Sequence record: DRR378314_740
Reading direction: 5' to 3' (one strand)
Length of the DNA: 48,913 bases
Part shown: positions 1-48,913 of the stretch, piece after piece
Numbering within the stretch: the first letter of the stretch is position 1
How the letters are laid out: the number at the start of each line of letters is the position of its first letter
Translations under genes and position numbers: made by a program
Notes under the pieces: generated by a model
The model's database searches: none
What the model was told of the DNA's origin: nothing
What the model saw: the letters and a program-made list of their open reading frames with translations, nothing else

Positions 1-1
1 G

Positions 2-2545
2 GACCACCCGCTGGACTGCCTGACCTGCCCGGCCAACGGCGACTGCGAACTGCAGGACGTGGCCGGCGCCGTGGGTTTGCGGGAAGTGCGCTACGGTTTC
101 GAGGGTGAGAACCACCTGGACGCGGAAGTGGACGATTCCAACCCCTACTTCAGCTTCGACCCCAGCAAATGCATTGTCTGCTCCCGCTGCGTGCGCGCTT
201 GTGAGGAAGTGCAGGGTACCTTTGCGCTGACCATTGAAGGCCGCGGCTTCGACTCCAAGGTGGCGGCCAGCCAGAACGATCCGTTCATGGATTCCGAGTG
301 CGTGTCCTGCGGTGCCTGCGTGCAGGCCTGCCCCACTTCCACACTGATGGAAAAGAGCGTGATCGACGCCGGCCAGCCCGAGCACAGTGTGGTCACTACC
401 TGCGCCTACTGCGGGGTGGGCTGCTCGTTCAAGGCGGAAATGAAGGGCGATCAGCTGGTGCGCATGGTGCCCTACAAGGGGGGCGACGCCAACCACGGGC
501 ATTCCTGCGTGAAAGGCCGTTTTGCCTTCGGCTATGCCACCCACAAGGACCGCATCACCGAACCGATGATCCGGGACTCCATCAACGATCCCTGGAAAGT
601 GGTGTCCTGGGACGAGGCCATCGAGTTCTCCGCGAAGAAGCTCAAGGAGACCCAGGCGAAATACGGCCGGGAGAGCATTGGTGGCATCACCTCCTCACGT
701 TGCACCAACGAAGAAACCTACCTGGTGCAGAAGCTGATCCGCGCGGCATTCGGCAACAACAACACCGACACCTGCGCCCGAGTCTGCCACTCTCCCACCG
801 GCTTTGGCCTGAAGACCACCATGGGCGAGTCCGCCGGCACCCAGACCTTCGATTCGGTGATGAAGGCCGACACCCTGATTGTGATCGGTGCCAACCCCAC
901 CGACGCCCACCCGGTGTTCGCCTCGCAGATGCGCAAACGCCTGCGCCAGGGTGCGAAGCTGATTGTGATTGATCCGCGGCGTATCGACCTGCTGAAAACG
1001 CCCCACGGCACCGAGGGCATTCATCTGCCCCTGCGACCGGGTACCAACGTGGCGATGATCAACGCCCTGGCCCACGTTGTCGTGACCGAAGGTCTGGAGG
1101 ACAAGGCGTTTATCGAAAGCCGCTGCGACGCCAAGCCTTACAACAAGTGGCGTGAGTTTATCGCCGAGGAGCGCCATTCGCCGGAAGCCCTGGAAGCGGT
1201 CACCGGCGTGCCGGCGGACCTGGTGCGTCAGGCGGCTCGCGCCTACGGCGAAGCAGGCAACGGCGCCATCTACTACGGCCTGGGTGTCACCGAGCACAGC
1301 CAGGGTTCCACCATGGTGATGGGCATCGCCAACCTGGCCATGGCCACGGGTAATATTGGCCGTGAAGGGGTGGGCGTGAACCCGCTGCGGGGCCAGAACA
1401 ACGTTCAGGGCTCCTGCGATATGGGCTCCTTCCCCCACGAACTGCCGGGTTACCAGCATGTGGGCGACCCGGCAGTACGGGCCAGATTCCAGGACGACTG
1501 GGGCGTGACGATTGACGACGAGCCGGGGCTGCGGATTCCCAACATGTTCGATGCCGCCATCGCCGGCAGCTTCAAGGCCATGTACGTGCAGGGAGAGGAC
1601 ATCGCCCAGTCCGATCCCAACACCCAGCATGTGGAAGCGGCCCTCGGCGCCCTGGACTGCCTGATCGTTCAGGACATCTTCCTGAATGAGACCGCCAAGC
1701 ACGCTCATGTCCTGTTACCCGGTTCCACCTTCCTGGAAAAGAACGGCACCTTCACCAACGCGGAGCGCCGCATCAACCGGGTGCGCAAGGTCATGGCGCC
1801 GGTGGCGGGCATGGAGGACTGGGAAGTGACCATGGCGCTATCCAACGCGCTCGGGTATCCGATGAACTACACCCATCCGTCCGAGATTATGGACGAGATC
1901 GCCCGGCTGACACCGACATTCACCGGCGTCAGTTACAAGAAGCTCGACGAGCTGGGCAGTATCCAGTGGCCCTGCAATGGCGAGCATCCGGACGGAACGC
2001 CCACCATGCACACCCTCGACTTCCCCATCGGCAAGGGCAAATTTGCGGTCACCGAGTATGTGGCCAGCGAAGAGAAGACCAATCGCAAGTTCCCGCTGTT
2101 GCTGACCACCGGCCGTATCCTGAGTCAGTACAACGTCGGCGCCCAGACTCGTCGTACCAAAAATAGCGAGTGGCACAACGAGGATGTGCTGGAGATCCAT
2201 TCCAGCGACGCCGAACTGCGTGGTATTCGTGAAGGCGACTGGTTGGGCATCACCAGCCGTGTCGGCCAGACGGTGCTGCGGGCCAGGATCAGTGACCGCA
2301 TGCTGCCGGGGGTGGTCTGGACCACCTTCCACCACCCGGGTAGCGGTGCCAACGTGATCACCACCGACAGCTCGGACTGGGCCACCAACTGCCCGGAATA
2401 CAAGGTGACGGCGGTGCAGGTTGAGAAGGTGTCACAACCCTCGGAATGGCAGCGCCAGTTCCGGAACTTTGAACAGCGCCAGCATCGGTTGCTGGAGCCT
2501 GCGGTCAGCCCAACGGAGACGTCTGATGCCCCGGCGCTCAAGTAA
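2..2545 (+). CDS. fdsA: NAD-dependent formate dehydrogenase alpha (molybdopterin) subunit, 5'-truncated by the window edge
   Basis: Frame is open from base 2 (DHPLDCLTCPANGDCELQD). Fe-S motifs CIVCSRCVRAC, CVSCGACVQACP and TCAYCGVGC; active-site CARVCHSPT with Cys; PLRGQNNVQG; followed by fdhD and fdsD. Confidence 0.95.
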   Translation, partial: DHPLDCLTCPANGDCELQDVAGAVGLREVRYGFEGENHLDAEVDDSNPYFSFDPSKCIVCSRCVRACEEVQGTFALTIEGRGFDSKVAASQNDPFMDSECVSCGACVQACPTSTLMEKSVIDAGQPEHSVVTTCAYCGVGCSFKAEMKGDQLVRMVPYKGGDANHGHSCVKGRFAFGYATHKDRITEPMIRDSINDPWKVVSWDEAIEFSAKKLKETQAKYGRESIGGITSSRCTNEETYLVQKLIRAAFGNNNTDTCARVCHSPTGFGLKTTMGESAGTQTFDSVMKADTLIVIGANPTDAHPVFASQMRKRLRQGAKLIVIDPRRIDLLKTPHGTEGIHLPLRPGTNVAMINALAHVVVTEGLEDKAFIESRCDAKPYNKWREFIAEERHSPEALEAVTGVPADLVRQAARAYGEAGNGAIYYGLGVTEHSQGSTMVMGIANLAMATGNIGREGVGVNPLRGQNNVQGSCDMGSFPHELPGYQHVGDPAVRARFQDDWGVTIDDEPGLRIPNMFDAAIAGSFKAMYVQGEDIAQSDPNTQHVEAALGALDCLIVQDIFLNETAKHAHVLLPGSTFLEKNGTFTNAERRINRVRKVMAPVAGMEDWEVTMALSNALGYPMNYTHPSEIMDEIARLTPTFTGVSYKKLDELGSIQWPCNGEHPDGTPTMHTLDFPIGKGKFAVTEYVASEEKTNRKFPLLLTTGRILSQYNVGAQTRRTKNSEWHNEDVLEIHSSDAELRGIREGDWLGITSRVGQTVLRARISDRMLPGVVWTTFHHPGSGANVITTDSSDWATNCPEYKVTAVQVEKVSQPSEWQRQFRNFEQRQHRLLEPAVSPTETSDAPALK

Positions 2546-3407
2546 TCCGGGGTCAGCGGCCGTGGCGGCGCCGGAGCCCGATTCGCCAACAGGCTTCCCG
2601 ACGGTTCGCAAGACCGACGTGGACGTATGCGGCGGCATTGAGGGTGCCCCGTACCAGGATATCGTGGCCGAAGAGGTACCCGTGGCGATGGTCTACAACG
2701 GCGTTTCCCATGCGGTCATGATGGCCTCGCCCAGTGATCTGGAGGATTTTGCCCTGGGCTTCAGCCTGACCGAAGGCATTCTGGATCGCCCAAACCAGCT
2801 TTTCCAGATGGATGTGAACACAGTGGAAGACGGCATTTCTATCGAGATGCACATCGCAGGCGAGTGCTTTGCGCGTTTGCGGCACCAGAGGCGCAATATG
2901 GCAGGGCGAACCGGTTGCGGGCTATGTGGCACCGAATCCCTGGCTCACGCGGTTCGGGCAATACCCCGGGTTCCGCTTCACCCGGTACCGGGTGAAGACC
3001 TGGTACAGCAGGCTTTGCGCAACCTTCGGAACCACCAGCCTCTTCAAAAGCAGACCGGGGCCACTCACGGCGCTGCCTGGTGCGATAACCAGGGCCGCAT
3101 AGAGCGGGTCCGGGAAGACGTGGGTCGCCATAACGCACTGGACAAACTGATTGGTGCGTGTATTCGAGATTATGGCGATGCTGCCTTTGAAGACGGCTTT
3201 GCGCTGGTTTCCAGTCGCGCCAGTTTCGAGATGGTGCAAAAAAGCGCCAGCGTCGGTATCCCCTGCCTGGTCGCGGTTTCCGCCGCCACCGCCCTCGCTG
3301 TCCGGGAGGCGCGAAAAGCGGGCATGACACTGATTGGCTTTGCCCGCCCCGGGCGTCATGTCATCTACCACAATCCTAACAACGTTCCACGGGAGGCTGG
3401 ATCGTGA
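2526..3407 (+). CDS. fdhD: Formate dehydrogenase accessory sulfurtransferase FdhD/FdsC
   Basis: GRTGCGLCG, TGATHGAA, REDVGRHNALDKLIG and SSRASFEMVQK motifs; likely ATG at 2526 overlapping the fdsA end. Confidence 0.93.
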   Translation: MPRRSSNPGSAAVAAPEPDSPTGFPTVRKTDVDVCGGIEGAPYQDIVAEEVPVAMVYNGVSHAVMMASPSDLEDFALGFSLTEGILDRPNQLFQMDVNTVEDGISIEMHIAGECFARLRHQRRNMAGRTGCGLCGTESLAHAVRAIPRVPLHPVPGEDLVQQALRNLRNHQPLQKQTGATHGAAWCDNQGRIERVREDVGRHNALDKLIGACIRDYGDAAFEDGFALVSSRASFEMVQKSASVGIPCLVAVSAATALAVREARKAGMTLIGFARPGRHVIYHNPNNVPREAGS

Positions 3408-3625
3408 GCGATCAGCAGCTACACAACCTGATCCGGATGGTGAACCAGATCAGCGCCAATAACACCCATCACGACCATGAGTCAGAAGCCGTAGAAGCCG
3501 TGGCGGCGCATTTGAAGAAATTCTGGGCCCGCAGCATGAAACAGATAATCATTGAGTACGCGGGTAGCGACGGCTCGGAACTCCTGCCGGTGTCAAAGCA
3601 GGCCGTGGAGCGTCTCAAAAAGTGA
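3404..3625 (+). CDS. fdsD: Formate dehydrogenase delta subunit
   Basis: 73 aa with LIRMVNQI...VAAHLKKFW signature; GTGA overlap with the fdhD stop. Confidence 0.9.
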   Translation: MSDQQLHNLIRMVNQISANNTHHDHESEAVEAVAAHLKKFWARSMKQIIIEYAGSDGSELLPVSKQAVERLKK

Positions 3626-3643
3626 CACATCTTTTTTGCATTT

Positions 3644-3667
3644 CTAAATCGTAATCGTTAGCATTTG
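3644..3667. promoter_or_regulatory. Putative Fur box
   Basis: CTAAATCGTAATCGTTAGCATTTG; first 19 nt match 12/19 of GATAATGATAATCATTATC; lies upstream of a TonB receptor gene. Confidence 0.6.
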
Positions 3668-3737
3668 CGCCTCATTCACCTGAGGTGGCGCTTGTATTTC
3701 ACCCAAATGCAGGCGACGTGCATTCATTACTCGAGAA

Positions 3738-5870
3738 ATGCTTATGAACATTACGGAGTCACGAGGCCTCCTTCTGGGCCTTATCATGGCTGCTCCCAGC
3801 GTTGGCCTGGCACAAGCAGACACAGATGACGCCCGGAACAACGGTGTGACCAGTCTGCCGGACCTGATCATTACTGCCACACGCAGCAAGCGCACCGCCG
3901 AAGAAAGCCCTCATAAAACCACCATCATTACCCGCGAGCAGATCGAGCAACAGCAAGCGATTTCAAACGATCCGGGTCAGGTGTTGAGCAACCTGATTCC
4001 TTCGTATTCGCCAGGACGTCAAAAGCTGTCGAATGCCGGTGAAACCTTCCGTGGCCGGTCGCCGCTGTTTCTGGTTGACGGTGTTCCCCAGAGTAACCCC
4101 TTGCGGGACAGCGCCCGTGACAGCTACACCATCGACCTGGATATGGTGGAGCGTATCGAAGTGATCCACGGCGCCAGTGCCGAGCACGGCCTGGGTGCGA
4201 CGGGTGGCATCATCAATTTTGTGACCCGCAGGCCCGACAGTGGTGAGGTTTCCCAGTCTGTATCGGCAAGCGTGACCAGTGACGACAACGTGGACTCCGA
4301 TGGCCAGGGTTACAAGGTGGGCTACCGGATCAGTGGTCAGAAGGGCCGCTGGGACTATCTTCTGGGGGGGAGCATCCAGGAGCGCGGGGTCTTCTACGAC
4401 GGAGAGGACCGCCTGATCGGTGTGGCCTATCCCGGCGAACTTCAGAACACCGAAAGCTATGACGTCTTGGCCAAGCTGGGTTACTGGCTGGACGACGATC
4501 AGAACGTGGAGTTTTTCATCAACCGCTTCCAGCTTGAAGGCAAAGGCGGCTACGTCCCGGTGCCTGGTGATCGCGACAACGGCGTGCCCACAACCGCGCG
4601 CCCGGGCATCATTGACGGCAAGCCCGGAGAGAATGAAGTCACCACCGCCCGTCTTTCATACTCGCACGGCGATTGGCTTGGTAACCAGGTGGATGCCCAG
4701 TTCTACAGTCAGACTTTTCGGGCCCGGTTTGCGACCACGCCTTTCTTCCCCTACGTGGACGCCAATGGCAACAATCAGCTCGACCAGACCCGCAACGAAT
4801 CCGACAAGCTGGGCGCCAAATTCACCCTCACCCGCGACGGCCTGTTGAACGATCATCTGACCCTGACAGCGGGGCTGGATATTCTTGAGGATGAAACCCG
4901 TCAGATGCTGGTGGAAACCGGGCGTACGTACGTGCCCAAATCTCAGTTCCGTAACTATGCGGCTTTCCTGCAGGGCGATGTTGCGGTCACCGACCGTTTG
5001 ACCGTGCACAGCGGTGTTCGCCATGAACGTGCGGAGCTGAAGGTCGACACCTACAACACCATCGACCGTAGTAACGTCACCGATGACAACGTCACCGTCC
5101 AGGGCGGCAATCCGGACTTCGAGGAAACGCTTTTCAACGCGGGTGTTGTCTTCCAGGCGAACGATCATGTGCAGCTCTTTGCCAACTATTCCGAGGGCTT
5201 CGGCATGCCGGATGTCGGCCGTGTGCTTCGGGGGATCAGCGACTCGGGCCAGGATGTTGATAACCTGCTGGTGCTCGAACCCATTGTGACCGATAACCGC
5301 GAGGTTGGTGGTCGTTTCGATTGGGACCGCTACCATCTGGAGGTAAGCTACTACGAGTCGGATTCAGATTTTGGCGAGCGACTGACTGAGGAAAACGGCA
5401 CCTGGGTTGGAAAGCGCGAGAAAACCGAGATCCGGGGTGTGGAAGTCACCGCCGATGCGGACCTGAACGAAGCGCACAATCTGGCATTTTCCTATACCTA
5501 TGCCTCGGGCAAATCCGATACCGACGGGGATGACAAGGTGGACAAGAAGCTCACCGGCATCAACATAGCACCGAAAACCCTGCGACTGAGCTGGTCAGCA
5601 GCCTGGACACCTGTGTTGTCGAGCCACCTCCAGTTCAGCCAATACCTGGATCGCGATATTGAGGGCGACGAACAGGACTTCGACGGTTACGGACTGCTGG
5701 ATGGCTCCGTGGCATACCAGACCCGTGCCGGGAAGCTTTCTCTGGGTGTTGAGAACCTGCTGGATAAGGACTACTTCACGTACTATTCCCAGTCAGCTCG
5801 GGTCAGTGACGAGTATTACTTCCAGGGTCGTGGCCGAACCATCACCCTTGGCTATCAGCTCGATTTCTGA
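3738..5870 (+). CDS. TonB-dependent siderophore receptor (IutA/RhtA-like)
   Basis: Signal peptide, TonB-box-like DLIITATR, plug motif FLVDGVPQ...ERIEVIHGASAEHGLGATGGIINFVT, C-terminal NLLDKDY...GRTITLGYQLDF ending in Phe. Confidence 0.92.
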   Translation: MLMNITESRGLLLGLIMAAPSVGLAQADTDDARNNGVTSLPDLIITATRSKRTAEESPHKTTIITREQIEQQQAISNDPGQVLSNLIPSYSPGRQKLSNAGETFRGRSPLFLVDGVPQSNPLRDSARDSYTIDLDMVERIEVIHGASAEHGLGATGGIINFVTRRPDSGEVSQSVSASVTSDDNVDSDGQGYKVGYRISGQKGRWDYLLGGSIQERGVFYDGEDRLIGVAYPGELQNTESYDVLAKLGYWLDDDQNVEFFINRFQLEGKGGYVPVPGDRDNGVPTTARPGIIDGKPGENEVTTARLSYSHGDWLGNQVDAQFYSQTFRARFATTPFFPYVDANGNNQLDQTRNESDKLGAKFTLTRDGLLNDHLTLTAGLDILEDETRQMLVETGRTYVPKSQFRNYAAFLQGDVAVTDRLTVHSGVRHERAELKVDTYNTIDRSNVTDDNVTVQGGNPDFEETLFNAGVVFQANDHVQLFANYSEGFGMPDVGRVLRGISDSGQDVDNLLVLEPIVTDNREVGGRFDWDRYHLEVSYYESDSDFGERLTEENGTWVGKREKTEIRGVEVTADADLNEAHNLAFSYTYASGKSDTDGDDKVDKKLTGINIAPKTLRLSWSAAWTPVLSSHLQFSQYLDRDIEGDEQDFDGYGLLDGSVAYQTRAGKLSLGVENLLDKDYFTYYSQSARVSDEYYFQGRGRTITLGYQLDF

Positions 5871-5886
5871 TCAGCCGGTTTTTCCA

Positions 5887-5911
5887 CAGCCCGGGGCCAT
5901 ACTCCGGGCTG
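5887..5911. terminator. Hairpin between convergent receptor and permease genes
   Basis: CAGCCCGGGG-CCATA-CTCCGGGCTG stem-loop. Confidence 0.55.
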
Positions 5912-5916
5912 CATCC

Positions 5917-6963
5917 TTACCCCAGGTCCCGCCTGAGTCGGTATAGCAGGTAAACGAAAAACGGCGCACCAATACCGGCCACAAATACACCGGCTGGCAA
6001 GTCCCTGGGTATGAAAGCAACCCGCCCGATCCAATCCGCGTACAGAAGAATCAAGGCACCGATCAGCGCTGCAATGGGTAATAGCCCCGTGTGGCCGCTG
6101 GTAACCAGCCGCCTTGCCATATGGGGTGCCACCAGGCCAATGAATCCGATCGCGCCTGCATAGGCCACAGCAGAGCCGGCCAGTGCAACCGCAAGCACCA
6201 GGAACAGAAGCCGGTGGCCCTGAAGGGCGCTACCCAGGCCCTGGGCCATGTCCTCCCCCATCGCCTGGGCATCCAGGTGGCGCAGTTTCATCAAAGCGAT
6301 GGGCCAGCACACCATCAGCCAGGGCGCCAGGGCCGTCACATCATTCCATTGCGACGCGTAGAGACTGCCGGTCAGCCAGATATAGGCGCTCATGGCGGTG
6401 GCGTCGGGGCTCAACACCAATAGCAGAGTGGTTGCCGCTGACAGCGCTGCGGCCAGGCCGACACCGACGAGGACCAACCTGTAGGGGCTGATGCCCTGGT
6501 GCCAGGCGAGGGCGGTAATACACAGTGCCACGGTAAAGGCACCGCTCATGGCAACCGGTGCCAACAGCAGTGACGTGCCGGTAACACCCCCCAGCCAGAG
6601 AAACAGTACCGCCGCCGCAGAGGCACCGCTGGTAATGCCGATCACATCCGGAGATGCCAGCGGGTTCCTTACCAGGCCCTGAAGGATAAGGCCCGCCGAG
6701 CCCAGAGCACCGCCAACCAGGATAGCCATGATCAGCCTTGGCAAACGGATTTCCAGGATGATCAGTTCGAGTTCGGAGCGTGATGGGGCAAGCAGTGTGG
6801 TAAGCACCTCCATAAACGAGGTGGGATGGCTGCCTGACGCCAGAGCCATGACACTGCTGCCGGCCAGCAACACCAGCAGGGCGAGCGTAACCACCAGTAC
6901 CCTGATATTCAGCTTCACCGACCAGCGGTCGTTAGGGGTTCGGAGGATGAGGGCGCGGCTCAT
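5917..6963 (-). CDS. Iron-siderophore ABC permease (FecCD family)
   Basis: RLPRLIMAILVGGALG, RNPLASPDVIGI, GAIGFIGLVAPH motifs. Confidence 0.93.
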   Translation of the reverse strand: MSRALILRTPNDRWSVKLNIRVLVVTLALLVLLAGSSVMALASGSHPTSFMEVLTTLLAPSRSELELIILEIRLPRLIMAILVGGALGSAGLILQGLVRNPLASPDVIGITSGASAAAVLFLWLGGVTGTSLLLAPVAMSGAFTVALCITALAWHQGISPYRLVLVGVGLAAALSAATTLLLVLSPDATAMSAYIWLTGSLYASQWNDVTALAPWLMVCWPIALMKLRHLDAQAMGEDMAQGLGSALQGHRLLFLVLAVALAGSAVAYAGAIGFIGLVAPHMARRLVTSGHTGLLPIAALIGALILLYADWIGRVAFIPRDLPAGVFVAGIGAPFFVYLLYRLRRDLG

Positions 6964-7973
6964 GACAGTTTCCTCACTTGCCGGGCAAGATGGAGGAACA
7001 GGGGGGTGCCCAGCAAAGCGGTCATCACCCCCACCGGAATTTCCTGAGGTGGGATGATCAGGCGGGCCACAGTATCCGCCACCAATAGCAGGGTGGCGCC
7101 GAGGATGGCGGCCATAGGCAGAAGCCAGCGATGATCCGTGCCGAACACCCCCCGCGCCATATGCGGTACGATCAGGCCCACGAACCCGACCAGCCCCGCC
7201 ATGGCAACGGAAGTTCCCGCAAGTACGATGACGACGACGCCAATCAGCAGCCGTACCTGCCCCACCCGCAAGCCCAATCCGCGGATCACCTCGTCGTCCA
7301 GGCCCAACAGATTCAGTTGTCTTGACAGCAAGAGCGCGACGAGAAAGGCCAGGCCGAACAGGGGGAACAACGGCAGTACCGCACTCAGCTCGCGCCCTGA
7401 GACGGATCCGGCCAACCAGAACAGGATACTCTCGAAGCGATCCTGGTTGAGGATCAACAGGCCCTGGGCAAACGACACAAACAGGGCCGTCACCGCGACG
7501 CCGGCCAGAACGGTGCGCACCGGGGATATACCGCGCCCCGCTTCCTGCCCCAGGAAGTAGACCAGAATAGCGGCGGTGGTGGCACCGGCAAAGGCGGCCC
7601 AGACCAGTTCGGACGGTGAGTTCAGTGAAAATAACGTGGCAACGACGACCACAAAAAACATCGCGCCGGCGTTGATACCGAGAATGCTGGGCGATGCCAG
7701 AGGGTTTCGGGTAAGTGTCTGCATCAGCACACCAGCGATGGCCAGGCCAGCGCCCACAACCAAGGCGGTCAGCGTGCGGGAGAAGCGCTCGGTGCGAATC
7801 ACCAGATGTTCCAGGGAGCCTGGATCGTAATCCATCAGGCTGCTCGCTAGCATATCCAGCGATATCGGGATGTTGCCGAACAACAGGCTGGATACTGTGG
7901 CGGCCAGCAACAGGCCCAGACAGAACAGTGTTCCCGATGCCTTTGCAAGCAGGGAGGTCAGCATGTCACGCAC
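6960..7973 (-). CDS. Iron-siderophore ABC permease (FecCD family)
   Basis: TRNPLASPSILGINAGA and GFVGLIVPHMAR; start may be 7964. Confidence 0.93.
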   Translation of the reverse strand: MRDMLTSLLAKASGTLFCLGLLLAATVSSLLFGNIPISLDMLASSLMDYDPGSLEHLVIRTERFSRTLTALVVGAGLAIAGVLMQTLTRNPLASPSILGINAGAMFFVVVVATLFSLNSPSELVWAAFAGATTAAILVYFLGQEAGRGISPVRTVLAGVAVTALFVSFAQGLLILNQDRFESILFWLAGSVSGRELSAVLPLFPLFGLAFLVALLLSRQLNLLGLDDEVIRGLGLRVGQVRLLIGVVVIVLAGTSVAMAGLVGFVGLIVPHMARGVFGTDHRWLLPMAAILGATLLLVADTVARLIIPPQEIPVGVMTALLGTPLFLHLARQVRKLS

Positions 7974-8905
7974 CCCGCGACATCGGGCTGTTCCAGGTCG
8001 TAGTGCCGGTAGAGATCATCGAGCATCCGATTGGCGGCGATGATGCCCGCGCCCATGTTCCAGGTGACGGTGTCCACCTGGTAGACATCACCCTGCCGGA
8101 CAGCTTGCAGATTTTTCCACAGTGGGTGACTGGACCAGGCCTGGAAGGTGCGCTGAACGGCCGGATCGTCTTCCATGAAAATAAATACCGCCTCGGCATC
8201 CATCGCCGGGATGCTTTCCTGGCTGGTAAGCTTTATGCCCCAACCATCCTTGCGATGATCAGCCGGAGCGGAAAACCCCAGTTCGTCAAGGACGGAGCGG
8301 GCAAAGCCATCGTAGTAAATACGGGCATGATCCGCTCGGAAACTCAATATCGCCACCTCCTGGGGCCATTGCGCCTTCAGTTGGCGCTGTATCCGGCTTT
8401 TGAAATCGGTCACCCGTGCCCGCCATTGCGTCAGTAATGCCTCGCCCTGTTCTGTGCGCCCAGTGGCCTTGGCCATGAGTCTCAGGAGGGCCTTGAAGTC
8501 GTAGACGCTGCCCGGAATAACCGTGGGAGCAATGCGTTCCAGCAATGGATAGATGGCGCGGTGACGATACTTTGCCCCTACGATCAGATCCGGCGACAGC
8601 CAAGCGATGCGCTCCAGATCGGGTTGGGTTTCCAGGCCCAGGTAGACGACGTCTTGAAGGTCCTGCCGAAGGTACTGATACATGGGCTTCTGGGTCCAGG
8701 ACTCCACCACGCCCACCGGTTGAATACCCAGCGCCACGGCGGTATCGGTCGCGCCCTGGTAGAGGGAAACAACGCGAGTCGGGGTGCCCGGGATGGTTGC
8801 GCTGCCGAGGGCATGTTCCACGACGATACCGGAATCACTGGCTAGCGCCGTTTTGTGCAGAGTGAAACAGAGGGCGAGCAGGAGGAGGCTAGCGTAACGG
8901 AACAT
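7958..8905 (-). CDS. Iron-siderophore ABC periplasmic binding protein
   Basis: Signal peptide from ATG 8905 (MFRYASLLLLALC); HALGSATIPGTPTRVVSL, QPDLERIAWLSPDLI, PLWKNLQAVRQGDVY. Confidence 0.9.
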   Translation of the reverse strand: MFRYASLLLLALCFTLHKTALASDSGIVVEHALGSATIPGTPTRVVSLYQGATDTAVALGIQPVGVVESWTQKPMYQYLRQDLQDVVYLGLETQPDLERIAWLSPDLIVGAKYRHRAIYPLLERIAPTVIPGSVYDFKALLRLMAKATGRTEQGEALLTQWRARVTDFKSRIQRQLKAQWPQEVAILSFRADHARIYYDGFARSVLDELGFSAPADHRKDGWGIKLTSQESIPAMDAEAVFIFMEDDPAVQRTFQAWSSHPLWKNLQAVRQGDVYQVDTVTWNMGAGIIAANRMLDDLYRHYDLEQPDVAGCVTC

Positions 8906-8943
8906 GGTGAATCCGGATGATTGACGGCCGGCCACGTTGGGCC

Positions 8944-8976
8944 GATTTGATAATGAGAATGGGAGATAATATCATC
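8944..8976. promoter_or_regulatory. Putative Fur-binding site in divergent promoter
   Basis: GATTTGATAATGAGAATGGGAGATAATATCATC, an array of GATAAT-like hexamers between divergent iron ABC genes. Confidence 0.55.
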
Positions 8977-9002
8977 TGGGCTCACTTAAAAGCGACGCCC
9001 AC

Positions 9003-9866
9003 ATGCCTTTCAATCAACCTGCTCCAAACCCGGAATCCGCCGGCCAGCCGCGACTGCGCGGTGAAGCGCTCAGTGCTGGCTACAACGGCCATCAGGTGCT
9101 GACGAGTGTGGATTTCACGGTGCAGGATGGCAGTGTCACCGCGTTGTTGGGCCCCAACGGCTCCGGCAAATCGACCCTGCTGAAGACGCTGGCGCGGACT
9201 CTGTCGCCCACGGCCGGCCAAGTGTTGCTGGATGGCACCGATATTCATCGACAGGGCACTCGCGCAGTGGCTCAGCGCTTGGGCATACTGCCGCAGAGCC
9301 CCTCGGCACCAGACGGCCTGACGGTGAAGGAACTGGTCGGATTGGGGCGTTTCCCCTACCAAAGCTTGATGCGCCAATGGTCGCGGCGGGACGAAGCCGC
9401 GGTCGAGGAAGCCATGGCCATTGCGGATGTCGCAGCCTTTGCGGATCGGCCGGTGGATGCCCTCAGTGGCGGGCAACGCCAGCGGTGCTGGATTGCCATG
9501 GTGCTGGCTCAGGAGACCGGGTTGCTGTTGCTGGACGAACCGACCACCTTCCTGGATCTTAAGGTGCAGGTGGATCTCCTGGAGCTACTGGTATCCCTGG
9601 CCCACGATCAGGGCCGGACTCTCCTGGTGGTGCTTCACGACCTCAACCTGGCCGCGGCTTACGCCGACCGGTTGGTGATGATGAAAGCGGGCAGAATTCT
9701 GCATGACGGCCCGCCGGAGACGGTGTTTACCGCCCACAATCTGGAAGAGGTGTTTGGCCTCGATGCCCAGGTTATCCATGAGCCGCTGGCGGGGCGGCCA
9801 GTGTGTGTGCCTATTATGCGTCGGCAGGTAGTTGGTGCCGAAGAACCGTCGGAGGTAAGGGTATGA
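9003..9866 (+). CDS. Iron-siderophore ABC ATPase (FecE/FhuC-like)
   Basis: Walker A GPNGSGKST, LSGGQRQR, LLLDEPTTFLD, VLHDLNLAA. Confidence 0.95.
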   Translation: MPFNQPAPNPESAGQPRLRGEALSAGYNGHQVLTSVDFTVQDGSVTALLGPNGSGKSTLLKTLARTLSPTAGQVLLDGTDIHRQGTRAVAQRLGILPQSPSAPDGLTVKELVGLGRFPYQSLMRQWSRRDEAAVEEAMAIADVAAFADRPVDALSGGQRQRCWIAMVLAQETGLLLLDEPTTFLDLKVQVDLLELLVSLAHDQGRTLLVVLHDLNLAAAYADRLVMMKAGRILHDGPPETVFTAHNLEEVFGLDAQVIHEPLAGRPVCVPIMRRQVVGAEEPSEVRV

Positions 9867-10780
9867 ATGCGGCCGCGCACCGTTTTTGCACTGTGGAGAG
9901 TATGAGCGCCGGTGATCCCCTTGCCGGGACTGCCACCCACGCTGCCAGCAACCTACTGATCAGTTGGCCACGGCCAAAATGGTCCCGCAGCCTCCGGGTT
10001 GCGCGGGATATGGACGATGATCTGGCTCAAAGCATTCACCGCCTCGCCGCCAGTGGACGGCGGATCAACCTGATTGACCGGCGCGGACATCCATCGGCCA
10101 GTCACCGGGTGTACCTGCTGCCAGAAGGGCTCTCTTTCGACATTAATCGCACCGATCTGCACGCTTTTCTGGCGGCACTGGCATCCGGCGATGATTTGTC
10201 GGCCTGGTCCGGCGCGACGATGTCAAAACCGCTGGTGCTGTGCTGTACCCATGGTCGCAAGGACAAGTGCTGTGCCAAATTTGGTTACGCCGCCTACCAG
10301 GCGCTGGCGAGGACGGTAAAGGAGCGGAAGTTGCCGTTTGAGGTCTGGGAGAGCTCCCATCTGGGCGGGTGCCGGCTTGCCGCCAGCGTGATGGTGTTTC
10401 CCGCCATGCGCAAATATGGCCGGGTGGCGCCGGAGCAGGTATTGCCCCTGCTCCAACACGAGTCAGAAGGAATGCCCTACCTGCCCTGCTACCGGGGCCA
10501 GTCCTCGCTAACGCCGGCCCAACAGTGTGCTGAGATTTCGGCCCTGGAGTGGCTGGAGGCACGGCATATCAGCGCTAAACTCTCGGTCATGCCCGAAGCC
10601 GCCTGTCGTGACGGTAAAGACGTTACCGTGCAGGTGGATTGGGCCTCGAAGGAGGCGTCTGGTGCCTTGTTAGCCCAGTGCGGAACCACTGAGGTGATGC
10701 GTGTGGATACCTGTGCAGATTTGGACGAGGGCCCTACAGCGTCGGCCTGTTGGGTGGTGAAACACGTCATGCCGCTTTAG
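9863..10780 (+). CDS. Sucrase/ferredoxin-like (thioredoxin-like [2Fe-2S], Apd1/Aim32 family) protein
   Basis: LCCTHGRKDKCCAKFG and VWESSHLGGCRLA...YGRV motifs; ATGA overlap with the ATPase stop. Confidence 0.85.
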   Translation: MNAAAHRFCTVESMSAGDPLAGTATHAASNLLISWPRPKWSRSLRVARDMDDDLAQSIHRLAASGRRINLIDRRGHPSASHRVYLLPEGLSFDINRTDLHAFLAALASGDDLSAWSGATMSKPLVLCCTHGRKDKCCAKFGYAAYQALARTVKERKLPFEVWESSHLGGCRLAASVMVFPAMRKYGRVAPEQVLPLLQHESEGMPYLPCYRGQSSLTPAQQCAEISALEWLEARHISAKLSVMPEAACRDGKDVTVQVDWASKEASGALLAQCGTTEVMRVDTCADLDEGPTASACWVVKHVMPL

Positions 10781-10804
10781 CAGCTGCGCCAGTCCCGCCA
10801 ATAG

Positions 10805-11413
10805 TTACCTTGGTCGGTAGCCATCAAGAATCTGCGCCATGTCGTCTCCCAGGGCGCTCAGATCTATAGCAGACAGGTTTCGTTCCGCTATGGAGCGCAG
10901 GCCCATGATCTGGCTTTGCAACAGGCGGGCAAGGCGACCCGTATCGACGGAACCTTTCAACTCTCCCCGTTCCTTGGCCCGATCCAGGAGCGCCCTAAAG
11001 GAGTGCTCAATTCCTCCGAGGATCGCCAGCGCCTGTTCAGAAAGCCCAGCGTGCGTATTGCTGGATTCAAGTAGCGTTTTGACAATCAGGCAGGCACGGG
11101 ACGGCGGGGAATCGACATTCCCATTGATACAGCTCTGGGCGATGTTGCGAAGATAGTCTTGAAGGCCTTCAACGATCGAGTCGTAACCAGACATATGCTC
11201 TGCCAGCTCCGCACCGCCAGCGTCAGCGTAACGGCTGAGGGCTTCGGAGTAGAGACGATCTTTGCTGCCAAAGGTTGCATAGATGCTACCAGGCCGCATA
11301 TCCAGTGCTCGTTCGATTTGCTTCATGGAGCTACCGTGGTAACCCTTTGCCCAAAAGAGATCGACAGCCCGGGAAAGGGCGGACTCTCGATCATGATTTG
11401 GCGGTCTGGGCAT
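10805..11413 (-). CDS. TetR-family transcriptional regulator (NemR/ComR-like)
   Basis: N-terminal HTH FWAKGYHGSSM...GSIYATFGSKDRLY; C-domain ACLIVKT; divergent from the AhpD-like gene. Confidence 0.9.
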   Translation of the reverse strand: MPRPPNHDRESALSRAVDLFWAKGYHGSSMKQIERALDMRPGSIYATFGSKDRLYSEALSRYADAGGAELAEHMSGYDSIVEGLQDYLRNIAQSCINGNVDSPPSRACLIVKTLLESSNTHAGLSEQALAILGGIEHSFRALLDRAKERGELKGSVDTGRLARLLQSQIMGLRSIAERNLSAIDLSALGDDMAQILDGYRPR

Positions 11414-11435
11414 GATAATACCATCCACATCTAGC

Positions 11436-11510
11436 CTGAATGTTCACTCAATTATATATTGAGCAATCGCTCAAAAACAGTTAGGGTTTTGTTGTTGATC
11501 GATTACTCAT
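11436..11510. promoter_or_regulatory. Three TetR-type palindromic operators
   Basis: CTGAATGTTCACTCAA (11436), TTGAGCAATCGCTCAA (11459) and TTGATCGATTACTCAT (11495) in the divergent intergenic region. Confidence 0.75.
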
Positions 11511-11525
11511 AAATGGAGATGATTT

Positions 11526-12080
11526 ATGACAGACTTTAAATTGCACACCATCGAATCCGCTCCGGAAGGCTCGAAACCTTTGCTGGATAACTCCCAGAAA
11601 AATTTTGGAATGATCCCCGGGTTGCATGCAGTCATGGCGGAGTCTCCACAGGTGCTGGAGGCCTATCAAAAGCTTCACCAGTTGGTTCTGGACAGCAGTT
11701 TCGATAACGATGAAAAGACGGTCGTCTGGCAGACGATTAACGTCGAGAATGCCTGTCATTACTGTGTTCCGGCGCATACAGGTATTGCAAAGATGATGGA
11801 AGTCTCCGATGAGATCGTTGATGCGTTACGTGACGAGTCCCCGCTTCCCAGTGACAAGCTTGAAACGTTGCGCACGTTCACGCTTACTGTCATGCGCAAA
11901 CATGGTAATGCCAGCAAACAAGACCTGAATTCGTTCTTTGAGGCAGGCTACAGCAACCGTCAGGCGCTGGAGGTCATCATGACATTGTCCCAGAAGGTCA
12001 TGAGCAACTATATCAACCATATTGCCGAAACACCGGTTGACGAGCCGTTCAAGAAATTTGCCTGGACCAAGGCGCAGTAA
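11526..12080 (+). CDS. Carboxymuconolactone decarboxylase/AhpD-like peroxidase family protein
   Basis: FGMIPGLHAVMAESP and ENACHYCVPAH (CxxC plus His); RBS GGAG. Confidence 0.88.
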   Translation: MTDFKLHTIESAPEGSKPLLDNSQKNFGMIPGLHAVMAESPQVLEAYQKLHQLVLDSSFDNDEKTVVWQTINVENACHYCVPAHTGIAKMMEVSDEIVDALRDESPLPSDKLETLRTFTLTVMRKHGNASKQDLNSFFEAGYSNRQALEVIMTLSQKVMSNYINHIAETPVDEPFKKFAWTKAQ

Positions 12081-12089
12081 ACCTGCCTG

Positions 12090-12115
12090 GGCCGTGTGGA
12101 GAATTCTGCACGGCC
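12090..12115 (+). terminator. Hairpin after the AhpD-like gene
   Basis: GGCCGTG...CACGGCC inverted repeat; no clear U-tract. Confidence 0.45.
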
Positions 12116-12121
12116 AATTCA

Positions 12122-12148
12122 TGTAACAAATAGCCTCACCCTGTGTCT
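12122..12148 (+). promoter_or_regulatory. ECF-type promoter upstream of the DUF547 gene
   Basis: TGTAAC-N15-GTGTCT; same motif recurs elsewhere in the island. Confidence 0.75.
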
Positions 12149-12197
12149 GTGACCACACCCTTCACCCTGCAATTTGATGATCATCCTGGGAGTGGTT

Positions 12198-13043
12198 ATG
12201 TTTTTTCTTCAGAGGTTTATCGTCGTACTAGGCTTGGTTCTTTGTTCGAGCATCACGGAGGCGGGGGTCAACTCCGAGCTCTATGCGAACTATCAGCGCC
12301 TGTTGTCCGACTATGTCATTGAAAAGCCACTGTCCGGGAATGGTCTCGTGTCGGCTTTCAACTACAAAGTCGCTTTAGCGGATGAGAACCTCGAGCAAAT
12401 AACGACAGCTCAACATGAAGCCCTTAAAGCGTTTGACCCTCAAAAATTGGACGGGTCTGAGGAGGCCGTGGCCTTCTGGATAAACGCCTACAATTTTTTC
12501 ATGCTCTCCCAGGTGCTGACGGACCGGCCGAGTGGCGAACTCGTCTCGTCCGTCTGGGATTACGGTGGCCGGTTGAATCCCTTTGTCGACAGTGTGTTCG
12601 AGCGGAAAATATTCAATATTGGTGGGCGTTCCTATAGCTTGAATGAGATTGAGAAGGAGATTCTGCTTGGCGAGCAATTCGCTGCAAAAGGCTGGAAGGA
12701 TGCGCGGGTCCACTTTGCGGTGAACTGTGCATCCGTTGGTTGCCCGCCGTTGCGGGATGTTATCTACACCGCCGACAATCTGGAAAACCTGCTGGCGGAA
12801 AACACCAGACGGGCATTCGCAACCGACCGCCACCTCAGGATCGTAGGGAATACTCTGCATGTCACCGAGCTGTTCAAATGGTATGAAGAGGACTTCGCAG
12901 CGGCTTCCGGTTCACGGAAGGCATTCATTGCGGAGTGGGTGGATTCGTCGGTGGCGGATCGCGTTGCAGCAGCGTCGGAGATGAAGTTCATCGATTATGA
13001 CTGGGCACTGAACAAACCATCCAATTTTCCGGAGTTCCGTTAG
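12198..13043 (+). CDS. Exported DUF547-domain protein
   Basis: Signal peptide; AFWINAYN, SLNEIEKEIL, DARVHFAVNCASVGCPPL, YDWALN motifs. Confidence 0.88.
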   Translation: MFFLQRFIVVLGLVLCSSITEAGVNSELYANYQRLLSDYVIEKPLSGNGLVSAFNYKVALADENLEQITTAQHEALKAFDPQKLDGSEEAVAFWINAYNFFMLSQVLTDRPSGELVSSVWDYGGRLNPFVDSVFERKIFNIGGRSYSLNEIEKEILLGEQFAAKGWKDARVHFAVNCASVGCPPLRDVIYTADNLENLLAENTRRAFATDRHLRIVGNTLHVTELFKWYEEDFAAASGSRKAFIAEWVDSSVADRVAAASEMKFIDYDWALNKPSNFPEFR

Positions 13044-13071
13044 TCACTGTCGCTGAATACGGTCCATAGGA

Positions 13072-13101
13072 AAAGCCGCTATGCCCAAGCATGGCGGCTT
13101 T
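13072..13101. terminator. Bidirectional intrinsic terminator
   Basis: AAAGCCGCTATGC-CCAA-GCATGGCGGCTTT between convergent genes. Confidence 0.75.
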
Positions 13102-13113
13102 GGCTATCGTTGG

Positions 13114-13272
13114 TTATTTCGCAGAGACTTCAATACCCGCAACCTTCTCTACGGTTTTGTGTGGATAGCTTCGCGCTTCATTTGCCCGGTCGGCCTGGCC
13201 GTTCATCGCCAATGCGGTAGTGGCGGAGAATGACAGTGCAATAGCAGCGAAAATCAGTGTCAGTTTTCTCAT
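13114..13272 (-). CDS. Small (52 aa) secreted protein of unknown function
   Basis: MRKLTLIFAAIALSFSATTALA signal peptide with AxA site; GAGG RBS; own ECF-type promoter and a terminator. Confidence 0.75.
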   Translation of the reverse strand: MRKLTLIFAAIALSFSATTALAMNGQADRANEARSYPHKTVEKVAGIEVSAK

Positions 13273-13332
13273 AGGTTGATGCCTCGTGTTCATGATGTTG
13301 TGCGGGGCTTTCATGCCGCGCTTACGAGGTAT

Positions 13333-13360
13333 AGACACCCAACGGCCCTAACAAGTTACA
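13333..13360 (-). promoter_or_regulatory. ECF-type promoter for the small secreted protein
   Basis: Minus strand TGTAAC-N16-GTGTCT. Confidence 0.7.
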
Positions 13361-13492
13361 GGCTTTCAGTAGGCAGAGATCAAAAAATTCAGAGATGTAT
13401 AAATAAGGAAACGAACTAGAAATACGCCTATCCATCCCGTTTCGTTGTTTTCATAATGATCATTCAAGAATAAGTCGCAGAGGAGAAACGCC

Positions 13493-13654
13493 ATGAGCCG
13501 CGTACTCGCTATTGTTCTGGTCTTTGCCAGTTCGCTGGCAATGGCTGGAAGTGATACAACATCGCCACTGGTGGATGCCGGGTGGCTACAGGCCAACCTT
13601 GATCGGGACGATCTTGTTGTGCTGGATATCCGACCGCTCAGGGAGAACTGGTAA
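13493..13654 (+). pseudogene. Truncated exported rhodanese/sulfurtransferase (N-terminal 53 aa only)
   Basis: RBS AGGAG; MSRVLAIVLVFASSLAMAGSDTTSPLVDAGWLQANLDRDDLVVLDIRPLRENW*. PLVDxxWL...DLVVLDIR is the typical start of tandem-rhodanese sulfurtransferases. Not in the ORF track. Confidence 0.7.
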
Positions 13655-13680
13655 CTCGCGATAGCGCTGTCCTGACTCCT

Positions 13681-14427
13681 TCAAACCGGGTCGGTCGCCA
13701 GAATTTTCTTGAGGAAGTCTTTCGTCCGCGGATCCTTGGGATTGTAAAAGATCTCACCGGGCGGCCCTTGTTCCACAATTCGGCCGCCGTCGATAAAGAT
13801 CACACGGTCTGCGACGTCCCGGGCGAACGACATCTCGTGGGTAACCACCATCATGGTCTGGCGTTCCGAGGCCAGCTTTTTCATCAGACCCAGCACTTCC
13901 TCCACCCATTCCGGATCCAGTGAAGAAGTGGGTTCGTCAAACAGGATGACCTCGGCCCCGGTCGCCATTGCACGGCCAATACCAACCCGCTGTTGTTGGC
14001 CTCCGGACATGGATGCCGGGTAGGCGTCTGCCTTGTCAGCGAGGCCGATCTGTTCGAGTATTTCACGGCCGCGTTGGTACGCCTTTTCCTTTGGCCAGCG
14101 ATCCACCACCAGTAACCGTTCAGCGATGTTCTGCAATGCGGTCTTGTTGGAAAACAGGGCGTAGTTCTGGAACACAAAGGCCGTTCGCCGGCGCATGGAA
14201 AGGATGTCCGCACGGCTGGCACGGTTCACATCCACCGACAGGTCACCCACGGTCATGGTGCCGGTGGTGGGTTGTTCCAGAAAATTGATGCAGCGAAGCA
14301 GGGTTGATTTCCCGGTGCCGGAAGGGCCAATGATCACGACGATTTCACCCTTCTCGATCGTCAGGTCGATACTGTCGAGAACCACGGCCTTGCCGAAATG
14401 CTTACTCAGTGATTCCAATTTGATCAT
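13681..14427 (-). CDS. Polar amino acid (cystine-type) ABC ATPase
   Basis: [43 protein letters not shown]. Confidence 0.93.
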
Positions 14428-15098
14428 CGGCTATAGGCCTTGTTCAGACGGGTTTCCAGATAGTGCTGAAGCTTGGAGAGTATCTCGACCACAATCCAGT
14501 ACATGATGGCGGCGACGATGAAGGCCTCAAAATAGAGGAAGCTTCCGGCAGCCTCTTTCTGGGTGGCACCCATCAGTTCGGTGACTCCCAGGGTAAACGC
14601 CAGGGAGGTGGCCTTGATCATGTCGATGAAGTAGTTCATCAGCGTGGGCAGAGCCACCCGGGTGGCCTGGGGCAGAACGATCCGTCGCATCAGTTGGCCG
14701 TTGGTCATACCAATGGACAGCGCAGCCTCGGTCTGGCTGCGATCAACACCCACGATGGCGGCGCGGATCGATTCGGCCATATAGGCGGAGAAATGCAGGG
14801 TCAGGCCCATGATGGTCGCGGTGACGCCATCGATGACCGTCAGGGCGCTCACGAGTTGCGGCAGGCCGTAGTAGAACAGGAACAGCTGCACCAGCAGCGG
14901 CGTGCCCCGGAAGAAGGAGATGAATACGATCGTCAGCTGGTTGAGTACCGGGATGCGCAGCACCCGGACAACGGCAAAGAGGCAGGCGAGGATCAGCGCC
15001 AACACCATCCCGATACCGGCCAGTTGCAGGGTCAGTGGCAGGTACCTGAGTAGCACAGGTACCAACCCGAGCATGTATTCGACGTTCAACACGTCCAT
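14424..15098 (-). CDS. Polar amino acid (cystine-type) ABC permease
   Basis: [42 protein letters not shown] (EAA loop). Confidence 0.92.
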
Positions 15099-15124
15099 AG
15101 GGAGTCAGGCCTTGGTAGTGCCCC

Positions 15125-15880
15125 TCAGGGCTGGGTGATGTCCGTGCCGAACCACTTCTCGGAAATGGACGCCAGGGTACCGTTGTCGCGCAGGGTTGCG
15201 AGGGCTTTGTTGACCTCATCCCGCAGCGCCCGTCCGGCCTCGGTGTCGCGGAACGGATAGGCATTGGTAATCTGGGAGAACGTGGGGCCGGCGAGCTCCA
15301 GTGGCAGTGGCTTTTCCTTGATGATCTGGCTGGCACTGACTCGGTCCATCACGAAGGCGTCTACGCGGCCGAGAGCGGTATCGCGTTCCAGATTGCTCTC
15401 ATAGGTTTTGATGGTGATTTCGTCTGCGTAGGGCAGTTCCCGCAGCAAGGCCTCGAAGTTGGAACCCAGGTTCACCGCAACGGTCTTCCCCTTGAGGTCT
15501 TCCACGCTTTCGACCTCGGTGTTGCCCTTTTTAGTCACCACCTGGGCGCCGTCATAGACGTAGGGTTCGCTGAAGATGTACGCCTTCTGACGCTCCTCGG
15601 TGATGGTGATCTGGTTGGCAACGGTGTCGATGCGGCCGGACTCCAGCATGCCAAACAGGCCGGAGAAGTTGGCGGTCTGATACTGGATATCGCGCCCCAT
15701 CTCCTCGCCAATGGCATTCATGACATCGACCTCGAAGCCCTTGAGTTCATCCTGCTCCACAAAGGTGAACGGGAAGTACTGGCCCGACATACCGACTTTC
15801 AAGGGGTCTCCCTGGGCAAGAGCCGGAGCACTTACCATCATGGATACGATGATCAACGAATGAATCAGTAGTGTTTTCAT
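15125..15880 (-). CDS. Polar amino acid ABC binding protein (FliY/TcyA-like, probably cystine)
   Basis: ATG 15880 with GGAGG RBS and signal peptide; GMSGQYFPFTF, LESGRIDTVANQITITEER. Confidence 0.88.
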   Translation of the reverse strand: MKTLLIHSLIIVSMMVSAPALAQGDPLKVGMSGQYFPFTFVEQDELKGFEVDVMNAIGEEMGRDIQYQTANFSGLFGMLESGRIDTVANQITITEERQKAYIFSEPYVYDGAQVVTKKGNTEVESVEDLKGKTVAVNLGSNFEALLRELPYADEITIKTYESNLERDTALGRVDAFVMDRVSASQIIKEKPLPLELAGPTFSQITNAYPFRDTEAGRALRDEVNKALATLRDNGTLASISEKWFGTDITQP

Positions 15881-16028
15881 AGAACCTCCTTCCAGAGTTT
15901 GTCGCTTTAACAGCTCACGCTGGGACGAGCATGGAGTTATCATACGCGCCCTTGGTGTTTATTGAGAGTCGCGATAGCCGAGACGATACCTTCGGTATTT
16001 ACGGCCCGACGGGGTCGTCACTTTGTTG

Positions 16029-16700
16029 TTATTGGTTAAGTTGAAGCCAGCGCGCCAGCTGCGAGCCGGGGTGTCGGCTGATGGACCACGGCAACCATAC
16101 CATCACCGCCAGAATAACCGCGCCTGCGGCGACGGTCAGCACCGGATTCAACGTGAACGTGTTCCCCAGGCCTGCAAACACCACCGTCATTGGCAGCATG
16201 CCAACGAAGGTGGCAATGGCAAAGCGCCAGGCGCGTATGGCGGTGACGCCGGCGGCGTAGCTGATCAGGGCGAACGAAAAAACGGGGATCAATCGGGTCA
16301 GCAGGATGGCGATGGTCATAAAGCGTTGCGAGCCATCCCGTGCAAGCACAGGGTTGTCCGGAAAACGTTTGCAGATCACGTCGCGTCCGAGGCAGCGGGC
16401 AATCCAGAACGCTGCCATGGCACCCAGCAAGGCACCGGTTGCTGCAATGGCGGTTCCCTCAAGCAAACCAAACGCCAGGCCTGCGGTTGCACTGACCGGA
16501 AGCGTGGGAATCGGGCCTATCACAACCGCCATCGTCATCAGCAGCATCAGCAACAGTGGGCCGGCAGCCCCCTGGCTTTTCAGCCATTGCGAAAGGGCAT
16601 CTGGAGACAGGTCCGCAGGTAGTCCCAATATCTGCAGCAACCACCAGGCACCTGCCAGGGTAGCCATTACCACGACAACGATGGCGATTCTCAGTGTCAT
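16029..16700 (-). CDS. TVP38/TMEM64 (DedA/VTT) membrane protein
   Basis: PIPTLPVSATAGLAFG, LTRLIPVFSFALISYAAG; ATGA-coupled to the upstream gene. Confidence 0.88.
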   Translation of the reverse strand: MTLRIAIVVVVMATLAGAWWLLQILGLPADLSPDALSQWLKSQGAAGPLLLMLLMTMAVVIGPIPTLPVSATAGLAFGLLEGTAIAATGALLGAMAAFWIARCLGRDVICKRFPDNPVLARDGSQRFMTIAILLTRLIPVFSFALISYAAGVTAIRAWRFAIATFVGMLPMTVVFAGLGNTFTLNPVLTVAAGAVILAVMVWLPWSISRHPGSQLARWLQLNQ

Positions 16701-17449
16701 TCCGCCCATCGGAACCCCCGGTAATCGAATCCTTGTTCCAGCGTGGGTTTAACGACGTCGAAATAGGGGGAGGCGTCGAAATCCCGGGGCGCAAATAGAG
16801 AATGATGGCGAATCCGGAAGTACTCGCGCTTTTGCGCGGCGCAAGCCGGATCACCTTCGGATTCGGAGAGGCTTACGGGCAGTATCGGGTAATGGAGGGC
16901 CTGGAACCCCTCGGCGATGAATGTGGAGCAGATCGCCCGCGTGGGATCACCGCTGCCAAGGGCCAGAAGCGAACGTCGGTAACGGGACGGTACCGGTGGC
17001 GTCGGGCAAAGGTAGCGTGCCAGATCCCAGACGTTTTTCAGGTCGTACTGGTGGCCGAGCCGGCTTTTCGAGTAATCCACAAGCTTGCCGATATCATTGT
17101 CAGTGAGTCCGACCGGGCGACAGATGCGGGTATGGGTGTTGCGGTATGCCGACAACGAAAGCGGGCGAATACCTTCCTCAAGATCCGCCTCGATCAGTAC
17201 ATGCGGCTCGCCATTGTCGGCGGCGCCAAGGCCTGCGCTCGGTCCCAGGTAAAGGGCGGCGTGGGACCAGGTTGACTGAGTCAGGTACTTGATGGCCACA
17301 CTGATTCGCGTATTTCCCTCCACCAGTAAGACGTCGCCGGGCTGAAGAGTTTTTTTCAGGGCTTCCCAGGCGGAGGTGCGCACCGAGTGTTGGGTGACCT
17401 GCTTTGAAAGGTAGGTGGTCAGGCGCCGTGACAGCCAGTTCAGTAGCAT
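16697..17449 (-). CDS. YiiX/YebB-like permuted papain/NlpC-P60 cysteine amidase
   Basis: LQPGDVLL, WSHAALY (His) preceding ICSTFIAEGF (Cys), the permuted catalytic order; LGHQYD. Confidence 0.8.
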   Translation of the reverse strand: MLLNWLSRRLTTYLSKQVTQHSVRTSAWEALKKTLQPGDVLLVEGNTRISVAIKYLTQSTWSHAALYLGPSAGLGAADNGEPHVLIEADLEEGIRPLSLSAYRNTHTRICRPVGLTDNDIGKLVDYSKSRLGHQYDLKNVWDLARYLCPTPPVPSRYRRSLLALGSGDPTRAICSTFIAEGFQALHYPILPVSLSESEGDPACAAQKREYFRIRHHSLFAPRDFDASPYFDVVKPTLEQGFDYRGFRWAE

Positions 17450-17487
17450 TGGTACTCCGGTTGTTGGCGGTAGGTTGATAGCAACAA

Positions 17488-17514
17488 AGACAAACAACCG
17501 GACTGACTGTTACA
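17488..17514 (-). promoter_or_regulatory. ECF-type promoter for the amidase-DedA operon
   Basis: Minus strand TGTAAC-N15-TTGTCT. Confidence 0.7.
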
Positions 17515-17530
17515 ACGCCCTGGCGCCGTT

Positions 17531-17941
17531 CTACGCAGCAGTGGGAGCCGGTTGCCTCGAAAGCGTAAGCGTATCGTAATCACGAAGCAGATACAGCGCC
17601 GCGCATGCGGCAAGCATGGGCCAGGCCGCAAAGAACAGAAGGTTATCGAAAGGCTGCAGGTACTTTGCGAATGAAGACAGGGTTGAAGCACCGTGGAAGA
17701 TCAGGAGTGCGCCGTAAGTCCAGGTTTTCAGTAGGCCAGCAACAAACACCAGTATCAGCACAAGTTGTGCGATGCCAATAAGGTAGACGGCTGTCTCGCC
17801 AAGGCCATCGAGCCCGTAAAATGAATCGAATACCTTGATAGCGTGCTCAGGCTGAACCAGCTTATCCAGGGTCCAGACCAGAAAAACAACGAAAACACCA
17901 AGTCGAAGTAACAGCAGGGCAAGGGGTAACTGCTTGGGCAT
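17531..17941 (-). CDS. DoxX-like membrane protein
   Basis: LALLLLRLGVFVVFLVWTLDKL, about 4 TM segments; GGAG RBS. Confidence 0.78.
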   Translation of the reverse strand: MPKQLPLALLLLRLGVFVVFLVWTLDKLVQPEHAIKVFDSFYGLDGLGETAVYLIGIAQLVLILVFVAGLLKTWTYGALLIFHGASTLSSFAKYLQPFDNLLFFAAWPMLAACAALYLLRDYDTLTLSRQPAPTAA

Positions 17942-17961
17942 TCCATATCTCCTTTCGAATT

Positions 17962-18005
17962 TTGAATGATCGTTCCAGAGACAGAGCGGCGGTGTGGGAG
18001 TTCCA
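17962..18005 (-). promoter_or_regulatory. ECF-type promoter plus adjacent TetR-type operator for the DoxX gene
   Basis: Minus strand TGGAAC-N15-CTGTCT (17979-18005) immediately followed by palindrome TTGAATGATCGTTCCA (17962-17977). Confidence 0.65.
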
Positions 18006-18088
18006 TTGGCAAGCGAAAAGAGTGGTTCTGTCAGAGCCAGGTGGAACGTCCGGAAGGGGCGGGTGTCGTTACATGAAAGCGAAGAGCG

Positions 18089-18352
18089 TCACGGGGCAGA
18101 CGTGTCGTTTCCGGAGCGCCGAGCGTTGAGCGACTCACTGACCCGTTCGTCAATCCGGCGTACCAGATCTTCGTCTGCTTGTTGACTGGAGTGCGTGCTC
18201 ATAAGCTCTATGCTGGCCTTCAGGCTGCCAATGAAACTGCGACAGCGACCGCACATCAGTAGGTGCATCTTCACAGACATCACCTTCCCAGCGCCCAATT
18301 CACCGTCAATGTAATCACTGGCGATGCGAGCCAGGTCCCGGCACATTAACAT
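18089..18352 (-). CDS. Soluble zinc-binding anti-sigma factor (zf-HC2/ZAS)
   Basis: MCRDLARIASDYIDGEL...HLLMCGRC (HxxxCxxC); no TM segment; overlaps the ECF sigma stop. Confidence 0.9.
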   Translation of the reverse strand: MLMCRDLARIASDYIDGELGAGKVMSVKMHLLMCGRCRSFIGSLKASIELMSTHSSQQADEDLVRRIDERVSESLNARRSGNDTSAP

Positions 18353-18966
18353 TCGCCTGTCTCCTGAAATGCCTCAACCATCAGAAAGATTTTCTGCCGT
18401 GCCCGATGCAGGAGCACGCGCAGGTTAGAGGCGCTGACATCCAGAATGTTACACACGTCGTCGGATTTATGCTGATGCGCTTCGTACAACATCAATGCTG
18501 ATCGCTGTGTTTCCGGCAGTGCGGACAGGTGTTGATCGAGGCAGTCGCTCAGCGCACCGTTCTCCATCAGCGCCTGGGCGGACTCATTGAATTTCAGGCT
18601 CGGCGGTGTGGCCCAGCGACCATTGGGCGCAAAGCGGGCGGCGAGGTCCGGGTCCAGCGCTTCCGAAAAATCCGCGTTTACTTCCCTCCTGGTCTTTCGG
18701 AGATGATTCTTGGCCCGGTTTGCTACGATACGGTGCAGCCATGTCTTCAGGCCGGAACGGCCCTCAAATGTCCGAACGGCGTCGATAACCGTCACCCAAC
18801 AATCCTGGACAATTTCCTCTGCCGAGGCGTGATCAAGGTAAAAGCGGGCGACGGCCATCATGCCAGGGGTGTATAAACGCACAGCGTCGCGAAAGGCGCC
18901 CTGGTTCCCCGACTTCAGGCCGGTGATGAGGATGTCGTCGTCAGATTGATGTGTTGTGGTTTCCAT
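18346..18966 (-). CDS. ECF sigma factor
   Basis: Region 2 AEEIVQDCW...FEGRSGLKTWLHRIVANRA; region 4 LPETQRSALML...SNLRVLLHRAR. Confidence 0.93.
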   Translation of the reverse strand: METTTHQSDDDILITGLKSGNQGAFRDAVRLYTPGMMAVARFYLDHASAEEIVQDCWVTVIDAVRTFEGRSGLKTWLHRIVANRAKNHLRKTRREVNADFSEALDPDLAARFAPNGRWATPPSLKFNESAQALMENGALSDCLDQHLSALPETQRSALMLYEAHQHKSDDVCNILDVSASNLRVLLHRARQKIFLMVEAFQETGEC

Positions 18967-18979
18967 TCCGTATACCCCA

Positions 18980-19006
18980 GGACACCTGCGTTAGAGCGTT
19001 GTTATA
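18980..19006 (-). promoter_or_regulatory. Possible autoregulatory ECF promoter
   Basis: Minus strand TATAAC-N15-GTGTCC, two mismatches to the island consensus. Confidence 0.45.
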
Positions 19007-19079
19007 AACATGTTATTGGACATCCAGGGCGGCCTGGACAATGGTATGGCTATAGTCGCAGCCATTAGTTCCAGTAATG

Positions 19080-19095
19080 ATGAGTGACTGCTCAA
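19080..19095. promoter_or_regulatory. TetR-type operator between the ECF gene and the reductase operon
   Basis: Reverse complement TTGAGCAGTCACTCAT matches 13/16 of the 11459 operator. Confidence 0.6.
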
Positions 19096-19116
19096 AAAAT
19101 TTTAGACCCGGGCTGC

Positions 19117-19143
19117 TGTAACATCCAGCGCTTTGGCGTGTCT
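19117..19143 (+). promoter_or_regulatory. ECF-type promoter for the reductase-radical SAM operon
   Basis: TGTAAC-N15-GTGTCT. Confidence 0.75.
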
Positions 19144-19184
19144 CTCAGAGCAACCGTTTTCACTTTTAATCTATGGATTTAGCT

Positions 19185-21374
19185 ATGAACTCCAAAAAGC
19201 TCGTTTTGCTGCTGGTTATCGGTGCCCTGGTGGCATTGTTTATTGGCTTTGGCGGCCACGAGATACTGACGCTGGAAAACCTGCAGAGACACCAGGCGTC
19301 CATTGACCAGTGGATCAGTCAGAACCTGCTGGTGGCGGTGCTTGGCTTTGCCGGTGTCTATGTTGTGGTGACCGCGCTTTCATTGCCCGGTGCCGCGATC
19401 ATGACCCTGGCCGGCGGCGCGTTTTTCGGAAATATCTACGGGCTGATTGCGGTGTCCATTGCCTCAACCATTGGTGCCTCCCTCGCCTTTCTGGTAGCTC
19501 GCTTCCTGATGCGCGATACCCTGCGCAACAAGTACGCTGAAACCGTAGCGAAGATGGATCGTGGCATTCAGAAAGACGGCGCCTTTTACCTGGCAACGCT
19601 GAGATTGGTGCCGGTGTTTCCTTTCTTCCTGATCAACCTGGCCATGGGTTTGACGGCCATGAAGCTGAAAACCTATGCGCTGGTCAGTTGGGCGGCGATG
19701 CTGCCGGGCACTTTTGTGTACGTAAACGCAGGCACGCAGCTGTCGACGATTGAGTCCACTGGCGACATTGTCTCTGCGAACATTCTGCTCTCTTTCGCCC
19801 TACTGGGTATCTTCCCGCTGATTGCCAAGTTCATTGTCGGCTTTATCCGCAAACGCCGGGTGTACGCCGGCTGGCAGAAGCCTGAATCGTTTGACTACAA
19901 CCTGCTGGTGATCGGTGGTGGTTCTGCTGGGCTGGTGTCAGCCTATATTGCCGCCGCGGTGAAGGCCAAGGTGGCACTCATTGAGCGAGACAAGATGGGG
20001 GGCGACTGCCTGAACACTGGCTGCGTGCCGTCCAAGGCCCTGATCCGCAGCGCCAAGGCCGCCGACACCCTGCGCCACGCCAACCGCTATGGCCTGGAAT
20101 CGGTCCCGGTGAAGGGCTCCTTCAAAAATATCATGAACCGCGTTCAGGACGTGATTGCCCAGGTGGAACCCCACGACTCGCCCGAGCGCTATCGAAAACT
20201 GGGTGTTGACTGCATCGCTGGCACCGCGAGTTTCGTATCGCCCTGGGAGTTGGAGGTTGTCCACAATGACGGCCGCACCGAGCGCCTGACCGCTCGCAGT
20301 ATTGTCGTCGCTACCGGTGGCAAACCGGCCATGCCACCGATTCCCGGGCTGGCGGACATGGAACCACTGACGTCTGATAACCTCTGGTTGCTGGATGTGC
20401 AGCCTGAGCGTCTGTTGGTGCTCGGTGGCGGCCCCATTGGCTCTGAACTGGCTCACGCTTTCGCACGTCTGGGCAGCAAAGTGACCCAAGTGGAAATGGG
20501 CGAGCGCCTACTGGCCAAGGAAGACGCTGATGTCTCTGACGTCATCCGTAAACGGTTTGAGCAGGACGGTATTGATCTTCGGTTGAACCATGCGGCGAAA
20601 GAGTTTGCGGTGGAAGACGGAGAAAACGTGGCGTACTGCGAACACAACGGCGAACGCGTGAGGATTCCGTTTGACCAGGTTCTGGTGGCCGTTGGCCGTG
20701 CCGCCCGCACTGATGGCCTGGGGCTGGAAAAAATCGGGGTGGACACCCTGCCCAATGGCACGGTGCCGGTGGAAGAAGACATGAGTCTGCGCTTCCCCAA
20801 TGTCTTCGCCTGCGGCGATGTGGCTGGCCCCTACCAGTTTACCCACGCGGCGGCTCATCAGGCCTGGTACGCGGCGGTGAATGGTCTGTTCGGGCAGTTC
20901 AAGCGGTTCAAAGTCGATTACCGGGTGATGCCCTGGGTGACCTTTACCTCGCCAGAAGTGGCCAGGGTCGGGCTGAGCGAGGCGGAAGCAAAAGAGAAAG
21001 GTGTGGCTTACGAGGTCACGCGTTATGGCTTGGACGATCTGGACCGGGCCATCGCCGAGAGCGAAGCCTATGGCTTTATCAAAGTGCTGACGCCGCCGGG
21101 CAAGGATAAGATTCTGGGTGCCGTGGTGGTGGGTGCGCACGCCGGTGAAATACTGGCGGAGTTCACCCTCGCCATGAAGCACGGGCTGGGCCTGAACAAG
21201 ATTCTCGGCACCATCCACCCCTACCCGACCTGGAACGAATCCGCCAAATACGCGGCCGGCGAGTGGAAGCGTGAACACGCGCCCCAGGGAATTCTCAAAC
21301 TGCTTGAAAAGCTTCACGGCTGGCGTCGCGGCAAGCGGGCCGAAGACAAAGCCGCACGAGAAATCACAACGTAA
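19185..21374 (+). CDS. Fusion of an N-terminal DedA/VTT membrane domain and a flavin disulfide reductase (LpdA/MerA/RclA superfamily)
   Basis: VTT motif LRLVPVFPFFLINLAMG; GGGSAG, GGDCLNTGCVPSK, GGGPIG, TIHPYPT. Alternative start 19173. Confidence 0.9.
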   Translation: MNSKKLVLLLVIGALVALFIGFGGHEILTLENLQRHQASIDQWISQNLLVAVLGFAGVYVVVTALSLPGAAIMTLAGGAFFGNIYGLIAVSIASTIGASLAFLVARFLMRDTLRNKYAETVAKMDRGIQKDGAFYLATLRLVPVFPFFLINLAMGLTAMKLKTYALVSWAAMLPGTFVYVNAGTQLSTIESTGDIVSANILLSFALLGIFPLIAKFIVGFIRKRRVYAGWQKPESFDYNLLVIGGGSAGLVSAYIAAAVKAKVALIERDKMGGDCLNTGCVPSKALIRSAKAADTLRHANRYGLESVPVKGSFKNIMNRVQDVIAQVEPHDSPERYRKLGVDCIAGTASFVSPWELEVVHNDGRTERLTARSIVVATGGKPAMPPIPGLADMEPLTSDNLWLLDVQPERLLVLGGGPIGSELAHAFARLGSKVTQVEMGERLLAKEDADVSDVIRKRFEQDGIDLRLNHAAKEFAVEDGENVAYCEHNGERVRIPFDQVLVAVGRAARTDGLGLEKIGVDTLPNGTVPVEEDMSLRFPNVFACGDVAGPYQFTHAAAHQAWYAAVNGLFGQFKRFKVDYRVMPWVTFTSPEVARVGLSEAEAKEKGVAYEVTRYGLDDLDRAIAESEAYGFIKVLTPPGKDKILGAVVVGAHAGEILAEFTLAMKHGLGLNKILGTIHPYPTWNESAKYAAGEWKREHAPQGILKLLEKLHGWRRGKRAEDKAAREITT

Positions 21375-21411
21375 ACCGTTTTAATAGATTCAACGCAAAC
21401 ACGGAGCAGCT

Positions 21412-22374
21412 ATGCCCCTGACCCAAACCGCCGAAAAACGCATACCCGCCGTGGAAGTGCTGGAACCCAGGGCCCACGACAGCTGGACCCACACCCGCAA
21501 CGGCGACCCGCGCGGCTACATTGATTCCGACAGGCTCAAGGAGCTGTGGATTCACACCGGCACCGCCTGCAACCTGGCCTGCCCATTCTGTCTGGAGGGG
21601 TCGCACCCCGGCGATGGCCGTATTCCAGGCATGAAGCTGAGCGACGTGAAGCCGTTTATCCACGAAGCCCTGGACATGGGCGTGGAGCAGTTTTCCTTCA
21701 CCGGCGGCGAGCCCTTCGTGATCCGCGATTTCGTGAACATCCTGGATTACGCCAGCCACCACCGCCCCTGCTTTGTGCTCACCAACGCGACCGACCCGCT
21801 GCTCAAACGCAAACACCAGGTGCTGCCGCTGCTGGACAACCCCTACCGGATCCACTTCCGTGTCAGCCTGGACTTCCCCGACCGCGCCCGCCACGACGTG
21901 GACCGTGGCGAGGGCAGTTTCGACAAGGCATTGGAGGGTATCCGCTGGCTGGTGGATCAGGGATTCCAGGTGTCGATTGCCCGCCAGACCGATCCGGAGG
22001 AGATTCCGGCGGATGTGGAGGCGGCTTTCCGCGAGATTCTGCGGGACTGGGGTATTTCCGAGACCCTGGCGTTTACCGCGTTCCCGGACCTCGGTACGCC
22101 GGGCTCCGAAGACGGTAGCCCAGAGATCACGGAAACCTGCATGGAGAAGTACCCGACCAAGGAAGCGCGGTCGCATTTCATGTGCACTTATACGCGAATG
22201 CTGGTCAAGCGGAACGATCAGGTGCGGGTGTATGCCTGTACGTTGGTGGATGATGATCCGCAGTATGACCTTGGGGGGACGCTGGCGGAGAGCATGGATG
22301 AGCGGATTATGCTTCGGCATCACCGGTGTTTTGCCTGTTATCGGTTTGGGGCTAGTTGTTCGGCGCCTGGGTAG
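21412..22374 (+). CDS. Radical SAM protein with Cys-rich C-terminus (distantly ArsS-like)
   Basis: CNLACPFC, FTGGEPF, VLTNA, RVSLD; C-terminal FMC...YAC...RCFACYRFGASC. Confidence 0.9.
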   Translation: MPLTQTAEKRIPAVEVLEPRAHDSWTHTRNGDPRGYIDSDRLKELWIHTGTACNLACPFCLEGSHPGDGRIPGMKLSDVKPFIHEALDMGVEQFSFTGGEPFVIRDFVNILDYASHHRPCFVLTNATDPLLKRKHQVLPLLDNPYRIHFRVSLDFPDRARHDVDRGEGSFDKALEGIRWLVDQGFQVSIARQTDPEEIPADVEAAFREILRDWGISETLAFTAFPDLGTPGSEDGSPEITETCMEKYPTKEARSHFMCTYTRMLVKRNDQVRVYACTLVDDDPQYDLGGTLAESMDERIMLRHHRCFACYRFGASCSAPG

Positions 22375-22424
22375 TTTTTTTGGCTTTGGGAGATGGGCTT
22401 TGTAGGACTGGTTGCTGGGGATTG

Positions 22425-22521
22425 GCGGCCTGGGGGTGGTGTTTTATTTCCTTGGGAAAAAGAACTCGCTTCGCTCAGACACCTTTTTCCTGGCGGAAAT
22501 AAAACACCACCCCCAGACCGC
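22425..22521. repeat. Long palindromic intergenic element (REP/MITE-like hairpin)
   Basis: Perfect 22-bp inverted repeat (22430-22451 / 22495-22516), inner GGAAAAAG/CTTTTTCC stem, loop AACTCGCTTCGCTCAGACAC. Confidence 0.8.
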
Positions 22522-22576
22522 GGTTGAGTCACTGCAATTCGTTGGATTAAAACAAATAACGAGGAAAAGACAGACA

Positions 22577-23980
22577 ATGAACTTCACGGAAGCGACCCTG
22601 TTTTGGGGGTTTTTGGTTGTTTATGGGGTGGTGATGTATGTGTTGTCGCCCAAGAGCAAGAACGCCAATTCGTTCTACAAGGGGGCGGATGATCAGGGGA
22701 ATCCGGTGGGGCAGTGGTCGCTGACGGCGAGTATTTTTATCAGCTGGATCTTTGCCAAGTCGGTCACCAACGCTGCCAACCTGGGGGCGGCCTATGGTGT
22801 GACCGGGGGGCTAGCGTATGCCAGTTACTGGCTGTCGATTCCGGTGGCCGGTTATATCATCTATCTGATTCGCACGCAGACCGGTGCCCGCAGCCTGCAG
22901 GATTTCCTCACCTCCCGCTTTGGCCGACTCGCCAGTCTGGCGTTTGCGGCGGCGATTCTGATTCGGTTGTACAACGAAGTTTGGAGTAACACTGCCGTGG
23001 TGGGTGGTTACTTCGGGCTGCCTGGGGAGTGGGAATACTACGTGGCCGCCATGCTGTTTACCGCCTTTACCCTCGCCTACAGTCTCAAGGGCGGTTTGCG
23101 GTCGTCGATCTTCACCGACGTGATCCAGGCCTTCGTGTTTGTGTTCTTTGTCGGGGCGGTGCTGTTCCTGATTGTGCCGGCTAACGACACCAGCGCCCTG
23201 CTGACCAATGGCGAGTTCAAACTGAACGCCGGGTTTGATCTGTTGCTGGTGGCATTGCTCCAGATGTTCAGCTACCCCTTCCATGATCCTGTGCTGACGG
23301 ATCGCGGTTTCGTGAACAAAGAAAAAACCATGCTCAAGAGCTTTGTGGTGGCCGGGCTGCTGGGCTTTGTGGCGGTGTTTATCTTCAGTCTGGTGGGGGT
23401 GCATGCGCGACTGAATGGCATCGAGGCCATGGGTAATGCCCCGGCTGCGGTGGGGCAATCGCTGGGACTGGCGGCGTTGTTCTTCATGAGCGTGGTGATG
23501 ATGACGTCTGCCGGTTCCACGCTCGATTCCACTTTCAGCTCCCTGGCCAAGTCGCTGGCGGTGGATCTGCCGCGGCTGGCGAAGCGGGCGAAAGACCGCT
23601 TGCCGAGTGTGCGAGTGGGTGCGGTTATCATGATTGTCTTCGCACTGCTGGGTAACCTGCCGATGTTTGCCGGTACCGACATTCTCAAGGCCACGACCAT
23701 TTCCGGCACCATGGTGATGGGGCTGGCGCCGGTGTTCCTGTTCTATGGGTTTACACGGTGGTCGCCCTGGAGTTTCCACCTGAGCTTCTGGACCGGTCTG
23801 GGGCTGGGTGTGTTGCTCGCAACGGGCCTGATTCCGGCAAGTTGGGCCATTGGTGACGGAAAATACGCCATGCTGCTGGGTGTGAACGCCTACGGCTTCC
23901 TGATCTGTTCCGCTGGATTCTTCGTGCCGCTGATTGTTCGCCGGCTTGCCGGGCGTTCATTGGCGGCGGGCGAAGCGTAA
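22577..23980 (+). CDS. Sodium:solute symporter family transporter
   Basis: ATG 22577 with GAGG upstream; many TM segments; YSLKGGLRSSIFTDVIQ and SAGSTLDS SSF motifs. Confidence 0.88.
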   Translation: MNFTEATLFWGFLVVYGVVMYVLSPKSKNANSFYKGADDQGNPVGQWSLTASIFISWIFAKSVTNAANLGAAYGVTGGLAYASYWLSIPVAGYIIYLIRTQTGARSLQDFLTSRFGRLASLAFAAAILIRLYNEVWSNTAVVGGYFGLPGEWEYYVAAMLFTAFTLAYSLKGGLRSSIFTDVIQAFVFVFFVGAVLFLIVPANDTSALLTNGEFKLNAGFDLLLVALLQMFSYPFHDPVLTDRGFVNKEKTMLKSFVVAGLLGFVAVFIFSLVGVHARLNGIEAMGNAPAAVGQSLGLAALFFMSVVMMTSAGSTLDSTFSSLAKSLAVDLPRLAKRAKDRLPSVRVGAVIMIVFALLGNLPMFAGTDILKATTISGTMVMGLAPVFLFYGFTRWSPWSFHLSFWTGLGLGVLLATGLIPASWAIGDGKYAMLLGVNAYGFLICSAGFFVPLIVRRLAGRSLAAGEA

Positions 23981-23991
23981 GGGGGCGGGTG

Positions 23992-24942
23992 ATGACCGAA
24001 GGCCGAACCTGCCCTCTGGCGTATCGCTACAGCCCTGCAGAGTTATGTTCGGCCCCCCAACAGGCGACCGGTGATGTGCTGTACGTCATTGGTGGCCTTT
24101 ACGGGAACCCCTATGCCCTGGATGAGATTGAGCGGATGGCCCAGGCGGAGGAGCGCCAGGGGCATCGGGTCACACTGGTGTTTAACGGGGATTTCAACTG
24201 GTTCAACGCCAGTGACCGTCTGTTCCGCGAGATCAACAACCGGGTGCTGGACCATACCGTCATCCTGGGCAATGTGGATTATGAGTTGGCCAACGCCAAT
24301 GAAGGCGCTGGCTGCGGCTGTGCCTATCCGGACTTTGTGGATGAGGGCGTGGTGGAACGTTCCAACGCCATCATGGAGCGGTTGCAGGCGGTGGCCGGAG
24401 ATCACCCGGATATCCAGGCCCGGTTGTCCTTGCTACCACGGTATCGGTGCCTGTTATTTGGAGGCCTAAAGGTTTTGGTGGTTCATGGAGATCCCGAATC
24501 CTTGGCGGGGTGGGGGTTGGCCCATGAATCCTTTGTGGCCGGCAACGAGTCGACGCTTGCGGGCTGGTTCGATCAGACCGGTGCCGACGTGATCGTTTCC
24601 ACCCACACCTGCCTGCCGGTGCTCTGGTCTGAGCGCCTGGAGGGGCGTTGTCGAGTCGTTGCCAATAATGGCTCGGCGGGGATGGGTAACCTGTTCGAGG
24701 ACCCGCGGGGGCTGATCACTCGCATCGGTCTGGCAAGCCCCGTGGCTGAGCCCGTTGTCGGTCTTGAATGCGAAGGATTGAGTGTCACCCTGTTGCCGGT
24801 CGACTACGATCTTGATGCCTGGCTCTCGCAGTTCGACCGACGTTGGCCGGCCGGTTCCGCGGCAGCGGTGTCATACCGAAATCGGATCGTTGGAGGGACG
24901 TTACTCCGTGCAGAGGACGTCACATTTCCGCGTCGTATTTAA
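23992..24942 (+). CDS. Metallophosphoesterase-fold protein with degenerate motifs
   Basis: IGGLYGN, FNGDF, LGNVD, VVHGDP, STHTC, VANNGSAG in calcineurin-like motif order; extra GAGCGCAYP. Confidence 0.75.
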   Translation: MTEGRTCPLAYRYSPAELCSAPQQATGDVLYVIGGLYGNPYALDEIERMAQAEERQGHRVTLVFNGDFNWFNASDRLFREINNRVLDHTVILGNVDYELANANEGAGCGCAYPDFVDEGVVERSNAIMERLQAVAGDHPDIQARLSLLPRYRCLLFGGLKVLVVHGDPESLAGWGLAHESFVAGNESTLAGWFDQTGADVIVSTHTCLPVLWSERLEGRCRVVANNGSAGMGNLFEDPRGLITRIGLASPVAEPVVGLECEGLSVTLLPVDYDLDAWLSQFDRRWPAGSAAAVSYRNRIVGGTLLRAEDVTFPRRI

Positions 24943-25029
24943 CGGATTTGTCACTGGCGGATGGTGCAATACGGTCTATTCTGAACGTGTAAGAGGAAGT
25001 GTGTATCGGGTGTGCTCCGGACCGCCGAC

Positions 25030-25057
25030 TTGAAATATATTTTGTGGTCTATATAAT
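25030..25057 (+). promoter_or_regulatory. Sigma70 promoter of the ect operon overlapped by an EctR-like operator
   Basis: TTGAAA-N16-TATAAT; TATTTTGT-GG-TCTATATA at 25038-25055. Confidence 0.7.
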
Positions 25058-25092
25058 TTACCGCTAACTTTTTGAGGCGAATCGATCACGTT

Positions 25093-25608
25093 ATGACATC
25101 AGAAGGCTCGAATACCACCGCCATCACCCTCCGCACGCCGGTCAAGGATGATGGCTACAGGCTCCACCAGTTGGTCGCGGAATGCCCGCCGCTGGACCCC
25201 AACTCAATCTACTGCAACCTCCTGCAGTGCAGCCACTTTGCCGAAACCGGCGTGGCGGCTGAGATAAACGGCGATCTGGTCGGCTTTATTTCAGGATATA
25301 TCCCTCCCCAACAGCCCGAAACCGTTTTTGTCTGGCAGGTGGCCGTGCACGAGAAAGGTCGTGGACAGGGTCTTGCCAAGCGGATGCTCAAGGCGATCGT
25401 GGCCCGGGACGCTTGCAAGGGCGTTACCCACATGGAAACCACCATCACTGAAGACAATGAGGCTTCCTGGGCGCTTTTCCGGTCCTTTGCCCGTGATATG
25501 GGTGCAGAACTCACTTACCACGAGCACTTCGAGAAAGACACCCACTTTGGCGGCAAGCACGACTCTGAGTTCCTGCTCCGCATCGGGCCTTTCACAAAGT
25601 CGGTGTAA
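25093..25608 (+). CDS. ectA: Diaminobutyrate acetyltransferase
   Basis: CPPLDPNSIYCNLLQCSHF, VFVWQVAV, METTITEDNEASWALF. Confidence 0.96.
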   Translation: MTSEGSNTTAITLRTPVKDDGYRLHQLVAECPPLDPNSIYCNLLQCSHFAETGVAAEINGDLVGFISGYIPPQQPETVFVWQVAVHEKGRGQGLAKRMLKAIVARDACKGVTHMETTITEDNEASWALFRSFARDMGAELTYHEHFEKDTHFGGKHDSEFLLRIGPFTKSV

Positions 25609-25739
25609 CCGTCTTTCCGAATGATCGATACCCCTGTCTGGATCAGCCGGCAGATTGCTGAGGTGAATCTGTCACAACGGCTTTAACCAACGTGCCACCG
25701 CACAGCTACCTCGAACCTGACATGCTAAGAGGCAAGACA

Positions 25740-27008
25740 ATGGAACTTTTCAAGTCGACCGAATCCGAAGTACGTGTTTATTCCCGCGCCTTTCCGGTGA
25801 TTTTCAATCGTGCGAAGAACGCGCACCTGTACACCGAAGATGGCAAGGAATACCTGGATTTTCTGGCCGGCGCCGGGTCATTGAATTATGGCCACAACAA
25901 CGACATTCTCAAAAAAGCGCTGCTCGAGTACATTGAAAGCGATGGTGTCAGCCAGGGGCTGGATATGTTTACCACCGCCAAGCACGATTTCATCGAGTCC
26001 TACAAAAAGCACATCCTGGACCCGCGTGGCCTGAACTACAAAATGCAGTTCACCGGCCCGACCGGCACCAACTGTGTGGAAGCGGCGCTGAAACTGGCCC
26101 GCAAGGTGAAAGGCCGTAATGGCATTGTGTCCTTCACCAACGGCTTCCACGGCGTGACCATGGGCGCGGTGGCGGCCACGGGCAACAAGCACCACCGTGG
26201 TGGTGTCGGTACCCCGCTGGGCAACGTGGATTTCATGTTCTATGACGGCTACCTGGGTGACAACGTGGACACCCTGGAGATCATGGACAAGGTATTGTCG
26301 GATGGCTCTTCCGGCTTTGAGCTGCCGGCGGCGGTGATCGTTGAAGCGGTGCAGGGTGAAGGCGGCCTGAACGCGGCCCGAGCCGAATGGCTGCAAGGGC
26401 TCGAGAAGCTGTGCAAGAAGCACGATATCCTTCTGATCGTCGACGATATCCAGGCGGGGAACGGCCGCACGGGTGAATTCTTCAGCTTTGAGTTCGCGGG
26501 TATCAAACCGGACATCGTGACGGTGTCCAAGTCTCTGAGCGGTTATGGTCTGCCCATGGCGCTGGTGTTGTTCAAGCCGGAACTGGATGTCTGGGGCCCG
26601 GGTGAGCACAACGGCACCTTCCGGGGTAACAACATGGCCTTCGTTACCGCTCGGGCGGCCGTTGAGACATACTGGAAAGACGACGCCTTCGCGAACGAGG
26701 TCAAAGCCAAGACCCAGGTGCTGGGCGACGGGCTTCAGGCCATCTGTGACAAGTATCCCGGCGAATTCCGCATGAAAGGCCGGGGCATGATGCGTGGTAT
26801 CGAAGCCACACACGCCGAAGTAACGGACAGGATCACCAGTCGTGCCTTTGAAAAGGGGCTGATTATTGAAACCAGCGGTCCCAACGACGAAGTGATCAAG
26901 TGCCTGATGCCGCTGACCACCAGCGAGGACGATCTTCGCAAAGGTGCTAAACTTTTGGCTGAAAGCGTGGATGAAATCATGCAGGAAGGGATGAGCAAGG
27001 CCTCTTGA
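25740..27008 (+). CDS. ectB: Diaminobutyrate-2-oxoglutarate transaminase
   Basis: [48 protein letters not shown]. Confidence 0.97.
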
Positions 27009-27059
27009 GACGCCGGTTAATTCCCCAAATTCATTCTGCAGGATAACGACGGTAACACT

Positions 27060-28502
27060 ATGACTAGCGAACAACACACCGTAGAGAAAATCGGCGGCAC
27101 TTCGATGAGCAATTACGAAGCTGTCCGCGACAACATTATTCTCGGCGGGCGCGACAAGGACGACCTTTATCAGCGCATTTTCGTGGTCTCCGCGTATGGC
27201 GGTGTCACCGATGAACTGCTGGAGCACAAGAAAACCGGAGAGCCGGGGGTTTATGCCCTGTTTGCCGATGCGGAGTCAGACTGGGCCTGGGGTGACGACC
27301 TTACCAAATTGATCCAGTTCCTCACGGACATCAATGGCGACCTGTTCCCGGACCCCATGCTCAAGCAGCAGGCGGATCAATTCATTACGGATCGCATCGA
27401 AGGCGTTCGCGGTTGCCTGATTGATCTGCAGCGCCTGTGTTCCTATGGCCAGTTTCAGCTTGAGGAGCATTTGCTGACGGTCCGTGAAATGCTGGCCGGC
27501 ATCGGCGAAGCTCACAGTGCTTTCAATACAGCCCTGAAGCTCCAGCAGGAAGGCATCAATGCGCGATTCGTGGATCTGACCGGCTGGCGCGACAATGAGC
27601 TGCTGCCGCTTGATGAAAAGCTAAAGCAGGCGTTCGATGCGGTGGACCTGAGCCGTGAGCTGCCGATTGTCACCGGTTACGCCCAGTGCCAGGAGGGCCT
27701 GATGCGCACCTTCGACCGGGGCTACAGCGAAATGACCTTCAGCCGGGTGGCGGTGATCACCAACGCCCGCGAAGCGATCATCCACAAGGAATACCACCTC
27801 AGTTCGGCCGACCCTAACATCGTGGGTGCGGATAAGGTGGTGCCTTTGGGCCGCACCAACTACGACGTCGCCGATCAGCTGGCGAACCTCGGCATGGAAG
27901 CCATCCACCCCCGCGCCGGCAAGGGCATGCGTCAGAACGAGATTCCGCTGCGGGTGATGAACACCTTCGAGCCGGAGCACACCGGCACGCTGATCACTGG
28001 TGACTACGTCAGCGAAAAGCCGCAGGTGGAGATCATCGCCGGTAATAAGGGCGTGTTTGCCATCGAAGTGTTCGATCAGGACATGCAGGGTGAGCCCGGT
28101 TCCGACCGCCGCATCCTGGAGGTGCTCGGCCGCTTCAAGGTGCGCTTCGTGTCCAAGGACACCAATGCCAACACCATTACCCATTACGTGGACAGCACGC
28201 TCAAGCACGTCAAACGGGTGGTCAAGGCGCTGAAGGAAGAGTTTCCCAACGCGGAAATCAGTACCCGCAAGGTGGCGGTGGTGTCTGCCATCGGCAGTGA
28301 CATTAAGGTGCCGGGTATTCTGGCGCGGTCTGTGAAGGCGCTGGCGGACGAGGAAATCAGCGTGTTGGCCCTGCATCAGTGCATGCGCCAGGTGGATATC
28401 CAGTTCGTGGTGGACGAAGACGCCTATGAGAAAACCATTGTGGCGCTCCATGGCGTTCTGATAGAGCCCCACAACCACGAGTATGCCATCGTCGCGGCCT
28501 GA
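27060..28502 (+). CDS. ask: Ectoine-associated aspartokinase (Ask_Ect)
   Basis: HTVEKIGGTSM, VVSAYGG, FDRGYSE, IHKEYHLSSADP; directly after ectB. Confidence 0.93.
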   Translation: MTSEQHTVEKIGGTSMSNYEAVRDNIILGGRDKDDLYQRIFVVSAYGGVTDELLEHKKTGEPGVYALFADAESDWAWGDDLTKLIQFLTDINGDLFPDPMLKQQADQFITDRIEGVRGCLIDLQRLCSYGQFQLEEHLLTVREMLAGIGEAHSAFNTALKLQQEGINARFVDLTGWRDNELLPLDEKLKQAFDAVDLSRELPIVTGYAQCQEGLMRTFDRGYSEMTFSRVAVITNAREAIIHKEYHLSSADPNIVGADKVVPLGRTNYDVADQLANLGMEAIHPRAGKGMRQNEIPLRVMNTFEPEHTGTLITGDYVSEKPQVEIIAGNKGVFAIEVFDQDMQGEPGSDRRILEVLGRFKVRFVSKDTNANTITHYVDSTLKHVKRVVKALKEEFPNAEISTRKVAVVSAIGSDIKVPGILARSVKALADEEISVLALHQCMRQVDIQFVVDEDAYEKTIVALHGVLIEPHNHEYAIVAA

Positions 28503-28549
28503 TTCTCCCGGGGCTGCTCGGTCCTTGATGGTCTCGATGGGTGTCCGGC

Positions 28550-28565
28550 TCCCCGGCGACGGGGA
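28550..28565 (+). terminator. Short hairpin after ask
   Basis: TCCCCG-GCGA-CGGGGA; no U-tract. Confidence 0.35.
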
Positions 28566-28621
28566 ATCCATGGTGCTGTTTCGCGCGTATTCTCTGGAAA
28601 TTCGTGATCGGAACCTGTGCC

Positions 28622-29620
28622 ATGAAAGAACGTCTGGGCCCGGGGCCGTCTCCGACCATAGCCCACTCCGGTGAAACGGAATCCCTGGTAGGGCTGTACT
28701 TCAGGGATGCGTCCCGTTATGAACGACTGACTGATGATGGGGAACGTCGGCTTTCACGAAGGCTGTCGTTCTGTTATCGCGTTATCTCCACAGAACTCGC
28801 GCTGCCGGAAGGCACTCCTCAAACCTTCCGTGAAGTGGTGGGAAGCCTGGGTGATGCCTGTGCTTTTTCCACCCGCTGTCGTCGTGCCTACCATCTTGCG
28901 ACCTCAAGCCGTCAGCGGCTGATCCGCAGCAATCTTCGGCTCGCGGTGCACATCGCGCGCCGCTACGCTAATCGCGGCATTCCCATGTCGGATGTGATCC
29001 AGGACGCCAACGTGGGTCTGATCAAGGCCGTTGAGCGTTTTGACCCCACCAAGGGCTTTCGCTTTTCCACTTATGCCTATTGGTGGATCAGTGAAGAGGT
29101 GAAGCGGTGTATGAAACGGGGCACCCGCCTGGTGCATACGCCCGAGAACGTGGTGGATGAAATCCGGCTCCTGCAGAGGACGTCCCTGATGTTGCATCAG
29201 ACTCTGGGGCGGACCCCGTCACAGAGCGAACTGGCACGGGAAATTGAAGTGTCTCCCTCACGTATTGGTGAACTGCGGGCCCTGGCAACCATGGAAGTAT
29301 CGGTGGATCTGCCGGTCGGCATGGAAGGCGGTATTACGCTGGGTGACAGCCTCAGCGCCGATGATCAGTCCGCGCCGGACCACGACATGGCCCAGCGCGA
29401 CCGCAAGAGAACCTTGGCTTCCCTGCTGGCGGAATTGAGTTCCCGGGAAAAAGACGTGCTGGCTCGGCGTTACGGGTTGGGCCTGCCGGAACCGGAAACT
29501 CTACAGGTGATTTCCGACGACCTGGGTATCAGTCGGGAGCGGGTACGTCAGATAGAGAAAAGCGCCCTGAAGAAACTGCAGGGTCGCTTTGCCGACCCCG
29601 AGGAAGAGCTCCGGGGCTAG
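28622..29620 (+). CDS. Divergent RpoD/RpoS-family sigma-70 factor
   Basis: Region 1.2 (LYFRDASRYERLT), region 2 (SNLRLAV...GLIKAVERFDPTKGFRFSTYAYWWI), region 4 (SRERVRQIEKSALKKL); no region 1.1. Confidence 0.9.
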   Translation: MKERLGPGPSPTIAHSGETESLVGLYFRDASRYERLTDDGERRLSRRLSFCYRVISTELALPEGTPQTFREVVGSLGDACAFSTRCRRAYHLATSSRQRLIRSNLRLAVHIARRYANRGIPMSDVIQDANVGLIKAVERFDPTKGFRFSTYAYWWISEEVKRCMKRGTRLVHTPENVVDEIRLLQRTSLMLHQTLGRTPSQSELAREIEVSPSRIGELRALATMEVSVDLPVGMEGGITLGDSLSADDQSAPDHDMAQRDRKRTLASLLAELSSREKDVLARRYGLGLPEPETLQVISDDLGISRERVRQIEKSALKKLQGRFADPEEELRG

Positions 29621-29643
29621 TCTCGGAGCCGATGTCGACTGGC

Positions 29644-30096
29644 TCAGCCCTGAGCCATGAAAAACCAGACGCCGGCAGCCACCTGACAGGCCAGCACCAC
29701 GGCCGTCAGCGCCAGCCGTAACTTCAGGTACCAGTCTGGCCAATACCCGCGCATCCAACGAGCATCCACTGCGTAAAGTGCCACATAGGCAAGGGTATAA
29801 ACCACGATCTGGGCGGCGATCGGCAGCAGCAGACCGATGCCAGCCGTAATGAAGAACACCTGGCTCAACAACATGGTGACCAGTGGGGAAATCGGATAGC
29901 AGCGGTTCTCAAGCTGCATCGCCAAGGGCCAGTAGATGCCCGCCATGAACGCCAATATTCCAGCACTGTAAAGGTAAAAGTAGCTGGCGATAACCACGCT
30001 CTGCCCAGGAAGTGTGAACAGGCCAAGGATGGCGGCCAGGAACGGCAGGAGGCCAGCAATGCCTACGACAATCGCCAGCCTGGCGACGGCAATCAC
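29644..30096 (-). CDS. Membrane protein (DUF3429-like)
   Basis: AGLLPF, YSAGILAFMAGIYW, PDWYLKLRLALT. Confidence 0.75.
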   Translation of the reverse strand: MIAVARLAIVVGIAGLLPFLAAILGLFTLPGQSVVIASYFYLYSAGILAFMAGIYWPLAMQLENRCYPISPLVTMLLSQVFFITAGIGLLLPIAAQIVVYTLAYVALYAVDARWMRGYWPDWYLKLRLALTAVVLACQVAAGVWFFMAQG

Positions 30097-30398
30097 GAGT
30101 GGCGCCCCTGAACCCGTATCCTCATTGGTTCAATCTCGGATGCTTCCATGCCTACCATCTCATGATACGCGGAGGGGTGAACCACATCCGTCGACACCAC
30201 GTTGAACGACGCCAGGGTATCCTGGATTTCCCAACTGCTGCGAAACAGGCGGGTCTTCCCTTTGGCGTCGGACAACAAGTGATAGTCACCATCGATCACC
30301 AGGCGTGCCATGTATTGCTGGCCTTCGATCGAGAGGATTTCCAGCAATTCGATGGTCGGGTTGGTCGACTGCCTGAGCTGTTCCAGGGTTATTCTCAC
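30093..30398 (-). CDS. Small hypothetical protein (DUF6482-like)
   Basis: SIEGQQYM...HPSAYHEMVG; coupled to the downstream gene. Confidence 0.65.
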   Translation of the reverse strand: MRITLEQLRQSTNPTIELLEILSIEGQQYMARLVIDGDYHLLSDAKGKTRLFRSSWEIQDTLASFNVVSTDVVHPSAYHEMVGMEASEIEPMRIRVQGRHS

Positions 30399-30504
30399 CG
30401 TATGACTCTCACCATAAGACGCGGGGATGATGTGCTACCACGGACTTACGAGCGATGAATCGTTTGGGATCATACCAACAGTGCAATGCGGTCGCCGCCG
30501 ATGC

Positions 30505-31092
30505 TCAGGGTTTACCCGCCAGTGCGCGGCAGGCGGCGTGCTGAGGGCACTGTGTCAGGTGGTCGTTGACCATGCCCGTGGCCTGCATGAACGCATACAC
30601 GATGGTGGGACCCACAAAGTTGAAGCCGCGCTTTTTCAGGGCCCTGGACATGGCTTCGGCCTCAGGGGTATGAACGGGCACATCCTCAAAACGTTGCCAC
30701 TGATTCTGGATAGGCTCACCACCCACGAACGACCACAGGAAATCGCTGAACGAATGTCCCTGGTCCCGCAACGCCAGGTAGCCCCTGGCGTTGCGGATGA
30801 CCGATTCCACCTTCAGCCGGTTACGGACGATGCCTTTGTCCTGCAACAGTGCTTCGATAGTGGAGTCGTCATACCGGGCAATCCGTTCGGGATCGAACTG
30901 GTCATAGGCGGCGCGGTAGTTTTCCTGTTTGCGGAGGATGGTTATCCAGCTCAGACCCGCTTGTTGGCCGTCCAGACACAGTTTCTCGAACAGTGCCTGG
31001 TCGTCGTATTCGGGCCGACCCCAGACGGTGTCGTGGTAGTGAACGTAGAGTGGGTCGTCGCCACACCAGGGGCAGCGTTGTGGGTTGTCCAT
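30505..31092 (-). CDS. tag: DNA-3-methyladenine glycosylase I
   Basis: RCPWC...YHDTVWG, QAGLSWITILRK, FVGPTIVYAFMQATGMVNDH...C. Confidence 0.96.
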   Translation of the reverse strand: MDNPQRCPWCGDDPLYVHYHDTVWGRPEYDDQALFEKLCLDGQQAGLSWITILRKQENYRAAYDQFDPERIARYDDSTIEALLQDKGIVRNRLKVESVIRNARGYLALRDQGHSFSDFLWSFVGGEPIQNQWQRFEDVPVHTPEAEAMSRALKKRGFNFVGPTIVYAFMQATGMVNDHLTQCPQHAACRALAGKP

Positions 31093-31131
31093 AGTCCTGC
31101 CTTTTGCCTGAGATTGGTTGAACGGTGGAGG

Positions 31132-31767
31132 TTATGGCTGCAGGCGGTCGATACGCCAGCGGCCCCCCGTCTTGGTGTATTCGAAACGGTCATGCAGACG
31201 GCTCGGCCGCCCCTGCCAGAACTCGATCCGTTCCGGGACCACCCGGTACCCGCCCCAGAAATCCGGCAGGGGAATAGCGCCGTCCTTGAATCGACGTTTC
31301 ATTTCCGCCACTTTCTGCTCCAACAGACCGCGGGAGTTGATTGCCCGGCTCTGTTCCGAAACCCAGGCGCCGATCTGGCTGCCCCGGGGGCGTGAGGTGA
31401 AGTAGCGAAGGGATTCGGATTTACTGACTTTCTCCACTTGCCCCTGGATCCGTACCTGCCGGTTCAGACCGATCCAGGGAAACAGCAGGGCCGCTTTGGG
31501 GTTTTCGGCCATTTCCTGCGCCTTGCGGCTGCCGTAGTTGGTATAGAACACGAAACCGGTATCGTCGAAGTATTTCAACAAGACGGTTCGTATGTCGGGC
31601 ATGCCATCGTCGCCAGCGGTGGCCAGCGACATGGCGTTAGGTTCCAGAATGTCTGCCGCACGGGCATCCTCGAACCAGTCCTGAAACTGTTTCACCGGGT
31701 TGTTATCAAGGGCATCGCGCTCAAGGCCTTCGCTTTCGAAGTCGCGGCGCATATCGCTAATATCCAT
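31132..31767 (-). CDS. pdxH: Pyridoxamine 5'-phosphate oxidase
   Basis: RTVLLK, FYTNYGSRKA, RPRGSQIGAW, IEFWQGRPSRLHDR. Confidence 0.97.
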   Translation of the reverse strand: MDISDMRRDFESEGLERDALDNNPVKQFQDWFEDARAADILEPNAMSLATAGDDGMPDIRTVLLKYFDDTGFVFYTNYGSRKAQEMAENPKAALLFPWIGLNRQVRIQGQVEKVSKSESLRYFTSRPRGSQIGAWVSEQSRAINSRGLLEQKVAEMKRRFKDGAIPLPDFWGGYRVVPERIEFWQGRPSRLHDRFEYTKTGGRWRIDRLQP

Positions 31768-31947
31768 CCGGATTTCCTGCATGAGAGGTTTCGTTGCCAG
31801 AAACGGTGAAAACAGAATATCGGGTTCATCGCTCTGTGTCAGTCCATCGCCCTATCTGGCTGACAAAATGGTGGCAGCCGGGCTATCCTTGATGGACAGA
31901 TTGGCGACAGACCCCGCCTGTCAGCAAGAATAAACAAGGAGAGCACG

Positions 31948-34854
31948 GTGGTTGCGAACCGCAAACGACGATTGTCTGCCAGCAACATCTCGATAGCTGT
32001 GCTGGTTCTGGTGTTGATCTATGCCCTCGCCGGGTTTGCGTTGCTGCCGTGGTGGTTGGAGCGAGCGCTACCGGAACGACTGGAACAGCACATGGGTTGG
32101 CAGGCGGAGATCGAAGAGATCCAGGTTAATCCGTTTACCATGAGTGTCCACGCCCTGGGGCTGAAAGCAGCAGATGCCGAGGGAGAGTCGGTGGTTGCCT
32201 TCGATCGCCTCTATGCGAACCTGGGTTTCTGGCGACTGTTTACTGGAATCGTTGCGCTGCAGGCCATTGAACTGGACGAACCCTATATTCGCCTGGATTT
32301 GCTGGAAGACTACGGCGTCAATTTTGCCAGGGACTGGCAGGCCAATAACCCCAGCGGGGAAGCGCCGTCAGCCAACGATGAGCCTTCCGGAGAACCGCCC
32401 AGAATCTATTTTGACCGGGTCAGAGTCGCTGGTGGCGAACTGTTGTTCCGGGATTTCAGCCAGCAGGGTCATGAGGAGTTCCGGGTAATGCCCCTGGACC
32501 TGGCGTTGAACGACCTGGCAACCTGGCCCCGCGACGATGCCGAAAGCAACTATTACCTTCTGGCGGCTGTGGGTAGCCAGACCATTGAGTGGGAAGGCGA
32601 CCTGAGCATCTCGCCGCTCTCTTCCAAGGGGTTCCTCAAGCTGGGCGGGGTGTCCCATGAGACGCTTCAACATTTCCTCAAGCCGTACCTTCCCTATCAG
32701 CTCCGCAGTGGCCGCGTGACCCTGAGCTCGCGTTACGAGCTGCGCTCTGCCACTGATTTGTCCCTGACCACCTCTGAGGGCCAGCTCACCATTGAGGATG
32801 TCGACCTTGGCCTGGCAGCGGCAAACGACGAGGAGCTGCTGAGCGCGGAGCGTCTGAGTGTGGGCGACATCCGCTTTGGGCTGAATGACCGTGAACTGGC
32901 CACCGGCATCGTGACGATCGACGGTGTTCGTCTGTCTCTGCACCGCAACCCGGAGGGTCGGTTCAATCTGTTTGAGCCTTTTCAGGATGGTGCCGATGGT
33001 GCCGATGAAGCCGACAACGAGGATAGCGAACCGGGGTCGCCTTTCAGCTGGTCGTTGGCCGGGGTGGAGCTGGGAAACAGTACCGTGAACTGGCGGGATG
33101 AACAGCCGAAAACGCCCGCCGAGCTGGCGCTTGAGGAATTGTCGATCAATATTGGCGAGATCTCTCATCGCCTGGAAGATCCCGTTAACTATCGCGCCAG
33201 CGCAGCCTTGAATGGCGGCGGCCAACTGTCGATGAATGGCCAGGCAACGCTGGCACCGTTCACGCTGGAAGCCGGGTTGTCGGGCAGTGAAGTTGCCCTC
33301 TCTCAGTTCGGGGCCTATATCAACGAGGCCGCAAACCTGGACGTCAGGGATGGTCTGCTGTCCGTTGATGGCAATCTGGACCTGGATCAACAACAGGAAC
33401 CATTGACGGGAACGTTCAGTGGTACAGGCGAGATAGCGTCCCTGGACGTTCGGCTGGGCGACAGCGACCAGCCTCTGATCCGCTGGCAGAGCGTGCGCCT
33501 GGAACCGCTCGAGTACAATGTCGCACCCGCACGGCTGCAAATTGGCACCATTACCCTGGTTGGCCCCCAGGTGAATGTCGTCCGCAATGGCAGTGGCGTT
33601 CATAACATGGAACGCATTGTCCGTGCGTCGTCGGACGATCAGGCAGCGCCCGTTGAGGGCGACGAGTCAGCGTTTATCTTCCGTATTGGCCAGTTGATGC
33701 TGGAAGACGGTGCCATCGCTTACACGGACCAGACTCTGGACCCGGCATTCGCAACCCGGTTCGATCAGCTGCGCGGGTCGGTGACCGGGCTTAGTAACGT
33801 GGCGCCGCAACAGGGCCAGGTGTCGATACAGGGTCGGGTTGGAGACGTCGCCACCATGACGTTGGAGGGGTCCGTGGGCACATTGGGGTCCGAGGACACC
33901 ACTGACCTCAAACTGGCCATGCAAAATGTTTCACTGCCCATGCTGTCGCCCTACTTTGGCCGCTACCTGGGATACAGCGTGGACAGCGGTAAGCTCAATC
34001 TCGATCTGGACTATGAGTTCTCCGGCAGCCATCTCGATGCCGCCAACAAGGTCGTCCTGGACCGGCTAGAGCTTGGTGCCCCAATCCCGAGTGATGATGC
34101 AGTCAGCGCGCCGGTCCAGCTCGGGTTGGCATTGTTGCGCGATCGGGAGGGCGTCATCGATATCGACTTGCCCATCAGCGGGGACCTGGACAACCCCGAG
34201 TTCAGTGTTGGCCAGGTCGTTATGAAGGCCTTTGTTAATCTCATCGCAAAAGCCGCTACCTCGCCGTTCAGTATGCTTGGCTCGATTGCCGATCTGGCGG
34301 GTCTTTCGGGCGAGGCGTTGGGACGTGTGAGTTTTGAGGCAGGGAGCACCGAACTCGCCGACGGCGAAAACGTTAAACTGGAGGCCCTGGGCAAAGCACT
34401 GAAAGAGCGCCCTGCCTTGGCGCTCAACGTGCGGGGGGCGGTTGCGCCAGAAGCAGACGCCGCGGCCCTGAGGCGGCAGCAACTGTTTGAGCAATTGGCC
34501 ATAGCGGATGGGGCTTCTGCGTCGCAGCGGATTGCCCGGTTGGAACAGGCCTATGAGAATTCGGAGTATCGTGCCTCGATCGACGAGTTCCGTGACGACG
34601 TTGCCGGCGACAATGTGGAACCCGGTGAACGGGAATGGGAGCAGGCGTTGGTGGAACGATTGGTGGCGGATGTCGAACTGGCGCCGGCGGCGTTGGGCAA
34701 GCTGGCAACGGCACGGGGTGTATGGCTTCGGGAACAGATGCTTCAGGAATATGACGTATCGGAAGACCAGGTTTATCTACTTGATCCAGCACGTGACGCT
34801 GCTGCGGATGATGCTGGCAGGGTAACGGTCAGCTTTGAACTGGATGCCCGCTGA
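31948..34854 (+). CDS. DUF748-domain (AsmA-like) envelope protein
   Basis: N-terminal TM anchor; repeated beta-rich units; LGLALLRDREGVIDIDLPISGDLDNPEFS...KAATSPF. Confidence 0.8.
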   Translation: MVANRKRRLSASNISIAVLVLVLIYALAGFALLPWWLERALPERLEQHMGWQAEIEEIQVNPFTMSVHALGLKAADAEGESVVAFDRLYANLGFWRLFTGIVALQAIELDEPYIRLDLLEDYGVNFARDWQANNPSGEAPSANDEPSGEPPRIYFDRVRVAGGELLFRDFSQQGHEEFRVMPLDLALNDLATWPRDDAESNYYLLAAVGSQTIEWEGDLSISPLSSKGFLKLGGVSHETLQHFLKPYLPYQLRSGRVTLSSRYELRSATDLSLTTSEGQLTIEDVDLGLAAANDEELLSAERLSVGDIRFGLNDRELATGIVTIDGVRLSLHRNPEGRFNLFEPFQDGADGADEADNEDSEPGSPFSWSLAGVELGNSTVNWRDEQPKTPAELALEELSINIGEISHRLEDPVNYRASAALNGGGQLSMNGQATLAPFTLEAGLSGSEVALSQFGAYINEAANLDVRDGLLSVDGNLDLDQQQEPLTGTFSGTGEIASLDVRLGDSDQPLIRWQSVRLEPLEYNVAPARLQIGTITLVGPQVNVVRNGSGVHNMERIVRASSDDQAAPVEGDESAFIFRIGQLMLEDGAIAYTDQTLDPAFATRFDQLRGSVTGLSNVAPQQGQVSIQGRVGDVATMTLEGSVGTLGSEDTTDLKLAMQNVSLPMLSPYFGRYLGYSVDSGKLNLDLDYEFSGSHLDAANKVVLDRLELGAPIPSDDAVSAPVQLGLALLRDREGVIDIDLPISGDLDNPEFSVGQVVMKAFVNLIAKAATSPFSMLGSIADLAGLSGEALGRVSFEAGSTELADGENVKLEALGKALKERPALALNVRGAVAPEADAAALRRQQLFEQLAIADGASASQRIARLEQAYENSEYRASIDEFRDDVAGDNVEPGEREWEQALVERLVADVELAPAALGKLATARGVWLREQMLQEYDVSEDQVYLLDPARDAAADDAGRVTVSFELDAR

Positions 34855-34860
34855 CCGGTG

Positions 34861-35661
34861 TCATTGTGGTGTTGAACCGGGGATGCCGGGCGGTAACTGA
34901 AGGCCATGGGTATCGACCAACTTCTGGTAGCGACCGTCCTTGAGCAGCGGCGACAGCAGTTGCTCAATGGCGTCCGCGTCGATGGGGCCGTTTTCCCGCG
35001 CCATGATATGCAGCAGGTAGGTTTGGTCGGGGGTGTCGGATACCAGAAATTTGTCCCTGTCCTCAGGGTTGTCGCGCAGGTGGTTTTGAAGGTAGGAACG
35101 GCTGACGACGGCGACATCGGCAAGTGACGGCCGATCCGCCTTGATCAGCTCAAGATTGCGGCTGTGGCTGTGTGAGAACTCAATATGAAAGCGTTCTTCC
35201 AGCTCGACGTTATCGGTGGATAGACCGGCGAAACCGTAGTGATAGCCAGAAATGGCAACGATGTGTCGCTCGGTGATGTTGTCAAAGAAACGCTGGTCGC
35301 GACCTGTTTTGTTAAGGGCCACGTAGACTTCGTCGTCCATCAGGACCGGCCGTGTCGTCTCGACAGGCTGGTTTTCCCAGCCCCAACCAGGATTCTCGAA
35401 GAAGATAACGTCGTACAATCCCGCCTGAAAATCCATGTGTCGGCGCTTTGGGGACGTGTAAACGATCCGGAAGGAGATGTTGTCGTTCGAGGAATCCAGC
35501 TCGCTGAGCAGGTCTCCGAGCAGGCCTTCAGCCTGGTTGCTGCTGTTAACGGCAGCAACCGGTGGGAAGTTGTAGACGCCGACGGCAATTCTGGTCTGGG
35601 CGGAAACCGCCGTTGCAGAGCCTATCGACAGAGACAGGACAACAAGCGCCACTTTCGGCAT
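34861..35661 (-). CDS. Orphan periplasmic substrate-binding protein (family 3-like)
   Basis: Signal peptide; VGVYNFPP, TSPKRRH, GYHYGFA; start uncertain (35661 or 35736). Confidence 0.7.
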   Translation of the reverse strand: MPKVALVVLSLSIGSATAVSAQTRIAVGVYNFPPVAAVNSSNQAEGLLGDLLSELDSSNDNISFRIVYTSPKRRHMDFQAGLYDVIFFENPGWGWENQPVETTRPVLMDDEVYVALNKTGRDQRFFDNITERHIVAISGYHYGFAGLSTDNVELEERFHIEFSHSHSRNLELIKADRPSLADVAVVSRSYLQNHLRDNPEDRDKFLVSDTPDQTYLLHIMARENGPIDADAIEQLLSPLLKDGRYQKLVDTHGLQLPPGIPGSTPQ

Positions 35662-35804
35662 ATCTCGGCATTTAAATCGGTGTCGGAATGTCAAAGGGTC
35701 GCGCTTCCCGGCAGCAAGGTTTGAACGTTTATTCACATTACCACTGTTTAATCTTAGTCAGAAGAGGCCAATTATAAACTCATGCAAAACGGGAAGCGTC
35801 CGCT

Positions 35805-36398
35805 ATGAAGCGCCCTCTCAGTCATTTCTTTGCCTATGTATCTCGCCTGCGGTGGATCAAACGATGGGGGCTGATGCGCAACGCGATTGAGGAAAATGTC
35901 GCCACTCATTCCTGGGAGGTGGCCACTCTGGCCCATGCTCTCGCCATTATCCGCAACCGCCATTTTGGCGGGCAGGTGAATGTTGACTGGATCGCAGCCG
36001 CGGCGCTTTACCACGATGCTACTGAGGTGATTACCGGCGATATGCCGACACCGGTCAAATATCATTCCCGGGTTATGCGGGAAGCGTTCGGGGACATTGA
36101 GCATAAGGCTGAGGCCGAATTGCTGGCACTACTGCCGGCGGATCTGCGGAATGACTTTTCCCCGTATGTTCGCGAATCCGGGTGGGGGCAGGAGGAGAAG
36201 GAACTGATCAAGGCCGCCGACCGACTTTCGGCGCTGTTGAAGTGCGAGGCCGAGATACAGGCGGGCAACAAGGAGTTTGAGCCGGCGGCGGGTCATATCC
36301 GGAAGAAACTGGAGGATGACGCCCTGCCGGAGGTGATGTATTTCCTGGAAGTGTTTGCGCCGAGTTACCAGCGGCCCCTCGACAACCTCTTGGGATAG
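35805..36398 (+). CDS. yfbR: HD-domain 5'-deoxynucleotidase
   Basis: SHFFAYVSRLRWIKRWGLMRN..ENVATHS, LYHDATEVITGDMPTPVKY. Confidence 0.92.
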   Translation: MKRPLSHFFAYVSRLRWIKRWGLMRNAIEENVATHSWEVATLAHALAIIRNRHFGGQVNVDWIAAAALYHDATEVITGDMPTPVKYHSRVMREAFGDIEHKAEAELLALLPADLRNDFSPYVRESGWGQEEKELIKAADRLSALLKCEAEIQAGNKEFEPAAGHIRKKLEDDALPEVMYFLEVFAPSYQRPLDNLLG

Positions 36399-36430
36399 GG
36401 AGGCAGGAGCCGCTGGGTGATTGGGTGTGA

Positions 36431-37465
36431 CTAGCTGTTGCCGGCTGACGCCACCATGCCTCCGCGCAGGCCATCCTGCTTCACGCTTTGGCGTACAATG
36501 TCCTCGGGGCTGCCTGCCAGTTCCCGGAACATGCCCATGGAGCCCAGCAGAGCGGACGACTCATAAGGCACGAAGACCCGCTCACCATCCTTGGCCATGT
36601 TCGGCAGCACCTTGATGTAGCTTTGCCCCAGCAGATAGCCGATAACGGTCTGCTTGTTCTCTTCCGTTTCACCCATGGCACTCAACACCAGGCGGATGGA
36701 CTCCTGCTCACCCTGGGCACGCAGGATGGCGGATTCCTTGTCGCCCTGGGCATTGAGGATGGCAGACTCACGCTGCCCCTGGGCCATGGCAATGGCGGCG
36801 GACTTTTCACCTTCCGCCTCCGTCACGGTGGCGCGACGTTTACGCTCGGCGGCCATCTGCAGGCGCATGGCCTCTTCCACTTCTTCCGGCATGCTGATGT
36901 CCTGAACCTCAACGCGGGTCAGCTTTACACCCCATTTCGAGGCCGCTTCTTCCATTTCGGCCTGAATGGCGTTGTTCACTTCGCTGCGGGATTCAAACAG
37001 CTTGTCCAATTCCATCTTGCCCACCACGGAGCGCAGGGTGGTTTTGGCCAGAACCTCGACCGCCTGGCTCATGTTGGCCACTTCGTAAACCGCACGGCGA
37101 GGGTCGATAATCTGGTAGTAAAGCGCACCGTTGATGTTCACCGTGACGTTGTCGGTGGTCACCACCGGCTGACCGGGGAAGTCCATGACGGTTTCGCGGC
37201 GGTCAATGCGGGTTTCGAAGCTGCTGCTTGGGTGATACTCGTCTCCGATGCGCACGTAGCGGGTCATGGTAATGGCGCGCGGGCGCTCAATGAACGGAAT
37301 GATGATGTTCACACCACTCTCCAGGATGCGATTGAATGACCCTAGCCGCTCGATCACCATGACTTCGGACTGGCGCACAATCACCAGGCCCTTGGCGATG
37401 ATGAAAATACCAATGACGACAAAAATAAGGCTGATGACCAGCCCGGGGGAAATAACATTTTCCAT
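36431..37465 (-). CDS. SPFH/band 7 protein (QmcA-like)
   Basis: VIERLG, TTLRSVVGKMELD, WGVKLTRVE, QMAAERKRRA; AxG repeats. Confidence 0.92.
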   Translation of the reverse strand: MENVISPGLVISLIFVVIGIFIIAKGLVIVRQSEVMVIERLGSFNRILESGVNIIIPFIERPRAITMTRYVRIGDEYHPSSSFETRIDRRETVMDFPGQPVVTTDNVTVNINGALYYQIIDPRRAVYEVANMSQAVEVLAKTTLRSVVGKMELDKLFESRSEVNNAIQAEMEEAASKWGVKLTRVEVQDISMPEEVEEAMRLQMAAERKRRATVTEAEGEKSAAIAMAQGQRESAILNAQGDKESAILRAQGEQESIRLVLSAMGETEENKQTVIGYLLGQSYIKVLPNMAKDGERVFVPYESSALLGSMGMFRELAGSPEDIVRQSVKQDGLRGGMVASAGNS

Positions 37466-37467
37466 GT

Positions 37468-37926
37468 TTACTGCTCCATGTGAGTGATCGTGTGAACAAC
37501 GGCAGTGGTGCCATCAAAACGTTCGAAAATAACGTCAGTGCCTTCTGGCAGTTCGGTCATGTCGGTATCGCTGGTGCGCAGGCGGTAGAAATCGCCGTTG
37601 ACCTTGATACCGCTGGCGCCGTCAAAATCGCGCTTCAGCGTGCGGTACTGGTTGCCCTGCTCGACGCCGGTACCGGTGGTCCCGTAAGCGACGCCCTTGG
37701 GTGAGAACCTCGGTTTGATCCAGCGAACGGCAATGGGGACCAGAATGCCCGAGAACACGCCCATTCCCACCAGTTGCCATTCAAAGGGCGCCCCGAGGAA
37801 GGTCAGCAGTGCCGTTAGTGCAGCCGCAATGCCCAATGCCAACAGAACCAGTACACCAGACGTCAGCTCTGCAAGGCTCAGCACGAGCGCAAGAATCAGC
37901 CAGAAATGCGTAAGACTCCATTCCAT
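37468..37926 (-). CDS. NfeD-like membrane protein
   Basis: WLILALVLSLAEL N-terminus and OB-like C-terminus; upstream of the SPFH gene. Confidence 0.82.
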   Translation of the reverse strand: MEWSLTHFWLILALVLSLAELTSGVLVLLALGIAAALTALLTFLGAPFEWQLVGMGVFSGILVPIAVRWIKPRFSPKGVAYGTTGTGVEQGNQYRTLKRDFDGASGIKVNGDFYRLRTSDTDMTELPEGTDVIFERFDGTTAVVHTITHMEQ

Positions 37927-38161
37927 ACAGAAACATCCGTTAGTGACAAAAAGGGGATGACCCGCAAAGTGTAACCAACCGGGCCAGCGTCGTCCCGGAT
38001 TGTGCACATTCGTGGGGGCAGAGTCACGGTTTTCGTGGCGCTGCCGAGTCAACGTCACAGGGTGGCCTGAATGCCCCGGTCACGGGCGCGTTTTTGCCAT
38101 ATCCTGCGGCCTGACACCTGTTAGAGTAAGCAACACATCGCACAACAAGAGGTCATCGACC

Positions 38162-38977
38162 ATGAAAGATCTGAACAACAGGGTAGCTGTGGTTACCGGC
38201 GCGGGTTCCGGCATTGGCCGGGCACTGGCTGTGGCACTGTCGGAAAAGGGCTGTCGCCTTGCGCTTTCCGACGTTAACGAGGCAGGCCTGGTGGAAACCG
38301 CAGCGGATTGCAGCACGACAGAGGTGCGCACCTATACCCTGGACGTGTCAGACCGGGATGCCATATACGCCCACGCCGAGCAGGTCGCCAAGGATTTCGG
38401 CCAGGTGAACCTGGTGATCAACAACGCAGGGGTTGCCCTGTCCGCATCTGTGCGAGAGATGACCGACGATGACTTCAAGTGGGTCATGGACATCGATTTC
38501 TGGGGTGTGGCCCATGGGACTCGCGCGTTTCTGCCACACCTGATCGCCTCCGGGGATGGTCACGTGGTGAATATTTCCAGTGTATTCGGGCTGATCGGCG
38601 TGCCTAAACAAAGCGCCTACAATGCAGCAAAATTCGCGGTTCGTGGATTTACCGAGTCCTTGCGCCAGGAAATGAAGCTCGAAGAGCAGCCGGTTGCGGT
38701 GAGTTGCGTTCACCCCGGTGGCATCCGTACCAACATTGCGAATGCGGCGCGTATGGGCAAGTCGGAGAACGCCGAAGCCCAACGCAAAGGCTTCGACAAG
38801 CTCGCCATGACCACTCCGGAAAAAGCGGCGAATACCATCGTTCGCGGCATCCTGAAGGATGAATCCCGCATCCTGGTTGGGCCCGACGCCTGGGGTATCG
38901 AGGCCCTGAACCGGGTTCTGGGTTCCGCCTACCAGCCTCTGGTTGAACGGTTCTCCCGGAAAAATCTTTACGTCTGA
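38162..38977 (+). CDS. Short-chain dehydrogenase/reductase
   Basis: TGAGSGIG, NNAG, YNAAK, HPGGIRT. Confidence 0.93.
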   Translation: MKDLNNRVAVVTGAGSGIGRALAVALSEKGCRLALSDVNEAGLVETAADCSTTEVRTYTLDVSDRDAIYAHAEQVAKDFGQVNLVINNAGVALSASVREMTDDDFKWVMDIDFWGVAHGTRAFLPHLIASGDGHVVNISSVFGLIGVPKQSAYNAAKFAVRGFTESLRQEMKLEEQPVAVSCVHPGGIRTNIANAARMGKSENAEAQRKGFDKLAMTTPEKAANTIVRGILKDESRILVGPDAWGIEALNRVLGSAYQPLVERFSRKNLYV

Positions 38978-39115
38978 TCCCTTTTTCATGCTTGCGGAAT
39001 GTCTGTGATTGCGCGGCAGCTCACCGGGGTGATTGAAGCTCGGTGACTGCCGTTGTATATTTTACGTACAGCTGCTCATGTCCGAGTCACGCTGTACTTC
39101 AGGGAAAGAAGCAGC

Positions 39116-40213
39116 ATGAATACGCCCCAGCACCCGGACCTTGGTGCGTCGCTTGAACAAAGCCGCTCAGGTCTACGGGATACCCATCGCCGCTCATTGA
39201 TGCGGGCACTGTTCCTGGTGACGGGTGCCGCGTTGGTGATCTTCGGCTGTCTGCAGATTCTGAATGGCTATACCTGGCTGGCGACAGGGGAGTTTACTGC
39301 CAGCCTTGTCCTGTTTCTTGGGGTCACCCGGATCAATCGAACCCCTCATCTTCAGGTCTGGATCTACAGCTATCTGGTGACCGGTTTCTCCTTCGCCCTG
39401 CTGATCATGCTGGTACCCGAAGCCTCGGTGTCTGCCTTCGTATGGGTCCTGATGATGCCGGTTCTGGCGTATTTGCTGTTGGGTAAGAAGGAAGGTTTCC
39501 TGCTCAGTGCGCCGTTCGTGGTGGCAGGTTGTGTCACCTACTACTTCCACCTGGAGTTCGTCGCGGATGCCGGCGGCATGATCGACCTGCTGAATATGGT
39601 GCTCTGCGCCATCCTGATGCTGGGTTTTATCCATTTTTACGAAACCCGCCGTGAGGAAGCCGAACAAAAGCTCTTCACCCTGGCTCAGACCGACACACTC
39701 ACCGGCCTGGCCAACCGCGCCAACTTCCAGAGCACCCTGGCCCGCACTCTCGCGGAAAGCACCCGCAGTGGCGCCGGTTTTGCGTTGGTCATCATGGATA
39801 TCGACCACTTCAAGGTGGTGAATGACACCATGGGCCACGACGCCGGAGACCACGTGCTGCGAAACATCGGCAAGAGGTTAACTGAACGCCTGCGAACTAC
39901 TGATGCGGTCGGCCGATTGGGCGGGGAGGAATTCGGATTGATACTGCGCGATGTGAAACCGGAGGATTCTTTTGAGCTAATGGATGAACTGCGTCAACGC
40001 ATTGCCGACAGTGAACTGCCTTATGGCGATGCTACTATCCGGGTAACGGCGTCATTCGGTATCGCCCATTACCCGGACCATGCCACTGAAGTGGAGAGTC
40101 TGTTCCGGATTGCCGATCGCTGCCTGTTCAGCGGCAAGCGTGCCGGCCGCAATATTGTTGCCAGAGCTGGTCTGTCGGCGGTCAAAGGCTCGCTGGCGGC
40201 AGCACGGACCTGA
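39116..40213 (+). CDS. Membrane-anchored diguanylate cyclase
   Basis: About 6 TM segments; DIDHFKVVNDTMGHDAGD; RTTD I-site; GGEEF. Confidence 0.92.
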   Translation: MNTPQHPDLGASLEQSRSGLRDTHRRSLMRALFLVTGAALVIFGCLQILNGYTWLATGEFTASLVLFLGVTRINRTPHLQVWIYSYLVTGFSFALLIMLVPEASVSAFVWVLMMPVLAYLLLGKKEGFLLSAPFVVAGCVTYYFHLEFVADAGGMIDLLNMVLCAILMLGFIHFYETRREEAEQKLFTLAQTDTLTGLANRANFQSTLARTLAESTRSGAGFALVIMDIDHFKVVNDTMGHDAGDHVLRNIGKRLTERLRTTDAVGRLGGEEFGLILRDVKPEDSFELMDELRQRIADSELPYGDATIRVTASFGIAHYPDHATEVESLFRIADRCLFSGKRAGRNIVARAGLSAVKGSLAAART

Positions 40214-40226
40214 TGATCGACCCAGG

Positions 40227-41117
40227 TTACTGAATAGTCCGGCGATTCCCCTTTTGGTACTGCGGGGCAATGTATTCGTTGATCTGTTCCTTGAAACGGG
40301 CGATCAGTTCGCTGTTGTCATGGTCCCAGGGGTGGAATCCAGGCTTGAAGTATCCCAACCAGGTCGGTGCCAGGCTGGAGAAGGTGCCGTTCGTGCCCCA
40401 CATCCGCCACAGACCGCGGGCGGTGTCCTTCAGTGAGAAATTCTTCGGGTCGTTCAGCATCATTCGCGTTGTGAAGTAGCTGGCCATCACGCCCAGGGCT
40501 GCGGTGCTGAACGCCAGGTAGAAGGTGCGCTCGGCGTAGGTCCCACCCACCTGGTTGAACACGTCGTAAGTCACCGCTTTGTGCTCGGTCTCCTCAATCG
40601 CGTGCCAAACCCATAGCGGGCGCATGGTTTCGTGCATGTCCTCGCGAACGTCGCTCCGTTCCAGCAGCATGTCCGCCATCATCGCCGTCATGTGCTCCAG
40701 GGCGCAGGTGATGGCCAGCTGGTGGCGCTTGGGGAGCTTCTTGGCGAGACCCAGCACCACTTCCAGGTGCTGTTCCAGCTCTTCCACCGGCATGCCCTGA
40801 TCCCGCACGTGCTGGTTCATGGACTTATGCTCCAGTGAGTGCATGGCCTCCTGGCCGATGAATCCCCGAACCTCCTTTTTCAGCTCGGGGTCATGGATCT
40901 GGTCCTGGTAGTAGCGAACCGAATCCACGAAAAACTGCTCGCCCTGTGGAAACAGCACAGACAGGGCGTTCATGGTGTGGCTCAGAATGTAGCTGTCGTC
41001 CAGCCAGTAGTTGGGAACTTTCTCTCCGAACTCGAACCCCATGCGCTGTGGCTTGATGGCAACGTTGTCCGGTGTGCGTACAACCGGCTTTGACTCAGTG
41101 GCTTTCGTTCTCAGCAT
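40227..41117 (-). CDS. Predicted metal-dependent hydrolase
   Basis: FPQGEQFF, FIGQEAMHSLEH, WHAIEETEHKAV, PGFHPWDHD. Confidence 0.85.
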   Translation of the reverse strand: MLRTKATESKPVVRTPDNVAIKPQRMGFEFGEKVPNYWLDDSYILSHTMNALSVLFPQGEQFFVDSVRYYQDQIHDPELKKEVRGFIGQEAMHSLEHKSMNQHVRDQGMPVEELEQHLEVVLGLAKKLPKRHQLAITCALEHMTAMMADMLLERSDVREDMHETMRPLWVWHAIEETEHKAVTYDVFNQVGGTYAERTFYLAFSTAALGVMASYFTTRMMLNDPKNFSLKDTARGLWRMWGTNGTFSSLAPTWLGYFKPGFHPWDHDNSELIARFKEQINEYIAPQYQKGNRRTIQ

Positions 41118-41362
41118 GTCATTACTCCTGCGCTTGGGCGCTATGGCTGATGTGATGGGTTCAGTGTGGGTGAGTCAATGCGGGCTTTGAATGCGAAAAG
41201 GGGACGGCCATCGTGGAGTAGGGGCCAGCAAAGGCCTCAATTGACTACGCTGACGTAGTTGACGGTGCCTCCAGTCACAGTGCCGCTGTGCCGGGCTTCT
41301 GATAGCATCGGTAACAGTGAGTCTTCCCATAACAACTCTCACGCAACAAAAAAGGAATCTGC

Positions 41363-42469
41363 ATGGCGAACCCGGGCCCGGAAAAAGAACGGCAGATGCT
41401 GGGACTGTTCCTGGTTCCCGGTGTGTATCTCCGGGTGCTGGCGGACGTCGTACGGCAATTGGGCTACAACGACCGCCTTCTCTATGACGGCATGACGCTC
41501 ACGCCCCAGGACTTGAAGTCCAACGACAGTCGGGTGTTTGTGACCGACGCCATTGTGATGGTGGAGCGGGCTCTGAACCTGGCTGGGAAAGACGGTCTGA
41601 GCTTTATGTTGGCGCGCGAGCTGCGGGTCACCATCCATGGCACCCTCGGCTTCGCTGCCCTGACCAGCCCCACGCTGGCGGGCGCGCTGGATTCGGTAAA
41701 GCGTTACCTGCAGTTGCGTGTGCCCTTTCTGACCATGACTCTGACCGACACCGGCGACCATGTGCTGGTAAGGCTGCGGACCGAGTTCGACGTGCCCACC
41801 CAGTACCGCTTCCTGGCAGAAACCGTAAGCGCCACCCTGATGATGCTGGCGGAACAGCTGATTGACCGCGAGGACGCGGAAAAACGCGGATTTACTCTGG
41901 TGGACGGCAAGCTCCCAGGCGTCAAAGTGCAACTGACCTCTCCGGAACCGGCCTACTACAGCAAGTTCGCGCCTCAGCTACCGGTGCCCTTCGAATACGG
42001 CCAGCCGGAGGAAACCATGGTGTTCCCCAAGGGCCTGTTGGACACCCGAATGCGTCTGGCAGACGCGGAAGCGTCCCGGATGGCCCGGGACCAGTGCGAG
42101 TTCGAACTGCAGAAGGCCCTGAAAGACCAGGGCGACATCACCTATGCGATCCGCAATATGCTCCATGTAATGCCCGGGCCGCTGCCGTCCCTCGAAGCGA
42201 TGGCGGAGCGTTTTTGCGTCTCGTCGCGCACGTTGAAGCGGCGGTTGGCAGACAAAGACACCACCTACCGCGAGATTGTAGAGGCGGTTCTCAAAGACCG
42301 CGCCATCCAATTGCTGCGGTACACCAACCAGTCTGTCAGCGAGATTGCCTACGAACTGGGGTACGCGGACCTGTCCAATTTCAGCCGCGCCTTCCGCAAA
42401 TGGACCGGCAAGTCCGCCAGCGAATTCCGCGAGGGTGGCCCGGACCCGGCGCCTGAGGTGGGTCCGTGA
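41363..42469 (+). CDS. AraC-family regulator
   Basis: HGTLGFAALTSPT; C-terminal SRTLKRRL...IAYELGYADLSNFSRAFRKWTG. Confidence 0.92.
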   Translation: MANPGPEKERQMLGLFLVPGVYLRVLADVVRQLGYNDRLLYDGMTLTPQDLKSNDSRVFVTDAIVMVERALNLAGKDGLSFMLARELRVTIHGTLGFAALTSPTLAGALDSVKRYLQLRVPFLTMTLTDTGDHVLVRLRTEFDVPTQYRFLAETVSATLMMLAEQLIDREDAEKRGFTLVDGKLPGVKVQLTSPEPAYYSKFAPQLPVPFEYGQPEETMVFPKGLLDTRMRLADAEASRMARDQCEFELQKALKDQGDITYAIRNMLHVMPGPLPSLEAMAERFCVSSRTLKRRLADKDTTYREIVEAVLKDRAIQLLRYTNQSVSEIAYELGYADLSNFSRAFRKWTGKSASEFREGGPDPAPEVGP

Positions 42470-42546
42470 CAAAAACCTTCCGGTAAGGCGACAGGTCAAA
42501 AATGCTGTGCTAGCTTAAAAGTTCGGTTACAGAAAAAAGCAGGACA

Positions 42547-42571
42547 TTGTTGCAATTGAGTATCGCAACAA
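42547..42571. promoter_or_regulatory. Inverted repeat operator upstream of the TRAP operon
   Basis: TTGTTGC-N11-GCAACAA. Confidence 0.5.
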
Positions 42572-42655
42572 CCTGATTGCGACTAGGGAACGACAGCAGT
42601 CCATGGCCGTGTGGCTATCTGGCTGGCTCGCTAACGCATTGAGTGGGGTCTGTAG

Positions 42656-43162
42656 ATGCCACCTTTCGTCAACGGATACATCCGATTCGTGGATGCCGTA
42701 AATTACCGTGTTGGCAGGGCGGTGATGTACGGCATCTTTGTCATGGTCGCGATTCTGCTGTGGTCGTCCATTTCCAAAGCGTTTTTCCTTCCCTCTCTAT
42801 GGACGCTCGAAGCCGCACAGTTTGCCATGGTGGCGTATTACATCCTGGGTGGCCCCTATTCGATCCAGCTGGATGCGAATGTGCGCATGGACCTGTTTTA
42901 CGGCAACTGGTCGGCTCGTAAAAAAGCCTGGTTCGATGTTTTTACCATATTCTTCCTGATTTTCTTTCTGGGCGTGCTCCTGTACGGCGCCTATGACAGC
43001 ACCAGCTATGCAGTCCAATACGGCGAGCGCAGCCCCTCCGCGTGGCGACCCTACATGTGGCCGATCAAGGTAGTGATGTGCATCGGCTTCTCACTCATGT
43101 TGTTGCAGGCGGTATCGGAACTGTTCAAAGACATCGCCCGCATTCGGGGAGAAGACCTCTGA
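42656..43162 (+). CDS. TRAP transporter small permease (DctQ)
   Basis: WTLEAAQF, ANVRMDLFY, 4 TM segments. Confidence 0.9.
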   Translation: MPPFVNGYIRFVDAVNYRVGRAVMYGIFVMVAILLWSSISKAFFLPSLWTLEAAQFAMVAYYILGGPYSIQLDANVRMDLFYGNWSARKKAWFDVFTIFFLIFFLGVLLYGAYDSTSYAVQYGERSPSAWRPYMWPIKVVMCIGFSLMLLQAVSELFKDIARIRGEDL

Positions 43163-44484
43163 TGTCTTACGATCTCATCGCCATTTTCATGTTCGCCTCG
43201 ATGATGTTGATGCTTATGACCGGACAGCGTGTGTTTGGGGCAATCGGTGCGGTAGCGGCAGCATCCGCGCTGGCGCTGTGGGGAACGGGAGGTTCCGATA
43301 TTCCCTTCTCATCCGCCATGAAGCTGATGAACTGGTATCCGCTGCTGACGCTGCCGATGTTTATCTTCATGGGCTACGTGCTCTCGGAATCGAAAATCGC
43401 CGATGACCTCTACCGAATGTTCCATGTCTGGATGGGGCCGATTCATGGCGGGCTTGCCATTGGCACCATTGGCCTGATGGTGCTGGTGTCGGCCATGAAC
43501 GGTTTGTCGGTTGCCGGTATGGCCATCGGTGCCACCATCGCCCTGCCCGAATTGCTACGGCGGGGCTATGACAAGCGGATGGTGACTGGCGTGGTTCAGG
43601 CGGGGTCCTCCCTGGGCATTCTGGTGCCGCCCTCGGTCGTGCTGGTGTTGTACGCCATGATTGCACGCCAGCCAGTGGGGCAGCTTTGGCTTGCGGGCGT
43701 TGTGCCCGGGCTGATCATGGCCGTGATGTTTATCATCTACATTGCCGTGCGCTGCCGCCTTCAGCCGGAACTCGGGCCGGTACTGCCAAAAGAGGAGCGC
43801 CAGGTCAGCCTGGGTGAGAAGTTACGCCTGTTGCGTGCCGGGGTTCTCCCGGTGGTTATTTTCGCTTCCATGATGGTGCCGTTCGTCAAAGGCTGGACCA
43901 GCCTGGTGGAAAGTTCGGCCATCGGCGCCATGGCGGCCTTCGTCGCGGCGATCCTTAAACGCCGGATGACCCGAGCGGTGTTTGAAGCTTCCGTGCGACA
44001 GACGCTGGCTATTTCCTGCATGTTCATGTGGATCATCCTCGCCGCTCTTGGTTTCGGGGCGGTGTTTGACGGGCTGGGCGCGGTGAAGGCCATCGACAAT
44101 CTGTTTACCGAGCAACTGGGGCTCAATCCCTGGATGATCCTGATCATGATGCAGCTGTCGTTCCTGCTGATGGGGACCTTCCTGGACGATACCGCGATGC
44201 TGGTGATTGTGGCGCCCCTGTACGTGCCTCTTGTGGCGGCCCTTGGTTTTGATCTGATCTGGTATGGCGTCCTCTACACCATTACCACCCAGATTGCCTA
44301 CATGACGCCCCCTTTCGGTTACAACCTGTTCCTGATGCGGGCCATGGCGCCACCTGAGATCTCCCTGCGCGATATCTACAGTTCAATTCTCCCGTTTGTC
44401 TGCGTGATGCTGGTGGCGCTGTCGCTGATCATGGCCTTTCCACAGATTGCGCTCTGGCTGCCGGAGTACGTTTACAGCAGGTGA
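43162..44484 (+). CDS. TRAP transporter large permease (DctM)
   Basis: TGATG coupling at 43160-43164; LGILVPPSVVLVLY, MTPPFGYNLF. Confidence 0.93.
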   Translation: MSYDLIAIFMFASMMLMLMTGQRVFGAIGAVAAASALALWGTGGSDIPFSSAMKLMNWYPLLTLPMFIFMGYVLSESKIADDLYRMFHVWMGPIHGGLAIGTIGLMVLVSAMNGLSVAGMAIGATIALPELLRRGYDKRMVTGVVQAGSSLGILVPPSVVLVLYAMIARQPVGQLWLAGVVPGLIMAVMFIIYIAVRCRLQPELGPVLPKEERQVSLGEKLRLLRAGVLPVVIFASMMVPFVKGWTSLVESSAIGAMAAFVAAILKRRMTRAVFEASVRQTLAISCMFMWIILAALGFGAVFDGLGAVKAIDNLFTEQLGLNPWMILIMMQLSFLLMGTFLDDTAMLVIVAPLYVPLVAALGFDLIWYGVLYTITTQIAYMTPPFGYNLFLMRAMAPPEISLRDIYSSILPFVCVMLVALSLIMAFPQIALWLPEYVYSR

Positions 44485-44574
44485 ACCGTCGAGGTTTCTG
44501 GATGAGTACGAATGTCGAGTAACACCCCGGAGGCCGGCCGGCTTCCATAACAAGCGTCAGTCAAGGAGGTCGAC

Positions 44575-45621
44575 ATGACCACAAGACGTAAATTTCTCGC
44601 ATCAGCATCCGTAGCAGCACTGGCAGGGGCAGCCGCCTTTACGCCGCCCAGACTTTACGCGCAGGAGCCGAAGATACGATGGCGACTGCAAACCTACGCC
44701 GGGCCGGCCCTGGCAGAGCATGTGGTCAAGCCAGCGATCGACAGCTTCAACCGTATTGCCGGCAAAGAGATGCAGATTGAGCTCTATTTTGCCGATCAGC
44801 TTGTTCCCACGGGGGAACTGTTCCGTGCCATGCAAAAAGGCACGATCGACGCGGTTCAATCCGACGATGACTCCATGGCATCACCCACAGAAGTCACTGT
44901 CTTCGGCGGCTACTTCCCGTTCGCCAGCCGCTATTCACTGGATGTGCCCGTACTGTTCAATCAATACGGCCTCAACGAAATCTGGGATGAGGAATACTCC
45001 AAGGTGGGGGTAAAACACCTGTCTGCCGGTGCCTGGGACCCCTGCCATTTTGCCACCAAAGAGCCGATTCACAGTCTCGAGGATCTCAAAGGCAAGCGTG
45101 TCTTTACCTTCCCGACTGCTGGCCGCTTCATGAGCCAGTTCGGCGTGGTGCCGGTTCAGCTGCCCTGGGAGGATATTGAAGTCGCGGTGCAAACCGGTGA
45201 GCTGGACGGCATCGCCTGGTCCGGCATTACCGAGGACTACACGGTGGGCTGGGCGGACGTGACCAATTACTTCCTGACCAACAATATTTCCGGTGCCTGG
45301 GCGGGATCCTTCTTCGCCAACATGGATCGCTACAACGAGCTGCCGGATCATCTCAAGGAACTGCTGAAACTGACCATGGACAGCTCACACTATTATCGCC
45401 AGTGGTGGTACTGGGGTGGTGAAGCCAAACTGCGCACTGACGGCACGAAGATGAAGCTGACCACCATTCCGGATAAGGAATGGGCGGAAGTTGAAAAAGC
45501 GGCCCGTGTGTTCTGGGATGAGGTTGCCCAGGAATCCGAAACCAAGGCCCGTGTGGTCAAGATACTCAAGGAATACAACGAAAAAATGGAGAAGGCAGGG
45601 CGGCCCTATCGTTACACCTGA
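44575..45621 (+). CDS. TRAP substrate-binding protein with Tat signal
   Basis: TTRRKFL Tat motif; WRLQT, IHSLEDLKGKR, QTGELDG; AAGGAGG RBS. Confidence 0.92.
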   Translation: MTTRRKFLASASVAALAGAAAFTPPRLYAQEPKIRWRLQTYAGPALAEHVVKPAIDSFNRIAGKEMQIELYFADQLVPTGELFRAMQKGTIDAVQSDDDSMASPTEVTVFGGYFPFASRYSLDVPVLFNQYGLNEIWDEEYSKVGVKHLSAGAWDPCHFATKEPIHSLEDLKGKRVFTFPTAGRFMSQFGVVPVQLPWEDIEVAVQTGELDGIAWSGITEDYTVGWADVTNYFLTNNISGAWAGSFFANMDRYNELPDHLKELLKLTMDSSHYYRQWWYWGGEAKLRTDGTKMKLTTIPDKEWAEVEKAARVFWDEVAQESETKARVVKILKEYNEKMEKAGRPYRYT

Positions 45622-45641
45622 GCGGGTCGCGGAGAAACACG

Positions 45642-45685
45642 GCGTTCAGTGGCTGTCAGTCCCGAAGTCATTCGCCACTGAACGC
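45642..45685. terminator. Intra-operon stem-loop after the SBP gene
   Basis: Perfect 12-bp inverted repeat GCGTTCAGTGGC / GCCACTGAACGC. Confidence 0.55.
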
Positions 45686-45723
45686 GGCGTCTTTTAGCTT
45701 AACTGATATTGCGGAGCCGTGAG

Positions 45724-47091
45724 ATGGCAGCTCAACTGTCCTTTAAGGAACTGAAAACATGTGTCGAAGACGGCACGATTGATACGGTCGTGGCAGCGAT
45801 CCCCGATATGCAGGGGCGTCTCATGGGTAAACGATTCCAGGCCCAGTACTTCATCGATACCGCCTGGGAAGAGAGCCACTGTTGCAAATACCTTGTGGCC
45901 ACTGATCTGGAAATGACAACGGTGGAGAACTACGCCTCGACCAGTTGGGCCGCCGGTTATGGCGACTATGTGATGAAACCGGATCTGACCACGCTGCGGC
46001 GCCTGCCGTGGCTCGAGGGAACCGCCTTCATCCTGTGTGACCTGATTGATCACGCCACCCATGAGCCTGTACCGCACTCACCCAGGGCGGTCCTAAAAAA
46101 ACAACTGGAACGCTTGTCGGCCATGGGGCTGCAGATGACCACGGCCACTGAACTGGAATTTTTCATCTTCCGGGAAACCTTCGAGGAAATGCAGAAGCGT
46201 CAGTATCACCATATGACGCCCATCAGCCCCTATAACGAGGATTATCACATCTTCCAGACCACCCGTGAGGAAGACGTGATGCGCCCGATTCGCAACGGGC
46301 TCTACCAGGCAGGCATTACGGTTGAGAGCAGCAAAGGTGAGGCCGACGCCGGGCAGGCCGAACTCAACATCCATTACTCTGACCCGCTCACCATGGCCGA
46401 CACCCACGTTCTGGTGAAGAACGCCGTCAAGGAAATCGCGTGGCAGCACGGGCGCAGTGTGAGCTTTATGGCCAAGTGGAATCACAACGCCGCCGGGTCA
46501 TCCAGCCATATCCACCAGGCCCTCTCGGACAGCACGGGCAAATCGGTGTTCTACGACCCCAATGGCGCCCATGGCATGTCCAGAACCATGGAGCATGCGC
46601 TGGCCGGGCTGCTGGAATACGCCAACGACACCACCTTCTTCCTCGCGCCTTACGTTAACTCGTACAAGCGATTTGCCGCCGGCACCTTTGCGCCGACCAG
46701 TACCGTCTGGTCCATCGACAATCGCACCGCAGGCTATCGGGTGGTTGCACCGAACACGGATGCCGTGCGGGTGGAGTGCCGCATCGGCGGCTCGGACCTC
46801 AATCCGTATCTGGCGCTGGCGTCGCAGATTGCCGCCACCATCGCCGGCATCGAACGCAAACTCGAGCTGGAGCCGGAGTTCTCCGGCAATGCGTATGGCG
46901 CTGAGTCCGCCCGCAGTATTCCAGCCACATTGAGGGCAGCCACGGAATCGTTACGCGGCTCGACCATGCTGCGGGAAGCCATGGGCAACGACGTTATTGA
47001 TCACTATGTGCGCTGTGCGGAGTGGGAGCAGGAAGATTTTGATCGTGTGGTCACCGATTACGAAGTCAAACGTGGATTTGAGCAGGCGTAG
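45724..47091 (+). CDS. Glutamine synthetase-like gamma-glutamyl-amine ligase
   Basis: DMQGRLMGKR, ATELEFF, GQAELN, GSSSHIHQ, NSYKRF, DNRTAGYR, ECRIGGSDLNPYLA. Confidence 0.92.
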   Translation: MAAQLSFKELKTCVEDGTIDTVVAAIPDMQGRLMGKRFQAQYFIDTAWEESHCCKYLVATDLEMTTVENYASTSWAAGYGDYVMKPDLTTLRRLPWLEGTAFILCDLIDHATHEPVPHSPRAVLKKQLERLSAMGLQMTTATELEFFIFRETFEEMQKRQYHHMTPISPYNEDYHIFQTTREEDVMRPIRNGLYQAGITVESSKGEADAGQAELNIHYSDPLTMADTHVLVKNAVKEIAWQHGRSVSFMAKWNHNAAGSSSHIHQALSDSTGKSVFYDPNGAHGMSRTMEHALAGLLEYANDTTFFLAPYVNSYKRFAAGTFAPTSTVWSIDNRTAGYRVVAPNTDAVRVECRIGGSDLNPYLALASQIAATIAGIERKLELEPEFSGNAYGAESARSIPATLRAATESLRGSTMLREAMGNDVIDHYVRCAEWEQEDFDRVVTDYEVKRGFEQA

Positions 47092-47100
47092 GACACAGCT

Positions 47101-48486
47101 ATGAGCACAACCATTCAATGCATATCGCCCATCGACGGTTCCGTGTACGTGGAGCGCCCGACGCTCTCCCTGGACGCCGCGCGGAAGGCCGTCGCCAGGG
47201 CAAAAAGCGCCCAGTCCGAATGGGCCGCCCTGCCGCTTTCGGATCGGATTCAACGGGTCCGCAACGGCATCGCCCGGTTGGGTGACATGAACGACGACAT
47301 CGTTGAAAAGCTGGCCTGGCAGATGGGGCGGCCCGTGCGCTATGGCGGTGAGTTCGGCGGTGTGGACGAGCGTGCGGGCATGATGGCCGATCTTGCGGAA
47401 GAAGGGCTGGCCCCCATCGAGATTGAAAACAGCGCCTCCTTTCATCGCTACATTCGCCGGGAACCCCATGGTGCCGTGCTGGTTGTTGCGCCCTGGAACT
47501 ATCCGTACATGACTGCCGTCAATACGGTTGTCCCCGCCCTGATCGCCGGTAACGCGGTGTTCCTCAAACACGCCTCTCAAACACCCCTGGTCGGTGAGCA
47601 CCTGGCCGAGGCGTTCCATGCCGCTGGCGTCCCCAGCGAGATCTTCCAGAACGTGTTCCTGTCCCATGAAACCACGTCCGCACTGATCGCGGAAAAAGCC
47701 TTCGGTTTTGTGAACTTTACCGGCTCGGTGAATGGGGGGCAGGCCATCGAACGCGCCGCTGCCGGCACCTTTACCGGCGTAGGATTGGAGCTTGGCGGCA
47801 AGGACCCGGGTTATGTGATGGACGATGCGGATCTGGACGCCGCCGTGGAAACGCTGATTGACGGCGCCATGTTCAATGCCGGCCAGTGTTGCTGCGGCAT
47901 TGAACGCATCTACGTCGCCGAGAACCTGTTCGATGCGTTCGTTGAGAAAGCTGTTGCCATTGTCAGCGCCTACCGGCTTGGCAATCCGCTGGACAAGGCC
48001 ACAACGCTCGGCCCGATGGCGCATGTCCGCTTTGCTGACCATGTCCGGGAGCAGACGGTAGAGGCCATTGCCAGCGGGGCCCGGGCCCTGATCGACCCCG
48101 AGCTCTTCCCTGATCAGGGCGGCGCCTATCTGATGCCGCAGATCCTTATCGATGTGGACCATTCCATGCGGGTCATGCGGGAGGAGTCCTTTGGCCCGGT
48201 GGTCGGCATCATGAAAGTGAAAGATGACGCCGAGGCGGTCGCATGGATGAACGACAGCGAATTCGGCCTGACTGCGTCGCTGTGGACCAGAGACATTGAG
48301 CGGGCCACGCGGGTGGCCGACCAGATAGAGACCGGCACGGTGTTCATGAACCGTTGTGATTACCTGGACCCGGCGCTTTGCTGGACCGGTTGCAAGAACA
48401 CCGGTCGCGGTGGTGGGCTTTCGATCATCGGCTACCACAACCTGACGCGCCCGAAATCGTATTACCTGAAAAAACCGGTGAACTGA
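47101..48486 (+). CDS. Aldehyde dehydrogenase
   Basis: PWNYP, FTGS, LELGGKDP, FNAGQCCC, EESFGP. Confidence 0.95.
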   Translation: MSTTIQCISPIDGSVYVERPTLSLDAARKAVARAKSAQSEWAALPLSDRIQRVRNGIARLGDMNDDIVEKLAWQMGRPVRYGGEFGGVDERAGMMADLAEEGLAPIEIENSASFHRYIRREPHGAVLVVAPWNYPYMTAVNTVVPALIAGNAVFLKHASQTPLVGEHLAEAFHAAGVPSEIFQNVFLSHETTSALIAEKAFGFVNFTGSVNGGQAIERAAAGTFTGVGLELGGKDPGYVMDDADLDAAVETLIDGAMFNAGQCCCGIERIYVAENLFDAFVEKAVAIVSAYRLGNPLDKATTLGPMAHVRFADHVREQTVEAIASGARALIDPELFPDQGGAYLMPQILIDVDHSMRVMREESFGPVVGIMKVKDDAEAVAWMNDSEFGLTASLWTRDIERATRVADQIETGTVFMNRCDYLDPALCWTGCKNTGRGGGLSIIGYHNLTRPKSYYLKKPVN

Positions 48487-48531
48487 CATCCGGATCCACA
48501 GACCACCCGATTCTCTGACGAGGGGCTGACA

Positions 48532-48913
48532 ATGACACTCTCCGCAAACTGGTCCTATCCCACGGATATTCGTTTTGGCGCCGGCCGTATTGCCGAACTC
48601 GGCGAATGCTGTAAGGAGGCAGGTATAACCCGGCCGTTACTGGTGACCGACCGAGGGTTGGCAAGCCTTCCCATTACCCAGGGCACGCTCGATTTAATGG
48701 AGCAGGCTGGCCTTGGACGAGCCATGTTTTCAGAGGTTGATCCCAACCCCACGGAAATCAACATGGAAGCGGGCCGGAAGGTCTTCCTCGATGGTAACCA
48801 CGACGGCGTGATCGCCTTCGGCGGAGGCTCCGGGCTTGACCTCGGAAAATTGCTGGCCTTCATGGCCGGTCAGACACGGCCAGTGTGGGATTTCGAGGAT
48901 ATCGGTGACTGGT
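48532..48913 (+). CDS. Iron-containing alcohol dehydrogenase, 3'-truncated by the window edge
   Basis: Own translation MTLSANWSYPTDIRFGAGRIAEL...LLVTDRGL...NPT...IAFGGGSGLDLGK; GAGGGG RBS; not in the ORF track. Confidence 0.92.
   Translation, partial: MTLSANWSYPTDIRFGAGRIAELGECCKEAGITRPLLVTDRGLASLPITQGTLDLMEQAGLGRAMFSEVDPNPTEINMEAGRKVFLDGNHDGVIAFGGGSGLDLGKLLAFMAGQTRPVWDFEDIGDW

Follow-up and report, generated by a model that had tools for sequence, protein, structure and literature searches.

A predicted ECF sigma factor regulon centered on a distant ArsS relative in Marinobacter

Introduction

What does a locus do that places an extracytoplasmic-type (ECF) sigma factor opposite a flavin disulfide reductase and a radical SAM (rSAM) enzyme, and is it a system of its own or a version of a named one? 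The question is raised by positions 10805-24942 of a 48,913-nt stretch of DNA (record DRR378314_740; hereafter the window), in which gene content was assigned by scoring ORFs with Pfam and NCBIfam profiles. The initial annotation read this region as a single 14-kb island, wired as one regulon and matching no pathway. Among named systems, the closest is the "arsenosugar biosynthesis" gene set (ArsS/TIGR04282/TIGR04283) and, on sequence evidence, the Marinobacter locus is a stress-sigma-factor regulon centered on a distant, unnamed relative of ArsS, an enzyme that forms arsenic-carbon bonds. Because the regulon is built around such a relative, the locus is probably not an entirely new system but a variant of the bacterial arsenosugar-type pathway, which is itself poorly understood.

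Organization of the locus

The region has three parts (Table 1). In the core locus, genus-wide in Marinobacter, the genes for the ECF sigma factor and its ZAS anti-sigma factor, with a DoxX gene downstream, lie opposite an operon for a DedA-fused flavin reductase, the rSAM enzyme, an SSF transporter and a degenerate phosphoesterase. The left arm holds YiiX-DedA, an exported DUF547 protein and a small ORF, each with the same promoter-like site, and the YiiX-DedA transcript possibly reads through into a cystine-type ABC importer that the initial annotation had missed. A conserved pair of TetR and AhpD-like genes forms the third part. The rSAM gene is present in 77 of 81 Marinobacter genomes; across 80 related loci that carry it, the reductase fusion adjoins it in 49, and ECF (32), SSF (31), phosphoesterase-like (30) and ZAS (26) genes recur. 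Gene neighborhoods thus reveal a core conserved across Marinobacter but a left arm whose content differs from species to species, so that the 14 kb are not one conserved island. G+C drops to 0.50-0.52 at 11-14 kb.

Table 1. Features of the region.
Feature	Position	Strand	Evidence
TetR-family regulator	10805-11428	-	PF00440 41.4 bits; TetR_C_13
Palindrome TGAGCAATCGCTCA, putative TetR operator between TetR and AhpD-like genes	11460..11473		exact match
AhpD/CMD-like protein, CHYC motif	11526-12080	+	PF02627 24.9 bits
ECF-type promoter-like site, TGTAAC-N16-TGTCT, before DUF547	12122..12148	+	PWM score 27.2
Exported DUF547 protein, CASxxCP	12174-13043	+	PF04784 95.7 bits; signal peptide
Small ORF, signal-peptide-like segment MRKLTLIFAAIALSFSATTALA	13114-13338	-	probable start: internal ATG near 13272
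ECF-type promoter-like site, N17 spacer, before small ORF	13333..13360	-	motif match
Cystine-type polar amino-acid ABC transporter, three genes	13681-15943	-	NCBIfam best matches
ABC ATPase	13681-14427	-	best match TcyN 317 bits, below cut-off
ABC permease	14424-15098	-	cystine permease 197.7 bits, below cut-off
ABC binding protein	15125-15943	-	cystine-binding protein 195.6 bits, below cut-off
Stand-alone DedA/VTT membrane protein	16029-16709	-	PF09335 86.4 bits
YiiX/YaeF-type (C92) permuted papain-like protein	16697-17497	-	PF05708 36.1 bits
ECF-type promoter-like site before YiiX	17488..17514	-	PWM score 30.2
DoxX-like membrane protein	17531-17941	-	PF07681 21.5 bits, weak, below cut-off 23.6
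ZAS, soluble zinc-binding anti-sigma factor	18089-18352	-	zf-HC2 32 bits; C4...H30xxxC34xxC37
ECF sigma factor	18346-18966	-	Sigma70_r2 and r4_2; TIGR02937 72.4 bits, above cut-off 42.9
Second TetR-type palindrome TGAGTGACTGCTCA, one mismatch	19081..19094		23 nt upstream of core -35 element
ECF-type promoter-like site, TGTAAC-N16-TGTCT, before core operon	19117..19143	+	PWM score 33.6
DedA/VTT and FAD/NAD(P)H pyridine-nucleotide disulfide reductase fusion (CLNTGC)	19173-21374	+	PF09335; PF07992 (Pyr_redox_2); PF02852 (Pyr_redox_dim)
rSAM enzyme, distant full-length ArsS homologue	21412-22374	+	CNLACPFC; six conserved C-terminal Cys
Divergent sodium:solute symporter (SSF) family transporter	22412-23980	+	PF00474 34.9 bits
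Palindromic element, 27-bp arms, between rSAM and transporter genes	22425..22521		inverted repeat
Calcineurin-fold (metallophosphoesterase) phosphoesterase-like protein	23989-24942	+	AF2 pLDDT 86.5

Most of the gene families listed initially are confirmed, by the profiles or, for the phosphoesterase-like protein, by the predicted fold. The exception is a "rhodanese remnant" (ORF 13493-13654), which has no Pfam rhodanese match and a single weak tblastn match. The ORF of the proposed small secreted peptide is present, matches no family among the profiles and has no homologue in the 80 related loci; its status as a real gene is uncertain. Families of the ArsR, ArsC, Acr3 and ArsH type are absent among window ORFs of at least 90 aa.

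Within the left arm, the DUF547 cysteines C185 and C190 (CASxxC) are invariant, and the gene lies inside the reductase-rSAM operon at three related loci (L025, L028, L038) and adjoins true ArsS at two others (L118, L129). The ABC trio occupies the same position in L012 and L013. YiiX relatives are 250 aa long, the promoter -10 element falls within the YiiX ORF as called, and translation probably begins at the ATG near 17449. At related loci, genes for DsbA-like, DinB, MsrB and SoxA-like cytochrome c proteins lie close to the same ECF gene.

The promoter-like motif and the regulators

The composite TGTAAC-N16/17-TGTCT occurs four times in the window, every copy inside the region, intergenic or at a gene start and directed at a gene, while TGTAAC alone is not enriched there (13 matches against 10.75 expected). 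The window and the 80 loci together (1.43 Mb) hold 56 matches, nearly all with an N16 spacer, against a chance expectation of about 3 (arithmetic with uniform base composition). Of these, 23 are labeled as preceding the reductase gene, and others stand before YiiX (as in L001, L005, L010, L015 and L018), DUF3179, DUF547, TTL and rSAM genes. Genome-wide, the exact motif is confined to this locus in the related genomes G006 (two sites) and G005 (one site); a reversed-pattern control gave one match in each genome. As about 30 Marinobacter loci keep the motif upstream of the same genes and as it occupies a single locus in these two genomes, its conservation argues that a local ECF regulon is real. 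Related arrangements are seen in M. mobilis (L029), where an ArsM-type gene is preceded by the motif with one mismatch, and at the true ArsS locus L118, where DUF547-ArsS and an ECF gene of 41% identity flank a TGTAACA -35 element. The ECF gene has no strong promoter copy of its own upstream (best PWM score 2.0), and motif and PWM scans gave no site upstream of the ABC transporter genes. The ZAS gene overlaps the end of the ECF gene, and a DoxX-like gene follows ECF-ZAS in L053 as well.

Each of five Marinobacter genomes encodes the TetR homologue once, and in every case its gene is divergent from that of the AhpD-like protein. The latter is 75-82% identical in all five; the window copy scores 45.9 for TIGR01926, below the cut-off of 81.8. 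In these genomes 3-39 kb separate the pair from the core, and a similar palindrome (at most one mismatch) is found between the two genes in 3/5 related genomes. Relative to the start codon, the second palindrome is placed at -98 in the window and in L001, and at -98 to -101 in L002-L004; this position is kept in the four closest loci though the spacer letters differ. Across the window, such palindromes with up to two mismatches are not enriched (34 vs 26.6). Of the earlier proposal that about 15 genes share two recurrent cis-motifs and form one regulon, four promoter-like composites, two palindromes and the local ECF regulon hold up, but the gene number is overstated, since four promoters could drive some 8-11 genes and the operator occurs twice.

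The radical SAM enzyme and ArsS

The rSAM enzyme scores 41 bits with the ArsS model TIGR04167 (cut-off 300). Aligned to 12 ArsS sequences with hhalign, it matches with a probability of 96.6% (E 4.7e-10) and 21% identity over 266 columns, including the C-terminal cysteines. None of five rSAM-bearing genomes has an ArsS over the cut-off, and the best ArsS-model match in each is this rSAM. TIGR04283 is present in all five, and G006 carries TIGR04283 and TIGR04282, both above their cut-offs, 1.65 Mb from the locus. In one set of 300 genomes, 14 have TIGR04283 but no ArsS, and 6 of these carry the rSAM, vs 2 of the 286 others (Fisher p = 8e-8, kinship ignored); among the eight positives, the match is weak in the unpublished genome G302. 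TIGR04283 itself is found in 142 of the 300, so its mere presence tells little. Judged by genome content, the rSAM stands in for ArsS in genomes that retain the TIGR04282/TIGR04283 "arsenosugar" transferases.

An ArsM-type gene adjoins the rSAM gene in 18/80 loci, with invariant CC, YYGCG, SNCVINL and GECLSGA. ArsM over the cut-off was found neither in the window nor in the five Marinobacter genomes (best 68 bits vs 263). The 12 bona fide ArsS loci carry homologues of ECF/ZAS, DUF547, the DedA-reductase fusion (next to ArsS in L119 and L120), AhpD-like, DedA and DUF3179 proteins, in line with the earlier suggestion that DUF547, TVP38, MerA-like reductase and rSAM proteins travel with ArsS. Nothing in these 12 loci corresponds to the SSF and phosphoesterase-like genes.

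Comparison with known systems

The ArsM/ArsS arsenosugar initiation module of Synechocystis, taken with TIGR04167, TIGR04282 and TIGR04283, shares with the locus the rSAM motif CxxxCxxC and aligned C-terminal cysteines, as well as ECF/ZAS, DUF547, DedA-reductase, AhpD-like and DedA proteins around both enzymes; related genomes add both transferases (G006) and the ArsM-type neighbor. Yet the window rSAM falls outside TIGR04167, ArsM is missing, the transferases are unlinked to the Marinobacter locus, and this locus adds an SSF transporter and a degenerate phosphoesterase, with the reductase first in the operon. The former view of an island without a matching pathway thus gives way to a genus-wide core, a variable arm and this gene set as nearest relative. 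ArsL/ArsM, the arsinothricin module, likewise pairs a C-As bond-forming rSAM enzyme with an ArsM-type methyltransferase, and the related c11 protein matches NF040538 at 143.7 bits, though below the cut-off of 500. However, the window rSAM, compared here with ArsS sequences, matches this 5'-deoxyadenosyl transferase along its full length, and the Marinobacter locus is without an ArsQ-type permease.

SigR-RsrA resembles the locus in its soluble ZAS (C...HxxxCxxC), predicted to be co-transcribed with its ECF sigma factor, and in a regulon rich in thiol-active proteins. It differs in that the window ZAS scores 23.2 against an RsrA equivalog cut-off of 62.5, and that TGTAAC-N16-TGTCT is found at one locus, in a regulon built on an ArsS-like enzyme. 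A likeness to E. coli RclABC (reactive-chlorine/HOSCN defense) had also been proposed; in both, a single stress regulator governs a flavin disulfide reductase together with a membrane protein and a small exported one. This comparison fails: the window reductase, with its N-terminal DedA domain, reaches 233.5 bits where the RclA cut-off is 740, and NCBIfam gives no RclB or RclC family match. RclABC is regulated by RclR, an AraC-type protein, whereas the Marinobacter locus has an ECF/ZAS pair.

A model and its alternatives

We lean, if only slightly, toward an ECF/ZAS-switched variant of the arsenosugar-type pathway that here operates without ArsM. A thiol-reactive trigger would attack the ZAS cysteines and free the sigma factor. 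A trivalent (methyl)arsenical would be the most plausible trigger, and disulfide stress in general a possible one; that the ZAS senses arsenicals we purely infer. Transcription from the four promoters would then supply four activities. The transporter might import a methylated arsenical, as proposed because these genomes lack ArsM, and the membrane-anchored reductase might hold it trivalent. The rSAM might attach a 5'-deoxyadenosyl group, by analogy with ArsS, which acts in this way on DMAs(III) in vitro according to PMC13598754. The phosphoesterase-like protein, the exported DUF547 protein and the unlinked transferases would process the product. The roles given to the SSF and phosphoesterase-like proteins are guesses, since the 12 ArsS loci offer no counterparts. 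With ArsM missing and a transporter present, the "import-and-modify" scheme of the initial annotation appears a reasonable inference.

A general regulon for thiol or oxidant stress, similar to SigR-RsrA and switched on by disulfide stress, HOCl/HOSCN or electrophiles, is rather unlikely, although several features speak for it. Reductase, AhpD-like, DUF547, cystine importer and DoxX proteins would restore thiol balance in cytoplasm and envelope, with an rSAM role unrelated to arsenic. The soluble ZAS with HxxxCxxC, the CxxC or CxxxxC of many members, the cystine-type importer, the DsbA-like, DinB, MsrB and SoxA-like genes near the same ECF, and the failure to find ArsM (window and five Marinobacter genomes) or ars genes (window) are all consistent with this; for the variable genes DsbA-like, DinB, MsrB and cystine importer, such a regulon fits equally well. 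It leaves unexplained, however, the full-length ArsS homology of the rSAM, its complementarity with ArsS and the ArsM-type gene beside it, the reductase stays far under the RclA, Gor and MerA cut-offs, and a motif at one locus genome-wide runs contrary to a broad stress regulon.

It is improbable that the locus modifies membrane lipids and that the arsenic link is an accident of naming. DedA domains of the scramblase type would deliver a lipid for the rSAM to adenosylate or cross-link, in the manner of HpnH acting on hopene, and a head group would be completed by the phosphoesterase and transferases. The two DedA domains, one joined to the reductase, suit this idea: COG0398 DedA proteins are proposed phospholipid flippases whose commonest fusion is with such a reductase, function unknown, according to PMC10127716. 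A fatty-acid hydroxylase lies beside the set in Methylophilaceae loci, NCBIfam gives a weak HpnH match (38.5 bits), and the fold matches of the phosphoesterase-like protein include LpxH. Against this, the HpnH score is far under its cut-off of 225, the neighboring methyltransferase has the complete ArsM cysteine pattern, and ArsS chemistry on DMAs(III) is demonstrated in vitro (PMC13598754); moreover, the idea fits arsenolipids too and is therefore not truly exclusive of the arsenosugar-type reading. There is a similarly small chance that only ECF/ZAS and the four-gene operon belong together, and that TetR/AhpD, DUF547, the ABC transporter and small ORFs are unrelated neighbors at a recombination-prone spot. 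Species variation in the left arm, the distance of TetR/AhpD from the core elsewhere, the lower G+C, the transporter without a motif and the unconserved small ORF agree with such a mosaic. Against it stand the motif on DUF547 and YiiX here and in relatives, the place of DUF547 within the operon or beside true ArsS, and the palindrome above the core promoter, kept in place while its spacer changed.

Further features of the core operon

The reductase fusion scores under the MerA, RclA, Lpd and Gor cut-offs of NCBIfam. SSF relatives are 467-470 aa long, and the true start of the transporter is probably the ATG near 22577. For the phosphoesterase-like protein, the best Foldseek match is SapH (3qfm; E 6.8e-12, TMq 0.59); the first metal motif is degenerate, and C8, C109xC111, H166GD168 and H206TC208 are invariant. 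In the palindromic element between the rSAM and transporter genes, 19 of 37 pairs are compensatory among nine loci. At this element, contigs from RNA libraries of relatives have an excess of depth and numerous loose ends, and one relative is without it, which suggests that it is probably a dispersed REP-like element.

Core and Variable Arm of the Locus

The region at 10805..24942 comprises a core and further genes; the gene order was derived from an ORF listing and from family scans (Pfam, NCBIfam) of the window. In the core, the genes of a zinc anti-sigma factor (ZAS) and an ECF sigma factor face an operon encoding a DedA-reductase fusion, a radical SAM protein (rSAM), an SSF transporter and a phosphoesterase-like protein. 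The left arm varies among species.

Features of the locus, with the evidence for each assignment
Feature	Position	Strand	Basis or remark
TetR regulator	10805-11428	-	family scan
AhpD/CMD-like protein with CHYC	11526-12080	+	family scan
Composite motif, N16	12122	+	5' of DUF547
DUF547 protein	12174-13043	+	family scan
Small ORF without family	13114-13338	-	ORF listing
Composite motif, N17	13360	-	5' of small ORF
Second small ORF without family	13366-13596	-	ORF listing
Polar amino-acid ABC transporter, three genes	13681-15943	-	best matches are cystine models, all below cut-offs
DedA/VTT protein, stand-alone	16029-16709	-	family scan
YiiX/YaeF permuted papain-like protein	16697-17497	-	family scan
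Composite motif, N16	17514	-	5' of YiiX
DoxX, weak match	17531-17941	-	family scan
Soluble zinc anti-sigma factor (ZAS), 87 residues	18089-18352	-	C4...H30xxxC34xxC37
ECF sigma factor	18346-18966	-	family scan
Composite motif, N16	19117	+	5' of reductase fusion
VTT/DedA domain and pyridine-nucleotide disulfide reductase fusion, 733 residues, CLNTGC	19173-21374	+	family scan
Radical SAM protein	21412-22374	+	family scan
SSF transporter, divergent	22412-23980	+	family scan; true start probably near 22577
Phosphoesterase-like protein, 317 residues	23989-24942	+	Metallophos_2 at only about 18 bits
ectA and ectB, boundary of the region	25072-27008		ectA 207 bits vs 120.6, ectB 638 vs 552 (equivalog cut-offs)

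With the rSAM protein as anchor, homologues were collected and aligned (alignment A1), and 80 loci, the best among 368 confirmed in genomes, were taken with 10-kb flanks. Searching these loci with the window proteins (tblastn, E ≤ 1e-6, coverage ≥ 0.5) recovered the reductase fusion in 49/80, ECF in 32/80, SSF in 31/80, the phosphoesterase-like protein in 30/80, ZAS in 26/80, ectA in 31/80 and ectB in 30/80. For the arm, the counts were 10/80 (YiiX), 5/80 (DUF547), 4/80 (DoxX) and 3/80 each for TetR, the AhpD-like protein, the ABC permease and the ABC binding protein; a syntenic TetR/AhpD pair would lie beyond the 10-kb flank, and several of the 80 loci are broken by contig ends. ORF clustering, with a greedy length-based calling that displaced rSAM by an antisense ORF in 15 of the 80 loci, gave the Marinobacter pattern of ZAS-ECF facing reductase-rSAM-SSF-phosphoesterase, followed by ectAB. 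Depending on the species, the left arm contains DUF3179, a SoxA-like cytochrome c, DUF6969, DinB, a DsbA-like protein, PEBP, an ADP-ribosylglycohydrolase, a TTL-like ligase, YiiX, DoxX, DedA, DUF547 or the ABC transporter.

Because rSAM is present in 77 of the 81 sampled Marinobacter genomes, the core is a chromosomal locus across the genus and not a mobile island. G+C content falls to 0.50-0.52 at 11-14 kb only. The synteny of ectAB with the core extends over about 30 Marinobacter loci, and ectA/ectB have their own near-consensus sigma-70-like promoter (11/12 matches, 25030-25057). The divergent TetR/AhpD-like pair was found in 5/5 Marinobacter genomes, with 3 to 39 kb separating it from the core.

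The initial annotation had read the region as a single 14-kb regulon, recalling RclABC and having some families in common with ArsS clusters; its observations are borne out in part and its interpretation holds in part. Most of its gene list was right. It omitted the ABC transporter, its rhodanese remnant (ORF 13493-13654) lacks Pfam support and has a single weak tblastn match, and its small exported peptide has no homologue among the 80 related loci. None of the three ABC transporter proteins reaches its TcyJLN equivalog cut-off (317 vs 406, 197.7 vs 300 and 195.6 vs 312 bits), although cystine models are nonetheless the top match for all three.

A Promoter-Like Motif and an ECF/ZAS Switch

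The ECF protein has PF04542 and PF08281 domains and exceeds the TIGR02937 cut-off (72.4 vs 42.9 bits), while ZAS matches zf-HC2 (32 bits) and is encoded by a gene overlapping that of ECF at 18346-18352. Sigma regions 2 and 4, an HxxxCxxC motif and adjacency are thus all present, as in an ECF sigma/ZAS anti-sigma pair. The ZAS does not reach the equivalog cut-off of RsrA (TIGR03988; 23.2 vs 62.5 bits).

The hexamer TGTAAC by itself is not enriched in the window (13 vs 10.75 expected). The composite ECF-type promoter-like motif TGTAAC-N16/17-TGTCT is conserved among related loci: it occurs 56 times in the window and the 80 loci combined (1.43 Mb), with a spacer of almost always N16, and stands 5' of the reductase gene in 23 loci. 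Elsewhere it precedes YiiX, DUF3179, DUF547, a TTL-like gene and at times rSAM. Scored with a weight matrix derived from the related loci, the three N16 sites of the window reach 27-34 bits and the next-best site 11; upstream of DoxX and of the ECF gene there are only feeble variants. Across the whole genomes of two relatives, the exact N16 motif is confined to this locus (two sites in G006, one in G005), where a reversed-pattern control gave one match each. Motif conservation, placement and restriction to the locus in these two genomes make a putative ECF-type regulon confined to the locus well supported by comparison. Furthermore, M. mobilis has the composite motif with one mismatch 5' of an ArsM-type gene, and a true ArsS locus (L118) has a TGTAACA -35 element between ECF and DUF547-ArsS.

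In four RNA libraries of relatives (85-95% alike), contigs span the ABC transporter, YiiX to ECF, and reductase to phosphoesterase; such contigs cannot reveal transcription, starts or induction, and one of them crosses divergent genes. Terminator calls in the window are not above those in shuffled sequence (22 vs 15.0, sd 3.8), and none was called between DedA and the ABC transporter.

A TetR-type palindrome and putative operator is the second motif of the region. Its copy at 11460 matches perfectly; the one at 19081 deviates at one position and lies 23 nt 5' of the -35 element, with similarity extending beyond the palindrome. In the four closest loci, this copy is kept at -98 to -101 from the start codon of the reductase gene, with differing spacer letters. 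Allowing up to two mismatches, the palindrome is not above chance across the window.

The Radical SAM Protein Is a Distant Homolog of ArsS

No curated family claims rSAM. Its best NCBIfam match is the Rv1681 family (105 bits vs cut-off 380), and it scores below cut-off against ArsS (TIGR04167; 41.4 vs 300 bits), matching with core residues 38-186 only; the same gene in related genomes scores 36-50 bits. The protein has the ArsS-type motif, C53x3C57x2C60, and invariant cysteines at C243, C258, C276, C306, C309 and C316. When its profile was compared with that of 12 bona fide ArsS proteins (alignment A3), hhalign aligned 266 columns (probability 96.6%, E 4.7e-10), including the cluster motif, and paired C258, C276 and C306xxC309x6C316 with ArsS C235, C250 and C289xxC292x7C300. 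A sequence search of the PDB with the rSAM profile returned generic rSAM cores only (best SkfB, E 5e-11). ArsS transfers a 5'-deoxyadenosyl group onto DMAs(III) to give DDMAA (PMC13598754).

Outside Marinobacter, a 350-residue methyltransferase is encoded directly before rSAM in 18 of the 80 loci. Its best model is arsenite methyltransferase (180.6 vs 263 bits), and it has invariant CC, YYGCG, SNCVINL and GECLSGA motifs, which we take to be the ArsM cysteine pattern. About 9/80 loci have rSAM near members of the 'arsenosugar' transferase families TIGR04283 (269 vs 182 bits) and TIGR04282 (125 vs 134). The window has no member of ArsM, TIGR04282 or TIGR04283. None of five Marinobacter genomes has ArsM above cut-off (best 68 vs 263 bits). 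Likewise, ArsS is above cut-off in 0/5 rSAM-bearing genomes, in each of which rSAM itself is the best match to the ArsS model; TIGR04283 is present in all five. In G006, TIGR04283 and TIGR04282 are both above cut-offs and form an unlinked pair 1.65 Mb away.

The rSAM partnership is not universal, as seen from seven Pseudohongiella-type loci (L032-L036, L040, L046) that have no reductase, ECF or ArsM-type neighbor within 10 kb of rSAM. In these loci, rSAM lies beside a photolyase gene and trp genes.

Complementary Distribution and Shared Accessory Genes

The phyletic pattern was tallied in a single 300-genome sample of the class, which includes the unpublished genomes G045, G147 and G302; G254 was left unscored. 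ArsS and TIGR04283 are each above cut-off in 142/300, nearly always together and often adjacent, a frequency far above reported arsenosugar production in bacteria. At looser thresholds, both are present in 143 genomes. TIGR04283 occurs in 14 genomes that lack ArsS, and 142 genomes lack both. The distribution of the window-type rSAM (E ≤ 1e-40) is complementary to that of ArsS: it occurs in eight genomes, namely 6 of the 14 with TIGR04283 but no ArsS, 1 of the 142 with neither and 1 of the 143 with both, the last being the unpublished G302 with a weak 172-bit match. The co-occurrence with TIGR04283 in genomes lacking ArsS gives a Fisher p = 8e-8, ignoring relatedness among the genomes and their completeness.

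The two kinds of loci have a common accessory set. Among 12 ArsS loci searched, L118 has homologs of ECF (41% identity), ZAS and DUF547, L119 and L120 have the complete fusion of DedA and reductase (58 and 52% identity), and L129 has homologs of the AhpD-like protein, DUF547, DUF3179, DedA and ZAS; four more have the reductase part alone, and an ArsM-type gene is found in four. The suggested likeness to an ArsS cluster is therefore supported, since rSAM is homologous to ArsS and homologs of reductase, DedA and DUF547 also surround true ArsS genes.

Among known systems, the ArsM/ArsS arsenosugar module with its NCBIfam transferases comes closest. Unlike that module, the window has an rSAM of a different, uncurated family and no ArsM, and it adds genes for a transporter and a phosphoesterase as well as a defined ECF/ZAS switch. 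The resemblance to RclABC fails at the reductase, which scores 233.5 bits against an RclA equivalog (NF040477) cut-off of 740. The DoxX-like protein and small ORFs, as candidate RclB/RclC partners, gave no match in the NCBIfam scan. A full-text literature search outside the subscription journals returned no account of this rSAM family, of a link to ECF or of the locus in Marinobacter, and nothing specific on the gene combination.

Reductase, Phosphoesterase-Like and DUF547 Proteins

The reductase fusion scores below the MerA, RclA, lipoamide dehydrogenase and glutathione reductase cut-offs. Identity with MerA was rejected (TIGR02053, 375.4 vs 454 bits; no CC near the C-terminus). Section 7 of PMC10127716 names DedA(COG0398)-reductase as the commonest fusion of that subfamily and assigns it no function.

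The phosphoesterase-like protein falls below the Metallophos_2 cut-off (18.4 vs 27 bits). Its structure model (pLDDT 86.5) has metallophosphoesterases as nearest solved folds (SapH, E 6.8e-12, TMq 0.59; also LpxH and Vps29), and the nearest cluster in an Atlas search is named calcineurin-like. Its motif I (GGLYGN) lacks both D and H, while NGD, GN, HGD and HTC are kept in the later motifs; four cysteines are invariant. Homologs number at least 6989 matches at E ≤ 1e-10. Among the best 120 of these, named ones come from Marinobacter only, and all 120 are annotated as hypothetical or metallophosphoesterase, which gives no functional lead. DUF547 is exported and has an invariant CASxxCP; for its model (pLDDT 81.8), a VIA wide search gave generic helical matches (best Z 6.5) and no convincing solved fold.

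A Possible Arsenical Pathway

A general thiol-stress regulon would suit the variable arm equally well as an arsenosugar-type pathway. The family scans found no ars resistance genes in the window, which counts against the arsenosugar-type reading, and the lack of any SSF or phosphoesterase homolog in the 12 ArsS loci counts against the roles proposed below for both proteins. The ArsS homology of rSAM and the accessory genes common to both kinds of loci point to arsenic.

An arsenosugar-type pathway is the most likely reading, for which we infer the following course. The trigger would be thiol-reactive, with a trivalent arsenical as the most plausible candidate, and would attack the ZAS cysteines and free the sigma factor. 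The operon would then supply uptake through SSF, proposed because ArsM is above cut-off in none of the five genomes, reduction at the membrane by the DedA-reductase and C-As bond formation by rSAM, and the phosphoesterase-like protein, DUF547 and the unlinked transferases might contribute to later processing. Tentatively, and with the odds rather against it, Marinobacter and other heterotrophs with rSAM in place of ArsS might lack arsenic methylation of their own, import methylated arsenicals released by phytoplankton, sense them via dedicated ZAS cysteines and build arsenosugar- or arsenolipid-type compounds by a third, unnamed C-As-forming radical SAM family together with a membrane-anchored DedA-reductase.

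If true, marine arsenic cycling would gain a new enzyme family and, in ECF/ZAS, a switch that senses arsenicals, and an imported methylarsenical as substrate would change the place of heterotrophic bacteria in that cycle. To our knowledge, the steps after the first C-As bond, and all regulation, are biochemically unexplored. The locus offers candidates for these steps in the DedA-fused reductase, the exported DUF547 and the degenerate phosphoesterase. It also provides a defined ECF/ZAS switch whose promoter motif is precise, and a separate family of ArsS-like enzymes that seems to stand in for ArsS. Marinobacter is a culturable and genetically manipulable genus.

Additional Features

Between the rSAM and transporter genes lies a palindrome (22425-22521) with 27-bp arms that are 96% complementary. 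It is kept in position in nine Marinobacter loci, with 19/37 pairs changed on both sides. RNA-library contigs of relatives have 3-4x depth and many loose ends at this site, and one relative lacks the element; a specific RNA element was rejected on these grounds, and the palindrome is probably a REP-like dispersed palindromic repeat. In an Rfam scan of 10500-25800, matches were limited to plant and animal miRNA models below threshold, which all fell on this hairpin and were dismissed as spurious. Because of the palindrome, the SSF ORF appears to have been called too long.

Where the DUF547 and small ORF genes converge (13044-13113), there is a further hairpin, rich in G+C and bordered by runs of A and T (AAAAGCCGC...GCGGCTTT); it resembles a two-way terminator and is absent from the list of the terminator scan. 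Upstream of the region (59-10780), the window encodes a formate dehydrogenase alpha subunit with FdhD, a TonB-dependent receptor with a siderophore-type ABC transporter and a sucrase/ferredoxin-like protein; no tie was seen between these genes and the region at 10805..24942. The TIGR04283/TIGR04282 pair of G006 (L105, G006:C1:3222000-3241900, at 7645-10973) lies beside a phage-type integrase domain gene and a pitrilysin-like protease. Downstream of ectB lie genes for an aspartate kinase and an RpoS-like sigma factor.

Follow-up and report, generated by a model that had tools for sequence, protein, structure and literature searches.

A candidate ECF regulon in marine Marinobacter: a recurring promoter motif probably read by the sigma factor encoded among its copies

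In an island whose host is a marine Marinobacter, genes for an ECF sigma factor and a small anti-sigma protein lie among copies of a two-part sequence that resembles a promoter. Are these copies read by the sigma factor they surround? Having analyzed the window, a stretch of 48,913 nucleotides (sequence record DRR378314_740), together with related loci and genomes, we consider that the sites are probably promoters read by RNA polymerase carrying the local ECF sigma, a reading drawn from sequence comparison. Both the binding of the motif by the sigma and that of the sigma by the anti-sigma are what we infer. In unstressed cells, the co-translated, cytoplasmic, zinc-binding anti-sigma would hold the sigma. 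A signal at the cysteine/zinc site of the anti-sigma, by analogy a thiol-reactive oxidant, would release it, and the free sigma would then act on a compact gene set, nearly all of it adjoining the sigma's own gene. The set switched on would comprise the reductase/radical SAM/transporter/phosphoesterase operon, the C92 amidase-DedA unit, DoxX, DUF547 and a small secreted peptide.

Among published groups, the sigma and anti-sigma fit ECF293 (once called ECF13), to which Neisseria Ecf/RpoE-MseR also belongs. Three conserved cysteines of the sigma lie in or near region 4 (Cys142, Cys172 and Cys206, kept in 86, 93 and 84 of 95 homologs). The start of the anti-sigma gene overlaps the stop of the sigma gene, and residues C4, H30, C34 and C37 of its product are invariant in 94/94 homologs. 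The maximum 19-residue hydropathy of the anti-sigma is 0.82, and therefore no membrane helix is predicted. By analogy with related proteins, a role as a redox switch is plausible.

The preliminary description had listed six promoter copies as defining the regulon. All six were found again, at the same coordinates and on the same strands, by eye, by regular expression and by re-extraction (Table 1), and the gene labels given at the time are borne out by Pfam, DoxX only as a weak match (21.5 bits, below the cut-off of 23.6). The list is nevertheless incomplete as a regulon: an additional copy at 18042..18068 had been missed, and in relatives the motif also precedes DUF3179, TTL-PqqD, radical SAM, cytochrome c, glutaredoxin and other genes. 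The additional copy and the DoxX promoter are divergently oriented neighbors, and the former faces into the 3' end of the anti-sigma gene. Position 18044 is T, restoring TGTAAC, in loci L001 and L002 and in relatives' contigs from 4/4 runs, and in locus L003 the equivalent site precedes a DUF3179 gene (323 aa). Judged from these comparisons, the copy is a leftover promoter whose DUF3179 gene has been lost.

Table 1. Promoter copies, genes and a further conserved box in the window (distances run from the -10 end to the start codon)
Feature	Position	Strand	Remarks
Copy 1, TGTAAC-N15-GTGTCT	12122..12148	+	49 nt to DUF547 ATG 12198; PWM 28.3
DUF547 gene	12198..13043	+	Pfam PF04784, 95.7 bits
52-aa ORF, signal-peptide-like N-terminus	13114..13272	-	no Pfam family
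Copy 2, TGTAAC-N16-GTGTCT	13360..13333	-	60 nt to peptide ATG 13272; PWM 19.2
DedA/VTT membrane protein	16709..16029	-	Pfam PF09335
Permuted-papain C92 amidase	17449..16697	-	Pfam PF05708 (Peptidase_C92)
Copy 3, TGTAAC-N15-TTGTCT	17514..17488	-	38 nt to C92-amidase ATG 17449; PWM 26.1
DoxX-like membrane protein	17531..17941	-	Pfam DoxX, E = 3.7e-4
Copy 4, TGGAAC-N15-CTGTCT, variant -35	18005..17979	-	37 nt to DoxX ATG 17941
Additional copy, TGGAAC-N15-GTGTCG	18042..18068	+	PWM 13.5
ZAS anti-sigma, 87 aa, soluble	18089..18352	-	Pfam zf-HC2
ECF sigma factor, 206 aa, regions 2 and 4 only	18346..18966	-	Pfam PF04542 and PF08281 (Sigma70_r2, r4_2)
Copy 5, TATAAC-N15-GTGTCC	19006..18980	-	13 nt to ECF ATG 18966; PWM 14.7
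Conserved GGAACT box, ~100 nt upstream of ECF start codon	19072..19067	-	MAFFT alignment
Copy 6, TGTAAC-N15-GTGTCT	19117..19143	+	29 nt to reductase ATG 19173; PWM 27.5
DedA-fused flavoprotein disulfide reductase, CLNTGC redox motif	19173..21374	+	Pfam VTT and Pyr_redox_2 fusion
Radical SAM protein	21412..22374	+	reductase operon gene 2
SSF-type transporter	22412..23980	+	reductase operon gene 3
Calcineurin-like phosphoesterase-like protein	23989..24942	+	reductase operon gene 4

The downstream genes are compactly arranged. The four-gene reductase operon (19173..24942, +) has intergenic gaps of 37, 37 and 8 nt, the C92 amidase and DedA ORFs overlap by 13 nt in a two-gene unit (16029..17449, -), and a TTG at 12174 lies in the same frame as the DUF547 ATG at 12198. 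Before orthologs of these genes the motif recurs. The strict pattern lies upstream of 56/64 reductase, 30/50 C92 and 5/5 small-peptide orthologs, and within 160 nt upstream of 9/15 DUF547 orthologs (11/15 with the loose pattern); in 6 loci, the motif is followed by a homolog of the 52-aa peptide. As negative controls, it was found upstream of 0/55 SSF orthologs, 0/45 orthologs of the fourth operon gene and 0/10 CMD-family genes. Both boxes of copy 6, which has an A/T tract immediately upstream, are conserved islands in an unbiased MAFFT alignment. The N16 spacer is confined to copy 2, before the small secreted peptide gene.

Two copies call for separate treatment. At the DoxX gene, TGGAACTC...xTGTCx is found at -64 or -73 in 8/17 orthologs with a diverged spacer; genome-wide, the TGGAAC variant occurs at background frequency (15 matches versus 22 for a control pattern), and the one thing that speaks for this putative promoter is its conservation before DoxX genes. 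Copy 5, before the ECF gene itself, is the weakest. The sequence that the preliminary description read as the sigma's own promoter is present, but its position (-40 to -42 of the ECF gene) is occupied in 9/78 loci, all close relatives forming one clade, and at its short distance from the ATG it is poorly placed for translation. An autoregulatory promoter here is doubtful, and copy 5 is probably weak or non-functional. What all clades have in common upstream of the ECF gene, unlike copy 5, is the GGAACT box, with at least 0.9 identity over 59 unique intergenic sequences in the unbiased alignment; it may be part of a separate promoter or operator of the sigma/anti-sigma operon.

Across the genus, the sites are concentrated near the sigma gene. 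In six relatives' genomes, 24/45 matches to the strict pattern TGTAAC-N16/17-TGTC fall no farther than 23 kb from the ECF gene (4/7, 6/7, 3/8, 7/12, 0/2 and 4/9 per genome); the reversed control pattern gave 80 matches in the same genomes. In the closest complete genome, the three distant strict matches are all inside or antisense to ORFs. In a sample of 151 Marinobacter genomes, the mean number of strict sites falls from 4.95 in the 105 with the ECF to 2.37 in the 46 without it (Mann-Whitney p = 8e-8, kinship ignored), and the control pattern averages 7.83 and 7.52, respectively. The reductase promoter is strict at 56/64 ECF-bearing loci versus 22/38 evaluable ECF-less genomes (OR 5.1, p = 0.0013, kinship ignored). 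The other 16/38 have deletions or are altered at one or two box positions that do not vary elsewhere, and in one genome with an internally deleted ECF gene (residues 1-18 and 169-206 left) the -35 box has become TTTAAC.

The same counts leave some room for another sigma of the same or overlapping specificity, encoded elsewhere, that reads the sites alone or additionally, with the local pair a mere neighbor or one of two readers. We regard this as unlikely, although it fares best among the alternatives. The 22 ECF-less genomes with an intact reductase promoter hold no detectable homolog of the sigma. A search at E <= 1e-17 returned no match in 37/41 ECF-less genomes, and the best match in 5/5 checked at E <= 1e-8 was to the ordinary RpoE, with 28-30% identity. 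In one ECF-less genome, the reductase promoter is the sole strict site in the entire genome. Candidate readers exist as well, as relatives' genomes encode several further ECF-type sigma genes, and the supplement of PMC7826278 lists TGTAAC as the predicted -35 box of the unrelated group ECF235 also. Against a second reader stand the drop in strict sites and the mutated reductase promoters where the ECF is missing, a C92 promoter scored as absent (0/11 cases with C92 adjoining the reductase gene), and the fact that a scan of six genomes revealed no second cluster of sites marking another sigma gene. Similar sites also accompany distant ECF homologs in other genera: such homologs, at 31-46% identity, occur in 14/300 other genomes of the class, with a ZAS gene downstream in all 14 and, in 7, a site resembling GTAAC...GTC no more than about 500 nt from the operon. 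The local ECF thus remains the probable reader, as had been proposed, on the strength of the ECF-type build of the sites, their fixed spacing, their clustering at the sigma gene and their greater number where it is present; the perfect reductase promoters of the 22 ECF-less genomes speak against its being the exclusive reader.

That the motif is instead the binding site of an ordinary repressor or activator, and not a promoter, is very unlikely. Operators, too, can be conserved two-part sites of fixed spacing, but here the two boxes differ and form neither a palindrome nor a direct repeat. The sites face the downstream gene in strict orientation, with 13-75 nt between them and the start codon (family medians 29-75 nt from the -10 end), and the sigma/anti-sigma pair are the only regulator genes that recur with the motif. 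ECF promoters are marked by an AAC within the -35 element and a GTC within the -10 element. The motif has both, with a putative consensus of TGTAACA-N14-GTGTCT (that is, GTAAC-N17-GTCT), and shares the geometry of Neisseria sigma-E promoters. A search of the intergenic regions involved revealed no consensus sigma-70 promoter.

The motif is far more frequent than expected. In the window, the strict pattern has 3 matches against 0.00 expected (100 dinucleotide-preserving shuffles). The degenerate pattern used earlier has 7 against a mean of 0.16 and a maximum of 3 in 300 first-order Markov simulations, a test that is partly circular because the pattern was derived from the sites themselves; its seventh match (-46553), antisense within a 460-aa ORF, is probably chance. 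In 80 Marinobacter loci (1.376 Mb), TGTAAC-N16-TGTC occurs 204 times; the count is 11 for N17 and 0-6 for every other spacing between N10 and N23. Of 214 strict sites, 188 stand immediately before a gene from one of 13 families that recur. Even allowing for the derived pattern and its stray match, the shuffle counts, the spacing counts and the conservation before orthologs in species with diverged spacers refute a chance likeness, and the flanks and spacers are unrelated and not conserved, so the motif is not a dispersed repeat.

The system is of an ordinary kind, an alternative sigma with a zinc-binding inhibitor, and the Marinobacter example itself was previously undescribed. The best solved-structure matches of the sigma are E. 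coli sigma-E and Pseudomonas AlgU (55-57 bits, residues 6-195), distant matches that have the two-domain ECF architecture in common with it. RseA and MucA, their anti-sigmas, are membrane proteins that lack a zinc site, unlike the Marinobacter anti-sigma, and in the Marinobacter genomes the ordinary RpoE-RseA-RseB-RseC operon occupies a locus of its own. In Streptomyces coelicolor SigR-RsrA, the anti-sigma is, as in Marinobacter, a soluble ZAS protein; its cysteines control ECF release as a thiol-oxidation switch. SigR belongs to group ECF12, with the promoter GGAAT...GTT. The RsrA residues given in PMC2893595 (C11/H37/C41/C44) match the Marinobacter C4/H30/C34/C37 in spacing. With 23.2 bits on the RsrA model, the Marinobacter anti-sigma stays below the cut-off of 62.5, and identity as an RsrA ortholog is therefore rejected. 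Haemophilus influenzae RpoE2-HrsE resembles the pair in its described features: according to PMC7907618, this ECF has a 67-aa cytoplasmic ZAS-type anti-sigma, controls neighboring genes and a DoxX-like operon, is autoregulated to a small extent and responds to HOCl and H2O2 as inducers, inducer and binding having been tested experimentally. Its targets there include msrAB and a DMT transporter, unlike the Marinobacter set.

Sigma-E (RpoE/Ecf)-MseR of Neisseria (N. meningitidis and N. gonorrhoeae), also compared by described features, has its small soluble ZAS anti-sigma encoded immediately downstream of the sigma, as in Marinobacter, and a small regulon that includes a DoxX-family gene, like the candidate regulon in Marinobacter. 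The Marinobacter locus differs in lacking methionine sulfoxide reductase and DUF692/DUF2063 genes, and its putative outputs are instead the DedA-flavoprotein reductase operon, the C92 amidase, DUF547 and the small peptide. At the end of the -35 box, Marinobacter has C (TGTAAC) where Neisseria has G. The consensus reported in PMC2893595, GTAAGGTT-N12/13-CGTCTAA, or GTAA(G)-N16/17-GTCT, has the same GTAA-to-GTCT geometry as the Marinobacter motif. The three region-4 cysteines with which the supplement of PMC7826278 describes ECF293 are also present in the Marinobacter sigma, and the Cys4, His30, Cys34 and Cys37 that PMC2893595 gives for MseR occupy positions identical to those of the Marinobacter anti-sigma.

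All six copies of the ECF-type promoter reported in the preliminary description are present in the window exactly as given there, and each lies just upstream of a gene start, with a -10 element that ends 13-60 nt ahead of the start codon. The copies have the build of ECF-type promoters, with AAC in the -35 element, (C)GTC in the -10 element and a fixed spacer, and they are directed toward a gene from close to its start. TGTAAC-N15/16-GTGTCT, the strict form, has three matches in the window, whereas 100 dinucleotide-preserving shuffles gave none. For the degenerate form of the preliminary description we counted seven matches, where 300 Markov simulations gave 0.16 on average, a comparison that overstates the case because the pattern was derived from the sites themselves; the seventh match to it, at 46553, antisense within a long ORF, looks like chance. 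When sites were scored with a position weight matrix (threshold of 8), the DoxX site fell below the threshold; the matrix was trained on strict sites and so does not score the TGGAAC variant fairly. No Rfam family reached its gathering score within 11000-25000 of the window. A search among sequencing runs gave 24, all in the form of contigs and each with at most 0.13 of the sampled words in common. Contigs from four RNA runs (three studies), 90-99% like the window, match approximately 16013-19579 at low depth, and one 10-kb contig runs across the ECF-reductase intergenic region, although contigs of this kind show no starts, strands or levels.

Promoter copies and a conserved upstream box around the ECF sigma gene
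Feature	Position	Strand	Context
Promoter copy of DUF547 gene	12122	+	-10 end 49 nt before start codon
Promoter copy of 52-aa signal-peptide ORF	13360	-	-10 end 60 nt before start codon
Promoter copy of C92 permuted-papain amidase gene (overlaps a DedA gene)	17514	-	-10 end 38 nt before start codon
Promoter copy of DoxX-like gene	18005	-	-10 end 37 nt before start codon
Seventh promoter copy, TGGAAC-N15-GTGTCG	18042..18068	+	back to back with DoxX promoter
Promoter copy of ECF sigma gene	19006	-	-10 end 13 nt before start codon
GGAACT box	19072..19067	-	about 100 nt upstream of ECF start codon; common to all clades
Promoter copy of 733-aa DedA/VTT membrane domain and flavoprotein disulfide reductase fusion	19117	+	-10 end 29 nt before start codon

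The sigma protein is 97% identical to proteins of M. algicola DG893 and M. salarius R9SW1, which places the window in Marinobacter. In 1.376 Mb from 80 Marinobacter loci, each with the orthologous sigma gene at its centre, we counted TGTAAC-N16-TGTC 204 times and the N17 form 11 times, while every other spacing from N10 to N23 occurred 0-6 times. The consensus across these loci is TGTAACA-N14-GTGTCTnT, with unconserved flanks and spacer, and of 214 strict sites, 188 directly precede a member of one of 13 recurring gene families. In an unbiased MAFFT alignment of 59 distinct ECF-reductase intergenic regions, TGTAACA and GTGTCT stand out as islands of at least 0.9 identity around a variable spacer, with an A/T tract upstream. 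Anchoring the count on orthologs, we found the strict motif within 160 nt upstream of 56/64 reductase, 30/50 C92, 15/60 radical SAM and all five small-peptide orthologs, as well as 9/15 DUF547 orthologs (11/15 with the loose pattern). As negative controls, the transporter (0/55), the fourth gene of the operon (0/45) and neighboring CMD-family genes (0/10) had no strict motif upstream. The DoxX site, a TGGAAC variant, is kept at -64 or -73 in 8/17 orthologs, with a diverged spacer.

In many relatives, exemplified by five loci, the motif also heads a gene approximately 6-10 kb away from that of the ECF. Its 807-aa product has a tubulin-tyrosine-ligase-like ATP-grasp domain and resembles PqqD weakly, and the gene often lies divergently to a second reductase-like gene. 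Small peptide genes of 52 and 64 aa are headed by the motif as well, and together with the 807-aa protein they may bring peptide modification chemistry under the same switch. Some Marinobacter genomes encode a second ECF gene, 45-47% identical to the first and a few kb from it, which in one of their loci (L008, at +4720 on the minus strand) is itself preceded by a motif copy.

The claim that six copies define the regulon stands insofar as all six are real, but a seventh copy was missed and the target set differs among species, with the reductase operon and C92 as its core. The seventh copy has no ORF of its own and is directed into the 3' end of the anti-sigma gene. It reads TGTAAC in close relatives of the window, and its counterpart in other relatives heads a DUF3179, glutaredoxin or cytochrome c gene. 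With its downstream gene lost in the window, it is a leftover promoter; it could still give rise to a putative antisense transcript. The copy assigned to the ECF gene itself is present too, but it is the weakest of the set and a doubtful fit for autoregulation. It has one mismatch in the -35 element (TATAAC), and TATAAC-N15-GTGTCC is found at -40 to -42 in only 9/78 loci, all from the window's clade. The GGAACT box farther upstream has at least 0.9 identity in 59 distinct Marinobacter intergenic sequences and is unrelated to the TGTAAC motif; it may mark a promoter or operator for basal expression of the sigma/anti-sigma operon. A candidate anti-sigma promoter within the sigma gene, TGTAAC-N15-GCCTCT (18453..18427, minus strand), was rejected, as it codes for VCNILDVSASN of sigma region 4 and has no GTC box. 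This internal site, found in 54 loci and as GCATCT or GCATCA in 21 further loci, is a trap for motif scans.

The genome-wide motif scan proposed in the preliminary description was carried out on the genomes of six relatives, where strict hits cluster near the sigma gene: 24 of 45 lie within 23 kb of it. The reversed control pattern gave 80 hits in the same genomes, and the TGGAAC variant alone is at background genome-wide (15 hits vs 22 for the control). In the closest complete genome, three remote strict hits lie in or antisense to ORFs. Given this clustering and the placement of the remote hits, the gene set is essentially confined to the neighborhood of the sigma gene. A 53-aa ORF with a signal-like N-terminus (13493-13654, plus strand) stops abruptly just ahead of ABC transporter genes, contigs of relatives depart from the window left of 16013, and M. 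salarius has an additional 444-aa gene between DedA and the transporter, so that the segment at 13.4-16.0 kb seems rearranged between strains.

Among 300 other genomes of the class, 14 encode ECF homologs with 31-46% identity, each with a ZAS gene downstream, and 7 of the 14 have a GTAAC...GTC-like site beside the operon. One adjoins DUF547 and another adjoins DoxX, radical SAM and reductase genes. At a locus in another genus (L106; ECF homolog 38% identical), the ECF/ZAS pair is followed by TetR, CMD-family, DoxX, polyketide-cyclase-like and SAM-methyltransferase genes and, further on, by genes for a radical SAM protein and a DedA-reductase (57% and 59% identical, respectively) on one strand. 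The CMD gene there is preceded by a TGGAAC-N18-GTCC site with an A/T tract. Beyond Marinobacter, too, the reductase/radical SAM pair thus travels with the sigma family.

The motif also outlives the sigma factor. Among 151 sampled genomes of the genus, 148 encode the reductase and 105 the ECF. The others really are without it: nothing at E <= 1e-17 was found in 37 of the 41 ECF-less genomes searched for the ECF, and ordinary RpoE was the best match in all five checked at E <= 1e-8. Strict sites average 4.95 per genome with the ECF and 2.37 without it (Mann-Whitney p = 8e-8), while control pattern counts are equal between the two. Several ECF-less genomes have a deletion that puts C92 or DedA straight against the reductase promoter, and in one genome an internally deleted ECF gene is accompanied by a TTTAAC -35 box. 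A perfect reductase promoter is kept in 22 of 38 evaluable ECF-less genomes; the other 16 have deletions or else differ by one or two substitutions at box positions that are otherwise invariant. Set against 56/64 intact promoters in ECF-bearing loci, this corresponds to an odds ratio of 5.1 (p = 0.0013, shared ancestry ignored). This pattern is consistent with selection having relaxed once the reader was lost; less probably, a second sigma factor may have the same specificity. One candidate for such a reader, the product of a sigma gene at 28541..29620, 7 kb past the reductase operon, is rejected, since it has regions 2, 3 and 4 and is best on RpoD/RpoS-type models, and factors of this type read TTGACA/TATAAT-type promoters. 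This 359-aa protein, encoded on the plus strand, has RpoD/RpoS-type scores that are under the model cut-offs. Its gene comes after those for a GNAT acetyltransferase, a class-III aminotransferase and an aspartokinase-like protein (25072-28502), putative ectoine-synthesis genes by our impression, and its counterpart in the closest complete genome is matched in two separate frames, which may be a frameshift.

The local ECF is our preferred reader of these promoters. At 206 aa, the sigma factor contains regions 2 and 4 only (Pfam Sigma70_r2 at residues 30-94, Sigma70_r4_2 at 141-193); a length of about 200 aa and the absence of region 3 mark it as an ECF (group 4) factor, as does its match to the NCBIfam sigma70-ECF superfamily (72.4 bits, cut-off 42.9). 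It reached no NCBIfam equivalog cut-off among the models listed, and its best-scoring named family after one equivalog, TIGR02943 (Sig70_famx1), scored 85.5 bits, under the curated cut-off of 162.2. The 87-aa anti-sigma matches Pfam zf-HC2 (32 bits, cut-off 22.2), has no membrane helix (maximum 19-residue hydropathy of 0.82) and carries C4, H30, C34 and C37, invariant in 94/94 homologs; these residues make up the H-x3-C-x2-C motif of ZAS factors and its upstream cysteine ligand. It scored under the cut-off for TIGR03988, the model for RsrA-type redox-sensing anti-sigmas (23.2 bits, cut-off 62.5) and just under that for the 'antisigmaE' subfamily NF052368 (49.5 bits, cut-off 50). Neither protein has a close homolog among solved structures. 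The two genes overlap at 18346-18352, where the anti-sigma begins before the sigma stop, and a ZAS ORF follows the ECF gene in 80/81 Marinobacter sequences and 14/14 distant homologs; adjacent as in ZAS pairs, the two genes are predicted to be co-transcribed. Three sigma cysteines, Cys142, Cys172 and Cys206, are conserved in 86/95, 93/95 and 84/95 homologs; Cys142 lies one residue after the start of the region-4 match, and the C-terminal Cys206 lies just outside it.

In our model, the ECF would stay bound to the anti-sigma until some signal upset the cysteine/zinc site of the latter, and the freed ECF would direct RNA polymerase to TGTAACA-N14-GTGTCT promoters. One output would be an NAD(P)H disulfide reductase anchored in the membrane, together with its partners (radical SAM protein, transporter and phosphoesterase), and the other a set of envelope proteins (C92 amidase, DedA, DoxX, DUF547 and a secreted peptide). 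We consider it probable that release of the ECF switches on the reductase operon and envelope genes in this way, a scheme for which we infer binding, signal and transcription starts. The initial interpretation that the local ECF reads these promoters is predicted, from sequence, to be largely right, if incomplete. To judge from the outputs and from the relatives already studied, the signal may be a thiol-reactive oxidant. A more elaborate scheme strikes us as improbable: a two-layer thiol switch, combining the anti-sigma zinc/cysteine site with the sigma triad C142/C172/C206, would control an undescribed envelope thiol or hypohalous-acid response whose core is the DedA-flavoprotein disulfide reductase with its radical SAM partner (148/151 sampled genomes). 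Under this scheme, the intact reductase promoters of many species that lost the ECF would mean that a second sigma factor shares the TGTAAC/GTGTCT specificity.

Although the type of system is textbook, TGTAACA-N14-GTGTCT provides a sharp promoter definition and a short target list for an uncharacterized sigma/anti-sigma pair. It ties DUF547, DUF3179, DoxX, DedA fusions, the C92 amidase and the TTL-PqqD protein to one stress switch, offering a lead to the roles of families of unknown function. An orthogonal expression switch could be built from the pair and its promoter, which are compact and hardly extend beyond a single locus. About one in three sampled Marinobacter genomes has lost the sigma gene, and the partial erosion of the promoter left orphaned is a natural experiment on promoter decay. 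Literature searches returned nothing on an ECF/anti-sigma pair with DUF547 or on DedA/mercuric reductase with a sigma factor, and, judged by title and abstract, nothing on the window's system among work on Marinobacter ECF sigma factor regulons.

Among known systems, the pair recalls ECF293 (formerly ECF13/101/117; Casas-Pastor 2021), described in the available portion of PMC7826278 as having a soluble zinc-finger anti-sigma at position +1 and an extended linker between sigma-2 and sigma-4. Its named members there include Neisseria Ecf/RpoE (with MseR) and PA3285, and its target promoters could not be defined across subgroups; the accessible part of the supplement does not mention Marinobacter, DUF547 or PF09335. 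The soluble zf-HC2 anti-sigma and three conserved sigma cysteines are features given for ECF293 in that portion, suggesting a match by description rather than by group profiles. Between the two sigma Pfam matches lie 46 residues, and 190 residues of the protein align with 181 of E. coli sigma-E, so that an extended linker is a candidate feature here. In the excerpts available, HOCl and H2O2 elicit a response from a studied relative, H. influenzae RpoE2/HrsE, which hardly regulates its own expression (PMC7907618), and Neisseria MseR has zinc ligands at the same four positions as the window's anti-sigma (PMC2893595). The Neisseria consensus, given in such excerpts as GTAAGGTT-N12/13-CGTCTAA, has a GTAA-N17-GTCT geometry, the same as that of the window's motif.
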